This document shows positions 1 through 64,000 of a DNA stretch of 64,000 nucleotides, one piece after another. The DNA is taken from the NCBI GenBank assembly GCA_051294905.1, contig CM119371.1:26848001-26912000 (forward strand). Direction: 5' to 3'. The position numbers and the translations under genes were made by a program. This DNA comes from Botryllus schlosseri. Its lineage: Eukaryota. Positions within the stretch are counted from its first letter, which is position 1. The number at the start of each line of letters is the position of its first letter. Below the pieces are notes generated by a model. That model worked only from the letters and a program-made list of their open reading frames with translations. It did no database searches and was not told the origin of the DNA.

Positions 1-462
1 GTTGAAATTGTAGCAGCAGAACATCCCGCAGGCATACTATCTCTGCACTGAAATCGCGAGTATAAATGTTAGGAAAAGGCAACTGTAGCAAAAGGCCCTA
101 CTTATTATGCTGCTACTGATAGACGTAACCTATACCGCGAACAAATGGAGTCATATTTCTTCAAGCACATTTTCACTCATCAATGTTTTTAGGGCATGAA
201 AGGTTTCGGAATGTCACGGAAAATATCTCACAATTCGCAAATATGACGACGAACAATTAACGCTTCGGTAGAATGGGGAAGGAAGTACGTAGTTTTGTTT
301 GAGCATAAAGACCAACTCTTGTCCCCTACTTTGCATTTAACTGTATCAATGTATGTTCAATTGGTACTCGGTCCATTAGATATTCATTTATTTGGGTACT
401 CACGTAGTATATATAATGGTCATGGAAAACATTATAGTCCTTATATAATACAGTAAGTACTT

Positions 463-755
463 TTATTCATCATCACCATCATCATGATCATCATCATCAT
501 CATCATTGTTATAGAAGAAATGCAAAAACAACTTCGCGGCCATGAATACTAGAATGTATATTAGTGGGGCCGTCTTAAAAACAATCGCCTCGCAACGGCG
601 CACAAATCTTTCCGCGTTCTCTCCTTCTAGGCCTTCTGCTGATTCTTGACAGTCCCGACGGCCCATCGCCATATACCAGACGTTGAAAATTGCGGCTCCC
701 GCGAGGCCGCCCCACCTCATGGGAATAGGTGCGGAAAAGTCGAAGTTATCTACAC
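463..755 (-). CDS. Copy 1 of unknown 2-TM protein family, terminal exon (alternatively a single-exon ORF from ATG 720)
   Basis: Aligns to copies 2-4: AMGR..C-x18-C, second hydrophobic helix, AK, acidic tail ending DDE-stop. Candidate phase-1 acceptor tcattcggctcag| at 756. Confidence 0.75.
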
Positions 756-1276
756 CTGAGCCGAATGATACGAGGAATTTACATCTTTGTATGCTACAAA
801 ATATCATCCTATGTAGTTCAAGTCTAAACAATGAGGGGGGCGTGGCCCAAATATTTTACGCAGCTGACTTTGCAACAACGCTTTTACGCTTTATATTGCG
901 TGCAGTTGCAATTTTTCATTCTACATGTGCATAGAAATTCACTAAAATCGACAACTAACTTATTAATCTATATTGAAAACTATTCGGCAGATTTGCAAAC
1001 AAGCGAAGTTAATATTTACATCACAATATCAATATGTCATTCACTATATTCAGATTCCAATACTAAACGATCATGAAATCACACCATTCCGTCCACATCA
1101 TGATCTAAAGTGAGAATGCTTAGCCGATTTATACAAGTCTGATAACATCTGATGTTAGAAGAGTATGGAAAATTCTCGAAAAAATATAATATTAGAAAAA
1201 GTGAATTTTAGGTTGTCAAAAATATTAACAGTTTGACAGAGTTGACAATGACTTTGACTTTCAGTATGTATCTCAC

Positions 1277-1387
1277 CGTCAAGCAGGTCGGGAAATATCA
1301 CCCGCTCAAACCATGTGACGCGATCGTGCATTACGCTCGACTGAATTGGTTCATTGTCAGGCCTGTTGGATGGAGTCCTTCCCGTGT
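1277..1387 (-). CDS. Putative internal exon of copy 1 (111 nt, ...RVTWFERVIFPDLLD)
   Basis: Acceptor ttccattgcag| and donor |gtgaga. Homologous to 22584, 47539 and 57172, with the same frame open in all four. Confidence 0.55.
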
Positions 1388-1554
1388 CTGCAATGGAATG
1401 AGTAAACGCTTAAGGCTATGATCAACATCCTACAATGCGAACGAAAAAACGTTGATTGACCAGATCTGTCTTGGTGCTGAGTATAGAGTATAATACTGAT
1501 ACCGCTGATTGTGAGACCTATAGCAATTCAATCCTTTATTGGACTACACATCAG

Positions 1555-1630
1555 TGGAGATGCGAAGCTTCAAGAAAATTCACTGTGTTGTTTGGAGATG
1601 CGAAGCTTCAAGAAAATTCACTGTGTTGTT
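1555..1630. repeat. Two tandem copies of a 38-bp unit
   Basis: tggagatgcgaagcttcaagaaaattcactgtgttgtt occurs twice in direct succession. Confidence 0.9.
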
Positions 1631-2451
1631 CGAATGCTCACAACAATATTCATGCAAGAAGTCATCCCATGCATATTTTAGCGAGCCCTTGTCCTGGCTC
1701 ACTTTACTTTTTTAAAACCTGTCAAATAACTCCATTCAAAATTGGTACGTTTTTTGCCTGCGTTGAAAGATTTCTGATGGTTTCACTTGATCTACGGTCC
1801 GTAAGCTAGACATGCCGCCCTAATTTACAACATATATTACCGATTTTCGCGACGTATTATTGACTGTAGACCTCTTGCAATCTCGGTAATGGAATATACG
1901 AAGACCACGAAGTATCAACAAACATTTACTACAGAACATTCCTGGTGAAATTTAAACACGAGAACAACCGACCAGTAGATCTATTTTATTTTTCTATTAT
2001 GGATCCGCTGCCGAGTCGCATTTGCGACGAACGATCATCTATCTTATTTTAATGGTCAGGTATTAATAATTTCCTTTGCATATTTTACTCACGTGAATGT
2101 AATTTTCAAAATACCAAACGAATGAATGAACGACAGCTGCAAAGATCAGGTGGCGGTGAACATTAAGCAATCCACAAAATATCTGGGCGTTGTCCTTTGC
2201 TACGATATCACTTTTTCATTTGCAAACATGAAGCATTAACGATAAATTAGCCTGACGGTAAATTTGATGACATGGCTATTCAATATACTTTTGCGAATAA
2301 GCATGCGTGACAGAAAACGCGAAATAGTGTTCAATTACATTTTGAAATGAATTTTTGAACATATTTTGTACTTAGTTCCGCAAGCCAAATCGCTCAGACT
2401 GAAGCCCTTTAAGCCTACATCCGAAACAAGCCCAAGCATTCAACCACACAC

Positions 2452-2521
2452 CATTAGAATCTTCATCTCTGTGGTCATCGTCTGAAGCTTCCTCAGCAGT
2501 GTTATCCCCTCTTCTCCTCAT
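2452..2521 (-). CDS. Putative first coding exon of copy 1 (MRRRGDNTAEEASDDDHRDEDSN)
   Basis: ATG and 70-nt length conserved in all four units. Donor is gtgtgt here and gtgagt in units 3 and 4. Confidence 0.45.
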
Positions 2522-3545
2522 ATCGTTGGTAATACAGCAACGAAAAGCTTAAGTTCAATATTTGTTGAAAATAATAGGGTAAACTGGAGGGTAAATATGA
2601 ATATAGTTATATCTGAGTATAAAATCCGAAGCAAGTAACCACAAGCGTTACGATGCTACTCACCACCGCAAAGCAATACCCTTAAGCGTACATACAATGC
2701 TGAGTAGACGATACTGTTTGTCTGGTGTTAATTGCCAATAGGAACGGGCCCAAGGTCAATAATTAGATGATGAAGCACCTGGAAGGAACATCTAATCACT
2801 AATTACCTTTTCAAAAGCGTTATTCCAGTGATGTAAGTTGTGGTCAGAAATTTGTCCAATTCACAAATCTTCTAAACACGTCAAGGTTTCAGTAAGAGTT
2901 TTACTGTGTTTTACACAGTTAGGGCTGCATTTGAAACAAATGATTGTTTCAAACAATCGCCTTTTAAAACAAAATGTTTTTTTAAGTTATAAAATCATGT
3001 CAGAATCGTGTAAATACATTCCAAAAAGCATGTTGTATGAGCCTACGGACAATTACCACGCAATATAGCTGACGTATACGATATGGGATGGTTGGAACCC
3101 CGAAAATAGGCGGATCAACAGCTATATATTCGTCTCACCAGTGAAAATCCGGTACGGACCAGGATGACGACGAGAGGCCGCAGAGCCTTAGTACACAGTC
3201 GCCACCTGCAAGAGTATACACGTTCCAATCAACGGCGCGTGACAATGAAAATAAATATACAAAACTACAAGAAATGTTGGGGGAAAAAGCAACCATGATA
3301 CAACGAGCTATATACATCAAAGTTTTGGGACTGCAGTGCAGGACTGAGTATAGATCGCAGTTTACACGGTACTTTACAATACAAGACAATAATTGAAATA
3401 CCGGCATGAAATTAAAACTTATCTAATAAATATTTCAGATAACGTTTTTTAAATAGATGATCAGGCAAATTTCTGAAGTGTACTGGTAGGGTTCCAGTTA
3501 AAGGCACCAAGTTAATAGAAACTATTCTGGGAGGACGATTTAGAT

Positions 3546-4833
3546 CAGTGGTTCTCAATTTTATTCTAGACACGTCCGCCTTTACGACAGTGAAAAATTT
3601 AGCGCCCCCTTATCGTCATATCACAAAATCCAACTGGGATGCTACCAGTGTTGGGATCAAGTCACTACCTTCGAGTCAGGAGTCATCTCGAGCCATTGCA
3701 CATTTTGACTCGAGTCAAGTCAAGTCAATCGATTTTCGAAGGTGACTCGAGTCAAGTCAAGTCACTCGTTTTTTGGAGGTGACTCGAGTCAAGTCGAGTC
3801 AAGTCAAGTCAAGTCACTAGTCAAGTCACAATTCAAGTCAAATTGAATTTCCAAAGTATCAGTGCTGATTCAAAGTCATTACATTTTGCTAGCTGCGTGA
3901 AAGACAGATTCATTGGCTATTTATCTTGAATCAAATAACGGATATATAGTTAAATACATGCAAAAATGCGTTGTATCACTCACCAACACGTAGAACTGAA
4001 AATAAAATATGCGAGTATCTGCTAGCTACACGCTATACAGTCTGTTATTATCATCCAAATTGAGGATTGAACACGAATCCTCGAGTAGTCGAAACAAATT
4101 GATATCTTATTACAATACACTACCCATTCATCTGAACATCCGTGAGAATATAAAAGCATTAACTATATTCGTTGATACAAGAGGGTTGATAAAGGTGAGC
4201 GCTGTGCAATGTAAGTACTGAGCCGTCTAAGAAAGAGATACGGTGCTATTAGATTAATCTACTACTCCTACGTAAGCTGTGATAATTTCGTTCGCGGTCA
4301 ATTTATTTGCGATGCAACAATGTAGGACCAGGGAAACGTACAATCAGTGAAAGACTGGTTTCTCTTATAAAGCGGAGATCACACGTACAATATCCGGACA
4401 TAGGCCTACACAAGACACAGAGAATTGATCGACACCGTTTACTTGATGACTTGAAATTGACTCGTGAATTTCGCTCTGAGTCACGAGTCAATCCACATTT
4501 CTGAAGCGCCGAGTCAAATCAAGTCAAGTCATTTTGGTAAAGTGACTCGAGTCAAGTCAAGTCATGTGAAAAAGTTGACTCGAGTCTGACTCGAGTCATC
4601 TCAACACTGGATGCTACCAACCCCAACAGATTGTTTGACGGCATGGAAGGTTATGAATGTTGATGAGAGAATTCAAAAATATGAAATTCGGTCTATATAT
4701 AGAGAAACACGGGTGAATTGGAGGTAAACCACGCACAGCGCGAAAAAAATTTCAGTTGACCGCTTCTTCCCGCCTCCCCTTCAGATGCTTTCACGCTCCC
4801 AAGGGGGGCGCACCCCCAGGTTGAGAACCACTG
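3546..4833. mobile_element. hAT-type MITE (CAGTGGTTCTCAA termini)
   Basis: 13-bp TIRs; 8-bp TSD atttagat/attcagat. Confidence 0.85.
3646..4609. mobile_element. hAT-type MITE with (GAGTC/AAGTC)n subterminal repeats, nested in the 3546-4833 MITE
   Basis: TIRs cagtgttggga...tctcaacactg; perfect 8-bp TSD gatgctac. Confidence 0.9.
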
Positions 4834-4954
4834 ATTCAGATACAAGCGGAAGTGACAACCCATTTGATGAGGCAGAACGAGTGAAGTGCGAATATACCGA
4901 GGCCAAAGTAGTGAAATGTTTGTCAAAGAATTGTCTGAACATTTGAGTATTTAT

Positions 4955-7033
4955 TGCGTCCCAAGCCGGCCTTGGATCACCCTTTCGTGGGTATAAGAGG
5001 TGCGTCAGGGGTTACGCATCTTAACTTTTGCTCATTTTCTTCATTGCCCCTAATTTGTTTTCTTTTATGTTTGCTCATCTGAGATCTTTTGGGATTCGCC
5101 GAGGATTTTTTCTGCGTCTTCTTCGTCCTCTTCCCTTTGTATTATTTTAATTCAAGTATTACTGAGCCGAGGATCCAATTGGTCATGATCTTAATAAGAG
5201 CTGTTTGCTGGTCATGTGTTATCCTCTCTTCTGGGTCCATTCGTATGATCTGCTGAAGGACTTGTGCTCCAATTTTTATTCGTGTTGCTTTTTGCCATGA
5301 GTTCAGGATCTTATCCAGGGCCAGCTTCGTTATCCTCATTCTGTGAATAGGTGCGCATGTGCTTCTAGTCTTATCCCACATATTTCGCAATCTCTCGTTT
5401 TTACTGCCAATCATGTCGTCATTCTGTCGTTGTTGGGTAGTATCCCCTGCGCGATATCCCAATTTATTTCCCTTTGCTGTTGTGTTTGGGTTCTGTGGTT
5501 GATATTTCCCCAGTTTGTTCCTTTCATTTCTGATATTTCTCTTTTCAGTTGTCTGTTCAGCATACCTTTGTATACATCTTTTCTGTTTTGGGGCAAGATC
5601 TTCTGTACTGATTTCGATGTCTATCATTGCCTCATTGACATTTTCCCAGTGTAGGGTGGTTGTAATGTGTGTGGCTTGTTGTTTTGGATGTGGCACTTTT
5701 TATATCTCTAGAGTACAAGGGCCAGCTGTTTGATGGTCTATTCTTTGCAACTCATCCCATTCACTTTCCCTTCATTTTTTAGGTAGCCTACATGATTGCT
5801 GGTTTGATGAAAGCGATATCTGTTTTTCTTGAGACGTCCACAGTATCCAACCCCCTTAGGGTTTTACTCAATGTCAGGCTCCTATATGTCATTTTTCTTT
5901 CTAGGCCAAAAAGGAAGGATTTGACTTTTTCTCTCAGCTTTGCTGCTAGGTGTTTAACGAATCCCGATGTTGCCGCTTGGTATACGAAGAGAGGCAGTAT
6001 ATTCGTTCTTACTATCACTACTTTTTCATGTCTTGGCAGATTCATTTTATCTACCTCGCTCATGATTTGGTCCGCTTTTCTTATTGCTTCCTCCCATTGT
6101 TTTTATGTAGTCTGCTCTCGGAGACTTATTTTGTTTCCAGGGATTGTTTTCTCCGTGGCCCATTTTAGCACCCTTGCTGGTGTTTGGCAGGCTCCCATCT
6201 CCGAAACGTACTCCCATTGTTTTTTCCTTGTTACTTTTCATGGTACTTGCCTTGCCGAATTTGTTTCTTATGTCAATTGTCTTTTTGTATTCCTTTTCGT
6301 CTCCGAGTGTTTAGAGATAGCGTCCGCATATGAGGGCGTTGTTATTTTGTCCTTGTGTCCTGTTAGCTTGTACCAATTGATGTCGCTGTTTATACATTGT
6401 AGGAGTGATTCCGTTGTGATTGGGAAGAGGAACATAGACAGCGGGTCTCCTTGTTTTAGTCCAGATTTGATTAGAATGTATTTTGCAGTTCTACCACCAA
6501 TCGAGACTTTTTCCTCTCCCTTTTGATATCTTTTTAAGGTACTGCTGCTTCGAGGGCTCCCTGCATAAACTCGTGGTTGATCATGGCGTATGCTTTTTTG
6601 AACGTCTCCTGAGACTATCACTCCTTTTTAGTATTCTCGCCAGTCTGCCCCGATCTTCCTTATAATTAGGTTCAACTGGCACATGTTGTCTGGCAAATTG
6701 ACGTATTGATGGCTGTGTGTTATATGCTTTAGGTTGTTTTTAGTCTGTTTGAGATTATCTTGTTTAGTATCTTGTAGTCCGAATTTAGTAATGTAATTGG
6801 CTTGTCATTTTTTTCCCTGTCATACCTTTTTTGTAGATGACTTTAATTATACCTCGTGCCAGTTCTGGAGGTATTTTTTGTACTCCGTATATCTTGCTGA
6901 GTGTTTCCGTAAGCTCCTTTAGTATGGTTTTTGAATTGAGTACATAAAATTCCGCACTTATTCCGTCTTCCCCAGGCGTTTGCCTTAATCTTTGCTGGGT
7001 TATCGCCAGTTTAACTTCAAGGAGTTGGATTTA
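4955..7033 (-). mobile_element. Decayed L1/Tx1-like LINE reverse-transcriptase fragment
   Basis: Fragmented frames with GIIKVIYKKG, PITLLNSDYKIL, SGLKQGDPLSMFLF and YADA (YADD-like); many frameshifts; ends approximate. Confidence 0.8.
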
Positions 7034-7380
7034 CCTAAATCGATATATAGCATCTATAAGATCAGAGGTCAGAAATTGTCTATATAGGAATATCTTGGAT
7101 GTCTGCTTCCGTTCTTCTCTTCTACGTATAACGTACAAGAAAATGTCGTTTCGGATTTGAGAATCATTCCTCCTATATGTATCTCATATTTGTTGTTGGT
7201 TTATCATTGCAAAACCGATGACCTCGAATTATTTACACATCGATCTTTCGTCATCGGCTGGATCAGTTCCAGAAAACAAGAAACCACAGAGTGTAAATTG
7301 CGCCTATGCCGAAAAAAAGTTTCCCGAATGGCCTATATGTTGATTAACCAACGTTGTCGAGAGACTCAGATACTGCGGAT

Positions 7381-7693
7381 TATTAATATTATTATTATTG
7401 GTACAACACAGTGGCGCTTATCGTAATCTTGGGGACGGCTTTCATTCTCTTCTCCCAGTCAATCTTCAGTCACCCTCACTAGCACGCGCCCCCAGCGTTG
7501 TCTCAGCTACCGCCTTGTAGCACGGCTCACTTTCGGTCTGGGCTTTTCAACGCACTACCGTAGTAGCAGGATCGGCGATGAGGAGCCCAGAGAAACCTCC
7601 GACACGTAGAAGTTGGTCAGAACCGGGATTCGAACCCACCTCCACTGGTGTCGTGACTGCACTGCGTAACCAACTGCGCCACTCGCTTCCCCG
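7381..7693 (-). mobile_element. tRNA-derived SINE, family A
   Basis: Head GGGGAAGCGAGTGGCGCAGTTGG (A box) and GTTCGAATCC (B box); (AAT)n tail; 13-bp TSD agatactgcggat; empty site at ~13540. Confidence 0.9.
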
Positions 7694-8447
7694 AGATACT
7701 GCGGATATACTTTCTCTGAATATAGAGCTTGTTCATTGTGAAACATTTTCTAGATTTTTCCGACTTGACTCTTGCTACTAATCATTCCGATAGTTTAGGA
7801 TGGGTTGGTGGGCCATTAGTGATTAAGAAGCCCCTGTAGAACGGTCAGGTTTGAGGTTTTATTCATATTCGATTGGATACAAGAGCTTCACATAGGAAAA
7901 TGTGAAGATAGTAAAACATCGAGGTTCATTCAACAAAAATAATGGCGTGGAGATCAAGTTACTCGGAATAGTGATTACGAGAGCTCACGAATCTTGGTTG
8001 ATTTTTCTAATATCGATCATTGAGTCTTCAAAACAATTTCTATACTTCAAAGTCGATTATTCAAACTTAAACGCTTGTCTAATTACGATAATAAATATAA
8101 TGGTGTTAGCTAGATCCTTCAACGAACAGAAATAAATGTTTAGTGTGGGTGTTCCATGGCATGGGTCGACATTCGACAATCTTCTCTCGACGCGACCCCG
8201 ATTCAAACGAAAATAAAATAATTCGACAAATGTTGTCTTCCGATATGTAGAAGAGCATTCGAAGGAATGCTTAAACTAAATCAGAGGTCTCAAACACGCG
8301 GCCCCGACGGCATTTTGGAATTTCAAGTATTCGACAATATATTTATGTGCCACATATATTTTCTAGATTTAAGAACTTCAAGTTCAACCTAAAACTACTA
8401 TAAAAATCACTGAAATCTCGACAAACTACACTATCACATCACTTTAA

Positions 8448-9207
8448 AGGGGACTCAAGTCAAAAACCTAACTTGCGGATGGCTACCCCAATCTCCATGA
8501 GATTTTCACAGTCGCTAGATGTCGCTATGCTACATACAAAAACATTGGTTCTACTCTGCATATGGTGGCATATTGAGGATTTGAAGGACAGAAAATACAC
8601 CGACACAGGGACTGCAAACTCTCAAAATTTGAAAGCCTTTTTACGATATAACACCTTCTTTAGGAAGTATTACGAAAGTGCTGTGCTATGCTAAAATTTG
8701 AAGGAATATGTGATACCTTTCTCGGAGAAATTTTGTTTCAAAATTTATAATTCAAATTTGTATCATAAAATTGCTGTAAGTTTGCTATAAAGTTCCGTAA
8801 CTCTTAGCATGGTTGACGTATGTAAAAAATATTTAGCATAGGACATGTTTGACTGTCCATTTGCAAAGTATCAAGTCAACAAGTGTTACCGATGTAATGA
8901 TGAGAATGATTGCCAGTATGCTTGAATGACAACTGACAACAATCTAACAAATTTGAACCCGGAGATAATATATATATATGTTCTAATGGTCAAACCATAT
9001 ATTTTATGAAGTTATCGGACGGAGCATGCGATCTTTTGGTTGGAACTTGACCCCTCCCCCCATTATCAAAGGAAAATAGAAATAAAATGTTGCTGTTTTT
9101 AATTATTGTTTTGGTGAAATATGGGCATGGTGTGGCAGATGTGACTCCTTATTTACAACCAGAAATAAATTTTGATTTTTCTGCAACTTTTTGACTTGCC
9201 AGTCCTC
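8448..9207. mobile_element. Non-autonomous DNA transposon, Kolobok-like termini (second copy ~14293-15040)
   Basis: ttaaaggggactcaagtcaaaaa ... tttttgacttgccagtcctcttaa: imperfect TIRs flanked by TTAA. Confidence 0.5.
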
Positions 9208-9315
9208 TTAAAAGCTACCGTGCGGTAGAAGACCAGCTATTTCGTCACATTTCTAGTTCATGATGATAAAACATCGATCGTTGAGGATTTGTGAGAGAAA
9301 ATTGTGATTTGGTTT

Positions 9316-9581
9316 GAGAGAGAGAGAGAGATATGGTATTCTTTTTCGCCTGCACCATCGAGATGCTTTGACGATTAGATGCGATACGGCGTTTATAGTA
9401 AGGTCATCTAGTCTGCACTCCCGTTTTTTTTCTCCTCCATGCTATCCGTGATTGCTGAGCGCCTAGCAGGATAGCCGCGGATACCAGTTTCCGAGTCTTT
9501 GGTCTGACCCGGCCGGGGATCGAACCCACGACCTACCGATCGAGAAGCCGGACGCACAACCATTACACTACCTCGCTCGGT
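9316..9581 (-). mobile_element. tRNA-derived SINE, family B, with (TC)n tail
   Basis: Head ACCGAGCGAGGTAGTGTAATGG...GTTCGATCC; further copies at 15149 and 46935. Confidence 0.85.
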
Positions 9582-10484
9582 GCATGCAACCTTTCGTAAA
9601 ATTACTCGATTTCAGATGATTGACTGTGTGAGTGAATAAAAACGACCCGAGTTGAGTCGGGTCAAACGTTGACATCAGAGAAGGACTTGCGACTCGGAAC
9701 GGTGACTTTGTCATCCTACGGACGTAACAAACTATGAAATTATCACGGGACTAGTAATATATCAAAGGTCATAGCTATCTAATCAGGTCAGTATGGCAAC
9801 CATCGTCATTATGCGAAAATTGAGTAGTTGTAGTTGTAGTTCTAGCTACGTATTTTGAAAATTAGGTAGTTGTAGTTCTAGTTGCGGATTTTGAAAATTC
9901 AGCAGTTCCAGTTCTAGTTCTAGTTACAAATATGAAAAAATATTAGCTGCCCAACAACTAGAAACACGTGTCGTGGTTTTGGGCGAATTTAGATGCCGGT
10001 GTTCTGTTGAATGACGTTTTTGCAGCCATTGCTCGCTCAAAGCTATCGCTGCTAACAGTGGAGTAGCCAGAAGGTGGCTTTTGAGGACAGAATCTCCTCC
10101 GTTTCAAACTTGAAACCCCGTTCTTTCGAATTGTCTAATACATGTCTGATATTTCCGATAACCTAATAATTAACGTGTTGACGAGGAGAATGAAATCTAG
10201 CTCTGAACGGTTGCGCGGTGTAATAATTTTTAATAATTTATATATTGAAAGCAATGCATTACGTGATTAGTACTAAGCTTCTGGGTTGATGTGTTACTAT
10301 TAGGCAATTACGAAATTAGATTCAAAGTGCAAATAAAATATTATTACCGCGTAATGATTCAAAATAATGGAGATTAGGAAATATTGTTAACTTTTTTTTT
10401 ATTCACACCGACCCATAGACACCAAAATGTATGGGATGTTACAGCTTGGTCACTATCCCGAGCGGTGCGTAGCTTGGCCAAATC

Positions 10485-10750
10485 CAGTGTTGGTATCAAG
10501 TCACTAACGTCGAGTCACAAGTCATCATTGTACATTTTGACTTGAGTCAAGTGAAGGCAATCGGTTTTTAAAAGTGACTCGAGTCAAGCCACTGGATATT
10601 TGGAGGTGGCTTGAGTCAAATCAAGTCGAGTCGAGTCGAGTCGAGCCGAGCTGAACCGAGCTGAACCGAGCCGAGAGCCGAGCCAAGCCAAGCCAATTCA
10701 AGCCAAGTCAAGTCATAATTCGAGTCAAGTGGCCTTTTCGAAGTATGAGG
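10485..10750. mobile_element. Left end of a GAGTC-repeat hAT MITE (truncated; duplicate at 16317)
   Basis: cagtgttggtatcaagtcac matches the left end at 3646; GAGTC/GAGCC pentamer array follows. Confidence 0.7.
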
Positions 10751-11739
10751 CATGATTATGTCATTGCATTTCGCCGACAAGACATAGCGTATTGGTCAAG
10801 CATCCGACTTTTTAATCGGTAGGTCGTCGATTCAACCCCCGGCCGTGTCAAACCAAAATGCCTGATTAGTAACACTGGCATCCATGACTTCATTGTTTGG
10901 CGCTCATATGCTATACTGGGATAGCATGGAGAGCTGATGCAAGACTTACAATGTCGTACAAGGCTATATCTGTAACTTCCTTGTCCAGCGGCATATGCAC
11001 ATAATGCACTCATGATATGCATATGCACAGATCGAGTGTATGGTCATCATGAGTCGGTGTATATGCCACAAAAACATCACGGATAAAAATAAACTACGCC
11101 TTTATTAAATGGATTAAATGGATGAACAGCAGATAGAGTTTTCTGAAGCATGTGCTGAACCATTTACAACACCATGGTCTATTTTTATCAAATCTCTGAC
11201 CACTACTGAGGCTTTCTGCAACAATCGCAAAAGTAAATTCAAGTTTTCAACAAAGGCTTCATCAAAATTTATCTCGCATTTGTAGAGATGTTATCCTAAT
11301 CTTACCTCCAATCTGAGCCAAATTTACTCGGGCCATAAACTTTCGCCGCCCTAATGTTCATCAAATGCAATCTAATAATTTTTGAGCAAGTGAAAATATA
11401 AATGCGAACCAAAATTTTATAATTCGTAGTTATCAGGAACTTATTTTCTTTTGCATTTATTTTAATTTTACACACCTTATCGGTAGGGCTGGGCACAATG
11501 ATTCGAGTACTCGAATCTGAATCGAGTATTTATTTTCATGATTCGAGTCGAGTAGTAAAAGACGAATTTTTCGAGTACTGAAATTATACGCTCTTCGCCA
11601 CTGAAAGTTAATTTATCAACAAAAATTATAGCTTCAATACTATTTTTCACTTTGGCAGACATGAAACCTTGATTTGCCGTACCGCAGCATACAAAACAGG
11701 GTATAAAATACTTGTACAACGCCACGAACGTTACTAGAA

Positions 11740-13165
11740 ATTGCGATGTCTTAGATTGCCTCATTGACATTTCCCAATGTATAGAATGGGCTGTAATATG
11801 TGTGGCTTGTTGTTTGGGATGGGAAACTTTTTATATCTCTAGAGTACAAGGGTCAGCTGATGGTCCATTCTTTGCTACAACTCATCCCATTCACTTTTCC
11901 CTTCATTTTTTAGGTAGCCTACATGATTGCTGGTTTTATGAAAGCGATATCTTTTATTCTTGAGATGTCCACAGTATCCCCCCCCCATCCCCCCCCCTAG
12001 GGTCTTAATCAATGTCAGGCTCTTATATGTAATTTTTCCTTCTAGGCCACAAAGGAAGAATTTGACTTTTTCTCTCAGCTTCGCTGCTAGGTCTTCAAGG
12101 AATCTCGATTTTGCTGCCGGTATACAAAGAGTGGCAGTATATTCGTTCTTACTATCACTTCTTTTTCATGACTTGGCTGATTCATTTTCCCTATACCTCC
12201 CTCGCTCATGAATCGGTCCGCTTTTCTTATTGCTTTCTCCCATTGTTGTTATGTAGTCCGCTCTCGGAGACTTATTTTGTTCCAAGGATTGTTTTCTCCT
12301 TGGCCCATTTTAGCACCCTTGCTGGTGTTCGGCAGGCTCCCTTCGCCGAAACGTACTCCCATTGATTTTCCTTGTTTCTTTTCATGGTACTTGCCTTGCC
12401 GAATTTGTTTATTATGTCAATTGTCTTTTTGTATTCTTTTTCGTCTCCGAGTGTTATAGAGAAAGCGTCCGCATATGAGGGGGTTGTTATTTTGTCCTTG
12501 CGTCCTGTTAGCTTGTACCAATTGATGTCGCTGTTTATACATTGTAGGAGTGATTCCGTTGTGATTGGGAAGAGGTACATAGACAGCGGGTCTCCTTGTT
12601 TTAGTCCAGATTTGATTAGAATGTATTTTGCAGTTCTACCACCAATCGAGACTTTATCCTCTCCCTGTTGATATCTTTTTAAGCTACTGCTGCTTAGAGG
12701 GCTCCCTGCATAAACTCGTGGTCGATCATGGCGTATGCTTTTTTGAACGTCTCCCGAGACGATCACTCCTTTTTAGTATTCTCGCAAGTCTGCCCCGATC
12801 TTCCTTATAATTAGGTTCAACTGGCACATGTTGTTTGGCAAATTGACGTATTGATGGCTGTGTGTTATATGCTTTAGGTTGTTTTTAGTCTGTTTGAGAT
12901 TATCTTGTTTAGTATCTTGTAGTCCGAATTTAGTAATGTAATTGGCTTGTCATTGTTTCCCTGTCATACCTTTCTTGTAGATGACTTTAATTATACCTAG
13001 TGCCAGTTCTGGAGGTATTTTTTGTACTCCGTATATCTTGTGAGTGTTTCCGTAAGCTCCTTTAGTATGGTTTTTGAATTGACTACATAAAATTTCGTAC
13101 TTATTCCGTCTTCCCCAGGCGTTTGCCTTCATCTTTGCTGTGTTATCGCCAGTTTAACTTCATGG
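11740..13165 (-). mobile_element. Duplicate of the L1/Tx1-like RT fragment
   Basis: Paralogue of 5611-7033; SGLKQGDPLSMYLF and YADA motifs. Confidence 0.8.
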
Positions 13166-15148
13166 AGTTGGATTTACCTAAATCGACAGATAAGTATCTA
13201 TAAGATCGGAGTTCAGTAATTGTCTATAGGAAAATCTTAGATGTCTGCTCCCGTTCTCTTCAACGTACAACGTACAAGAAAATGTCGTTTCGGATTTGAG
13301 AATGTGAGCATAGCCATCATTCCTCCTATATGTATCTCATATTCGTTGTTGGTTTATCATTGCAAAACCGATGACCTCGAATTATTTACACATCGATCTT
13401 TCGTAATCGGCTGGATGAGTTCCAGAAAACAAGAAACCACGGAGTGTAAATCGCGCCTATGCCGAAAAAATGTTTAAATTGATCGTATAGCGATCCCCGC
13501 ATGGCCTATATGTTGATTAACCAACGCTGTCGAGAGACTCAGAAACTGCGGATATACTTTCTCTGAATATAGAGCTTGTTCATTGTGAAACATTTGTTAG
13601 AATTTTCCGACTTGACTCTTGCTACTGATCAATCCGATAGTTTAGGATGGGTTGGTGGGCCATTAGTGATTAAGAAGCCCCTGTAGAACGGTCAGGTTTG
13701 AGATTTTATTCATATTCGATTGGATACAAGAGCTTCACATAGGAAAATGTGACGAAAGTAAAGCGTGGTTCATTCAACAGAAAAATAATGGCGTGGAGAT
13801 CAAGTTACTCGGAAGAGTGATTACAAGGGCTCACGAATCTTGGTTGATTTTTCTAATATCGATCGTTGAGAAGAGTCTTCAAAACAATTTCTATACTCCA
13901 AACTCGATTATTTAAACTTAAACGCTCGTCTAATTACGATAATAAATATAACGGTGTTACCTAGGTCCTTCAACGAACAGAAATAAATGTTTAGTGTAGG
14001 TGTTCTATGGCATGGGTCGACAATCTTCTTCCGACGCGACCCCGATTCAAACGAAAATAAAATAATTCGACAAATGTTGTCTTCCGATATGTAGACGGGC
14101 ATTCGAAGGAATGCTTAAACTAAATCAGAGGTCTCAAACACGTGGCCCCGACGGCATTTTGGAATTTCAAGTATTCGACAATATATTCACGTGCCACACA
14201 TCTTTTTTAGATTTAAGAACTTAAAGTTCAACCCAAAACTACTATAAAAATCACTGAAATCTCAACAAACTACACTATCACATCACTTTAAATGGCACTC
14301 AAGTAAAAAACCTAACTTGCGGATGGCTACCCCAATCCCCATGAGATTTTCACAGTCGCTAGATGTCGCTACGCTATGGTTCTACTCTGCATATGGTGGC
14401 ATATTGAGGATTTGAATGACAGAAAATACACCGACACAGGGACTGCAAACTCTCGAAATTTTAAAGCCTTTTTCCGATATAACGCCTTCTTTAGGAAGTA
14501 TTACGAAAGCGCTATGCTAGGCTAAAATTTGAAGGATTATGTGATACCCATCTCGGAGAAATTTCGTTTCAAAATTAAAGATTCAAATTTATGTCATAAA
14601 TTTGCTGTAAGTTTGCTATGAAGTTCCGTAACTCTTAGCATGGTTGACGTATGTAAAAAATATTTAGCATAGGACATGTTTGACTGTCCATCTGCAAAGT
14701 ATCAAGTCAATGAACAAGTGTTACCCATGTAATGATGAGAATGATTGCCAGTATGCTTGAATGACAACTGACAACAATCTAACAAATTTTTACCCGGAGA
14801 TAATATATATATGTTCTAATGGTCAAACCATATATTTTATGAAGTTATCGGACGGAGCATGCGATCTTTTGGTTGGAACTTGACCCCTCCCCCCATTATC
14901 AAAGGAAAATAGAAATAAAATGTTGCTGTTTTTAATTATTGTTTTGGTGAAATATGGGCATGGTGTGGCAGATGTGACTCCTTATTTACAACCAGAAATA
15001 AATTTTGATTTTTCTGCAACTTTTTGACTTGCCAGTCCTCTTAAAAGCTACCGTGCGGTAGAAGACCAGCTATTTCGTCACATTTCTAGTTCATGATGAT
15101 AAAACATCGATCGTTGAGGATTTGTGAGAGAAAATTGTGATTTGGTTT

Positions 15149-15413
15149 GAGAGAGAGAGAGAGATATGGTATTCTTTTTCGCCTGCACCATCGAGATGCT
15201 TTGACGATTAGATGCGATACGGCGTTTATAGTAAGGTCATCTAGTCTGCACTCCCGTTTTTTTCTCCTCCATGCTATCCGTGATTGCTGAGCGCCTAGCA
15301 GGATAGCCGCGGATACCAGTTTCCGAGTCTTTGGTCTGACCCGGCCGGGGATCGAACCCACGACCTACCGATCGAGAAGCCGGACGCACAACCATTACAC
15401 TACCTCGCTCGGT
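15149..15413 (-). mobile_element. SINE family B (duplicate of 9316-9581)
   Basis: Identical apart from one T in a homopolymer. Confidence 0.85.
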
Positions 15414-17315
15414 GCATGCAACCTTTCGTAAAATTACTCGATTTCAGATGATTGACTGTGTGAGTGAATAAAAACGACCCGAGTTGAGTCGGGTCAAACG
15501 TTGACATCAGAGAAGGACTTGCGACTCGGAACGGTGACTTTGTCATCCTACGGACGTAACAAACTATGAAATTATCACGGGACTAGTAATATATCAAAGG
15601 TCATAGCTATCTAATCAGGTCAGTATGGCAACCATCGTCATTATGCGAAAATTGAGTAGTTGTAGTTGTAGTTCTAGCTACGTATTTTGAAAATTAGGTA
15701 GTTGTAGTTCTAGTTGCGGATTTTGAAAATTCAGCAGTTCCAGTTCTAGTTCTAGTTACAAATATGAAAAAATATTAGCTGCCCAACAACTAGAAACACG
15801 TGTCGTGGTTTTGGGCGAATTTAGATGCCGGTGTTCTGTTGAATGACGTTTTTGCAGCCATTGCTCGCTCAAAGCTATCGCTGCTAACAGTGGAGTAGCC
15901 AGAAGGTGGCTTTTGAGGACAGAATCTCCTCCGTTTCAAACTTGAAACCCCGTTCTTTCGAATTGTCTAATACATGTCTGATATTTCCGATAACCTAATA
16001 ATTAACGTGTTGACGAGGAGAATGAAATCTAGCTCTGAACGGTTGCGCGGTGTAATAATTTTTAATAATTTATATATTGAAAGCAATGCATTACGTGATT
16101 AGTACTAAGCTTCTGGGTTGATGTGTTACTATTAGGCAATTACGAAATTAGATTCAAAGTGCAAATAAAATATTATTACCGCGTAATGATTCAAAATAAT
16201 GGAGATTAGGAAATATTGTTAACTTTTTTTTTATTCACACCGACCCATAGACACCAAAATGTATGGGATGTTACAGCTTGGTCACTATCCCGAGCGGTGC
16301 GTAGCTTGGCCAAATCCAGTGTTGGTATCAAGTCACTAACGTCGAGTCACAAGTCATCATTGTACATTTTGACTTGAGTCAAGTGAAGGCAATCGGTTTT
16401 TAAAAGTGACTCGAGTCAAGCCACTGGATATTTGGAGGTGGCTTGAGTCAAATCAAGTCGAGTCGAGTCGAGTCGAGCCGAGCTGAACCGAGCTGAACCG
16501 AGCCGAGAGCCGAGCCAAGCCAAGCCAATTCAAGCCAAGTCAAGTCATAATTCGAGTCAAGTGGCCTTTTCGAAGTATGAGGCATGATTATGTCATTGCA
16601 TTTCGCCGACAAGACATAGCGTATTGGTCAAGCATCCGACTTTTTAATCGGTAGGTCGTCGATTCAACCCCCGGCCGTGTCAAACCAAAATGCCTGATTA
16701 GTAACACTGGCATCCATGACTTCATTGTTTGGCGCTCATATGCTATACTGGGATAGCATGGAGAGCTGATGCAAGACTTACAATGTCGTACAAGGCTATA
16801 TCTGTAACTTCCTTGTCCAGCGGCATATGCACATAATGCACTCATGATATGCATATGCACAGATCGAGTGTATGGTCATCATGAGTCGGTGTATATGCCA
16901 CAAAAACATCACGGATAAAAATAAACTACGCCTTTATTAAATGGATTAAATGGATGAACAGCAGATAGAGTTTTCTGAAGCATGTGCTGAACCATTTACA
17001 ACACCATGGTCTATTTTTATCAAATCTCTGACCACTACTGAGGCTTTCTGCAACAATCGCAAAAGTAAATTCAAGTTTTCAACAAAGGCTTCATCAAAAT
17101 TTATCTCGCATTTGTAGAGATGTTATCCTAATCTTACCTCCAATCTGAGCCAAATTTACTCGGGCCATAAACTTTCGCCGCCCTAATGTTCATCAAATGC
17201 AATCTAATAATTTTTGAGCAAGTGAAAATATAAATGCGAACCAAAATTTTATAATTCGTAGTTATCAGGAACTTATTTTCTTTTGCATTTATTTTAATTT
17301 TACACACCTTATCGG

Positions 17316-17834
17316 TAGGGCTGGGCACAATGATTCGAGTACTCGAATCTGAATCGAGTATTTATTTTCATGATTCGAGTCGAGTAGTAAAAGACGAATT
17401 TTTCGAGTACTGAAATTATACGCTCTTCGCCACTGAAAGTTAATTTATCAACAAAAATTATAGCTTCAATACTATTTTTCACTTTGGCAGACATGAAACC
17501 TTGATTTGCCGTACCGCAGCATACAAAACAGGGTATAAAATACTTGTACAACGCCACGAACGTTACTAGAAATATCACATTTGCGAAGTCATGATTATCC
17601 CACAACATTGTCACAAAGTTCAATGAAATCGGCATGGTCGAAAAATATCAAGTATCGTATCGCTAACAGGCATCGTGTTCTTTGTGTTGGCATAAGAGGT
17701 ACTTATTTGAACTTAGACATATTACATTCTGTTATGACGTCATAATGAGTGATACTCGAATATTCGACTCGACTCGAAGCATATTACGTGATTCAGAATC
17801 GAATCACTCAGGTACTCGAATTTGCCCAGCCCTA
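17316..17834. mobile_element. hAT-type MITE (TAGGGCTGGGCA TIRs); truncated copy at 11484-11741
   Basis: 12-bp TIRs; TSD cttatcgg/gttatcgg; empty site at ~31670. Confidence 0.9.
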
Positions 17835-19998
17835 GTTATCGGTATCATCCTTATTGCCGACGCCTTACCAATCATCTTTCATTTGCCTTACTCAGCTCTG
17901 AGTATTCGTTTGATTACCTTTCATTGACCGTCTTGCAGCCTATTCGCTGTTAGTCGTTGCCAGTCGCTCAAGCTTTTGCTTGAAGAACTTTTCGGTGTTT
18001 CTAGGTTCATGATTAGGAATAGTTCGAACACGATCGAGTGTTTTTTAACTAAAGGGTATTCTACGTATCATGAATGACACATGAATAGCTTGAGATTGTT
18101 GCTAAGTTGCAAATTACGTCGCTACGGTTGTCAAAGAGCACTTCTCTACCGAATCAATTACATGTTTGAATGGGATTGTAAATATAAATGTAATTGTAAT
18201 TATAATTGTCATTGAATTGAATTAATGTTATTGATTTAACTCTGGTCTAAAAATAGTAACGCGGGATCGAAGGTTTTTGATGTGTACTATCTTTTTACAT
18301 TATGACTTTAGGAGGATGTGTGTGACGTCCTGTCTCGTAGACACATACTCCGAATATATCCATGACTATTAGGTCTGTCCAAAATTAGGAAATCTCAGAA
18401 ATATATCATTTTAATGTCTCATTCTATAGATTATTGATGAAAAACAACAAGCTCACCGAAAAGTTGTTAAGATTTCGAGCAAAGCGTTTTAAGTAGCTGC
18501 CGAAGAATGGGCGTGCCACCAACCATAAAACGGCGAGAAGACTAGTCATCACGAAACCAACACTGTTATTGATTGGCCAATCGACTATGCTTCAATGATC
18601 ATGACAGCAGCCGCTTGCTGATTAGGTGTTCAATGAGTTTGCTAGCGGCGGTGATTCTGAAAGCGCATTGTTGGTTGTTGTCAGATAATGAGTTAAGCTT
18701 AATTCAGGGCATGTTGAGTTACGAAATACTTGATGAACAAACAACAGCTGCCTCACAAAAGCTTCTAAAGCATTACCGATTTATTGTGAACAAAACCGCT
18801 GTATCCTGCATGCACTAATTTCATCGAGGGAAAGCAAAGAATGCGTAGGCGCTGATTCAAGTGGCGAACGAATTCCTCGTTTCAGAAAGAATCAATCATC
18901 ATTGAATACAAATGTAAAGCTTAACAATGACTCTAGACTTTGTGTGATCTTATCGGGCTCGAGTTGTAGTTCATAAATTGAAGTTTTGAATGCTGTTGGT
19001 ATCGGAAGAATCAGCCGGTTATGCGTGGCAGTCATCAGATGCTTACATCAAATTGAATTCACTGGTAAGTGTTGTCGAAGTCCTTAATGATGATTGATGA
19101 CGCAGAAAAGTGGTGTAAATGTAAGCACAGACTACGCTGCATATGATATCCATACTATGCTGGATACTATGCACTATGCTGCATGGACTTCGCTGATAGG
19201 CAAAAATGTCTTTTTAAGACGTGTCTTCCTTCACCCAAAGATCCTACTTATCCTAAGATACCTAAAAAGACGACGAACTACCCGAAATCCGGATGGAGAT
19301 GACGGAAGACTGGTATTTTGGGAGTAGAGTTGGAGAAATCACTTATTTTGTCAATAAAATTCGTCGTATAAATTTCAAAATCATCACGTCTGCTATAGTA
19401 AATTGGAAAAGTCTATTCCTTCACGAATCTCTAAATATGGTGACCGTGTATTGGGAGATCTTTCAACGAACCCCAGATATGGCGTGTCCTATCCAAACTT
19501 CTGGAATCGGTGCGCGGTCATTGAATATGAATTTATTTGCATATACTGGAGAGTATATATATATTAGAGTTATCATACTTCTTCTTTCATGAGGATTCGT
19601 CCTCTTGGAGAATTTCGGTTAAATATAGGGTAACATTCGACTGAGCTACAGTAAATCAGCACTGAAGTAACGTTCCGGTGGCTATTTCGAGAGTTGAGCC
19701 GGAAAGCTGACCTTTTTCATAGTCAACTAAACGGACAATGTGAAAGAAAAACTGTTGTTTCTGGAGTTGAGCGGGAAAGTTGACCGAGGTGGATGTTAGA
19801 GTAAAGGATCGCTACTGATGCGTGTCGTTCGACATCCTCCTATCTGTTCGTGACATCGCATTGCGTCTTTTCGCATTGTACATTGTGTGTGACTATTCCG
19901 ATTAAAAATATCAGCCAGCAATGTTTAGTCAACCGACCACGAAGTGAGAAAAATTCAATTTTTTCAATTTTCATCCAGTAATGTACAGTAAATAACTT

Positions 19999-20250
19999 TT
20001 ATTCATCATCATAGTGATTGAGAAAACACACTAAGCACTTAGCGGCAACGAAGGTGATAAGGTACATTCCAGAGGCTATCATATATACATAGTAGTCGCA
20101 ATGGCGGATGGAGTGTGCCACGTCCTCTCCTGCGTGGTCTGCTGTTCCTTCTCGACATAGGTAGCGGCCCATCGCAATCCACAAAAATGTGAAAAACAAG
20201 CTCAGTAAGATGCCGCAATATATCATGGTATATCCTGAGAAAAGATTCAT
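19999..20250 (-). CDS. Copy 2 of unknown 2-TM protein family (terminal exon probably 19999-20234)
   Basis: 83-aa ORF with two hydrophobic segments, C-x18-C and DDE-stop. Colinear without indels with copies 3 and 4. Acceptor ttttctcag| at 20235. Confidence 0.8.
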   Translation of the reverse strand: MNLFSGYTMIYCGILLSLFFTFLWIAMGRYLCREGTADHAGEDVAHSIRHCDYYVYMIASGMYLITFVAAKCLVCFLNHYDDE

Positions 20251-21449
20251 GTTATCTGCAACGCAGCCGACTGAGAATAGGAATATTTAGCTGCATATAT
20301 GTACCAAAGGGGGCCAGTAACGATGTAGGCCTAATTCGAATTATGCGGACTCCTCAAAGTCGGCCTAACTGACTGCACTAGAGTCCGTGGTTCTGGTTCA
20401 GACAGCGTCGAGTTATCTAGGACAGATACTACTTTCAATTCATAGTTTTTTATGTAAAATAGTGGAAAACAGTCTTTGGGCTACTTGCTTATTTTCTCTC
20501 AATTCATTTTGTACGTGTACCGGAAAATAATTTTGATGGCTTTAGAATTGCTACTTTACTTGGATTCAAGTAAAATATACTGCGTTGCTCCATCTATTAC
20601 TATACTTGAGTTACAGCGTTGACTACCTTCCTTCACAACTTCCTACAACAGTGGTTCTCAGCAGCAAGTCGTTGCAAGCTTCCTGCGGGTCTGCAAGATA
20701 TACTAGACTTTTATATCTCAATTCCAAAAGGCAAGAAATCGGACGTTTGTTCATTAAAACACCAAACATCACAATTTAAACACTGAACATATTTTTCCAT
20801 GTGGCGTCTTAACGTGGAGTTCATTGTCTGTCTTTGGATTAGCGTACGACAGAATGCTGCAAGTCTTGTACGAAACTGTTTAAAATGAGCCTATCACGAG
20901 CCGTTAACGTGAAAGCTTAAAAAGATGTTTAAACAAAATTCGTTACATTAAGATGGTACAATTTAACGACAATTAGTAGTAAAATATAGAGGCAAGAGAA
21001 CAGCTGACTCGGATTTATTTCAAGGGAGACCAAATGATCAAACTCAGAAGTTGGGAGGTTTAATCTTCAAGAGAGCCGCTTATAACATGTTTAATGAAAG
21101 AGCAGTATTAAATAATTTCGAATATTTACTGATAGGTTGAATACTTTCGTTGTAAATTTGTCGGTCCGCACAGTTTATGTTGATGTTTCATACCGGTCCG
21201 CAAGATCAAAAAGGTTGAGAAAAACTGGCCGTCCTACTACAAGCGTTATATCTTATAAAGAGCAAACTTAAATACTTATCAGGCGTAGCCAGGATTATGT
21301 TACACAGCGTGAGATGCGATGGTTCCTTTATACATTATACCTTATAAACTGTTGCAGCATTTCACCAGAGTGTTTTGAATATAGATCAAAATCGATCATT
21401 TGTAGGTAACAAACGTTCATGCCCGTGTGTGTCAGACATAAAAGTAGAG

Positions 21450-22251
21450 AAAGAGACGCTTAGGAGTACAGAACTTCATAACACATTTGAATAAAATATT
21501 CATATTTATTCCCGAAGCTTTTCGGCTGACCCTCGTCAGGGGATAGCGTCAGCAGTATTGCGAGAATTCGAATAACTATGTTCAACAACAATATATATCG
21601 CTAATTATGACGTCACACAGAAAATATACAAAGTTAGGAAAACGAGAGAACTGGAGCGTTGGCATGGAGATAGCGAAGCAAAACAAGTTAATGCGCGATT
21701 TTCAAATGATGCACAAATTCTTTCTATTGGCATAAACTAGGTTTACTCATAGTGATGATGGTGGACTCAAGAACAGACAAATGAAATAAATTGCGACCCT
21801 TAGCCAATACAGAGAACATGTCCTCGTGGTAGTTAGCAGCACATGTATGATTTTCTAGTAAATGTTTGCCGATGGAAGATTTTTGACCCATGGCCTGGTT
21901 ATGTTCTAGAACAAGCCGATTGTTATGCTGCGATTTCGAGATATAAGATTTGACAGACGGTGGGATGTGTTCTTTAATACGGTCCTGCAACCGTTTGGAA
22001 GTTCTCCCTACGTACCGACAATCGCAGTGGCACTTGAATTCATTAATGACGTTACTTTGTTGTAAAGCAGGGAGAACGTCCTTTCGGGTTGCAGGAAACA
22101 TTGGTATCGTGGTAAAAACAACATTGGTTTCCACCGCTGGATAACAGCGATAGACTGCTGAAGTTATCTGTTTCTCAAATCGATAAGAAACCGGGCCAAT
22201 CCAAGATAGATGAATGTACAACAAAATATGAATATTTTATTCAAATGTGTT
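21450..22251 (-). mobile_element. 5'-truncated Penelope-like retroelement (GIY-YIG endonuclease fragment)
   Basis: ORF 21724-22224 has NVINEFKCHCDCRYVGRTSKRLQDRIKEH...SSIGKHL. A 30-bp inverted segment (21478 vs 22224) and a 12-bp TSD ataaaagtagag are present. Confidence 0.9.
21510..21542 (-). ncRNA. Minimal type I hammerhead ribozyme
   Basis: UCCC-CUGACGA-GG(GUCAG)CC-GAA-AAGCUU-C-GGGA: intact core and palindromic helix III, inside the Penelope terminal region. Confidence 0.8.
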
Positions 22252-22583
22252 ATAAAAGTAGAGGTGCCAGAGAAATAATGTTATATTCAATACTTCGCAA
22301 TATCTCCTACTTGTATCTTCACTCCCTAAATTTCAATAGAAAGAACATATTTATTTAAATCTGGTCATTATGCCAGAATCGTGGCTAAAAGCTTTAATGT
22401 TTCGAGATGCGAGGTACTATATGCAGATAATTTAAGACGCTAACTAACAGCAGGATGAATATTAAGAGAAAAATACCAATCAATATCATATTCTAAAAGA
22501 GGAAGCTGCGACTTAATTCTGCCAAGAATATTCAGCTGTGATTCATGTCATTGAATATGATATTTACGTTATGTGCATCTCAC

Positions 22584-22688
22584 CGTCAGATAAGTGAGGA
22601 AATATTCTTTGCTCCAAGAATGTGCCATAGCGATCAGGGTTCTGTCTTGACTCTCTTCTTTCGACGATTCTGGGGGATCGAGTCCTTT
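22584..22688 (-). CDS. Putative internal exon of copy 2 (105 nt, ...RYGTFLEQRIFPHLSD)
   Basis: Acceptor ttctattaccgatacag| and donor |gtgaga; 3-nt indel relative to units 3 and 4. Confidence 0.55.
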
Positions 22689-22992
22689 CTGTATCGGTAA
22701 TAGAATATGGCTAAGCGTTTCGCGCCCTGATCAAAACTTTACACACAATTAAAAACGGGTATAAATCAATCTTGTGACATTTTCAGGCAATACGTTTACA
22801 TTTCATCCCGATATAAGTTTAGGCAATGATCCATGCATACTAAATAACACGCTATACGAGCACTTTTGAATTCGACATAAAATCGGGAATCTCTTTGGAA
22901 CGAATATCTTGACCAGTAACTAACTATATCCGTTTGGCAACCGGGCCTGATATAACTAATGCGGTAAAACCGCGGGGAAAACATGTGCTCAC

Positions 22993-23028
22993 CAGTAATA
23001 GTTGCAAGGCACGCCGTCTCATTTATAA
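22993..23028 (-). CDS. Possible 36-nt phase-1 micro-exon (INETACLATIT); homologues in units 3 and 4
   Basis: acag| ... |gtgagc conserved in units 2-4; no homologue found in unit 1. Confidence 0.25.
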
Positions 23029-23044
23029 CTGTCAATGTCAATGT

Positions 23045-23120
23045 CCTATCAATGAAATCCGAGACCTATCAATGAAATCCGAGACCTATCAATGAAATCC
23101 GAGACCTATTAATGAAATCC
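23045..23120. repeat. 20-bp minisatellite (cctatcaatgaaatccgaga)
   Basis: About 4 units here and at ~57637; 2 units at ~48006. Confidence 0.9.
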
Positions 23121-23237
23121 TTTATACTACTGTTGTTAATCATCCGTAATGTAGACGATACATTAATGATTTCACTGCAGTATTTGTGAAACTGTTATCC
23201 TCTTTGAGGCATTTGAAGTCCACGAATGACCCACAAA

Positions 23238-23620
23238 TAGGGATGGTGTGAACGTGAGGTTCACGTTCGCGTTCTGTGTGTGAACCTAAGCAATTCGGAG
23301 GTTCTCGTTCACAAACGGTTCTGCACTGTGAACGTTTTTCTTGTATGACAATTTCCTTTTCCTACAACATATTTGGTTAAATTTTTCGCTTTTCAACTGC
23401 GGGCCACTCTATACATAGCGCTGGCAGCATAAAAATCAACACTTACCGAACATATACATTGACAATCTCAAACATTTTACTTGCTTTGTTACAAAGGTTT
23501 ACTCGAAATATCCATCTTTCCGTTTGCGAATATTTAGTGACTGTCTGCTGTGAGCTTGACCCGCAATGACACAGCATCAAGAGAGAAACACACCACGTGT
23601 TGTCAGCGAATGATGCTTAT
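23238..23620. mobile_element. Truncated TAGGGATGGTGTGAAC MITE (also ~48160 and ~57834)
   Basis: Left end matches the full copy at 37172-38458. Confidence 0.8.
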
Positions 23621-23831
23621 TGACCGTAAATTGACGGTAAATTCGATGGCATGGCTATTCAATATACTTTTACAAATAAGCATGCGTGACTGGAAAATGC
23701 CAAATAGTGTCCAATTACATTTTGAAATTAATTTTTGAACTTAGTTTGTACTCAGTTCCGCAAGCCAAATCGCTCAGAATGAAGCTCTTTAGGCCTACAT
23801 CCGAAACAAGCCCAAGCATTCAATCACACAC

Positions 23832-23901
23832 CATTAGAATCTTCATTACTGTGGTCTTCGTCTGAAGCTTCCTCAGCGGTGTTATCCACTCTTCTCCTCA
23901 T
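23832..23901 (-). CDS. Putative first coding exon of copy 2 (MRRRVDNTAEEASDEDHSNEDSN)
   Basis: Conserved ATG, 70 nt, donor gtgtga. Confidence 0.4.
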
Positions 23902-24204
23902 ATCGTTGGTAATGCAGCAACGAAAAGCTCAAGTTTAATAGGGAGCCTACTTGTTGAAAATAATAGGTTAAACTAGAGGATAAACAGGAATATAGTTATA
24001 TCTGAGTATGAAATACGAAGCAGGTAACCACAAACTTCGTGATGCTACTAACCACCGCACAGCAATACCGTAAAGCGTACGGAGAATGCTGTGTAGACGA
24101 TGCTGTGCGTTATGTTCGTCTGGTGTTGATTGCCAATGCGAACGGACCCAAGGTCAATAATTAGATGATGAAGCACCTGGAAGAAACATCTAATCACTAA
24201 TTAC

Positions 24205-25382
24205 TAGGGATGGTGTGAACGTGAGGTTCACGTTCGCGTTCTGTGTGTGAACCTCGGAAATTTAGAGGTTCGCGTTCACAACAGAACCTAGGTAGGTTCT
24301 GCACTGTGAACCTTTTTCATATACTACAATTTTCACTTCATTACAACATCGTTGGTTCGAATTTATTGCATTTTAACTGCAGGCCACTCTATATGCATGG
24401 CGCTATAGGCATAAAAAATCATCACTAAACGAGCATGTACCTTGACAATCTCAAAAGTTTTACTTGCTTTGTTGCAAAAGTTTGCTCGAAATATCCAACT
24501 TTCCGTTTGTAAATATTTATTGACTCTCTGCTGCGAGCTTGACCCACAATCACAAAACATCACGATCGAAATAAGCTACGTAAGCCTAGTCAGCGAATGA
24601 TGCTTATTCCACTAATCAATCTAGCAGGCGTATGGGGTCAATCTTTACTTCATATGATGTTACTGGATCATTAAAACCAAATCGGTGCGATTGAGGCGTT
24701 GGCTACTGCTGTATAACTTGTTAACGGGGTAATATCGAGAGCAAGTATAGAAACCCGTTTCACACTCTGCTCAATATCAATGTAGCAATACTCAGACGCC
24801 GAATACATTTTCCGATCCGTCATACGAAAAAGGTGACTCGAGTCTGACTTGAGTCAAGTCATGACTCGAGTCATCCCAACCCTGCTACAAGGCTATAATC
24901 TGCATCTTCCTTGCCCGACGGCATATGCACATCATGTAGCCTGCTCATGGTATGCATATACGCAGATCGTGTGTATGTATATCATGAGTCGGTGTATATG
25001 CCGCAAGAACATCAAAGACAAAAATAAACTACGTCCTTTCCTTCCCTTATATTCCCTGGTAAGTCCTCGTCAAAATTGTTGGCAAATCGACGGAAGATAT
25101 TGATTTTATGAGATTATTATATCATTTGATTGCCCCAGTTGATACATTTGGCGACGTTTAAAACGTCAATATGTATTTCAGCATTGTGACGTAATGCTGC
25201 CCAAATCGTCGCTAGGTATCGTGTACATTAATATAGGCTATCATTTCATTGAAGGATAGGTTGGAATTAGCAATATGACGTCCCGTGACGTCATGAGGTT
25301 CACGTTCGTGTTCACACAGAACCTTTCAAAAAGGTTCGCGTTCACACGAACCAGAACCTTTTAGAGGTTCACACCATCCCTA
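24205..25382. mobile_element. hAT-type MITE (TAGGGATGGTGTGAAC TIRs), specific to unit 2
   Basis: 16-bp TIRs; imperfect TSD ctaattac/(ca)gtaattac; empty site at ~2800 and ~49130. Confidence 0.85.
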
Positions 25383-26244
25383 CAGTAATTACCTTTTCAA
25401 AAACGTTATTCCGGTGATGTACGTTCTGGTCAGAAGTTTGCCCAATTCACAAATTATCTAAACACGATAAGGTTAAAGTAAGAGTTTTACTGTGTTTTAT
25501 ACAGTTAGGGTTGTGTCTAAAACAAATGGTGTTTTAAACAACGGCCTTTCAAAAAAATGTGTTTCGAAGCTATAAAATCATGCCATAATCGTGTAACTAC
25601 TTTCCAAAAAACATGTTGTATGGGCCTACGGAAATTTACGAAGTGAAGTATACGATATTGGATGGTTGGAACCCTCAAAATAGTCGGTTCAACATCTATA
25701 GTACGTATATATTTCGTCTAAGTAGCTATATTAACCCTATATTTTCATTTGTCAAGGTCAAACCACTGTGACGTCACAAATGAATATTCGTGACGTCATG
25801 GTTTGAAGAACAAACAAAAAATAAAAAACATATTTTAAACAAGGGCCTTATTTTAAACATGTTTGTTTCGAAATGATTTTTGTTTTAAATGCAACAATAT
25901 ACACAGTTATATCCATGCTATTAGTAGGAAAATATATATCAAGAAGAGGTTAGGTAGTTTTTCCAGTAAATGACCCGTAACTGGTCATATTTATACGTAA
26001 ATCGACAGTACCAATAAGATCCGAGGTCAAAATTTGTCTATAGGAATATCTTGGATGTCTGTTGCCGTTCTCTTCGACTTCCCAGTACAGGAAAATGTCG
26101 TTTCGGACTCGAGAATGTGAGCATAGCGATGGGAGACATTCATACACTTGGGGGCGCCAAAAGCTCGTCCTAGTGATCCATTGTTTACATTGGATACCGA
26201 AAGAAACGTCGTCTTGATTTGTTGTCTTTCGACATCCCTAGCGT

Positions 26245-26560
26245 AGCTGGTTGGAAGTCAAGTGCCTCTGCACTGTAAAGGATGACCTAATAACACCTGG
26301 AAAGTATTTTCCATATTTGATGATTGCTGCAGATGGCTATTATCTGAAGAAAAATCACAGATGGTATGCCCAAGTACAAGGCCAAATGACTTGCGCTTGT
26401 ATGAAGCTATATGTTGTTTTATGCATATATTTCGTTATGTGCACATGGAAAATATAGAGTTTGAACCATAATTTGTTCCTAAATTTAGGATTCTGAAGTT
26501 GCAAAAGTTCTACGAAATGTATTGGCGTCCCTTTTTGGTGGTCAAGATTGTGTCACCACA
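26245..26560 (+). pseudogene. YqaJ-like exonuclease relic of the ISL2EU element
   Basis: LEVKC...YYLKKNHRWYAQVQGQM motif; frameshifted. Confidence 0.8.
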
Positions 26561-26949
26561 AGACGAAAAACTGAAAACTGCTGAATGCAATGTAGCGTTG
26601 AATACGATTTTTTTGTGCAAAACCGTTCATGCCGTCGTGGTGATTATTGTTATTTCCAAATGCCATGCTTCTTTCTGTTGATTACGTAGTCTACCTATAT
26701 ATTGGGAGTTTTTATGTATCTCGTTTAGTAAATGAAAACAAAACTTGCGTCTAGGTAGTGATATGTTTTCTGTTCAGTCATCAAATCCAGTACAGTGATA
26801 TTCCGGTTTATTATGGCGGCATCAATATTGAAGTGGGAGCAAGAAAATTCATGCAACACTAATAGTAATCAATCATTATCACTAAACAAGTCTGCTTCAG
26901 CAAACACAAAATATTAAAAGCATCAAATGCTGTTATGTAGGTCTATATC

Positions 26950-28189
26950 AAAGTATTTCTTTCCTAAATTTAAAAATCATAAAGCAGAAAAAGGCTATTT
27001 CATTTTTCAAATGCAACAGATTGTAAGGCAAGACAAGGTCTACATGTTTTGAGGGATGGTGTAATCCCCTACCCGCTGTTCCTGAGAGAGCCGAGTCATG
27101 CCTTGCATCAAAGTAGGGGTGTTGATTTTCACATCGAATGGTGCAAACAAACCTTGCAGTAGGTATCCTTTATCAGCCATGATACTGTCGCCCTTTTCAA
27201 ACATTGCTCTGGCTTCGGCCAGCAAATCAGATTGCTCAATAATGCTGCGGTCACTAACGGATCCACCATAGCAGTCACTTATGAAGGAGACAGCACCCGT
27301 GGGTGCATTACCAATTAATACTTCCATGGTATTTCCATTCTTTCAAGTGGAGAATGGAACGGACTGTGCAGTGTGCATGAATATCAGATGGCTTCTCAAT
27401 TGGGATTTCTGTTGAGTCAATAATTATCTCGTTGATGGATATAGTTTTTTAAATCATCTGGCATGGGATCCAATATTACTTGTTTTGAAGGCGAAATTAG
27501 TAATTTTGATAATAAACAGTACATATGCTTGATCCAAGCAAGCATTAATGATGCGGGAAGCTGTTGATTCTGAAACAATACCAAGCAGTTGATGATCAAG
27601 AGCTTGATTAGTGTCAGAAAAACTTGCTCTTCATTTGAACACAACGTACAGGTGTTCTCCAATAGATGAACATCGTACATTGCAATGTCCTTTAAAAGCA
27701 GAAACTGGTTGATGTCATCAAATCCAGTAAAGTACCATGCACTGCTTTCTAATCATCCTTGATATTTTCTAAACTGAAAGCTGGCATTGAAGCACCTAGT
27801 TGGCACTGAATGCCCATATTTTCTGTTTGAAATTTCTGGTCACTATGTGTTCCAGAATGAATTATTTCAGTAGGTTCTGGTGTAAATGGGTTCAAATTGT
27901 TTGTCTTCCTGACAATTTTTAGTGGCGTTCTTTTATCATGCTGAAAGACTGATGGGACTGCCTCCTGTCTATCAAGTTTCATGTTCGGCTCATATAATCA
28001 CTTGGAAAAAAATTACCATAGCAAGCAATGTCTCTGCCCTCTGCCCAATGTCTCTGTCCAAAGCTGTTTCGTTTTGGAGTTTGATCTCCTAATTGCTACT
28101 CTCCATTTCATCAGCTTCCCTGGTAACGCAGGAATCAAATGACCACCAATCCAACTCGTGCAACCAGGTACACAGCAATATCGTGGCAT
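26950..28189 (-). pseudogene. THAP plus DDE_Tnp_4 transposase relic
   Basis: MPRYCCVPGC...AVPSVF (THAP); LIGNAPTGAVSFISDCYGGSVSD...GDSIMADKGY (Harbinger-type DDE); frameshifts. Confidence 0.85.
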
Positions 28190-28705
28190 TTTATAATGTA
28201 GATAGATGATAATACAGCCTATTAAAATGAAATATACATGTCACTCAGCTAATATTAAAACGCCACTCTATGGAAATGAAATACCGGTACACGAAGTAAC
28301 CTGGCAATTCATAAATTGCACTGAACTCAATCATCAGTCGTAAATATGTTTAAACGCCGTACACACAAAAGAATAATCCTGTTACCCGAATCCAACAGGC
28401 AGTGGCGGACCTGGTGTCTAGGAAATAAAGCTGTAAGTTTTGTTTGTTTACTACGGACTATAGGACGAGGTGTTGGCGCCCAAAGTGGTTTGTGAATGTC
28501 TCCCATTACTCATCCTATAGGTAGCTCAGATTCATTGTTGGTATGTCATTGCCAAACCGATGACCTCGAATTATTTACGTTATCGTTTCGATATGTCGTC
28601 ATTGGCTGGATCAGTTCCTGAAAACAAGACACCAGAGAGTACAAATCGCGCCGAGGCGGAAAAATGTTCAAATTGATCAGACAGCGGCCCCCGAATGGCC
28701 TATAT

Positions 28706-29553
28706 CAGGGGTCGCCAACTCAAAATGGGTCGCGGGCCACTTTTCAAAATTTTTTGAGGTCGCGGGCCGCATGACTTTTATGTCGAGATATAACTCGGCA
28801 AGGCAGTATCACAGCTATAGGTTTTTATAACTCTACGCCAATACAACACTGTTCTCTCCAACATGGGCGACGGACATGTTAGCTACGGCAGCATTCCAGT
28901 GCATAGTCGTAACGGGCTGACTGGGGGCCAGATACTCACATTAAACTGTCCAGTGTCCATGTCCATTGCGGGTGAACTCCAGACTAATCGGTTTCCTCAC
29001 ATTGGCTTACTATGCGCACCGAAATGGTATGAACAACCACAGGACTTCATATCCTAGTCGCGCGAAGCGTGAAAAAATTTTCATATTACTGAGTAAATTT
29101 CGTCATTATTATTAGTATAGTTTCAAATATTACTATCAAATATTTATCCTCTCTTAGCCCATGTCATCAAATTTACCGGAAGAGTTAATGCAGGAAGTTT
29201 CTTGAGAAATTTAGGGAATTTATTAATGCTGTACAGCATCTTTGGGTGGGTCAATTCTTAATAGTCCCCTTTGACTAGAGCACGATTGCAAATTGATATT
29301 TTGTTCATGGGGCGCAACATTTCCTCTGCTGTTCGTATTTTCACTGTGAGGCTCAGATTACAAAGGACACTGATATGTTATTATTTATAATCAACTTGCA
29401 TTGAACCGCGCGTAGCAAGAATAATTTCAACCTCTTATTAATTAGGGAGTCTGCATATCAAAATGCTTTGGTAATCGTTCTTCCGAAATTTCAAATCATG
29501 TCGCGGGCCGCAAAATATGATCTTGCGGGCCGCATGCGGCCTGTATGGCCCTG
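28706..29553. mobile_element. hAT/Charlie-like MITE
   Basis: caggggtcgccaac...ggccctg with GCGGGCCGC subterminal motifs; perfect TSD gcctatat; absent in the other units. Confidence 0.85.
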
Positions 29554-30629
29554 GCCTATATGCTGATTAACCAACATTGTCGAGAGGCTTAGCTACAGCG
29601 GATATACTTTCTCTGATTATAATGCTTGTTCAATGCAACATATTTGGTAGATTTTTCCGACTTGATTCTTGCTTCTGATCATTCCGATAGTTTAGGATGG
29701 GTTTTTGGGCCATCAATGATAAAGAAGCCCCTGCAGAACGGTCCAGTTTGAGGTTTTAGTCATATTCGATTGGATACAAGAACTTCAAGTGGGAAAATGT
29801 GAATATAGTAAAACATTGTCGTTCATTTAACTAGAAATAATAGCGTAGAGATCAAGTTGCTGGGGAGGGTGAATACACAGGCTCACGAATCTTGGTTGTT
29901 TATTCTAATATCGATCATTGAAACGAGCCTTCAAAAATATTTCTATACTTTATCTCGATTATGCAAACTTGAACGGTTGCCTAATTACAATGATGAATAA
30001 AATGGTGTTACCTAGGTCCCACAACTAACAGAAATATACGTTTGGTGTGGTTGTTGTATGGCAGTGGTCGGCAACCTTTATGCGACGCGACCCCAGTTTA
30101 AACGAAAATAAACTCATTCGACACATTTTTCCTTGCGATACGGAGAAGAGCATTCGCAGGATTGCGTTGCGTTGACCCCATAATAGAGCAATCTAATTTC
30201 AGACAAATATTCCAAAATGACCGTTTCTACGAACATATGAAGTCAATTTCAACAACACTAATTGTCACCGTTTAATTTGCATTAGTAATGCCATAGCTGA
30301 GCCTCTTGTTGTACCTCCACCAGTTGCCGAAGCCTCGGCTTGACTTTTCATGCACTCAACGGTGTCCCATTCTCTGCTTGAATTTGACTACAAATGAATG
30401 TGAAATTTATATTTTCTATATACCACGTACGTGGGCCTACATACGTGCATAGGTGGTTAACTAGGCTAATAGATTTGTTATTCAAATAATGGAATAATAA
30501 CCGCCGTGAACCTTTACTTAATTATGAGTAGAAATGACAATTTCCAAGACACGTTCAACCCACTTCAAGTGGAAGTAGAAATGAAATGAAAGAAATGAAA
30601 ACCAAAATATAATATTTAAATTATATACT

Positions 30630-32086
30630 GCCTCAGTATGAGTTGTGCTGAATGTAATTGACTATGAGTATGGGTATGAGTATGAGTTAAACTGAATGTA
30701 ATTAATGACATTTCTTCATGTAATTGTAATTGTAATTGAAGCATTTCTATTTTGTGTAATGGTAATGTGATAAAAAGTTCCTAATTACAATTACAATTTC
30801 AATTACGTTGATATTGAAACTTGACAATCACTACATAAAATATTTATCCTAATTACATAGGTGTTCTATGCGTGCCTCGTTGACTAGATAATTCAGCAAT
30901 TCTATACTAATTCCCATACTTCAGTAGCAACAGAAAACTTAGTGAATTACAATATAGGCTAAATCATTGGTTCCCAAACTGGAGTCCGTGTCCCCCTTCG
31001 GAGGCGTGAAAGCATCTGAAAGCAGACGCGAAGCTCCGGTGAAGTGAAAAAAAATTTCGCGCTTGGCGCGATTTACCGCCATTTCATATTTATTGCTCTG
31101 TGTATCGTCCGAATTTTATATTGAAGAATTCTCTCATCAACAGTCATAACCTTCCATACCATCAAACTATCTGTAAGGATGGCTAATATTCTGGTTTCAT
31201 TGTGTGATATGACGATAAGGGGGGCACGAATAATTTCACTGCCATAAAGGGGGGCGTGTCTAAAAAGTTTGAGAACCAGTGGGCTAAACTAAATCTTAAT
31301 ATTTAAAAAGATGGATAAACAGCAAACAAACCTTTCTGAAGCATGTGCTGAACCATTTCCAACACCACGGTCATGGTTTTTTCAAATCTCTGACCACTAC
31401 TGAGGCTTGCTGCATCAATCGCAAAAGTAAATTCAAGTTTTCAACCAAGGCTTCATCAAACTTTATCTCGCATTTGCAGAGATGTTATCCTAATCTTACC
31501 TTCAATCTGAGCCAAATTTACTGGGTCATAAACTTTCGCCGACTTAAAGTTCATGAAATGCAATCTAATAATTTTTGAGCAAGTGAAAATATAAATGCGA
31601 ACCAAGATTTTATAATTCGTAGTTATCAGGAACTTCTTTCCTTTTGCATTTATTTTTAATTTTACACACCTTATCGGTATCATACTTATCGCTGACGCCT
31701 TACCAATCATTTTTCATTTGCCTTACTCAGCTCTGAGTATTCGTTTGATTGCCTTTTATTGACCGTCTTGCAGCCTATTCGCTGTTAGTCGTTACCAGTC
31801 GCTCAAGCTTTTGTTTGTTAATGGTCGCTTGAAAAACTTTTCTGTGTTTCTATGTTCATGATTAGGAATAGTTCGAATACGATCGAGTGTTTTTTTAACT
31901 GAAGGGTATTCTACGTATCATAAATGACACATGAATAGCTTGAGATTGTTGCTAATTACGTCGCTACGGTTGTCAAAGAGCACTTCTCTACCGAATCAAT
32001 TACGTGTTTGAAAGGAATTGTAAATATAAATGTAATTATAATTATATTTGTAATTGAACTGAATTAATGTAATTGATTCAACTCTG
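30630..32086 (+). mobile_element. Internally deleted hAT element (BED-finger relic joined to the transposase 3' end)
   Basis: (AATTGT)n subterminal repeats; right end ttgattcaactctg as at 62846; ORF 31345 C..KSKFKFSTKASSNFISHLQRCYP; left end approximate. Confidence 0.65.
30964..31281. mobile_element. Short CAGTGGTT-type MITE (also ~51144-51463)
   Basis: cattggttcccaaac...gagaaccagtg flanked by ggctaaat/ggctaaac. Confidence 0.75.
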
Positions 32087-32406
32087 GTCTACACATAGTA
32101 ACGCAGATCGAAGGTTTTTGATGTGTACTATCTTCTTACATCATGACATTAGGAGGATGTGTGTGACGTCCTGTCTCGTAGACACATGCTCCAAATATAT
32201 CCATGACTATTAGACCTGTCCAAAATTAGGAAATTTCAGAAATACATCATTTTAATGTCTCATTCTAGACTCTTGACGAAAAACAACAATGAGTCTAAAA
32301 CAAGCTCACCGAAAAGTTGTTAAGATTTCGGGCCAAGCGTTCAAATGTAGCTGTCGAAGACTGGGCGTACCACCAACCATAGAACGGCGAGAAGACTAGT
32401 CATCAC

Positions 32407-33294
32407 TAGGACGATTTTTTTTACCTAAAAAACGGAAGATTTTGACCTAAAAAATCATAATTTTGAAATTTTTTGACCTAAAAAAAACTGAATTTTGACC
32501 AAATTTTGACCTCACGTATGCAAATTAGGTGTTTTCGCACATAATGTGAAAATTGTACTACATATCTTCATTTTTGGTTGGAACTGTCTGTCCTTACGAA
32601 GTATTTTGCCCTGAAAACACTTTTTGGCTAGAAAACTGACAAATTTTTGCATGATAAAAACTAGTATTTCTACGAAATCTGGCCCTATGAAGAATTCCAG
32701 TAGTTACATCACGAATTATGATAGAAATAGTTAAGATTTGTTGTAGTACAACGAAAGAAACTTTCCTACATTTTCGGGTAGTAAGTGTCTGTCCTTACTA
32801 AGTAGCTTGTCAAGAAGGGAGAAAGAACGTTCAAGAGCAGCACTTGTTGCCTTTTTGGCTGAAAACACTGAAGTTGTGCGTACACTGCTGGTGACACACC
32901 GTGTTGCTTCATTTTGAAAATGCTATCTACATCACAATTTTTCATCATGCGCTTCTTGATATAAGAAGCATGCAATGCCACGCAGTCTTGCTTCAGTTAG
33001 GATATTGAGGCACATTGACCAAACACCACGTCAGCCTATTTGTTTCATTTGAATGTTTATGATTAACAATGAGTAGACAATGGGCCGTCTACAACGGTAG
33101 GCCTATAAAGTAGCCTACTAGCTGTAAAATGTCAAATAATAAGTTCACAGACAGTGCAAAATCTACGATACAAACGAAATGCAGGTTGCAAAAAAGTTTC
33201 AACTTCTTAAACAATTTTGACATTTTTTGACCTAACGCTACAATTTTGACCTAATTTTGACTTTTTTTTGAAATGTCAAAAAAGAATCGCCTTA
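32407..33294. mobile_element. hAT-type MITE with TTTTGACC repeats (paralogue at 51616-52506)
   Basis: taggacgatt...aatcgcctta; TSD gtcatcac; empty site at ~18545. Confidence 0.85.
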
Positions 33295-36200
33295 GTCATC
33301 ACGAAATCATCACGGTTCTTGATTGGCCAATCGGCTATGCTCCAATGATCATGACAGCAACCGCTTGGTGATAAGGTGTTCAAGGAGTCTGCTGGCGGCG
33401 GTGATTCTGAAAGCGCATTGTAGGTTGGTTGTCAAATAACGAGTTAAGCTTAATTCAGGGCATGTTGAGTTGGGAAATACTTGGTGAACAAACAACAGCT
33501 GCCTCACAAAAGCTTCTAAAGCATGACCGCTTTATTGTGAAGAAAACCGCTGTATCCTGCATGCCTTGATTTCATCGAGGGAAAGCAAAGAATGCGTAGG
33601 CGCTTATGCAAGCTGCGAACGGATTCCTCGTTTCAGAAAGAATCCATCATCACTGAATACAAATATAAAGCTTAACAATGACTCTACACTTTGTGTGATC
33701 TTATCGGGCTCAAGTTGTAGTTCATAAATTGAAGTTTTGAATGCTCTAGGTATCGGCAGAATCAGCCGGTCATGCTTGGCACTTATCAGATGCTTACACC
33801 AAATTGAATTCACTGTTGAGTGTTGTCGAAGTACGTAATGATGACGCAGAAAAGTGGTGGAAATGTAAGCACAGACTATGCTGCATATGATATCCATACC
33901 ATGCTGGAAACTATGCTGCATGGACTTTGCTGATAGGCAAATAAATGTATTTTTCAAGAAATGTCTTCCCATCACCCAAATATCCTCCTTATCCTAAGAT
34001 ACCTAAAATGACGAAGAACTACCCAAAATCCGAATGGAAATGACGGAAGACCTGTATTTTGGGAGTAGAGTTGGAGAAATCACTGTTTTTTTTTCAGTAA
34101 AATTCGTTGTATAAATTTCAAAAATCACCACGTCTGCTTTAGTAAATTGGTAAAGTGTATTTCTTTACTGATCTCTAAATATGGTGACCCTGTGTTGGGA
34201 GATATTAAAACAAACGCCCAGATATGGCGTGTCCTGTCCAAACTTGTGGAATCTGTGCGCGGTCAGTGAATATGAGTTTATTTGCATATACTGGAGAGTA
34301 TATATATTAGAGTTACCATACTTTCCTATCCGCAAAGTCAATCGTAACGCACGACGCCTAAAATCTAAGCCCTGGATCAGTCGAGAAATTCTGGCAGCCA
34401 TCAAAACAAGAGATTGGATGCTTAAAAGATAATATATTAACGGAACTGAAGATGAGAAAAAGATCTTCAAACGATATGCCAACAAGGTAACAAAAATGAA
34501 AGAAAAGGCCAAAAGAGCATTCTACATGAACCGGTTTGAGCAGAGTTTCAAGGATCAAAAGCAAACCTGGAGAACCATTCGTGAAATTGTGAACGCTTCC
34601 AATAACAAAAACGAAACACAATTGCAGAACATTGAAATAGCATGTGGCAATACGGTCATCAAAGATCCTGATGTTGTAGCAGAAAAGTTCAACCATCACT
34701 TTTGCCAGATTGGTCCAGAGCTAGCATCTTCTATACCTCAAAGCCCGCATGATATCCTATCATTCATGAAGCCTCGCTCCATGAACTCCATCTTTATGGA
34801 GCCGACCGACGTAGGAGAGGTAGCATTATCTGGAATGAAGGACACAAAAGCAGTAGGACCTGACTCAATACCAATCTACTTCATAAAACTAGTATTTAAT
34901 ATTATAGGAGATACAATTTGTACGTTGTTCAATGGCTCCATGAACTTGGGTACTTTTCCTAGTGCTCTAAAAACTGCCAGGGTTATTCCAGGGTTGTAAC
35001 CAAGTCACATGGTTCCGAGTCACGAGTCAATCATACTTTTGTGGTTTGACTCGAGTCGAGTCGAGTCATTTTCAATTCATCACAGACTCGAGTCCGAGTC
35101 CAAGTCACCGTTTAAAGCAGGGGTGGGCAAACTTTTGAGCTCGCGGGCCGCATTCAACATCTGAATCCATTCGCGGGCCGCACTTATAAAATTGGGATTA
35201 TAAACCAAAACGCAGTATTGCTGGTATTTGATTATGTAATGAGGACATGGAGATAATATATATGCTTATTTAAAACAAACCAAACATTGCTATGATGATA
35301 TCGTACACGTGCCAGAAACAATGGTGAGATTTAATAGGCTGGTCGACCTCAATAACCAATCTGTCAAAACTATAGAGATGAAAGTCTGTTGTCCCGATTT
35401 TTCAAACAGGTTGAAATTTAAATCTGTCAGCAGTGATCTGGTCATAGATTTACTGATTCCACTTTTGGTTCAGTTCCAGGACACACAATGCTGACAGCAT
35501 CATAACCATGTTAGCTTCAAACACGCTTCTACCATATGTGTAGATAAAATATAAATACCCTAATTCTACGCATACAGAGAACGAATCTATTTAAGACACG
35601 CGCAAATCGTTTTTTATAAGCACACCACTAAAATAATTGAAACTGGAGTGGCCAATCTGAAATCACACTCGTGATCCGAATAACGTCTATCTCGTTTAGG
35701 ATTTCTGTGATGTTTAGCAGTTGAAACCTTTCAAACTGCGTGGGCCTTGAGATCGGGCTGTCGCGCCAGAAATTAAACAAGAAATATAACATAGGAAGTC
35801 TTTACCTTAGAAAAGCGGTTCTCGAACTTTTTAAGACATGCGCCCCTCCTTATGATGGCGAAAGATTTCGCGACCTCTTATCGTCATATCACCAAATGCC
35901 ATGAGGATGCTATAGCAAATCTAATGTATAGTTTGGCGGCATGGGAGGTTACGACTATTGATGAGAGATTTTTAAATATGAAATTCATACTAAACACAGA
36001 GCAATAATTATGAATCGGAAGCAATTCGCGCGGAGCGCGAAAAAATTTTTCGGTTGAGCTCAGCTTCGCGATCCCCTTCAAATGCTTTCACGACCCCAAT
36101 GGGCACGCGTCCCACAGGTTGAGAATAGGGTTGGATTATCCGGATAACGGTTAACCGGTTAACCGCAGGCTTTTTTATTATCCGATATCCGGATATAAAT

Positions 36201-37171
36201 CTACCGGTTAACCGGATAAAAAAGTATCGGTAATAATGTGTTTTAAACTTTTAGGAAGCTTCAATAAGTGGTATTATCAGTGTTTCGCGCGGCCAATTAG
36301 CGAGAAGCGTGTCGCCAATTAGCTGGATACGTCAATGCACTGTGTAACGCGACGCAATCTCCCGCTGAGAAGATCGCCAAATTAGGTCATTGATTGCAGC
36401 GAACTCGGCAATCGTTGCTGGCCTGATTTTTCGAGTCTTCGACAAGCCTATAGTTCCGCTGGCAGAATCACATCTGCAATAGGCTCTGTGGATATTATGC
36501 CATCACTGGCCTACATAATCGCATCTGCATTGGCTTGGTGCTCACGATATTATCGCTGGCCTGCACAATCGCACCTGCAATAGGCATGGTACGAACGATA
36601 TCATCGCTGGCGTAACCATAGTCTCGGGCCTGGCATGCGTTGGCTCCTATCTCTTGGTGGCTTGAAGACAATATGCCGCTGAGATTATTATGATCAGCGA
36701 TTGTGATTAATGAGTGACTTTGCGAAACCGAATGACATCGAATGTTCGCATTCTGGAAACATCTTCGTTCGTGCGTGCAAGCGTAATTGATTTCCGCTGA
36801 TATTAAATTCGAAATAAAATCGAAACCACCTCGTTTTATTTAAAAGACCCCCATTATTTTTCGGCTGGCTACGGGCCTGATCATGTGAATTTCTCATTGA
36901 GGAATTAGAGCGAGCTATCATGTCGGCCCCAATTCCGGTATCAGCTATACTCGTCCTTCCAGTACTGGACACCTAAACAGAAGAATGGGCAAAAAGGAAG
37001 CGCTGCTTACTATATTCAGCCTTGCTTACTATAATTCAGCCCATTTTGTGGAAGCATAAAGAGCATTTAATACGTGTGGACTATTTGTTACAAAACTCCG
37101 GTCCCAGCTACAGGATGCCACTACTGATGTGGTGTGCTCTATAAGGAGGGAGCTGCAATTACACTGTGTAA

Positions 37172-38458
37172 TAGGGATGGTGTGAACGTGAGGTTCACGT
37201 TCGTGTTCTGTGTGTGAACCTCGGAAAATTTGAGGTTCGCGTTCACAACAGAACCTTGGTAGGTTCTGCACTGTGAACCTTTTTCATATATTGCAATTTT
37301 CACACTTCACTATGACATCTTCGGTTCAAATTTATTGACTTTCAACTGCGGGCCACTCTATGCTGGCAGCATAAACATTCAACACTAAACGAGCATGCCC
37401 TTGACAATCTCAAAAATTTACTTGTATTGTTACAAAAGTTTGCTCGAAATATCCAGCCTTCCGTTTGTGCACATTTAGGCTAGTGTCTCTGTGCTGTGAG
37501 CTTGACCCGCACTCACATGACATCAAGAGCGAAATATACACTGTTGTTGTTGTTGTTGTTGTTGTTTATTAACTCATATAATTGGCGCTTGCAACTCGTG
37601 GTTATTTGCGCCCACACAGTAAATTTCATAAACGCATAATGTCATGTCTTCATGGACTTCAGTCCTTTTTCGGCTCATTTGCTGCCTCCTTTCACGAGTT
37701 CGGCTCTCTCTTTGTCTGGGCTTTTCAATGCGCTGTATTACAGCGGGATCGGCGATGAGGAGCCCAGATAAACCTCCGACACATAGAAACATGGCAGAGC
37801 CGAGACTCGATCCATCAACCATCGATGTCGTGACTACAGTGTTTAACCAACTGCGCCACTCGCTTCCCCAAATATACACTGTATTTTGTCAGCAAATGAT
37901 CCTTATTCAACCAATCAATGAGATTGATATCGTCTTCTGATGTAAAAATCTAGCAGGCGTACGGGGTCAATCTTGACTACACACGTATACTGTATCATAA
38001 AAACCAAATCCGTGAGACTGGGGTGTTGGCTGTACTGATGTATAACTTGTTAATCGGTGACAAGTATAGAAACCCATTTACACTCTGCTCAATATCCATG
38101 TGGCAATACTCAGACGCCGAATACATTGTCCGATCAGGTCGAAATTGTTGGCAAAGCGACGCAAGATACTGATTTTATGGGATTATTTTATCATTTGATT
38201 GCCCCAGTTGATACATTTGGCGACGTTTCAAACGTCAATATGTACTTAAGTACTGAGCTATTATGTGGCCCTGAGTCGTCGATCGGTATCGTGTACACTA
38301 GATTAATATAGGCAATCACCTGATTGAAACATGGGGTGTAAATTAGCAATATGAAGTCACGTGACGTCATGAGGTTCACGTTCGTGTTCACACAGAACCT
38401 TTCAAAAAGGTTCACGTTCACACGAACCTGAACCTTTCAGAGGTTCACACCATCCCTA
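37172..38458. mobile_element. TAGGGATGGTGTGAAC MITE (nest level 6)
   Basis: 16-bp TIRs; perfect TSD ctgtgtaa. Confidence 0.93.
37545..37869 (-). mobile_element. tRNA-derived SINE family A (nest level 7)
   Basis: Same head as 7693; (CAA)n tail; 13-bp TSD aaatatacactgt. Confidence 0.9.
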
Positions 38459-41400
38459 CTGTGTAATGATTTTGCGATCCATTTTTCATGCAGACCTCGT
38501 GAAATCGATTATCTCACTTAGGATTCACTACCCGGTTAACCGGTTAGCTAAATTCCAAATATACGGATATATCCGTTATCCGGATAGTGAAAATTATTGA
38601 TATCCGAACTAACCCTAGTTGAGAACCAATGCCTTAGAATTATCACGGTGAAATATACTAAAAAAAGTTTAATCAGGTCCCTGAATTAATTCGATTTTTA
38701 GTACGCATATTATCAATATTTTTAATAAGTTTCTTTAGACTCTCGCGGGCCGCACAGAAAGGTGTTGTGGGCCGCATGCGGCCCGCGGGCCGTAGTTTGC
38801 CCACCCCTGGTTTAAAGGGTCAAGTCCGAGTCATGGTGTTATGACTCGAGTCGAGTCCAAGTCACAGTATTGAAGTCATGTTCAACTCATGTTTTCAATC
38901 CTGCTTGGGTGATATCGAATTCCCTGTTTGCGAAACATGCTCATTTTGTCCCTATCAGAGTCTTGGCACGTGTTTATTTCGGCAGATAACGGACAGGTCC
39001 TGGCCTCATTTACCGATGCTAAAGATAACTTTACTAATCTTAGAACTTAAAATCAAATATCTCTCTTGTCAGTCTGATACATCACCAATACAAGCATTCA
39101 GTTTTTATTATGAACACATCGACGATAGCTCACGAATAGCTGATAGAGAACCAACGAATTCACGTCTACATACTATCTGATAGAGAACCAACCAATTCAC
39201 GTCAAGATACTAGTTGATGGAGAATCAATAGATGCATGTTTGTAGAGGTATTTACAACAGACCAGCATGCTGTAAAAGCGTGCATGCAACTATGTGCATT
39301 GTGCAGTGACAACAGAACAGATACCTTTTGATTATACTAAAGGTTTTCCCAAATGCATTACCGACTACATCGCAGTGACAGCATTGGAGAAATAATTGTA
39401 CAATGGGGCTGTTCCAAAACATTTTTTCAAATTTTCTTGCTACTTCTTAAAATTGCTAGATTGCCTAAAAATCAAATTTGGCTCAATTCCAACCAGTAGA
39501 AAGCAATGCTATGAAAGAAAATTTTAGACTAATTACAAATAGAGATTTTCGAATTTTACCGGCTATCTCATGATATTGTTACATTGTGTAAAAATATGAT
39601 TCATAGCAAATTTGACTCAATTCCAACTAGAAAAAGTGAAGTTATTAGAGTAGAATGTTTTGGATATGAAAAAATAGTCGGCTTACTGCTATGTAATTAT
39701 ATTATATGAAAGAATTTCTCACTAAAACACTCCATTTATTTTCAAATCCAGAATATTCTCCTCTCAGATCATTGATTCCACTTTTTTCAAATTAAGCCAG
39801 ATTCAGTGTTCCTTTTATGCAACATAACAATTTTATCATGTAACCACCCAGTAAAATAAAAAAGAAGTTATTTTAGAACAGCCATATTGTACAAACATCA
39901 CACAACATTAGCCATTCATTATTACTCACGTGCACAATGCACATACTTAACAAAACGTCAAATGGACGAAGGGCATTGTGTGTTTTCACATACAGCAGAT
40001 CAAATCAATGAGTTACACCTCAAAAATACTAATGTGGAAAGGAGATCCTCAAATATGTTAAAGCGGCATGGCCGTAGAAGGAATCCACATCTACTGAATA
40101 CACGTTACACTAGTGCACTAGATGCAGGAATTGACAAGCATTTTTGAACCACACTGAAGAGCATTGAATACTCATTCTTTCTAGTCGCCCAAAAATGCAA
40201 AGAATCATCGATTTCAAATCTACACATGAGTTTATCAGTCTCTTCACCATCTGAGTCATTTCATTGGCTCTAATTGAACTTTGATTCAATTGTTTGCTTG
40301 TATAATAGAAAAGTCTTGAGTACTTTAATTGCGGAGGATCTATTACCTCTTCATCACTGGACGATTTTGTACAATGCATTGCTACTATGTATCATTTTCT
40401 GTTGTTTTTACGGCGGCATATCTGATATATGAGACAAGTGCAACGAAAGCAGTGGTGACAAATAGCGATGTCGGCAGAATTCGTCGGATGCGTTGATCTA
40501 GCCATTATGATTCGCAAATTTCTTCATCTTCAAGTCATATAAAATAAGCCGAGTCAGTGACTTGGGTCGAGTCATGCGTACTGACTCGAGTACAAGTCGA
40601 GTCAATCCAAATATTGTCTCGAGTCGAGTCGAGTCATTTTCCCATTTCAAGAAAATGACTCGAGTCAAGTCGAGTCATAAAAAAATCGTGACTCGAGTCT
40701 GACTCGAGTCGAGTCATGACTCGAGTCATTACAACCCTGGGTTATTCCAGTTCATAAAAAAGGCTGCAAAAACTCAATGTCTAATTACCGTCCTATATCT
40801 ATTCTGTCAAACCTTTCCACTCTATATGAGAAATTGCTAGATTATAGGCTCAAGAAATTTTTTGAATTGCAATCGGTATTCACCCCATCCCAATTTGGCT
40901 TTATATCGGGTCATAACAATAACCATGCCACCCTATCAATTGTGACAAATTACTACAAAATTATTAAAGATAAAAGAGTTGGCTGTAGTATCTTTATTGA
41001 TCTTCGGAAAGCCTTTGATACTGTGAACCACGAGATACTGATACGAAAACTAGAGCATTATGGAATTAGAGGGATTGCCAAGTCCCTGCTCACGAACTAC
41101 CTTGCAAACCGTAAGCAGTTTGTGAAATTGGGTCTGTCAAAATCGGTAGAAATGGATGTAGAGTGTGGAGTGCCTCAGGGCTCAGTTTTAGGACCGACCC
41201 TATTTTTGATCTACATCAATGATATTATCAACTGTTCCTCCTTTTATACTCCACTGTTTGCCGATGATACCCATCTTTTTCTTTCATCCGATACTATAAG
41301 CAACCTAGAAAGTTCTGTGCAGAGTGAACTTACAAAAGTCTCTCAATGGCTTGCTGCTAACAAATTAAGTTTAAATACCGATAAAACTGTGATGATGCTC

Positions 41401-42750
41401 TTTAATACTGCTTCTGATAACCTTACTGTGAATCTAAATAATAACTGTATCTCACTGTGTGACTCAGCAAAATATCTTGGAATCATCATTGACTCTAAAT
41501 TGTCATGGAAACCGCATATTGCTCATACCATAACACAGCTTTCTAGATGTGTAGGTGTAATGACAAAACTCAAGCACATAGTTCCTAGATCTGTGCTTAG
41601 GACAATTTACTTTTCGCTTTTTTACTCGTATGTACAGTATGGCATAATTGTATGGGGGAATGCTTGTACTTCACATTGTTCTAAAATTCGTACCCTGCAA
41701 AACCGAGCCATGCGTTTGATGGCTGGCTTGCCCCATCGAACAAGATTATCCCAGTACTACCGCAAATACAATATTCTATAATTTGGCGATATTTTTACAC
41801 TTGAAGTAGCTAAATTTATGCATCAATATTTTTCAAATGAATTGCCTCCTGTGTTCAATGATTTCTTCGTCCTTGCTCAAACTGTTCACTCACACAATAC
41901 CAGATTTTCTTCCCAGGGCAACATCTATTTTCATCGACCCACCAGTAACCTCACAAAGAAATCGATCGACTATGCCGGTCCTGTCATATGGAATGCTATA
42001 CCCTCTTCAATACGGGACCTCCCATACCACTCCTTCAAAAAGGAATTATTCAGTCACCTCATCACCCATTACCAATGATCCGCTTGTCTCCCACCAAATT
42101 TGTAGTTTCTTTAGTATTTTATTTTCATGCTGAGCTGAATTGATTGATCCCAACCAATGCATCCAAATTTATAACACAATATCTGTATTTGTTAATGCAG
42201 GGTGTGATCAGACTAGTTGACCCTACCCAGAGTCATATCGGTCACACCCTGTCCTATACCGTAAGTTCATTTATTGTTGTTGCATGTGCCAATGATGTTT
42301 TCTTTACGGTTGGACAAATCAATAAATATCTCTCTCTCTCTCTCTCTCTTCTTTTATGAGGATTTGTCCTCTTTTTGAGACGTTCGGTTAAATATAGGGT
42401 TAACATTCGACTGAGCTACAGTAAATCAGCGCTGAAGTAACGTTGCAGCGGCTATTTCGAGAGATGAGCCGGAAAGTTGACCTTTTTTATAGTCAACGAA
42501 CGGACAATGTGAAGAAAAATATGTATTTCTGGAGTTGAGCGGGAAAGTTGACCTATTTTCTGTTTTTAGTCAACCAACAACGAAGTGGGAAAAATTCACA
42601 TTAAAAAAAAAAATTTCCCAGGTATTGTAAGTCTGAAAATTTTGAAAAAGTGTCCTCTTTTCAGACTTCCAAAAACTGGTAGCCCTAGTCACAGTGTATA
42701 CAAGCCTGATGCAATTTAGAGTGGTCTTAATATAGTACAGTAAATAACGT

Positions 42751-42986
42751 TTATTCATCATCATCGTTATTGACAAAATACACTAAGCACTTAATGACAA
42801 CGAATATGACAAGGTACATTACAGAGGCTATCATATATACGAAGTAGTCGCAATGACGGGTGGAGTGTGCCCCGTCCTCTCTTGCTTGGCCCGCGGTTCC
42901 TTCTCGACATAGGTAGCGGCCCATCGAAATCCAAAATAATGTCATAAACAAGATCAGAAAGACGCCGCAATGCATCATGGGAAAAC
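42751..42986 (-). CDS. Copy 3 of unknown 2-TM protein family, terminal exon
   Basis: ORF 42751-42978 is colinear with copies 2 and 4. Acceptor ttttctcag| at 42987. The upstream ATG of copies 2 and 4 is out of frame here. Confidence 0.8.
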
Positions 42987-43895
42987 CTGAGAAAAGATTC
43001 TCATGTTTCCGAAACGCAGTCGACTGAGAATAGGAATATTTAGCTGCATATATGTACCAAAGGTGGTCAGTAATGAAGTAGGCCTAATTCGACTTATTCG
43101 GGCTCCTCAAAGTCGATTTAACTGACTGCACTCTAGTCCGTGGTTCGGTTTCAGACAGCGTCAAGTTATCTAGGACAGCTACTGCTTTCAATTCATAGCT
43201 TTTTGAATAGTGGAAAACAGTCTTGGACTACTTGCTTATTTTCTGTCTATTCATTTTGTACTTCTACCTGAAGCAATTTTGAATGCTTGAGAATTGCTAC
43301 TTTACATGGATTTAAGTAAAATTTACGGCGTTACTCCGACTACTATACCAGTGGTTCCCAACCTTTTTCGACTCATCGCCCCCTTTTGAAGCTCCACATG
43401 GATCATCATCCCCGAAATATTGGGCACCGAAAAATGGGCATACAAACTGGGATCGCCGACGAGTTGACTAATTAAAAAAGGTCAACTTTTCGGCTCGACC
43501 TCGAAATTTCACTTCCACAGCTAAATATTCGTGAGTTGACTAAATAAAAGGTCATTTCTCCGACTTGACACCAATCAGGACCATAACAGCCCTCGTCAGC
43601 CCCCCCAAATAAAAACGTAAGTCTTTGGTCCCATAGGGTGATAAGCCAAACCCCAGACCTCCTTAGCTAGTGGGCTTTTCGTCGCTACATATCAGCTATA
43701 CCCTATTTCATGTACTGTTTGGTGAGTCATCGTATCTCGCCTAAACGCGCGAAAAGTTTATATAATTCATGTTTGAATCGGTCAATGTGGTCGGGAATTG
43801 CATATATATTGCTATCTATTTTTTTATCCTCTTTCTGCTCACGTAATGAGACTTACCGGTAGAGCCGAGTGTGGTATGTTGGAAAAGGTATAGGA

Positions 43896-45411
43896 TAGGG
43901 TTGTCATACGTCCGGAATTTATCGGACATGTCCGGAATTTCATTGTTAAAACTGCGTCCGGGAGGAATTTCCAAAATATGCCTAAATGTCCGGAATTTTG
44001 AAGACTTGAAGTAAGTTCATAATTCTTTCCTGAATCAACATAAACGATATTATTTTTGAGAAGATTTGCGCAACATGAAATTTTTCTTCGCGCTGCGCGC
44101 GATTTAGTATAACACATATTGCGTTTAATATGGGGACAACCACCCTCGCAAAATAGCATTCATTTACAGAAATAAGTTTAATTGTAATCGCAGTTTCAAG
44201 ATAACGGTAAATTAATTGAGTCGGTTTAGGCCGTTTGGATGCTTTATTCAAAAATAGTGGTTCTAAATCTAGGGGAGTTTGCCTTTATTCTGGGGTTCGG
44301 CAAGATGTTGAACCTTAACAGCTTCCAAAATAGGCCGTAGTAAGCTGGGCAAATGTGCCACCCTTTAATTTGTAATCAAGTTATCAAATTTTTGAGCTGG
44401 GCCACGGAACATTTTCAAATTGCAAATGGATTCATGACCATAAAAAGTTGGAAATCACTGGATATGCGGTGATTGTATAGGTAAGTGGGAAGCGAGGGGG
44501 GTAGTTGGTTAAGCACCAGCGCCACGACACCAATGGCAGTGGTTCGAATCCCGGTTCGGACTAACTTCTATGTGTTAGAGGTTATACGGGCTCCTCATCG
44601 CCGACCTCACCGCCATTGCGGTGAATTAAAAAGCTCAGATATGACAGTGGGTCGAGCAATAAGTCGACGATAAAGAACCGATGAAAGCCTTAAAGATACA
44701 GAGACTGCTGAAAGAGCGCACGGGCGATTGAACATGAAGAAATGCATTGACCTGTGTGATAAAATGTGATGTAGTGGAGCACAAAGCCCTAATCGGGCTA
44801 TAAGCACCACGGTTGTATGTTGCTCCCCGGGTTATGTGTGTATCTACCAGTTTTACTGTGAATAAAGAAATATTAATATAGGTCAGTGGTGTGGTGCGCA
44901 CCGGCATTAGGCTGATAAATAATCCTATCGGTGTGACATGATCACGACGATCTACACGATGTACAATCACGGTCCTTGCATTTTTGAAGTCATCATTCTC
45001 CACCAGCTCTATACCGCTAACTCTGATCATGTGGGCGAAGAGAGGATCAAATTATAGAGTAAATAGGGAAAAACCAATATTCATTCAAATAATTTCACGA
45101 CCATATGCATATAGAAACTAGATGCACATGGTATGCACCCAGAAATTACATCGATTATACCCTACGGTGGGCCCAAGATCAGGGTTTGCTTGGGCGGGAG
45201 TGGGCTGAAAAATGTGACTTCGGCCCTGGTTACAAGTTACACACAACCACATATACTCCTCAACCGGATTGTGACCAACTTTAGTCGATAGACAAAGCTT
45301 TGCTGGTGTGACGTCATATTGATCGACAATATGCTCATGCCTCATTTTGAAATCCGCTGGGAGGCGCTAAAGAGCGTCCAGAATTTGTGTTACAAAAATA
45401 TGGTAACCCTA
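43896..45411. mobile_element. TAGGGTT(G/A) hAT MITE nested in 43349-46109
   Basis: tagggttgtcata...tatggtaacccta; perfect TSD gtatagga. Confidence 0.88.
44487..44876 (+). mobile_element. SINE with family-A tRNA head and a different 3' body
   Basis: gggaagcgag...gttcgaatcccggttc; TSD tataggt(a/c)agt. Confidence 0.8.
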
Positions 45412-46934
45412 GTATAGGACCCCTAAATAATACTTGATGATTTCAAATTGGTATTTCTTTGCTGGCAAGTAATTTTTTCCTTGCGGGATGGCATTTGTCC
45501 TGTAGGGTTAAGGTCGCCAGGACAGGATTATTCGACGCCAGGCATTTAGGCGCCTATCGACAATTAAACATATATGTATATATATCGAAGTTTTCGGTCA
45601 GCATAAGGACATTCATTTTCGGTCAGGGTCTTCTCGCTGCTGACGGCACATTTCTTGGAGTCGCATGTTACATGGCCTCTAACTTCATATGTCTTGGTGC
45701 GTCGCGGCGCAGTAATATCCGACGCTGAAGTCTTCCACTTCCATGAATCATGCGTATTTTTATCGAGTGACGGGTACCCCAAATAAAGATCTATTAAAAT
45801 ACGAATTCGCGCACAGCGCGAAAAATTTGTAAAGAAGTTGCATGAATTTCTGAAAAATTACTGCATAATTTATGTTAATTCACGAAATAATTTTGGGCCA
45901 TCTTCGAGTTCGGGCCGCCACCCCCAATTGAAGGGTTTGAGTGCGGCAGTTACGGTCCTGACTCCAATATAGCTGTTTCAACGCGCCATCGCCCCCCTAT
46001 CGCCCCTTTCGTCAGTTTTCGCCCACCTATCGTCCCTTCGTTATTTTCGCCCCCCTAGACCACCAAATCGCCACCTGGGGGGCGATATCGCCCACGTTGG
46101 GAACCACTGTACTATACTATACTTGAGTGACAGCGTTGCCTACCTTCCTTCACAACTTCCTACTACAGTGGTTCTCAGCAGCAAGTCGTTGCAAGATATA
46201 GGCCTACTAGACTTTTATATCTCAATTCCAAAAGGCAAGAAATTTGACGTTTGTGCATTAAAACACCAAACATCACAATTTAAACATTGAATCATATTGT
46301 TCTGCGTGGCGTCTTAACGTGGAGTTCATAGTGTGTCTTTGAATTAGCGTACGACAGAATGCTGCAAGTGTTGTACAAAACTGTTTAAAATGAGCCTATC
46401 ACGAGCCGTTAACGTGAAAGCTTAAAAAGATGTTTAAACAAAGTTCGTTACATTATGATGGTACAATTTAGCGATAATTAGTAGTACAATATGGAGGCAA
46501 GAGAACAGCTAACTCGGATTTATTTCAAGGGAGACCAAATGATCAAACTCTGAAGTTGGGAGGTTTAAACTTCAATATAGCAGCTTAAAACATGTTTAAT
46601 GAAAGAGCAGTAATAAATAATTTCGAATATGTACTGATAGATTGAATACTTTTGCCGTAAATTTGCCGGTCCGCACAGTTGATGTTTCATACCGGTACGC
46701 AAGATCAAAGAGGTTGAGAAAAACTGGCCTATACTACAAGCGTTATATCTTATAAAGAGCAAATTTATATACTTATCAGGCGTAGCCAGGATTATGTTAC
46801 ACAGCGTGAGATGAGACGGTGCCCTTATACACTATACCTTATAAACTGTTGCAGCATTTCAACAAAGTGTTTTGAATATAACTCAAAATCTATCATTTGT
46901 AGGTAACAAACGTTCATGCCCTTGTGTGTCGGAC

Positions 46935-47202
46935 AGAGAGAGAGAGAGAGAGATGGTATTCTTTTCCGCCTGCACCATCGAGATGCCTTGACGACGGAGA
47001 TGCGATACGGCCTTTGTAGCAAGGTCATCTAGTCTGCACCCCCGTTTTTTTCTCTCTCATGCTATCCGTGATTGCTGAGTGCCTATAGCAGGATAGCCGC
47101 GGATACCAGTTTTCGAGTCTTTGGTCTGACCTGGCCGGGGATCGAACCCGCGGCCACCGATCGAAAAGCCGGACGCACACCCATTACACTATCTCGCTCG
47201 GT
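46935..47202 (-). mobile_element. SINE family B
   Basis: Close match to 9316-9581; (TC)n tail; empty site at ~56871. Confidence 0.9.
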
Positions 47203-47538
47203 ATAAAAGTAGAGGTGGCAGAGAAATGATGTTATATTCAATACTTCACAATATCTCCTACTTATATCTTCACCACCTAAATTTCAATATAAAGAACATA
47301 TTTAATTAAATAAGGTGATTATGCCAGAATCGTGGCTCCAAGTTTTAATGTTTAGAGATATGAGGTAGCCTACTATATGCAGATAATTTTAGACGCCACT
47401 GACAGCAGGATGAATATTAGGAGAAAAATACCAATCAATATCATATTATAAAAGAGGAAGCTGCGACTTAATTTTGTCAAGAATATTTAGCTGCGATTCA
47501 TGTCATTGAATATGATTTTTATGTTGTATGCATCTCAC

Positions 47539-47646
47539 CGTAAAAGAAGCGAGGATATATCCTTTGCTCCAAGAATGTGGCAGAGTGACCAGGGTTCTGT
47601 CTCAACTCTCTTCTCTCATCGACGATTCGGGGGGATCGAATCCTTT
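47539..47646 (-). CDS. Putative internal exon of copy 3 (108 nt, ...HSATFLEQRIYPRFFY)
   Basis: Conserved acceptor and donor; open frame. Confidence 0.55.
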
Positions 47647-48757
47647 CTGTATCGGTAATAAAATATGGCTACGCATTTCGTGTCCTGATCAAAATTTTAC
47701 ACACAATCAAAAACGGGTATAAATCAAACTTGTGACATTTTCAGGCAATACGTTTAAATTTCTTCCCGATAACAGTTTAGGTAATGATCCATGCATACTA
47801 AATAACACGATATATGAGCACTTTGAAATTCGACAGAAAATCGGGAATCTCTGTAGAACGAATATTTTGAGCAGTGGTAAACTATATACGTTTGGCAACC
47901 GGGCCTGACGTAACTTATGCGGTAAAACAGCGGATAACACATGTGCTCACCAGTATTAGTTGCAAAGCGCGTTGTCTCATTTATAACTGTTACCGTTGTG
48001 GCGAGACCTATCAACGAAATCAGAGACCTATCAATGAAATCCTCTATACTACTGTTGTTGTTCAGCCGTAATGTTGACGATACATTACTGATTTCACTGC
48101 AGTGTTTCTGAAACTGGTATCCTCTTTGAGGCATTCGAAGTCCACGAATGACCCACAAATAGGGATGGTGTGAACGCGGGGTTCGCGGTCTCGTTCTGTG
48201 TGTGAACCTCAGCAATTTGGAGGTTCTCGTTCACAAACGAACCTTGGTAGGTTCTGCACTGTGATCCTTTGTCATATATGACAATTTTCATTTCGTAACA
48301 ACATCTTTGGTTGAATTTTTTGCATTTCAACTGCGGGCAATTCTATGCATAGCGCTGGCAGCATAAAAATCAACACTCACAGAATATGTACCTGGACAAT
48401 CTCAAAAATTTTACTTGCTTTGTTACAAAAGTTTACTCGAAATATCCATATTTCCGTTTGCGAATATTCAGTGACTGTCTACTGTGAGCTTGAGCCGCAA
48501 TGACACGGCATCAAGAAAGAAACACACTACATGTAGTCAGCGAATGATGCTTATTGACGGTAAATTCAATGGCATGGCCATACAATATACTTTTGCAGGT
48601 AAGCATGCGTGACTGGAAAATGCCAAATAGTGTCCAATTACACTTTGAAATTAATTTTTGAACTTAGTTTGTACTCAGTTCCGCAAGCCAAATCGCTAAG
48701 AATGAAACTCTTTAGGCCGACATCCGAAACAAGCCCGAGCATTCAACCATCACTCAC

Positions 48758-48827
48758 CATTAGAATCTTCATCACTGTGGTCTTCGTCTGAAGCTTCCTC
48801 AGCGGTGTTATCCACTCTTCTCCTCAT
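48758..48827 (-). CDS. Putative first coding exon of copy 3 (MRRRVDNTAEEASDEDHSDEDSN)
   Basis: ATG plus consensus donor g|gtgagt. Confidence 0.5.
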
Positions 48828-51615
48828 ATCGTTGGTAATGCAGCTACCAAAAGCTCAAGTTTAATAGGGAGCCTATACTTGTTGAAAGTAATAGGGTAAA
48901 CTAGAGGATAAATATGAATATAGTTATATCTGAGTATGAAATCCGAAGCAGTTAACCACAAACTATTCGTGATGCTACTTACCACCGCACAGCAATACCG
49001 TTAAGCGTACAGAGAATGCTGTGTAGACGATGCTGTGCGTTATGTTCGTCTGGTGTTGATTGCCAATGCGAACGGACCCAAGGCCAATAATTAGATGAAG
49101 AAGCACCTGGAAGAAACATCTAATCACTAATTACCTTTTCAAAAACGTTATGTCAATGTCAAACCACTATGACGCTACAATTGAATATTCGTGACGTCAT
49201 GGCATGAAGAACAAACAATAAATAAAAAACAAATTTTAAACAAGGGCCTTATTTTAAACATGTTTGTTTCAAATTGATTTTTGTTTCAGATGTAACCATA
49301 TACACAGTTATATATATATCATTAGTAGGAAAATATATATCAAGAAGAGGTCAAGTAGTTTTTCCAGTAAATGACCTGTAACTGGTCATATTTATACGTA
49401 AATCGACAGCTAAGATCCGAGGTCAAATTTTGTCTATAGGAATATCTTGGATGTCTGCTGCCGTTCTCTTGGACGTCTAAGGTACAGGAAAATGTCGTTT
49501 CAGACTCGAGAATGTGAGCATAGCTCCTATAGGTAGCTCAGATTCGTTGTTGGTATGTCATTGCAAAACCGATGACATCGAATTATTTACATTATCGTTT
49601 CGATATGTCGTCATTGGCAGGATCAGTTCCTGAAAACACGAAACCAGAGAGTGCAAATCGCGCCGAGGCCTAAAAAATGTTCAAATTGATCGTATAGCGG
49701 ATCCCGAATGGCCTATATGCTGATAAACCAACGTTGTCGAGAGGTTAAGATTCAGCGGATATACTTTCTCTCATTATAACGCTTGTTCAATGTGAAATAT
49801 TTCGAATATTTTTCCGACCTGACTCTTGCTTCTGATCATTCCGATAGTTTAGGATGGGTTTTGGGGGCATCAATGATAGAGAAGCCCCTGCAGAACGGTC
49901 CAGTTTCAGGTTTCAGTCATATTCGATAGGATACAAGAACTTCTAGTGGGAAAATGTGAATATAGTAAAACATTGTCGTGCATTTTACTAGAAATAATAG
50001 CGTAGAGATCAAGTTGCTGGGGAAGGTGATTACACGGGCTCACGAATCTTGGTTGGTTATTCTAATATCGATTACTGAAACTTGAAACGAGCCTTCAAAA
50101 ATATTTCTATACTTTAAACTCGATTATTCAAACTTGAAAGGTTGCCTAATTACAATGATAAATATAATGTTGTTACCTAGGTCCCACAACTAACAGAAAT
50201 ATACGTTTAGTTTGGTTGTTGTATGGCAGTGGTCGGCAACCTTTATCCGATGCGACCCCAGTTTAAACGAAAACAAACTCATTCGACACATTTTGCCTTG
50301 CAATACGTAGAAGAGCATTCGCGGGATTGCTTAAACTGTTGCGTTGACCCCATAATAGAGCAATCTAATTTCAGACAACTATTCGAAACTGACTGTTTCT
50401 ACGAACATATGAAGTCAATTTCAACAACACTAATTGTCACCGTCTAATTTGCACTGGTAATGCCATAGCTGAGCCTCTAGTTGTGCCTCCACCAGTTGCC
50501 GAATCCTCGGCTTGACTTTTCATACGCTCAACAATGTCTCATTCTCTGCTTGAATTTGACGACAAATGAATGCTAAATTTATAGTTTCTACATACCACGT
50601 ACGTGGGCCTACATACGTGCATAGGTGGTTAATTAGGCTAGTAGATTTGTTATTCAAGTAATGGAATAATTAGCGACGTGAACCTTTACTTAATTATGAG
50701 TAGAAATGACAATTTCCAAGACACGTTCAACCCACTTCAAATGGAAGTATAAATGAAATGAAAGAAATGAAAACCAAAATTAATATTTAAATTATATACT
50801 GCCTCAGTATGAGTTGTGCTGAATTTAATTGACTATGAGTATGGGTATGAGTATGAGTTGATCAGAATGTAATTAATGACATTTCTTCGTGTAATTGTAA
50901 TTGTAATTGTAACTGAAGCATTTCTATTTTGTGTAATGGTAATACGATAAAAAAAATTCCTAATTACAATTACAATTTCAATTACGTTGATATTGAAACT
51001 TGACAATCACAACATAAAATATTTATCCTAATTTCATCGGTGTTCTATGCGTGCCTCGTTGACTAGGTAATTCAGCATATCTGCACTAATTCCCATACTT
51101 CAGTAGCAACAGAAAACTTAGTGAATTACAATATAGGCTAAATCAGTGGTTCCCAAACTGGAGTGCGTGTCCCCCTTCGGAGGCGTGAAAGCATCTGAAG
51201 GCGGACGCGAAGCTCCGGTAAAGTGAAAAAAATTTCCGCGCTTTGCGCAATTTACCTCCATTTCATATTTATTGCTCTGTGTATCGTCCGAATTTCATAT
51301 TGGAGAATTCTTTCATCAACAGTCATAACCTTCCATACCATCAAACTATCTGTAAGGATGGCTAAGATTATGGTTTCATTGTGTGATATGACGATAAGGG
51401 GGGCACGAATAATTTCACTGTCATAAAGAGGGGGGGGCGTGTCTAAAAATCTGAGAACCAGGGGGGTAAACTAAATCTTAATATTTATAAAAAATCGATG
51501 AACAGCAAATAAACTTTGCTGAAGCATGTGCTGAAACATTTCCAACACCACGGTCATGTTTTTTTTCAAATGGGCGTACCACCAACCATAGAACGGCGAG
51601 AAGACTAAACATCGC

Positions 51616-52506
51616 TAGGGCGTTTTTTTGTTTGACCTAAAAAACGGAATATTTTGACCTAAAAATCATAATTTTGACCTTTTTTTACCTAAAAAAACTG
51701 AATTTCGACCAAATTTTGACCTCACGTATGCAAATTAGGTGTTTTCGCACATAATGTGAAAATTGTACTATATATCTTCATTTCTGGTTATAACTGTCTG
51801 TCCTTACGAAGTATTTTGACCTGAAAACACTTTTTTTGGCTTGAAAACTGACAAATTTTTACATGATAAAAACTAGTATTTCTACAAAATCTTGCCTTAT
51901 GACGAATTCCAGTAGTTACATCACGAATTATGGTAGAAATAATTAAAATTTGTTGTAGTACAACGAAAGATACTTTCCTACATTCTCGGGTAGAAAGTGT
52001 CTGTCCTTACTTAGTAGCTTGTCAAGAATGGAGAAGGAACGTTCGGCAGCAGCACTTTTCGCCTTTTTGGCTGACAACACTGAGGTTGTGCGTACACTGC
52101 TGGTGACACACCGTGTTGCTTCATTTTGAAAATGCTATCTACATCACAATTTTTCATCATGCGCTTCTTGATATAAGAAGCATGCAATGCCCACGCAGTC
52201 TTGCTTCAGTTAGGATATAGAGGCACATTGAACAAACACCACGTCAGCCTATTTGTTTCGTTTGAATATTTATGATTAACAATGAGTAGACAATGGGCCG
52301 TCTACAACGGTAGGCCTATAAGGTAGGCTACAAGCTGTAAAATGTCAAATAATAAGTTCACCGACAGTGCAAAATCTATGATACAAACGAAATGCCGGTT
52401 GCAAAAAAGTTTCAACTTTTTAAACAATCTTGACATTTTTTCACCTAACGCTACAATTTTGACCTAATTTTGACTTTTTTTGACATGTCAAAAAAGAATC
52501 GCCCTA
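51616..52506. mobile_element. hAT-type MITE, paralogue of 32407-33294
   Basis: Same site and sequence; tagggcg...cgcccta termini. Confidence 0.85.
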
Positions 52507-53407
52507 GTCATCACGAAATCATCACGGTTCTTGATTGGCCAATCAGCTATGCTTCAATGATCATGGCAGCAACCGCTTGATGATAAGGTGTTCAAGGAGT
52601 CTGCTAGTGGCGGTGATTCTGAAAGCGCATTGTAGGTTGGTTGTCAAATAATGAGTTAGGCTTAATTCAGGGTATGTTGAGTTACGAAATACTTGGTGAA
52701 CAAACAACAGCTGCCTCACAAAAGCTTCTAAAGCATGACCGCTTTATTGTGAAGAAAACCGCTGTATCCTGCATGCCTTGATTTCACCGAGGGAAAGCAA
52801 AGAATCCGTAGGCGCTCATGCAAGTGGCGAACGAATTGCTCGTTTCAGAAAGAATCCATCATCATTGAATACAAATATAAAGCTTAACAATGACTCTACA
52901 CTTTGTGTGATCTTATTGGGCTCAAGTTGTATTTCATAAATTGACTTATTGAATGCTCTTCGGCAGAATCAGCCGGTTATGCTTGGCACTTATCAGATGC
53001 TTACAGCAAATTGAATTCACTGGTAAGTGTTGTCGAAGTCCTTAATGATGACGAGGAAAAGTGGTGTAAATGTAAGCACATGACTACGCAGCATGTGATA
53101 TCCATACTATGCGGGCTATAACGCAGAGCGAATGTTCGTAGATGTTATACTTGTGTAATCTGACTCTAAAAGGTTACTTGTTGCATTCGTTGCGTATATC
53201 TTTCCGTTCGACTGACCGGCAATCCACGCCGTGGATTGCCTCGTTGGCTGACGTACCACGAAGCATGTCTATTGCACACGTATTCGAAGATCACACGGAC
53301 GAATGTTTTGTTTCTGTCTCCACGACTTGTAGATTTATTGAATCAACGTACGACGACGTAATATCTTTTCTATCATATATTGAATTGAATTGAATATCTA
53401 TCTACGC

Positions 53408-55242
53408 CAGGGGTGGGCAAACTTTTGAGCCAGCGGGCCGCCTTCAACATGTGAATCCATTCGCGGGCCGCACTATATAAAATTGGGATTATAAACGAAA
53501 ATGCCATATTAGTAGTTGATTATATTGTGAGGACATGGATATAATGTATATGCTTATTTAAAACAAACCAAACATTACTTAGTTATAATCGTACAGCGTC
53601 AGAATCAGTGGCGAGATTTCATAGGCTGGTTAACCTCAATAACCAATTTGTCAAAACTATAGAGATGCCAGTCGGTTTTCCCGATTCCTAGAACCTTATT
53701 GAAATTTAGATCTGTGAGCAGCGATCTGTTCATTAGGGCTCTTCAAAAATGACTTTTTTTCTCAAATCGTATGGCTACTTGATAAAATTGTTAGGTTACC
53801 TAATTTAAGCCTACACACAAAATTTTGTTCAATTCCAGCCAGTAACCGCTTTGCTACAGGAGAAGTAAGTTTCTATTTATTATATAAAAATAAATGATAA
53901 AAATTTGAAAATTTTCTGTTCACCCCATGAAAGTGTTAGGCTGTCTATAGAAACGATGCTCACCAAATTTGGTTCAATTCCAACTAGTGGAATCAGAGTT
54001 ATCGCCGTCGAAAAATTTGGATTTGAATAAAATAGTATTTACTGTGAGCACAACTGTAATAAATAAATGAAGAATCGGTCACCGTAAATACTATTATATT
54101 CAAATCCAAATTTTTCGACGGCAATAACTCCGCTTCCACTGGTTGGAATGGAACCAAATTTGGTGAGCATCGTTTCTATAGACAGCTCAACACTTTCATG
54201 GGGTGAACAGAAAATTTTCAAATTTTTTATCAGTTATTTTTATATAATAAATAGAAACTTACTTCTCCTGTAGCAAAGCGGTTACTGGCTGGAATTGAAC
54301 CAAATTTTGTGTGTAGGCTTAAATTAGGTAACCTAACAATTTTATCAAGTAGCCAGTAAGATTTGAGAAAAAAAGTCATTTTTGAAGAGCACTACTGTTC
54401 ATAGATTTACTAATTCCACTTTTGGTTCAGTTCAAGGCCACAGAATGCTGACAGCATCATAACCATGTTAGCTTCTAACACACTTCTACTGTGTGTTGAT
54501 AAAATATAAATACCCAAATCCTACGGATATAGAGAACGAATCTTCCTAAGACACGCACGAATCTTATTTTATTAGCACATCACTAAAATAATTAAAACTG
54601 GAGTCGCCAATCTGAAATCACTCTCGTGATCCGAATTATGTAAATCTCGTTTAGGATTGCTGTGATGTTTAGCAGTTGAAACCTTTCAAACTGCGTGGGC
54701 CTTCATATCGGGCTGTCGCGCCAGAAACTGAACATGAAAAATAAAATAGGAAGTATTTACCTTTGAACAGTGGTTACCAAACTTTTTAGGTGATGGTGAA
54801 AGATTTCGTGCCCCTTCTCGTCTAATCGCAAAACTCAACCAGGATGCTAGCAAACCAAATGGATAGTTTGATGGCATGAAAGGTTACGACTGTAGATGAG
54901 AGATTTTTAATTATGAAATTGATACTAAATGCAGCGCAATGACTATGAACTGGAAGTAAATCGCGCGGAGCGCGAACATTTTTTTAGTTGAGCTCAGCTT
55001 CGCGCCCTCTTCAGATGCTTTCACTACCCAAGTGGGGCACATCCCCCAGTTTGATAACCACTGCGTCAGAATTATCATGGTGATATATACTAAGAAAACG
55101 TTTATTCAAGACCCTGGATTGATTCGATTTCTAGTGCACATTTTATCTATGTATTTAATAAGTTTCTTTAGACTCCCGAAGGCCGCATATAACGGTGTTG
55201 CGGGCCGCATGCGGCCCGCGGGCCGTACTTTGCTTACCCTCG
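53408..55242. mobile_element. Charlie-like composite MITE, same family as 35118-38809
   Basis: caggggtgggcaaac left end; TSD atctacgc/atctgcgc; internal sequence colinear with the other copy. Confidence 0.88.
53734..54394. mobile_element. Foldback (palindromic) MITE with ~310-bp arms
   Basis: 53734-54042 is a near-perfect reverse complement of 54084-54394; TSD ctgttcat; empty site at ~35440. Confidence 0.92.
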
Positions 55243-55795
55243 ATCTGCGCTGTATTACAGTCGTATATATATCATAGCCACGAGAGAGTACATGCACCAA
55301 ACATCGTACGATTTATTTCTCTTATCTTTATTCACACGAATCACAAAGGGCTTATCGGGTTTTCCCTTCAGGGAATTAGGTTATGTTTTATAACATTCCT
55401 CATTGATCACTATTCAAATGACGTTAACATAATATTTCGTTAAACTGGCTACTTTGCAGCACGGGCTTTGCTGATAGGCAAATAAATGTATTTTTCAAGA
55501 TGTCTTCCCTTCAACCAAACATCTCCTTATCCTAAGATAACTAAAAAGACGACGAACTACCCGAAATCCGCATGGAGAAATCACTTATTTTTTCAGTAAA
55601 CTTCGTTGTATAAATTTCAAAATCACCACGTCTGCTATAGTAAATTGGAAAAGTGTACTCCTTTACGGGTCTCTAAATATGGTGACCCTGTATTGGGAGA
55701 TATTTCAACGAACCCCCAGATATGGCGTGTCCTGTCCAAACTTGTGGAATCGGTGCGTGGTCTTTGAACATGAATTTATCTGCATATACTGAAGA

Positions 55796-55927
55796 AGAGC
55801 TTCTTAGAGGTACAGAACTTCAATATGCAATTGAACAGCATATTCATATTGAAATGACGATTACCCTTGACGAGTGTCAGCCGAAAATATTCGGGTTCAT
55901 TTCAATATGAATATACTGGTCAATTGT
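55796..55927. mobile_element. 132-bp Penelope-derived mini-insertion with a hammerhead-like core
   Basis: TSD atatactgaaga; start resembles 21450 (gtacagaacttca); inverted arms around accc-ttgacga-gtgtcagcc-gaa-aatatt-c-gggt. Confidence 0.75.
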
Positions 55928-56354
55928 ATATACTGAAGAGTATATATTAGGGTTACCATACTTATTTTATAAGGATTCGTCCTCTTTTTTTGAGAATTTC
56001 GGCAAAATATAGGCTAAAATTCGACTGAGATACAGTAAATCTGCACTGAAGTAACGTTCTGGCAGCTATTTCAGGAGCTGAGCCGGAAATCTGACCTTTT
56101 GTTTAGTCAACTAGCGGACAACGTGAAAGAAAAACTGTGTTGAGCGGGAAAGTTGAACTTCTTTATTTTAGTCAACCGACCAAGAAATGGGAAAAAATGA
56201 ATTTTTTTTTTTAATTTTTCACCGGTATAGTGAGTCTGAAAATTTTGAATAAGTGTCCTCTTTTTTAGATTTCTAAAATATGGTAACCCTAGTCACAGTG
56301 TATACAAGCCTGATACAATTTAGAGTGGTCTTAATATAGCACAGTAAATAACTT

Positions 56355-56606
56355 TTATTCATCATCATCGTTATTGCCAAAATACACTAAGCACTTAGCG
56401 CCAAAGAATATGACAAGGTACATTCCGAAGGCACTCATATATGTGACGTAGTCGCAACGGCGGACGGAGTGCGCCACATCCTCTCTTGGTTGGCCTGCTG
56501 TTCCTTCTCGACATAGGTAGCGGCCCGTCGCAATCCACAATAATGTGAAGAATAAGATCAGTAAGACACCGCAATACATCACGAAGTAACCTGAGAAAAT
56601 ATTCAT
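56355..56606 (-). CDS. Copy 4 of unknown 2-TM protein family (terminal exon probably 56355-56590)
   Basis: 83-aa ORF colinear with copies 2 and 3; acceptor ttttctcag| at 56591. Confidence 0.8.
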   Translation of the reverse strand: MNIFSGYFVMYCGVLLILFFTLLWIATGRYLCREGTAGQPREDVAHSVRRCDYVTYMSAFGMYLVIFFGAKCLVYFGNNDDDE

Positions 56607-57171
56607 GTTATCTGTAACGCAGCCGACTTAGAATAGGAATATTTAGCTGCATATATGTACCAAAGGTGGTCAGTAACGAAGTAGGCCTAATTTTACTTAT
56701 TCGTACTCCTGAAAGTCGGTTCAACTGACTGCACTCTAGTCTGTTACACAGCGTGAGATGCGACGGTGCCTTTATACATTATACGTTATAAACTGTTTCA
56801 GAATTTAACCAGAGTGTCTTGAATATTGATCAAAATCGATCATTTGTAGGTAACAAACGTGTGTGTCAGACATAGAAGTAGAGGTGGCAGAGAAATAATG
56901 TTATATTCAATACTTCACAATATCTCCTACTTACATCTTCACTCCCTAAATTTCAATAGAAAGAACATATTTAATTAAATCGGATAATTATGCCAGAATC
57001 GTGGCTACAAGCTTTAATGTGCAGATAATGTAAGACGCCACTAACAGCAGGATGAATATTAAGAGAAAAATACCAATCAATATCATATTATAAAAGATGA
57101 AGCTGCGACTTAATTTTGCCAAGAATATTTAGCTGTGATTCATGTCATTGGATATGATTTTTGCATCTCAC

Positions 57172-57279
57172 CGTCCAATATGTGATGAAATCTCCTGAGC
57201 TCCGAGAATGTGGTATAGCGACCAGGGTTCTGTCTTGACCCTCTTCTTTCATAGAAGATTCTGGGGGATCGAGTCCTTT
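57172..57279 (-). CDS. Putative internal exon of copy 4 (108 nt, ...RYTTFSELRRFHHILD)
   Basis: Conserved acceptor and donor; open frame. Confidence 0.55.
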
Positions 57280-58415
57280 CTGTATCGGTAATAGAATATG
57301 GCTAAGCGTTTCGTGCTCTGATCAAAACTTTACAAACAATTAAAACCGGGTATAAATCAATCTTGTGACATTTTCAGGCAATACGTTTACATTTCATCCC
57401 GATATGAGTTTAGGTAATGATCCATGCATACTAGATAACACGCTATACGAGCACTTTTGAATTCGACATGAAATCGGGAATCTCTTTGGAACGTATATCT
57501 GGAGCAGTAACTAACTATATCCGTTTGGAAACCGGGCCTGATATAACTAATGCGGTAAAACCGCGGGTAAAAACATGTGCTCACCAGTAATAGTTGCAAG
57601 GCACGCTGTCTCATTTATAACTGTCAATGTCAATGTCCTATCAATGAAATCCGAGACCTATCAATGAAATCCGAGACCTATCAATGAAATCCGAGATCTA
57701 TTAAAGACATCCTTTATACTACTGTTGTTAATCATCCGTAATGTAGACGATACATTAATGATTTCACTGCAGTATTTGTGAAACTGTTATCCTCTTTAAG
57801 GCATTCATTGGAAGTCCACGAACGACCCACAAATAGGGCGGGTGTGTGAACGTGAGGTTCACGTTCGCGTTCTGTGTGTGAACCTCAGCAATTTGGAGGT
57901 TCTCGTTCACAAACGGTTCTGCACTTTTAACCTTTTCCCGATATGACAATTTTCTTCTAACAACATCTTTGGTTGAATTTTTCGCCTTTCAACTGCGAGC
58001 CACTCTATACATAGCGCTGGCAGCATAAAAATCAACACTTACCTAACATGTACATTGACAATCTCAAACATTTTACTTGTTTTGTTACAAAGGTTTACTC
58101 GAAATATCAATCTTTCCGTTTGCGAATATTTAGTGACTGTCTGCTGTGAGCTTGTCAGCATCAAGAGAGAAACACACTACGTGTGGTCAATGAATGCTGC
58201 TTATTGACCTTAAATTGACGGTAAATTCGATGGCATAGCTATTCAATATACTTTTGCAAATAAGCAGGCGTGACTGGAAAATGCCAAATAGTGTCTAATT
58301 ACATTTTGAAATGAATTTTTGAACTTAGTTTGTACTCAGTTCCGCAAACCAAATCGCTCAGAATGAAGCTCTTTAGGCCTACATCCGAAACAAACCCAAG
58401 CATTCAACCACTCAC

Positions 58416-58485
58416 CATTAGAATCTTCATCACTGTGGTCTTCGTCTGCAGCTTCCTCAGCGGTGTTATCCGCTCTTCTCCTCAT
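58416..58485 (-). CDS. Putative first coding exon of copy 4 (MRRRADNTAEEAADEDHSDEDSN)
   Basis: ATG plus consensus donor g|gtgagt. Confidence 0.5.
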
Positions 58486-61400
58486 ATCGTTGGTGATGCA
58501 GCAACGAAAAGCGTAAGTTTATTAGGGAGCCTACTTGTTGAAAATAATAGGGTAAACTAGAGGATAAATATGAATATAGTTATATCTGAGTATGAAATCC
58601 GAAGCAGGTAACCACAAACTTCGTGATGCTACTAACCACCGCACAGCAATACCGTTAAGCGTACAGAGAATGCTGTGTAGACGATGCTGTGAGTTATGTT
58701 CGTCTGGTGTTGATTGCCAATGCGAACGGGCCCAAGGTCAATAATTAGATGATGAAGCACCTGGAAGAAACATCTAATCACTAATCATCTAATCACCTTT
58801 TCAAAAACGTTATTCCGGTGATGTACATTCTGGTCAGAACTTTGATCAATTCACAAATTCTCCAAACACGATAAGGTTAAAGTAAGAGTGGTGTTTTAAA
58901 CAATAACCTTTCAAAAAAATGGGTTTTAAAGTTATAAAATCATGGCATAATCGTGTAAATACTTTCCAAAAAACATGTTGTATGGGCCTACGGAAATTTA
59001 CCATCTGATATAGCTAACGTATACGATATTGGATGGTTAATGGAACACCTTATAATAGTCGGTTCAACATCTATAGTACGTATATATTTCGTCTAAGGAG
59101 CTATATTGACCCTATATTTTAATTTGTCAATGTCAAACCACTATGACGTCACAAATGAATATTCGTGACGTCATGGCTTGAAGAACAAACAAAAAATAAA
59201 AATCAAATTTCAAGCAAGGGCCTTATTTTGAGCATGTTTGTTTTGAATTGATTTTTTTCTTAAATGCAACAATATACACAGTTATATACATATACTATTA
59301 GTAGGAAAATATATATCAAGAAGAGGTAAAGTAGTTTTTCCAGTAAATGACCCGTAACTGGTCATATTTATACGTAAATCGACAGATAAGTACCAATAAG
59401 ATCCGAGGTCCAAATTTGTCTATAGTAATATCGTGGATGTCTTTTGCCGTTCTCTTCGACTTCCTCGTGTACAGGAAAATGTCGTTTCGGACTCTAGAAT
59501 ATCAGCATAGCAATTACTCATCCTAGGTAGCTCAGATTCGTTGTTGGTATGTCATTGCAAAACCGATGACCTCGAATTATTTACATTATCGTTTCGATAT
59601 GTCGTCATTGGCTGGATCAGTTCTTGAAAACAAGAAACCAGAGAGTACAAATCGCGCCGAGGCCGAAAAATGTTCAAATTGATCGGATAGCGGCCCCCGA
59701 ATGGCCTATATGTTGATTAACCAACGTTGTCGAGAGGCTTAGCTACAGCGGATATACTTTCTCTGATTGTAATGCTTGTTCAATGTAAAATATTTGGTGG
59801 ATTTTTCTGACTTGACTCCTGCTTCTGATCATTCCGATAGTTTAGGATGGGTTTTTGGGGCATCAATGATTAAGAAGCCCCTGTAGAACGGTCCAATTTG
59901 AGGTTTAAGTCATATTCGATTGGATACAAGAACTTCAAGTGGGAAAATGTGACTATAGTAAAACATTGTTGTGCATTTAGCTAAAAATAATAGCGTGGAG
60001 ATCGAGTTACTCGGAAGGGTGATTGCAAGGGCTCACGAATCTTGGTTGATTTTTCTAATATCGATAAATGAAACGAGCCTTCAAAGATATTTCTATACTT
60101 TAAACTCGTATATTCAAACCTGAACGGTTGCCTAATTACAATAATAAATAGAATGGTGTTACCTAAGGTCCCACAACTAACAGAAATATACGTTCAGTGT
60201 GGTTGTTGTATGGCAGTGGTCGGCAACCTTTATCCGACGCGACCCCAGTTGAAACGAAAATAAACTCATTCGACACATTTTGCCTTGCGATACGGAGAAG
60301 AGCACAATCAGGATTGCTTAAACTAAACAGTAACAGTTGCGTTGACCCCATAATAGAGCTATCTCTAATTTCAGATAACTATTTCAAAATTACCGTTTCT
60401 ACGACACAACACAAATTGTCACCGTTTAATTTGCATTGGTAATGCCATAGCTGAGCCTTTATAGCTGTGCCTCCACCAGTTGTCGAAGCCTCGGCTTGAC
60501 TTTTCATACGCTCAACAATGTCTCATTCTCTGCTTGAATTTGATAAAAATGTTTCATTTTCAATATATTGATACTATGCCATCCATATATTGCTAATTTT
60601 TTTTTCCTGCTGAAGATGCCCCTTTGTTCAATATGGCATTTTGCGAATTTAATGGTAACATGTAGGGTCGCATTAAAACATGGCCCTTATTTAAACGTAC
60701 ATATTTTCTCTGGTGTATTAGCCTTGTGCGGGATTGCAAACTTGATACCGTGGCAGCTAAAATCTGCTTTATATTGGTTTAATATAAGTGACCGAAGTTC
60801 TAATCGGTGCCGTATACGTACTCAAGTTAGGATGTTGATACCGATACTGATACCCCGGCAATTAAATGTATATTTCTACCCGTTACATACATATTGAAGT
60901 AACGGGAGGGACGGAAGTTTTAATCGGTCCAGTAGATATGCGAGGTAGGACAATGATACTTGAACTACAAATAAAAATTAAATTTATATTGTCTATATAT
61001 TATGTACATACGGGTATAGATGGTTAAGCATGCTAGTAGCTTTATTATTCAAGTAATGGAATAATTACCGCAGTAAATCTTTACTTAATGATGAGCAGAA
61101 ATGACAATTTCCAAGACGCGTTCAAACCACTTCAAATGGAAGTAGAAAAGAAATGCAAAATATATCATTTAAATTATACACTGCCGCAGGGTGAGTTGCT
61201 CTGAATCAATCTTTCTTCGTGATACAGAGTCAACACATGGTAACGCAGATCTTCTTACAATATGACTTTAGGAGGATGTGTGTGACGTCTTGTCTCGTAG
61301 ACACATACTCCGAGTATATCCATGATTATATCCGAACAAATTCGCTGGCAAATATTTCCGAAACTTCACATATCCTAATACTTTCTACGAAATAGGCAGG

Positions 61401-61637
61401 ACGCATGTCTAGAGTCATTTTGCGTCGCTGGGTGCCATGTATAAATCGAAACTTCAGTATTACTTGCTGTGGACCAATTACCGGAAGATTATCGACACGC
61501 AGAGGGGATCAATGCCGAAATCTTCGGAGTACCCAAGCCGATTTTCCCGCTTACACTATACTCAAGCTGCTTCCTTTCTACTCAAACAGTATGCTCGGTA
61601 AATACTTCAAACTTTGTATTTACATTGTAGTCAGTAT

Positions 61638-62846
61638 CAGAGTTGGATCAATTGTAATTTGTAATTGTAATTGAATGTAATTAATTACATTTTTCAATGT
61701 AATTGTAATGTAATTGTAATTGAAGCATTTTTATTTTGTGTAATTGTAATTGTAATTGTAATTTGACAAAAATTTTGCTCAATTACAATTTCAATTACAT
61801 TAAATTGCTATTGAGACCTGACAAGCACAACATAAAATAATTGACTTATAATGCATTCTCTTTAAATGTCGACAAGGAATTTGATGGATCCATTTGCGGA
61901 AGCCCTTGACTGCGCCCTTGCGGGCGAAGTTTTATTTATTTTTACCGCTATGCTGGCCTCGGCTGCCATTGTATACAATTATTAGCTTACTAACCAACGG
62001 ATGGATTCTCAACACGTGACTCACGATTGAATACGCCGAGAAGCGAACTGCTGAGCCGGCTAAAAGCAGCAGAATTGATAATCCTATAGCTGGCGACCCA
62101 CTAATGTATTGGAAGAAGAAGTCAGAAGAATTTCCAACGCTTGCTGCCTTGGCCAAAGATTATTTGGGGCTAACAGCAACATCAGCCCCGTCAGAAAGAA
62201 TATTTTCAATTGCGGGCAACTTTTATACGGCAAGAAGAAATTTACTGGGGCCAGAAACTTTTCGCACCTTAATGTTCATTAAATGCAATCCTGCAGTTTT
62301 TGAACAAGTAAAAATTTAAATGGAAACAAGATATTGTAATTTATGGTATCATGAGCTTCTTTCCATTTGCATTTTACTGAATTTTTCACACGCTGACGTC
62401 TTGACAGCTACATTTCATTTGCGTTGCTCAGTTTTGTCTATTCGTTTGATTGCGTTTCATTGCCCGTCTTGCAGCCTATTCGTTGTTAGTCATTGCCAGT
62501 CGCTCAAACTTTTGGTTGTTAACTGTCGCTTAAAAATATTTCCTATGACTAGGAATAGTTCGAAAACGTTTTTTCTTTTTAATAATTAACGGGTATTTGC
62601 GTATCATGAATGAAACATGAATACTTGAATTGCTGTTAATTGCGACGCTACGGTTGTCAAGGAGCACGGTTGAATTTATGATTATTTAATTACATGTTCA
62701 ACAGCAGCAATTGTAATTGTAATTGTAATTTAATTGAAGCATGCAAGGAGTAATTGTAATTGTAATTGTAATTTGATATTTTTAGCATGGAGTAATTGTA
62801 ATTGTAATGTAATTGAACTGAAATAATTGTAATTGATCCAACTCTG
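61638..62846 (+). mobile_element. Non-autonomous hAT element retaining the C-terminal dimerisation domain
   Basis: TIR CAGAGTTGGATCAATT; perfect TSD gtcagtat; ORF 62104-62319 YWKKKSEEFPTLAALAKDYLGLTATSAPSERIFS; (AATTGT)n subtermini. Confidence 0.93.
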
Positions 62847-63217
62847 GTCAGTATTTTGGATGCATGTTACTCCCTCGAGTGAAAATGTCGTGAAGAAGTG
62901 GATGAAATAACCCTTACCAGGCGGCTACAAAAGAAATTTCTCGAAAGCTGCGCCTTTTTGTACTATCGTACCTCATTTGCATTCAGCACGGAGACGCATC
63001 CCGCAATTTCGAATGTTGCCGCCCTCGTTTAACTATTAACAATATACGGCCCCTCTGTAGGATCTCTTGTTCGAGTATTTTCAAAGATCTACATTTCAAC
63101 TCCTACTTACAGTCATTTTGACATGTCTTATATATCACTACTTGCAACTGTATTTTAGCTAAATTTCAACGCAATAGAACCATATTTGCATTTCGACAAC
63201 ACCGATGTCCTAAGAAC

Positions 63218-64000
63218 TAGTGATGGTGGGAACGTGAGGTTCACGTTCGCGTTCTGTGTGTGAACCTCAGAAACTTAGAGGTTCACGTTCACAAACAAAC
63301 CTTGGTAGGTTCTGCACTGCGAACCCTTTTCATCTATTACAATTTTCACTTCATTATAACATCTTTGGTTGAAATTTATTGCATTTCAACTGCGGGCCAC
63401 TATATGCATGGCGCTGGCAGCATAAATAAAATCAACAGTAAACGAGCATGCACCTTGACAATCTCACAAATTTTACTTACTTTGTTTCAAAAATTTGCTC
63501 GAATATTTAGTGACTGTGAGGTTGACCCGCAATCACACAACATCAAGAGCTAAATACACTACATGTAGGTAGTCAGCGAATGATGCTTATTCAACCAATC
63601 AATGAAGTTGATATCGTTGTCTGATGCAAACAATGTAGCAGGCGTACGGGGTCAATCTTGATTATGTTTATTGTAGCATAAAATCCAAATTCGTGCGATA
63701 AGGTCGTAGGCTACTGCTGTATTCCTGTATAACTTGTTAATGGGTTAATATCGGCAGCAAGTATAGAAAACCGTTTGACATTATGCTCAATATCAACGTA
63801 GCAAATAGCAATACTCAGACGCCGAATTCATTGTCCGGTCTGGCCTATATCGTTAGGGGGTAAAGCTTAATTATATTCCCTTGCAAGTCCTCGTCGAAAT
63901 TGTTGGCAAAGCGACGGAAGATTTTGATTTTATGGGATTATTATATCATTTGATTGTACCAGTTGATACATTTGGCTAGGTTTAATATGTCAATATGTAC
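63218..64000. mobile_element. TAGGGATGGTGTGAAC-family MITE running off the window end
   Basis: Colinear with 37172-38458, without the SINE. Confidence 0.85.

Follow-up and report, generated by a model that had tools for sequence, protein, structure and literature searches.

Hybrid genes that arose when neighbouring paralogues recombined by unequal crossing over include the anti-Lepore arrangement, in which a hybrid lies between its two retained parent genes. Among small membrane proteins, PIRT, TMIE, barttin and the dispanins/IFITM share a length of about 100 residues, two hydrophobic segments, a short loop, short charged tails and juxtamembrane cysteines, and class II viroporins are small, with two helices and basic residues beside the loop. 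In Drosophila, chimeric new genes have arisen in a repeat-mediated manner, with a repeat fragment at the breakpoint of the chimeric duplicate, as described in PMC2211543. In Botryllus, the FF/FcoR allorecognition receptors show tandem amplification and intergenic recombination, according to PMC12582321. Here we analysed a window of 64,000 nt of Botryllus schlosseri (GCA_051294905.1, contig CM119371.1, positions 26,848,001 to 26,912,000). The locus likely holds six adjacent intact copies of an undescribed two-exon gene family, the four inner ones being hybrids of the outer two.

Gene copies, predicted exons and the hybrid junction

The preliminary description reported four paralogous minus-strand ORFs, one per large repeat unit. 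The four ORFs, with stops at 463, 19999, 42751 and 56355, were confirmed, but the total is six, as two more copies lie just past the window on the same contig (copies 5 and 6, at 26912810 and 26925015). No further copies were found elsewhere in the genome, leaving a single locus. The repeat unit is out of step with the gene, and the copy 1 ORF lies outside it. The open frames are real, but they are likely second exons, the upstream exon having been missed.

An ATG-led block of 70 nt was found 1.7-5.8 kb 5' of the ORF in all six copies. Its length and ATG are constant although copy 6 is only 54-59% identical, and in every copy it ends in a donor motif G/GTRWGT (background 0.19 per kb), three of the donors being GTGTGT and not GTRAGT. 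A phase-1 AG lies 8 nt before the aligned Met in five of the six copies and 35 nt before it in copy 1, which does not have the acceptor common to the others. The insertion in copy 3 (Table 1) excludes more distal acceptors in a shared frame. The joined exon 1 and exon 2 frames contain no internal stop in any copy, frameshifts and stops are found immediately outside the predicted exons, and the rate of change in exon 1 is 0.45 times that of the non-coding flanks (p = 0.03). The predicted spliced product has 101 residues (120 in copy 1), with 24 codons preceding exon 2. Splicing of exon 1 to exon 2 is, in our view, probable; the protein would then begin with an N-terminal tail that is first basic and then acidic, continue through helix 1, a loop of 25 residues and helix 2, and end in an acidic C-terminal tail. 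The AATAAA overlapping each stop codon is likely a poly(A) signal. Two further readings of the sequence upstream of exon 1, as GPCR-like and as carrying an additional coding exon of 124 nt, were rejected, because there is no Pfam match, stops or frameshifts occur and the sequence is not conserved in copy 6.

Fragments of LINEs and other repeats are abundant in the introns. About 6 kb upstream of copy 6 exon 2 there is a fibrinogen-domain gene, and genes of the NACHT and C-type-lectin-like kinds occur at most 85 kb from the window. Fusion of copy 6 with the fibrinogen-domain gene was rejected, since the reading frame of that gene closes at its own stop near window-equivalent position 83588 and an exon 1 proper to copy 6 is present.

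The preliminary description had also passed over the hybrid origin of the inner copies. In exon 1 they match copy 1 at 93-94% and copy 6 at 54-59%, whereas in exon 2 they match copy 6 at 81-83% and copy 1 at 53-58%. With five regions compared, the type switches between intron start and intron end in all four; in copy 2 the intron is of copy-6 type up to 23237 and of copy-1 type from 23632. The junction, with the same breakpoints and the same repeat fragment in each inner copy, places about 385 nt of a repeat where about 330 nt of homologous intron would be. Copy 6, like copy 1, does not carry this element, and the two introns are 62-65% alike in two blocks. These parents stand on either side of the hybrids and resemble each other at 41-65% over the length of the gene. 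The common repeat-filled junction in all four hybrids indicates a single rearrangement, amplified later. Very probably, there was a single recombination between two old paralogues, A (copy 1) and B (copy 6), within the intron at a repeat fragment; this event would have joined the A upstream region and exon 1 to B exon 2 and positioned the hybrid between both parents, and unequal crossing over would then have raised the hybrid number to four. The family grew in the manner of ordinary hybrid genes; the locus preserves, with unusual clarity, a repeat-bridged hybrid of two old paralogues and its amplification between the parents.

Table 1. Features of the array in window numbering, continued past position 64,000 for copies 5 and 6 (a slash marks the exon-intron boundary).
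Feature	Position	Strand	Remarks
Copy 1 (parent type A), likely exon 2	463..755	-	helix, Cys loop, helix, acidic tail; splice inferred
Copy 1, exon 2 acceptor	755, alternative 749	-	phase 1 at 755; aligned Met at 720
Copy 1, predicted intron	756..2451	-	1696 nt; no junction element
Copy 1, likely exon 1	2452..2521	-	70 nt, ATG, MRRR then acidic; donor G/GTGTGT, phase 1
Copy 2, likely exon 2 (copy-6 type)	19999..20234	-	acceptor TTTTCTCAG/G, phase 1; aligned Met 20226
Copy 2, junction	23238..23631	.	interspersed-repeat fragment
Copy 2, likely exon 1 (copy-1 type)	23832..23901	-	donor G/GTGTGT
Copy 3, likely exon 2 (copy-6 type)	42751..42986	-	1-nt insertion directly upstream of acceptor
Copy 3, junction	48160..48554	.	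breakpoints and repeat fragment as in copy 2
Copy 3, likely exon 1	48758..48827	-	donor G/GTGAGT
Copy 4, likely exon 2 (copy-6 type)	56355..56590	-	GTG at aligned Met position
Copy 4, junction	57834..58215	.	breakpoints and repeat fragment as in copy 2
Copy 4, likely exon 1	58416..58485	-	donor G/GTGAGT
Array continuation marker	63990..64000	-	array extends past right window end
Copy 5 (hybrid), exon 2	64807-65042
Copy 5, junction	67061-67443
Copy 5, exon 1	67644-67713
Copy 6 (parent type B), exon 2	77012-77247
Copy 6, exon 1	81756-81825		diverged, 70 nt; donor G/GTAAGT
AATAAA over stop codon	462..467 (also 19998, 42750, 56354)	-	6/6 copies

The predicted hairpin, its evolution and its expression

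The layout first reported, a hydrophobic stretch, (A/S)(M/T)GR..C, 18 residues, C, a hydrophobic stretch, K and an acidic tail ending DE-stop, is present in all four ORFs, and copy 1, as had been noted, is diverged (21-32% protein identity to the others) yet keeps the frame and the Cys spacing. The Cys pair is invariant in seven of seven sequences, namely the six copies and an outside homologue. Two AlphaFold2 models (pLDDT 74 and 71) show two long helices and a 5-residue turn. The predicted product is a small two-pass helical-hairpin membrane protein. The helices are almost without charged residues (per-pair p 0.03-0.08, the pairs not being independent), and the first helix of copy 1 is weakly hydrophobic (0.84). 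The charge-difference rule favours a cytosolic loop in five of the six copies (difference +2 to +6.5). Human non-GPCR multipass proteins are biased toward the topology proposed earlier, with an extracellular loop (PMC13220792). We lean towards both tails being cytosolic, with the two Cys stapling the outer end of the hairpin.

The claim that the family is unrecognised held in Pfam and NCBIfam profile scans, which gave no known family; weak rows (best E 0.005-0.2) were single members of unrelated families, and PIRT, CD225, TMIE, MS4A and ninjurin were not among the profile matches listed for the seven sequences. A single-protein sequence search gave no candidate. Profile searches of 1.84 billion representatives and 5.8 billion clusters found only P0018, an outside homologue that keeps the frame and both Cys; this seventh variant, from outside this genome, shares just 56-67% identity with copies 2-6. 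A further match, P0019 (E 1e-6), was discarded, its score being summed over 11 repeats of an unrelated 1105-residue protein. No relative was found in viral and metagenome contigs, PDB sequences or Rfam, and the fold searches gave generic helical hairpins only (Foldseek, no E under 0.001; VIA, best Z 8.9). A match to a transposable-element protein was looked for and is absent, with no Pfam mobile-element family, no dispersed copies and no viral relative. The searches and models thus support a lineage-restricted, tandemly amplified small two-helix membrane protein, as first proposed. The parts of the literature available contain no description of this two-helix family, and it appears to be undescribed. 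On present evidence the locus is one of several orphan membrane-protein clusters in this genome.

No stop or frameshift is seen over a tree length of about 1 substitution per site. When neutral evolution was simulated on this tree (n = 4000), all six frames stayed stop-free in 0.4% of cases and both Cys were never kept as well (0/4000), and 4.8-12.9 frameshifts were expected under neutrality at indel rates of 1 per 15-40 substitutions, which we chose from flank values of 8-54; these simulation figures are inflated, because the ORF was selected for being open. We conclude that the reading frames are very probably maintained by selection. The dN/dS values of 1.05 and 1.16 are not different from 1, and the M2a versus M1a comparison (1.7 and 3.6) is not significant, at the low power of 5-6 sequences. 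Changes per non-degenerate site amount to 0.24 in the loop and 0.41 and 0.38 in the helices, with 0.26 per site in the intron; no part varies less than the Cys loop, a pattern that speaks against a variable display loop. Substitution in exon 2 runs at 1.5-1.7 times the rate in the introns and flanks of the same gene (p 6e-4 and 1e-4). With CpG sites left out, this excess drops to 1.34 (p 0.06), and the increase at four-fold sites is as large as that at non-degenerate ones.

Sampling 3-6% of each raw run, we found 0 reads on exon 2 of copy 4 in three RNA or RNA-guessed runs and 0 on exon 2 of copy 1 in four runs. Copies 2, 3, 5 and 6 were covered only via reads able to align to copy 4 at 85%, and in the copy 1 run set the signal of the copy 2 ORF was masked by an expressed repeat in the same bin. 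Trace RNA reads were present in the 274-nt bin containing copy 4 exon 1. No joint matching the predicted intron was among those listed (15 of 550 and 15 of 80). A run search listed no RNA run as containing array sequence; its query took in the repeats at 19537-19894, and the small-share runs probably reflect these, as one of them, run X5, had zero depth on the copy 4 ORF.

Possible functions

By analogy with other small membrane proteins, we propose, with a probability of about 0.5, that the hairpins of this two-exon family likely serve another membrane protein as accessory subunits, in a narrow cell type or at a narrow stage. A more detailed version is tentative: the hairpin would pack against its partner via the helices, the N-terminal MRRR/MKKR of the predicted products, which we take to be an ER-holding motif, would keep it in the ER until assembled, and the hybrids would place B-type hairpins under A-type control.

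The preliminary description instead suggested a recognition system (allorecognition, gamete or immune interaction), which would rest on an outward-facing, disulfide-closed loop that has diversified. Such a role is possible but unsupported, and we regard it as unlikely. It would fit the fast exon 2, the divergent seventh variant, the fibrinogen-domain, NACHT and C-type-lectin-like neighbours, and the tandem amplification and intergenic recombination that also mark Botryllus FF/FcoR (PMC12582321). A variable recognition loop is not supported: the loop is the region of least change, the M2a test is non-significant and exon 2 of copies 1 and 4 drew no reads in the runs sampled; moreover, the rate excess weakens off CpG sites and extends to four-fold sites, and no ectodomain or fester-like sequence was found. 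A related idea, which we hold to be a long shot, is a tunicate compatibility or defence system with intramembrane specificity, where hairpins vary mainly in the helices on a fixed disulfide-stapled cap with the A upstream region and cytosolic tail grafted on, and the choice of partner would be set by copy number and helix sequence, both varying from one individual to the next. Expression in gametes or blood cells together with polymorphism among individuals would make the family a new candidate, open to testing, for tunicate recognition.

Were translation to start at the inner Met of a single exon, the product would be either a 75-residue type I protein whose signal peptide can be cleaved off, or a hairpin with its tails outside and palmitoylated Cys in a cytosolic loop. 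The ATG at the aligned position in five of six copies, TATA-like and initiator-like words seen by eye 50-80 nt upstream, and a hydrophobic 19-mer whose A/S-M-G end resembles a cleavage site by the rule for signal peptides speak for it, as does the charge rule for the tails-out form. It is nevertheless improbable, as it leaves the 70-nt ATG block with its donor in six of six copies and the slow rate of that block unexplained, has no basic n-region, and meets GTG at the inner Met in copy 4 and an out-of-frame ATG just upstream in copy 3. Recent silencing or redundancy, with copies drifting to pseudogenes and one or none still mattering, is rather improbable: a dN/dS near 1, the repeat-laden introns and the missing exon 2 reads of copies 1 and 4 would suit decay, whereas the open frames over the whole tree, the nearly charge-free helices (with the non-independent pairs noted above) and both Cys in all seven sequences speak against it, and the read sample was a small share of each run. 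Very improbable is an oligomer of the hairpin that acts like a viroporin or a ninjurin, as a small pore or a filament that bends the membrane; the size, two helices and basic loop-flanking residues of the hairpin recall class II viroporins by analogy, but viral and PDB libraries gave no sequence or fold match and no conserved polar helix face was noted by eye.

Comparison with known systems

The fester family and FcoR resemble this array in being membrane-protein genes of a tunicate that lie in tandem and exchange segments through intergenic recombination, whereas FF proteins have a signal peptide, Ig and Sushi domains, three helices and about 350-400 residues and are paired with FcoR, according to PMC12582321. 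Two helices are predicted here, versus the three C-terminal helices of FF. No GR..C-x18-C motif, DDE tail or any resemblance was seen by eye in FF1-FF28 as far as the source presents them, a six-frame Pfam scan of 56700-61700 and 860-3300 gave no Ig/Sushi ectodomain, and no Ig or Sushi match occurred among 82 flanking ORFs of at least 85 residues, a set that leaves out short exons. PIRT, TMIE, barttin and IFITM are like the hairpin family in layout only, with no Pfam match to any.

Close genomic parallels are the anti-Lepore globin and glycophorin hybrids, where the 5' part likewise comes from the downstream paralogue and the 3' part from the upstream one, and the hybrid lies between two retained parents and then gains copies. 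Unlike in those cases, the parents here are only about 55-60% identical, and, unlike in anti-Lepore, the join is not in homologous register, a repeat fragment replacing homologous intron. In this respect the array matches the repeat-mediated chimeras of Drosophila, which also carry a repeat fragment at the breakpoint (PMC2211543). In contrast to those chimeras, the protein layout is unchanged here, because both halves come from paralogues of one family.

Copies, relatives and predicted gene structure

A six-frame scan of the window confirmed the four minus-strand ORFs of the preliminary description, ending at 463, 19999, 42751 and 56355, and the motif GR..C-x16-20-C was matched in all six frames by these ORFs only. 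The array was proposed to have four copies; four are indeed present in the window, but the total is six, with copies 5 and 6 lying past it. Searching the genome (495.5 Mb, 219 contigs) with copy 2 gave six candidates, all of them matches, within a span of <77 kb, and queries with copy 1 and the outside homologue P0018 recovered the identical six loci. The 18-residue Cys spacing noted earlier is present in all copies, and the stop codon is overlapped by AATAAA in 6/6.

P0018 (59 aa, on a 4790-nt Logan contig) is the sole homologue found when 1.84 billion representatives and 5.8 billion clusters were searched; these libraries may under-sample intron-bearing tunicate genes. Over 55 residues it shares 56-67% identity with copies 2-6 and 36% with copy 1. 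Since this genome holds no exact copy of P0018, it likely represents a copy from another haplotype or a close species. The proteins had been described as belonging to no recognised family, and Pfam, NCBIfam, PDB-sequence and specific fold searches gave no match; no description of the family appeared in the literature listings either. Fester-family membership was ruled out, as the FF proteins in the available part of PMC12582321 carry Ig, Sushi and three helices. The six copies and P0018 form a real, apparently undescribed orphan family.

Indels cease some 25 nt upstream of the aligned Met, and every copy has an upstream 70-nt block, starting with ATG and ending in G|GTRWGT. This donor motif has a background of 0.19 per kb (264 kb scanned), and the exon 1 end is the sole position where all six copies carry it. 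The copy 6 block is merely 54-59% identical to the others, yet its length and ATG are unchanged, its changes are conservative (MKKRGD vs MRRRxD) and its donor is GTAAGT. The donor is in phase 1 and has a partner AG in the same phase, which sits 8 nt before the Met in copies 2-6; in copy 1 it is the one at 755. Joining exon 1 to exon 2 leaves 6/6 frames stop-free (101 aa; 120 aa in copy 1), each product showing two hydrophobic peaks. Exon 1 evolves at 0.45 of the rate seen in non-coding sequence (copies 2-5; 6 substitutions/70 nt; p 0.03). Splicing of exon 1 to exon 2 is predicted from these features, a gene model with good sequence support. Upstream of exon 1, at 2640-2810 and homologous positions, are blocks common to both parent types, copies 1 and 6 (TAATTAG word, ATTGG box), possibly a promoter or, in the copy-1 type, a 115-124-nt non-coding first exon.

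Predicted exon 1 blocks and boundaries of the two intron types (window numbering, continued past its end for copies 5 and 6)
Copy	Exon 1 block	Strand	Block features	Copy-6-type intron ends	Copy-1-type intron begins
1	2521-2452	-	ATG + donor motif		
2	23901-23832	-	ATG + donor motif	23237	23632
3	48827-48758	-	ATG + donor motif	48159	48555
4	58485-58416	-	ATG + donor motif	57833	58216
5	start 67713	-	ATG + donor motif	67060	67444
6	start 81825	-	ATG + donor motif		

Probable coding constraint and predicted topology

Pairwise dN/dS among the copies is 0.6-1.8, a one-ratio model gives 1.05 (copies 2-6) and 1.16 (all six), and fixing dN/dS at 1 hardly worsens the fit. Despite these values, no ORF in any copy contains a stop or frameshift. 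Neutral evolution was simulated 4000 times: the frames stayed stop-free in 3.8% of simulations for five copies and in 0.4% for six, and 0.5% and 0/4000, respectively, also kept both Cys. Because the ORF had been picked for being open, these figures somewhat overstate the case for coding. Flank-like indel rates, chosen by us from flank values, predict 2.5-6.5 frameshifts for five copies and 4.8-12.9 for six. Because frames are intact at such ratios, charged or helix-breaking residues are rarer than expected in the helices (per-pair p 0.03-0.08, the pairs not being independent) and 13 columns are invariant across seven sequences, we read selection as probably preserving the frame, the hydrophobic character and a handful of fixed residues, with other positions turning over freely.

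AlphaFold2 models, built from alignments of only 6-7 sequences, agree with the two-helix layout, showing the exon-2 part as a helical hairpin in copy 2 (helices 6-36 and 42-82, pLDDT 74, pTM 0.50) and copy 1 (helices 10-39 and 45-84, pLDDT 71). Because the modelled helices run up to a short turn, the loop would be mostly a helical extension of both membrane helices, with the two Cys lying four positions ahead of the turn and nine beyond it. Under the charge-difference rule for membrane topology, the difference around helix 1 (+2 to +6.5 in copies 2-6, 0 in copy 1) would favour a cytosolic loop. Neither side carries a glycosylation sequon. We prefer cytosolic tails with a disulfide-bonded Cys pair, predicted with a probability of about 0.6, because a cytosolic N-terminus with short exoplasmic loops is strongly favoured among human non-GPCR multipass proteins (PMC13220792), the Cys spacing is invariant in 7/7 sequences and the spaced pair are the only Cys of copy 1. 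By analogy, the predicted product would most likely serve as an accessory membrane hairpin with narrow expression.

Variability, transcription and surroundings of the array

Exon 2 changes faster than the non-coding flanks (1.54-fold in copies 2-6, p 6e-4; 1.70-fold in copies 2-5, p 1e-4), and its divergence exceeds mid-intron in 10/10 pairs. With CpG sites left out, the ratio drops to 1.34 (p 0.06), and four-fold sites (0.38 changes per site) are raised over introns (0.26) as much as non-degenerate sites (0.35). Intronic gene conversion and CpG decay are both possible sources of this excess. A variable recognition loop is unsupported, for the loop is the least changed region (0.24, helices 0.41 and 0.38) and M2a vs M1a gave no significant positive selection. 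Variation, if any, sits in the helices, and recognition within the membrane by the hairpins seems quite improbable.

Coverage was examined in seven of 24 listed runs. With 3-6% of each raw run read, depth was zero over the copy 4 ORF in X23, X21 and X5 (85% likeness) and over the copy 1 ORF in X23, X24, X1 and X12 (80% likeness); X20 covered all 30 bins, copy 4 ORF included. The copy 2 ORF bin also contains a highly expressed repeat, masking copy 2 signal. Near exon 1, four X23 reads with two start points at 58522 (copy 4) and X24 depth of 0.49 at 1784-2450 (copy 1) may be unspliced RNA or DNA. Because of the small fraction read, this is weak evidence that the copies are silent.

Short repeats at 7510-7692, 19784-19894 and 55800-55930 have very high RNA depth. 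Thousands of reads terminate at 7692 on an adapter, which we take to be the template-switch adapter, giving a sharp 5' end, likely that of a SINE-like transcript made at another genomic site. Positions 9496 and 16693, and likewise 10862 and 15327, are linked on opposite strands by about 1300 RNA reads per pair, so expressed sequence elsewhere carries a pair of these repeat pieces in inverted order.

Retroelement fragments are numerous around the locus. Unit 1 contains a young 4-kb duplication (7694-11741 and 13541-17573, 97.5% identical), with a decayed LINE reverse-transcriptase fragment on the minus strand beside each duplicate (5611-7380 and 11740-13553, 90%). A plus-strand non-LTR element has left fragments at 34433-34999 and 40720-41781, the second with RVT_1 (E 1e-34), and a close relative lies at L008:9919 (-). 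A 667-nt near-perfect palindrome at 53731-54397 (92% to its own reverse complement) is probably a foldback or MITE-like element. The 170-aa ORF inserted in the copy 2 intron (21724-22236, -) resembles by eye a GIY-YIG (Penelope-type) endonuclease fragment and had no Pfam match at 0.001.

Window-equivalent 83.6-84.5 kb encodes a fibrinogen C-terminal domain (E 2e-5). A multi-exon fibrinogen-domain gene (L002:9588-9998 and L003:77-900, -) lies directly upstream of copy 6, its last exon seemingly missing, by eye, the usual C-terminal cysteines. A NACHT ORF lies 82 kb ahead of the window (E 2e-15), and there is a weak C-type lectin match at 145 kb. The NACHT ORF at L019:6300-7721 (-), 474 aa long, has 17 listed relatives (33-55%), every one an unnamed Logan protein. 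Among animals, GH6 is a tunicate marker. The genome has two interrupted GH6 glycoside-hydrolase genes above the Pfam cut-off, in tandem 43 kb apart (G000:C9:15,024,085-15,070,354; L026, L027), where 14 control genomes have none. Each is accompanied by upstream exons, and one of these encodes a stretch resembling a membrane helix.

Probable hybrid origin of the inner copies

Five regions were compared, and in every one the likeness of copies 1 and 6 is 41-60%. The inner four resemble copy 1 in the 290 nt upstream (88-90%), exon 1 (93-94%) and intron start (86-92%), and copy 6 in the intron end (80-89%) and exon 2 (81-83%). The type switches at the same bases in 4/4 inner copies, with about 385 nt of interspersed repeat between the two intron types. 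This repeat is absent from the corresponding site of both parents, and longer versions lie nearby, e.g. at 63210-64157. Since all four share breakpoints and a repeat that the parents lack, the first hybrid would have arisen by one rearrangement, subsequent unequal exchanges likely giving four. The repeat may either have caused the join, if insertions on two different haplotypes recombined with each other, or have served to patch it. The hybrid nature of the inner copies would explain why DNA upstream of copy 1 is 80-87% like other units although its ORF is far diverged, and such a history has good sequence support.

Anti-Lepore and glycophorin hybrids are genes of comparable genomic history, but unlike in those, the join here is out of homologous register. 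The array history also resembles that of the repeat-associated chimeric duplicates of Drosophila (PMC2211543).

Follow-up and report, generated by a model that had tools for sequence, protein, structure and literature searches.

A minus-strand array of at least four tandem paralogs, very probably a lineage-specific four-exon gene, on Botryllus schlosseri CM119371.1

In the L/M opsins of gibbons, exons diverge more than introns (PMC3213168). According to the portion of that source consulted here, the pattern was shown in 94 individuals and its functional reason is known, and it is read as conversion in the introns combined with selection against homogenisation in the exons. The catarrhine L/M opsin tandem array resembles the locus described here in this excess of exon over intron divergence and in a history that is discordant along the gene, as both are set out in the same portion of the paper (PMC3213168).

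The stretch analysed here (the window; 64,000 nt of Botryllus schlosseri CM119371.1) holds four copies of a repeated unit, all on the minus strand. They very probably form an array of at least four tandem paralogs of a lineage-specific four-exon gene, the structure of which is ordinary. That a spliced gene was missed by an open-reading-frame track is ordinary as well; the interest lies in a product almost without relatives and in coding exons that outpace their introns, a pattern known where selection keeps copies distinct. The explanation we favor as a whole, and regard as probable, is a lineage-specific paralog array with homogenised introns and with exons 2 and 3 kept distinct by selection. 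The features are as follows.

2664..2778, minus strand: copy 1 exon 0, predicted non-coding, 115 nt (9-nt deletion relative to the other copies), inferred from a conserved acceptor and a GTGAGT donor
2452..2583, minus strand: copy 1 exon 1; ATG at 2521, 70 coding nt, phase-1 donor
2200..2290, no strand: recombination boundary in copy 1 intron 1; identity to copy 4 falls from 50-57/60 to 22-43/60
1277..1387, minus strand: copy 1 exon 2, 111 nt; its acceptor precedes the one in copies 2-4 by 6 nt
463..755, minus strand: copy 1 terminal exon; in-frame acceptor at 755 or 749, AATAAA over the stop
24053..24176, minus strand: copy 2 exon 0, predicted non-coding, 124 nt
23832..23972, minus strand: copy 2 exon 1; ATG at 23901
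22584..22688, minus strand: copy 2 exon 2, 105 nt
21457..22251, no strand: retroelement fragment in copy 2 intron 2; 12-bp target duplication, weak GIY-YIG match (E 0.009)
20389..21297, no strand: ~910 nt of intron 2 common to copies 2 and 3, missing in copy 4 and apparently in copy 1
19999..20234, minus strand: copy 2 terminal exon, two predicted transmembrane helices; further in-frame acceptors at 20255 and 20270
48983..49106, minus strand: copy 3 exon 0, predicted non-coding
48758..48900, minus strand: copy 3 exon 1; ATG at 48827
47539..47646, minus strand: copy 3 exon 2, 108 nt
46954..47202, no strand: second insertion in copy 3 intron 2
43345..46115, no strand: insertion in copy 3 intron 2; short terminal inverted repeats, 8-bp duplication
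42751..42986, minus strand: copy 3 terminal exon; closest acceptor in frame at 42986
58637..58760, minus strand: copy 4 exon 0, predicted non-coding (inferred)
58416..58556, minus strand: copy 4 exon 1; ATG at 58485; 4 RNA reads (run X5) in bin 58383-58573
57844..58154, no strand: high-copy repeat in intron 1 (copy 4 coordinates), in copies 2-4 and not in copy 1
57172..57279, minus strand: copy 4 exon 2, 108 nt, Arg-rich
56355..56590, minus strand: copy 4 terminal exon, two predicted transmembrane helices; alternative in-frame acceptors at 56611 and 56626

A sequence-only reading of the window had proposed that its small open reading frames are the last exons of a spliced gene with phase-1 introns, and comparison of the paralogs supports this proposal. 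The 70-nt segments running from the ATG to a G|GT border were located at 2521-2452, 23901-23832, 48827-48758 and 58485-58416 (minus strand). Middle exons of 111/105/108/108 nt follow at 1387-1277, 22688-22584, 47646-47539 and 57279-57172 (minus strand), each preceded by AG and followed by GTGAGA; one frame is without stops in all four, and a second is also open in copies 2 and 4. The terminal exons measure 293/236/236/236 nt (3n+2) and start at 755, 20234, 42986 and 56590 on the same strand, behind last introns of 521/2349/4552/581 nt (copies 1-4). All introns are GT-AG and phase 1, and the joined exons are stop-free inside, giving frames of 157/136/137/137 aa, close to the roughly 135-155 aa first predicted. 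The original model can be read in the sequence at the positions given. It does not cover the whole gene: each ATG segment makes up the 3' portion of an exon 1 of 132-143 nt, and a conserved exon 0, predicted to be non-coding, lies upstream, separated from it by an intron of 80-82 nt. AATAAA overlaps the stop codon in all four copies. A conserved block of 1 kb lies upstream of exon 0, and no tRNA gene was found.

The last-exon acceptors named in that reading exist at their positions but are not homologous between copies. For each last exon, two or three candidate acceptors keep the frame, and in copy 3 the homologous upstream acceptors are lost or frame-shifted by a 1-nt insertion. A partly wrong model built on real exons, in which the last exon uses a different acceptor (749, 20255, 56611), translation begins elsewhere or additional exons lengthen the protein, would accommodate the acceptor homologous in copies 1, 2 and 4, which is in frame and 21 nt upstream of the original site in copies 2 and 4, as well as the conserved 1-kb block and, by eye, one open frame in exon 0 of copy 4. 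We hold this to be improbable. Read by eye, that exon 0 frame is interrupted by a stop in copy 1 and runs into another early in exon 1, and exon 0 was rejected as a coding exon; also by eye, copies 1 and 4 carry an in-frame stop upstream of the ATG; and no longer homologue was found, which is weak evidence, among 5073 longer candidates in a word-based search. The lack of an upstream acceptor in copy 3 fits use of the downstream acceptor in copies 2-4.

Variation in the last intron had been put down to transposable-element insertions and a deletion. The sizes are right, but the last intron seems originally to have been short, which makes a 910-nt insertion common to copies 2 and 3 a likelier event than the 'deletion' (the alignment being weak). 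That the insertions spare the exons, offered as support for the model, carries little weight, since five insertions would all miss the exons with a chance of ~0.7^5 = 0.17 by a hand estimate.

Several features argue that the joined frame is coding. Simulated neutral evolution leaves it without stops with probabilities of 0.065, 0.28, 0.030 and 0.225 (copies 1-4), a product of ~1e-4. In every copy, the five remaining reading frames of the terminal exon contain 3-14 stops; the open frames are thus beyond chance. Once acceptor choice is allowed for, exon indels are of 3 nt or multiples only, whereas the copy 1 flanks show 6-8 gaps of mixed length per 150 nt. Acceptor shifts between paralogs, of 6 and 21 nt, are both in frame, and in the 60%-diverged copy 1 the alignable islands center on exons 2 and 3. 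Were the copies dead or dying duplicates evolving neutrally as pseudogenes, the dN/dS of ~1, the neutral-like amino-acid changes and the near absence of RNA in two libraries would be explained. Yet this is very improbable, as 4/4 copies have no stop or frameshift despite exon divergence of ~15% among copies 2-4 and ~40% for copy 1 (neutral chance ~1e-4), splice sites and poly(A) signal are intact in all copies, and the exons of a pseudogene should not outpace its introns.

RNA junctions had been named as the check on the model, and in two RNA runs none of the predicted ones was seen among the joints listed (0/15; 98 further joints exist). The runs contribute 4 reads in total, all on exon 1, and depth is zero or near zero in the repeat-free bins of exons 0, 2 and 3. 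Two other runs, X1 and X2, were discarded as splicing evidence because their depth is even over introns and they behave as DNA. The gene may be transcribed in few cells or stages. In genes with spliced-leader trans-splicing, the leader is joined at an unpaired 5' acceptor, as described in part of PMC3074122. The acceptor of exon 0 is conserved, the sequence directly upstream differs in copies 2 and 3, and exon 0 is without reads; in copy 4 this acceptor may be a trans-splice site.

Exons 2 and 3 are twice as variable as introns among copies 2-4 (variable columns 80/338 versus 164/1318, p 7e-7). The excess remains when CpG sites are removed (56/279 versus 225/1977, p 1e-4). Exon 2 alone gives 25/105 versus 132/1073 (p 0.002) and forms a sharp divergence peak between two quiet flanks, and second codon positions account for 14 of its 25 changes (p 0.016). 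These divergence tests were chosen after seeing the data and cover three copies of one haplotype. Overall, dN/dS is 1.1-1.3 (1.30 for copies 2-4, 1.11 for all four), not significantly above 1, and no positive-selection site class was detected in 112 codons, which give little power (M2a versus M1a, p 0.64 for three copies and 0.33 for four on a star tree). Amino-acid changes in exon 3 are not more conservative than neutral (p 0.28), and polar changes in the helices number 2 versus 5 expected (p 0.10). The exon excess hints at selection for diversity. Neither the faster divergence of exons 2 and 3 nor the mosaic nature of copy 1 featured in the earlier reading.

The same excess could arise without selection if the genes are real and subject to patchy conversion, receive exon tracts from other paralogs, or mutate more in GC-richer exons, the protein drifting under weak constraint. 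Such an origin agrees with a dN/dS near 1, with third codon positions that are raised as well (25/111, p 0.005), with an exon 3 that does not exceed its own 154-nt flank (55/233 versus 27/154, p 0.16), with divergence that increases 5' to 3' along the unit, a rise that conversion history alone could produce, and with exons of 47% GC versus 32-39%. It squares poorly with the peak and second-position excess of exon 2 and with the persistence of the excess outside CpG sites, and higher synonymous divergence is also predicted by selection against homogenisation; we consider it unlikely, though it is the strongest of the rivals weighed here.

Which two copies are most alike depends on the position in the unit (chi-square 43.5, 10 df, p 4e-6; runs test p 0.03). 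By sequence comparison the copies are recombinant mosaics, copy 1 included, with a boundary in intron 1. On the view of selection-maintained exons in a homogenised array, unequal crossing-over, its boundary lying in intron 1, would have produced the array. Conversion among the copies would go on homogenising the introns and the 5' end, and selection would keep exons 2 and 3 distinct.

In the predicted product (136-157 aa), an N-terminal region that is first acidic and then Arg-rich leads into two hydrophobic helices; between them runs a loop of 24 aa containing an invariant pair of cysteines, and the protein ends in a short acidic tail. No break in the open frame separates the helices in any of the four copies, and they are clear in copies 2-4. 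Hydropathy peaks reach 1.7-2.5, two per copy in copies 2-4 and one in copy 1, where the first helix is weak and the acidic tail longer. In the terminal exon of copy 4, the loop between the helices spans 24 aa and holds the two invariant cysteines. Hydropathy gives no N-terminal hydrophobic signal or signal peptide, and an AlphaFold model shows a hairpin (pLDDT 73). As modeled, the protein would insert as a signal-anchored hairpin whose two ends face the same side, most likely the cytosol, although the charges flanking the helices do not fix the topology; the loop would lie on the opposite side, tied by a disulfide.

Judged by its sequence, the product is without relatives in 1.84 billion representative proteins beyond one fragment. 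A full HMMER search returned two matches: P0001, a 59-aa fragment that shares 31-33 of 46 residues with copies 2-4 and is a further variant, and P0002 (849 aa), a hydrophobic tandem-repeat translation set aside as compositional. A word-based search with a profile retrieved only P0001 among 174 candidates, and one with the copy 3 reading frame gave no match. The four terminal exons had no Pfam match near the cut-off, PDB sequences gave 0 matches and viral contigs 0/77. Two of 190 metagenome stretches passed the scan and were rejected; both match over a short length, in loci that are GC-rich and of bacterial type, and one match is out of frame with the unrelated ORF it overlaps. Structure searches recovered generic hairpins only (Foldseek best E 1.7; VIA best Z 9.2, to unrelated helical pairs). 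In the ESM Atlas, copy 4 gave no usable match and copy 2 hypothetical clusters at 0.89-0.91 with recognition below threshold, a lead at best. A literature keyword search found no such family described, though an unnamed family would escape keywords.

A defence or recognition role of the array is a guess. The product might act where host meets pathogen or where cells recognise each other, as a small protein that modifies membranes or partners a receptor, IFITM-like in action without being an IFITM; we offer this tentatively. Rather doubtful is the fuller picture of an undescribed hairpin membrane family of one ascidian lineage, its diversity held by selection, that serves in antiviral defence, allorecognition or gamete recognition and is unrelated to fester, fuhc and IFITM, with copies 2-4 as hybrids of a shared 5' end and diversifying 3' halves and with copy content varying between individuals. 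Should RNA and population data confirm the array, it would be a concrete candidate defence or recognition factor in an invertebrate chordate.

Among small membrane proteins, the CD225/dispanin family with IFITM, as outlined in part of PMC3282796, is likewise small, with two hydrophobic helices near the C-terminus, a charged loop, a longer N-terminus, a short tail and clustered genes. However, the CD225 Pfam model is listed for 0/4 copies with E allowed up to 10, although above E 0.1 most matches are removed by the HMMER filters. The dispanin motifs given there, G-D and A-X6-A in the loop and C-C in helix 1, are not in the product, in whose loops the widest Ala spacing is A-X7-A. Helix 1 has a single Cys in copies 2-4 and none in copy 1. 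Dispanins, on the same partial account, have a conserved intron in the loop, whereas here both helices lie within one exon (PMC3282796).

Botryllus fester, FcoR and BHF are, in the sections drawn on here, diverse, recombining and copy-variable ascidian families at a recognition interface (PMC12582321, PMC12065747), as this array might be. Fester and FcoR are described there as type I proteins that carry Ig and Sushi domains and have three helices or one, unlike the 137-aa hairpin (PMC12582321, PMC12065747). The product shows no N-terminal hydrophobic peak and its terminal exon no Ig or Sushi Pfam domain, and the 60 residues before the terminal exon are too short and too charged for Ig plus Sushi, so these families do not fit. 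BHF is disordered and without a transmembrane domain by the same descriptions (PMC12582321, PMC12065747); the present product has helices.

Viperid three-finger toxin genes, as presented in part of PMC2474615, share highly similar paralog introns, divergent exon segments and retained cysteines; unlike the present product, the toxins are secreted with a signal peptide, and there is no sequence relation (PMC2474615). Nothing in the predicted product indicates a toxin function. The L/M opsin comparison concerns pattern. This locus is represented by three copies of one haplotype and encodes an uncharacterised protein with much larger amino-acid divergence, unlike the opsins as portrayed in the portion of PMC3213168 cited above. 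As in the opsins, exons diverge more than introns (third positions being a proxy for synonymous ones, and exon 3 versus its flank not being significant), and ancestry is discordant along the gene.

The window (39% GC) is animal DNA rich in transposon remnants, with reverse transcriptase, DDE_Tnp_4 with THAP, hAT and GIY-YIG fragments, and four units make it up as a tandem array that has degenerated. No fifth copy was found in the window by tblastn. The units, given by their predicted start codons, and the repeats around them are as follows.

2521, minus strand: start codon of copy 1
23901, minus strand: start codon of copy 2
48827, minus strand: start codon of copy 3
58485, minus strand: start codon of copy 4
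5611-17573: ~5.8-kb internal tandem duplication lying upstream of copy 1, with LINE remains (97.5% identity across 4059 nt)
26130-28505: Harbinger-like element splitting the upstream block of copy 2 (DDE_Tnp_4 E 2e-14, THAP weak)
40720-42078: reverse-transcriptase frame of 353 aa (RVT_1 E 1e-34), then one stop and 98 further codons
53731-54397: long inverted repeat (arm complementarity 93-96%), probably a foldback or MITE element
7523-7692, 37701-37869, 44487-44639: short dispersed repeat, SINE-like by its tRNA-derived look to the eye; ARAGORN called no tRNA gene in the three

The sequence-only reading proposed that each unit is a spliced gene, with an ATG exon (exon 1), a middle exon (exon 2) and a terminal exon (exon 3), and all its coordinates are correct. 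Joining the three segments gives frames of 157, 136, 137 and 137 aa (copies 1-4) free of internal stops, and the introns are GT-AG and phase 1. Exons 2 and 3 have diverged by ~15% among copies 2-4 and by 40% from copy 1, with no stop or frameshift in any copy; the remaining five frames of exon 3 contain 3-14 stops apiece. In a neutral simulation driven by the mutation spectrum of non-coding DNA, the probabilities of acquiring no stop were 0.065 and 0.28 for copies 2-4, and 0.030 and 0.225 for the copy 1 branch (~1e-4 jointly). Local alignment of the diverged part of copy 1 with copies 2 and 3 leaves exon-centred islands at 497-801 and 1158-1434, together with an 80-nt piece 3' of the stop. Acceptor shifts between paralogs keep the frame (6 nt in exon 2, 21 nt in exon 3), and in all four copies AATAAA overlaps the stop codon, four-copy similarity fading ~25 nt further on. 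The spliced gene family is very probably real. At 463-505, an in-frame trinucleotide expansion lengthens the copy 1 tail by ~10 acidic residues.

The model needs amending. Copies 1, 2 and 4 share a homologous AG (749, 20255 and 56611), which differs from the last-exon acceptors first chosen; that choice is plausible for copies 2-4, because copy 3 has lost the homologous AG and copy 1 is missing the downstream one. The last introns measure 521, 2349, 4552 and 581 nt, as proposed; the deletion invoked for the short form is more likely an insertion in copies 2 and 3. Intron 2 of copy 1 can be aligned with its short counterpart in copy 4 (z 8.0; z 1.8-1.9 in the weak middle stretch) but not with the 910 nt that only copies 2 and 3 possess (z 2.2 and -0.2), which makes the short form the probable ancestral state. 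One site of intron 2 has received unlike insertions in copies 2 and 3: in the former a retroelement fragment (22251; 12-bp duplication), in the latter a 250-nt repeat (47202).

A conserved block precedes the ATG in all four copies. It begins with an acceptor, followed by an exon of 115-124 nt (exon 0, predicted to be non-coding) whose GTNAGT donor opens an intron of 80-82 nt; exon 1 is predicted to start 62-73 nt before the ATG. Of the four leaders, only that of copy 1 contains an upstream ATG, a single one. Trans-splicing is described in Ciona (excerpt of PMC3074122) and reported for Botryllus (excerpt of PMC3691228), and by analogy with Ciona the exon 0 acceptor could be a trans-splice site. 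Further 5', a low-copy block of ~1 kb occurs in all units at ~80-93% (59371-60327, 49411-50337, 29552-30165, 13175-14124 and 7032-8280). It is a possible promoter or outron; in copy 4, its depth was zero in two RNA runs.

Expression was assessed by aligning four runs, two contig sets behaving as DNA and 2 of 21 raw RNA runs, to the copy 4 region (55900-61600) at 85% likeness, a threshold at which exons 2 and 3 are unalignable for copy 1 and borderline for copies 2 and 3. A run search listed no RNA data set as carrying the sequence. From the two RNA runs, 12.9 million and 10.0 million reads were used, amounting to 6% and 13% of the run concerned. Nearly all RNA depth lies over high-copy repeats, and the repeat-free bins that contain exon 0, exon 2 or the 5' portion of exon 3 have a depth of 0 to 0.02. 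Run X5 places four reads (two starts, ~120 aligned bases each) within the exon 1 bin, with neighbouring bins at 0, which fits clipped spliced reads but is also compatible with short fragments. No predicted junction is among the 15 joints listed; a further 98 joints were left off the listing. Expression in the two RNA samples is very low at most.

The predicted protein is acidic over residues 1-24 (9-10 D/E) and, in copies 2-4, Arg-rich over residues 25-60. In hydropathy plots, the N-terminus of every copy lacks a hydrophobic peak. Copies 2-4 show two peaks, at 1.7-2.5, and copy 1 shows only the second. AlphaFold, given the four last exons, returns a helical hairpin (pLDDT 73, pTM 0.51), and two loop cysteines are invariant in 5/5 sequences. 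We infer a membrane topology and a loop disulfide. Homology searches took the last exon only and found one homologue, P0001, a 59-aa fragment from one Logan contig that matches copies 2-4 at 31-33 of 46 residues and copy 1 at 18 of 46; other last-exon searches were blank or gave matches that we rejected.

Although the architecture recalls CD225/dispanin proteins, the four copies have no match to the Pfam model, and the motifs of loop and helix are missing, as is an intron in the loop (features from an excerpt of PMC3282796); we therefore do not file the array there. Its architecture also differs from those of Fester, FcoR and BHF, as far as excerpts describe them (PMC12582321, PMC12065747). 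No account of such a family is among the papers listed by literature searches, and supplementary gene lists could include members. A role in defence or recognition is a tentative suggestion.

The copies have exchanged sequence, since the closest pair varies along the unit (p 4e-6): upstream it is copies 2 and 3, within intron 1 copies 2 and 4. Identity between copies 1 and 4 is 50-57/60 down to ~2250 in intron 1 and 22-43/60 beyond, which on this comparison marks a recombination boundary.

Among copies 2-4, exons 2 and 3 are more variable (80/338 columns) than introns (164/1318 with the shared repeat left out; p 7e-7), also after removal of CpG columns (56/279 vs 225/1977, p 1e-4). Variable columns number 80/653 in an upstream block, 6/124 in exon 0, 5/80 in intron 0 and 11/141 in exon 1. 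Exon 2 exceeds both its flanks (p 0.002), and second codon positions account for 14 of its 25 changes (p 0.016); for exon 3 the excess over its own flank is not significant (p 0.16), and its amino-acid changes are neutral-like in kind. Third positions are raised as well (25/111, p 0.005). In codon models, dN/dS (1.30 and 1.11) does not differ from 1 and no positively selected site class is significant (p 0.64 and 0.33). At 57181-57204, the aligned contigs of run X1 all differ from copy 4 at six exon 2 positions and by eye match copies 2 and 3; contigs show presence, not absence, and the copy 4 variant may be haplotype-specific.

We lean towards selection as what maintains the exon divergence. 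In gibbon L/M opsins, where exons likewise diverge more than introns, non-coding DNA is homogenised by conversion and exons are kept apart by selection (excerpt of PMC3213168). Here too, conversion between copies would homogenise non-coding DNA and selection would resist this within exons. Such a process would be the simplest joint reading, a good hypothesis rather than a demonstration because it draws on three copies and post hoc tests. The array combines an ordinary gene structure and an orphan protein with a suggestive evolution, its alike introns and divergent exons resembling those of viperid toxin genes (excerpt of PMC2474615).

Follow-up and report, generated by a model that had tools for sequence, protein, structure and literature searches.

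Faster divergence of exons 2 and 3 than of introns among four chimeric copies of a six-copy orphan gene array in Botryllus schlosseri

Described systems and the present locus

Exons rarely outrun their own introns, and genes in which they do so mostly belong to conflicts such as immunity, reproduction or venom, or else are neofunctionalised duplicates that resist conversion. In venom PLA2 genes, exons evolve faster than introns, and the anti-Lepore globin arrangement is a chimeric duplicate that arose by unequal crossing-over. Peaks of exon divergence under gene conversion are described, in the excerpted part of PMC3924837, for exon 5 of the human red/green opsins, for colobine RNase1B and in the Teshima-Innan model. 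The tunicate locus analysed here likewise consists of tandem paralogues with low intron and high exon divergence, a combination that the same excerpt reads as selection against conversion; unlike those systems, it has six copies, and homogenisation of its introns, which between-species orthologues would prove, is putative (PMC3924837). It shares rapid coding change after tandem duplication with duplicated venom genes, but these encode secreted toxins with KA/KS above 1, according to the passages available of PMC6062510, whereas the product here is a predicted membrane protein and its dN/dS of about 1-1.5 is not significant. As in HERC5/6, a chimera stands between two parents, with its 5' part from one neighbour, its 3' part from the other and divergence in the 3' part; unlike HERC5/6, as excerpted from PMC7775381, and unlike anti-Lepore, the chimera was amplified to four copies, and an interspersed repeat lies at the junction.

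Two further families are close in other respects. IFITM/CD225 (dispanin) proteins, which are under positive selection according to the part of PMC3499546 consulted, are also small, carry two hydrophobic segments and duplicate in tandem in a lineage-specific manner; PF04505 has no match at the locus, and the CD225 genes of this genome are on C13 and C4. The Botryllus Fester family, also a cluster of tunicate genes, likewise shows recombination and changes in copy number. As the excerpts of PMC12582321 and PMC3549757 describe it, Fester combines Ig and Sushi domains with three TM helices, a conserved TM half and a variable ectodomain, whereas the present protein has two predicted helices and these are its fast part, the reverse pattern. 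We regard the locus as a lead, because the pattern is well known and selection and function are unproven. It marks a tunicate gene family that has no annotation as a candidate for conflict or conversion resistance, and provides a clean case of new genes formed by chimerism and amplification.

Gene model and chimeric copies

The window is the whole stretch analysed, 64,000 nt of Botryllus schlosseri contig CM119371.1. Six neighbouring tandem gene copies are found at the locus, four of them inside the window and two just beyond its end (Table 1). A three-exon model (exons of 70, 105-111 and 236-293 nt; phase-1/phase-1) is open in all six, and its predicted product is a small, two-pass orphan protein of 136-157 aa with two hydrophobic segments, predicted to be membrane helices. 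An unbiased scan for conserved open AG-GT segments recovered exon 2 in 5/5 alignable copies. No frameshift was observed in the exons against 8-12 expected from flank indel rates, and they contain no stop; under neutrality, 3 of 5000 simulations reached this state with the tree length of the exons and 36 of 5000 with that of the introns. The original prediction, which had reported an open reading frame without indels or stops, is upheld in that the frame is kept throughout; because indels that shift the frame lie directly upstream of the shared acceptor in copies 3 and 6, that reading frame is probably a spliced terminal exon.

Table 1. Positions of gene copies 1-4 and associated features within the window
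Feature	Position	Strand	Remarks
Copy 1 terminal exon	463..755	-	two predicted helices, Cys loop, poly-Asp tail
Copy 1 exon 2	1277..1387	-	phase 1-1, AG/GT, open
Copy 1 predicted exon 1	2452..2521	-	70 nt from ATG to donor; differs from copy 4 by 7%
Copy 2 terminal exon	19999..20234	-	
Copy 2 exon 2	22584..22688	-	shorter by one in-frame codon
Copy 2 junction repeat	23235..23621	.	interspersed, in intron 1 at the chimera junction
Copy 2 predicted exon 1	23832..23901	-	
Copy 3 terminal exon	42751..42986	-	
Copy 3 exon 2	47539..47646	-	
Copy 3 junction repeat	48158..48555	.	
Copy 3 predicted exon 1	48758..48827	-	
Copy 4 terminal exon	56355..56590	-	
Copy 4 exon 2	57172..57279	-	internal exon of the original prediction
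Copy 4 junction repeat	57840..58205	.	copy-1-type on promoter side, copy-6-type on other side; 2467 candidate places genome-wide
Copy 4 predicted exon 1	58416..58485	-	
Copy 4 array-specific upstream block	58486..60560	-	possible promoter and 5'UTR exons; one interspersed repeat inside; no Pfam domain

Copies 2-5 are chimeras with a copy-1-type 5' end, then the repeat, then a copy-6-type 3' end. Exon 1 of copy 4 differs from that of copy 1 by 7% and from that of copy 6 by 44%, and its exons 2-3 differ from the same two copies by 41-43% and 13-18%, respectively. The terminal exon of copy 1, about 40% different in nucleotides from the other copies, represents an old lineage. Unequal crossing-over between two neighbouring genes of older origin, one copy-1-type and one copy-6-type, is the likely source of the middle chimeras. 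The chimera was amplified to four copies, and the array still has both parents on its flanks.

Divergence of exons and introns

Exons 2 and 3 diverge about 1.9 times faster than introns among copies 2-5 (p about 1e-7; range 1.9-2.0 times) under an intron-calibrated codon model, and 1.45 times faster (p about 1e-3) when copy 6 is added. Between pairs of copies 2-5, the excess of exons 2+3 over introns 1+2 was significant in five of six cases (14-19% versus 6-10%, the intron distances being taken from BLAST-aligned columns and possibly underestimated; p from 0.005 to 1e-8), which confirms the original prediction that exons diverge faster than neighbouring non-coding DNA. It was not significant between copies 3 and 5 (p=0.37) and was absent from 4/4 pairs with copy 6 (15-16% versus 14-16%). 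The excess survives the removal of any one copy, every trio giving p of at most 3e-4, and is confined to the branches of copy 2, copy 4 and the 3+5 stem, being absent on those of copies 3, 5 and 6. Provided that exons and introns share one history, the replacement rate is 1.8-2.4 times that of the non-coding neutral reference (p at most 3e-4). The earlier hand counts were reproduced for copies 2 and 4 (41/252 nt, 26/83 aa) and closely for copies 3 and 4 (39/249 nt, given as ~39/250); the 40 nt before the donor of the internal exon are indeed divergent, at 9 rather than ~11 positions. The accompanying picture of slow flanks applies to the introns, where windows adjoining exons, among them those of the 581-nt intron 2 of copy 4, differ by 7-8%, but not to the 3' flank, a mosaic whose divergence averages 13-15% and in several pairs equals that of the exon.

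The observation is real, and we consider it likely that the excess in copies 2-5 arose because selection favoured differences between copies, a reading to which we give somewhat better than an even chance; the evolutionary pattern is known and the family undescribed. Such selection may have acted by faster amino-acid change and also by shielding divergent exons from overwriting by conversion, and the shares of the two are inseparable. Within the exons, dN/dS is about 1.0-1.5 (M0 1.02-1.04). A joint model gives about 1.35 overall and about 2.2 for exon 2; with a rate factor, it does not require dN/dS above 1 (p=0.21). In our own implementation of the site models (5 sequences, 35-113 codons), no site class was significantly above 1 (M2a/M1a p=0.36-0.73, M8/M7 p=0.22-0.63, M8/M8a p=0.15-0.43). 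An exon-only test observed 1.23 (LRT 0.71), and a true dN/dS of 2 was detected in 36 of 50 simulations. The original prediction had made its case depend on exon divergence beyond that of the flanks and on a site class with dN/dS above 1, and here the outcome is divided: the exons fall outside the flank distribution, and M8 versus M7 yields no class significantly above 1. Its description of the changes as mostly non-synonymous is numerically right, but copies 2 and 4 differ at 13/13/13 sites across the codon positions and a dN/dS of about 1 yields that proportion.

The principal rival, which we consider unlikely, is neutral: recombination and conversion would have homogenised the non-coding DNA of copies 2-5, and the two exons would by chance sit in older tracts and evolve with constraint relaxed (dN/dS about 1), selection being limited to the frame, hydrophobicity and a few core residues. 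The array is clearly a recombinant mosaic, and the caution about gene conversion in the original prediction was justified. Informative sites occur in runs (103/122 neighbours alike versus 54.9 expected, p=1e-4), with tracts shared by copies 2 and 4 in intron 1 and by copies 5 and 6 at the 3' end. The M0 estimate is in accordance with this neutral account, as is the exon distance among the chimeras, which equals their distance to copy 6, and its likelihood fit equals that of the amino-acid model. However, it requires that both exons lie in old tracts, apart from each other, although the intron that divides them was homogenised, and among non-overlapping windows of the non-coding DNA of copies 2-5 (mean 8.9%), 0/21 of 236 columns reached the 15.5% of the terminal exon and 1/48 of 105 columns the 16.3% of the internal exon. 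Silent sites also fall below its prediction. Four-fold divergence is 10.3%, similar to introns, whereas the value expected from an 'older exon' model alone is 16.9% (P=0.06-0.07, fitted; P=0.04-0.05 in a first simulation under rough branch lengths); the amino-acid model fits the observed value (P 0.22-0.81). The silent rate in exons is about 1.5 times that of introns (rate factor, p=0.09), and silent divergence of the terminal exon is raised (pS 0.14-0.15).

It is quite improbable that the excess is an artefact, whether of local alignment that retains only conserved stretches of intron, of constraint on the introns, or of faster mutation in GC/CpG-rich exons. The non-coding columns do come from BLAST chains, the comparison of copies 1 and 6 (exons 39% versus non-coding 31%, p=0.014) is restricted to alignable non-coding segments, and CpG-context sites are more variable (30/65 in exons). 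But non-coding divergence is 8-9% over 3,400-5,100 columns, the excess remains at non-CpG sites (24.3% variable in exons versus 14.8%, p=1.7e-4), which rules out CpG hypermutation as sole cause, and it is present in both AT and GC classes; exon 1, of similar GC, is not raised and at 4.0% is less variable than introns.

Least probable of all is an allorecognition or self-incompatibility receptor under balancing selection with highly polymorphic alleles, like fester or Themis: the tunicate host, a birth-and-death array with intergenic recombination as excerpts of PMC12582321 report for the Fester family, and a fibrinogen-like gene 1.8 kb upstream of copy 6 speak for it, but no Ig- or Sushi-type family matched 126 minus-strand frames of at least 38 aa (a scan outside the upstream regions of copies 3 and 5, and one that short or divergent exons could escape), the three-exon model has no signal peptide, the loop is the conserved part, the genome has at least 150 fibrinogen-like matches, and public contigs of two runs include pieces near-identical to copy 4 (2/180, 4/160 and 0/142 differences, among the 16 of 210 pieces listed). 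As a Themis-like partner, the fibrinogen-like neighbour was ruled out, a single copy being near the array.

Predicted protein and possible function

The excess is located in TM1, TM2 and exon 2, and the Cys loop has no significant excess (p=0.15-0.94); the original view of the pattern as typical of recognition genes is thus not borne out. Returning to selection for differences between copies, one tentative possibility is an N-in, C-in helical hairpin in which the conserved disulfide loop would serve as scaffold and the variable helices and cytosolic segment would tune contact with a membrane partner, a function that would resemble that of defence or gamete proteins. Unlikely, in our estimate, is the fuller proposal of a tunicate-specific helical-hairpin family, born as a chimera at the repeat and then amplified, in an arms race within the membrane and at its cytosolic face, where helices and juxtamembrane exon would diversify and the outer disulfide loop would stay constant. 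If true, invertebrate chordates would have a counterpart of the restriction factors that are recognised via membrane helices or, alternatively, accessory subunits of a new class that serve gamete or self/non-self recognition.

Homologue searches returned one relative, P0001 (59 aa), none among longer proteins and none in metagenome contigs; P0002 and P0003, repetitive low-score matches, were discarded. Pfam gave no match above cut-off, a Foldseek comparison with PDB (E up to 0.001) was likewise empty, and the Atlas search with copy 4 gave no match; the Atlas match of copy 1 to bacterial MurJ fragments (0.91, 151 shared features) reflects generic helix pairs. RNA depth was 0-0.15 in exon 2 bins (four runs, 3-13% of each read, 90% likeness), with no bearing either way on expression; equally neutral are the same runs' lack of an exon joint among the 15 of 56 joints listed and the 0 reads at 80% likeness in two further runs, which are no test of expression.

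Two segments were considered as possible extra coding exons. The first, 124 nt long and bounded by AG-GT, lies upstream of exon 1; alignments read by eye show it open in copies 2-5, but a stop interrupts it in copy 1 and in copy 6 it is degenerate. The second, within intron 1, is open only in copies 3 and 6. Across the terminal exon, a second frame contains a stop in copy 5 and is open in copies 2, 3, 4 and 6.

Structure of the array and origin of the chimeras

A search of the 495.5-Mb genome with the terminal-exon protein returned six matches, all on the minus strand and within 77 kb; copies 1–4 lie inside the window and copies 5 and 6 just beyond its end. A single predicted three-exon model fits all six copies, in which exon 1 (70 nt) starts at ATG, exon 2 spans 105-111 nt and exon 3 236 nt (293 nt in copy 1), both introns are phase 1, and acceptors are AG and donors GT, with GC in copy 6 as the sole exception. 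The modelled frame is the only one open in all six copies; the gene may have additional 5' exons or use another acceptor close by. A second frame of ~70 codons over the terminal exon is open in copies 2, 3, 4 and 6 and has one stop in copy 5.

Copies 1 and 6, which diverge by 31-39% along their whole length, are old neighbours. Copy 4 differs from copy 1 by 7% in exon 1 and 41-43% in exons 2-3, and from copy 6 by 44% and 13-18%, respectively, and copies 2, 3 and 5 show the same chimeric pattern. The switch falls in intron 1, at an interspersed repeat of 370-400 bp for which the genome has 2467 candidate places; in the chimeras this repeat stands in place of ~330 bp kept by both copies 1 and 6. 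In reading order the array runs from copy 6 through four chimeras to copy 1, the outcome expected of unequal crossing-over between two tandem genes. Such crossing-over is what produces an anti-Lepore arrangement. HERC5/6 (PMC7775381) offers a comparison for a chimera of this origin. Non-coding distances place formation of the chimera at about 15% divergence and its amplification at about 9%.

Copies 4 and 5 share a 1.1-kb upstream tract at 96.8% identity, likely through recent conversion or crossover. Upstream of copy 1, a ~5.8 kb tandem duplication (blocks 97.5% identical) covers some of the upstream block of the array as well as a LINE-like fragment, and is either recent or an assembly artefact.

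Exon divergence and selection

The original prediction held that exons diverge faster than adjacent non-coding DNA. Its hand counts were reproduced for copies 2 and 4 (41/252 nt, 26/83 aa) and for copies 3 and 4 (39/249 nt on recount, given as ~39/250), while the ~11 differences in 40 nt beside the internal-exon donor of units 2 and 4 became 9. Exons 2+3 exceeded introns in five of six pairs among copies 2-5 and in none of the four pairs with copy 6. Mean divergence among copies 2-5 was 8.9% for non-coding DNA, 4.0% for exon 1, 16.3% for exon 2 and 15.5% for exon 3, and size-matched non-coding windows reached the exon level in 1/48 (exon 2) and 0/21 (exon 3) cases. The excess is present in every trio of copies, persists at non-CpG sites (24.3% vs 14.8% variable, p=1.7e-4), and is carried by the branches to copy 2 (17/341 exon vs 18/986 intron sites) and copy 4 (24/341 vs 24/986) and by the 3+5 stem (11 vs 5 sites); branches to copies 3, 5 or 6 showed none.

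We ran codon models in our own implementation. Within exons, M0 dN/dS was 1.02 (exon 3), 1.52 (exon 2) and 1.04 (both), and the M8/M7 comparison that had been suggested gave no significant result, nor did M2a/M1a or M8/M8a (p 0.15-0.73). With introns as the neutral clock, equality of exon and intron divergence was rejected, at p about 1e-7 in copies 2-5 and 1e-3 once copy 6 was added. Faster replacements (dN/dS 1.99) and an older exon (rate 1.89) fitted equally; estimated jointly (rate 1.50, dN/dS 1.35), neither term added significantly to the other (p=0.09, 0.21). Exon 2 leans toward replacements (rate 1.04, dN/dS 2.21) and exon 3 toward age (rate 1.62, dN/dS 1.20). Simulation leans against a purely older exon, which predicts 16.9% divergence at four-fold sites where 10.3% was observed (P=0.07), and the exon-only test leans against a dN/dS of 2 as the sole cause (power 36/50, observed 1.23). 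The honest reading is a mixture of the two. If the argument made for divergence peaks in opsin exons (PMC3924837) applies, both components of the mixture would imply selection for difference.

The excess might instead reflect a neutral mosaic of converted tracts with relaxed constraint on exons. Later exchange between copies is plain, since informative sites cluster in runs (103/122 neighbours alike vs 54.9 expected, p=1e-4). The reading frames are under selection: at flank indel rates, 8-12 frameshifts would be expected in exons 2+3 of the five close copies and none was seen (one in-frame codon loss only), and in neutral simulation all five stayed stop-free in 3/5000 runs at exon tree length and 36/5000 at intron length.

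Predicted protein and distribution of change

The predicted proteins (136-157 aa) have a charged N-terminal 60 residues, in which no signal peptide was found. Each also has two predicted hydrophobic segments (in copy 1 the second alone passes threshold), a loop of 25 residues carrying two invariant Cys, and an acidic tail, which a GAT run extends in copy 1. AlphaFold modelled the protein as a helical hairpin with modest confidence (pLDDT 68, pTM 0.40). The topology would be N-in/C-in, with a putative disulfide between the loop Cys.

Among copies 2-5, the excess was significant in TM1 (2.1x, p=0.012), in TM2 (2.6x, p=2e-4) and also in exon 2 (2.3x, p=2e-4), these p values being uncorrected across several sub-regions. 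The Cys loop showed no significant excess (1.4x, p=0.29; 0.98x when copy 6 is included). Against P0001, the single outside relative, the five close copies match 18-23 of 26 loop residues and 9-12 of 24 in TM2. Fester shows the opposite: there the ectodomain is variable and the TM half 91% conserved (PMC12582321). Tolerance of hydrophobic swaps could leave helices variable but fails to account for a rate exceeding introns.

These genes probably encode small membrane proteins of hairpin form, in which the loop and one helical face would be a fixed scaffold; the other faces and the cytosolic segment were probably pushed apart once the genes had duplicated, through conflict or specificity for partners. 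We somewhat favour diversification of these paralogues by selection after duplication; a function in defence or reproduction is a tentative suggestion.

Domain content speaks against Fester identity, none of 126 scanned minus-strand frames of 38 aa or more hitting an Ig or Sushi family; nor is the family CD225/IFITM, as a domain search of the locus gave no PF04505 match and the genome's CD225 matches lie elsewhere. A search with the predicted structure gave no PDB fold match at E up to 0.001, and one unnamed relative emerged among 1.84 billion representatives. A literature search for a comparable tunicate family returned only unrelated papers, and three motifs were absent from the text (figures aside) of one Fester supplement; within these searches the family appears undescribed. 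The evolutionary pattern itself is already known.

Genomic neighbourhood

Features of the array and genome (window = G000:C1:26,848,001-26,912,000; G000, assembly; C, contig; L, stretch taken from the genome)
Feature	Position	Strand	Basis or detail
Copy 5 terminal exon	64807-65042, window numbering continued	-	genome search, exon model
Copy 6 terminal exon	77012-77247, window numbering continued	-	genome search, exon model
Second open frame, terminal exon (copies 2, 3, 4)	20039-20251, 42791-43000, 56395-56607	-	
GAT run, copy 1	467-506		
Tandem duplication	5611-17573		blocks 7694-11741 vs 13541-17573
1.1-kb tract	60560-61636 vs L010 (copy 5 upstream)		
20-bp minisatellite, intron 1	23045-23120, 48003-48041, 57637-57712		3.8, 2, 3.8 copies
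GIY-YIG-like remains	21724-22236		domain match
DDE_Tnp_4 with THAP-like remains	27040-28240		domain match
353-aa reverse-transcriptase frame, LINE-like	40720-41781	+	PF00078, E=1e-34
PHD, weak	45118-45366		domain match
hAT dimerisation remains	62020-62319		domain match
Fibrinogen-C domain gene	L011:9600-9932 + L012:77-469 = G000:C1 about 26,931,600-26,932,470	-	domain match
CD225 cluster	G000:C13 about 12.6-16.2 Mb and 22.6 Mb (L036, L037)		
Cellulose-synthase catalytic exon	L023:1291-2175 (G000:C9)		

The GIY-YIG-like, DDE_Tnp_4/THAP-like and hAT mobile-element remains, along with the weak PHD match, sit inside array units, and the genome carries THAP, hAT and GIY-YIG element remains. The minisatellite sits in an intron-1 segment that reads as an open frame in copies 3 and 6 alone. 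The fibrinogen-C gene, among at least 150 fibrinogen-domain matches in the genome, lies ~1.8 kb upstream of copy 6 on the same strand. CD225 (IFITM/dispanin-like) matches fall on C13 in 33 of 34 cases, with one on C4, possibly an expanded defence family on C13. A cellulose-synthase catalytic exon served as the marker of a tunicate genome, cellulose synthase in an animal being a tunicate trait.
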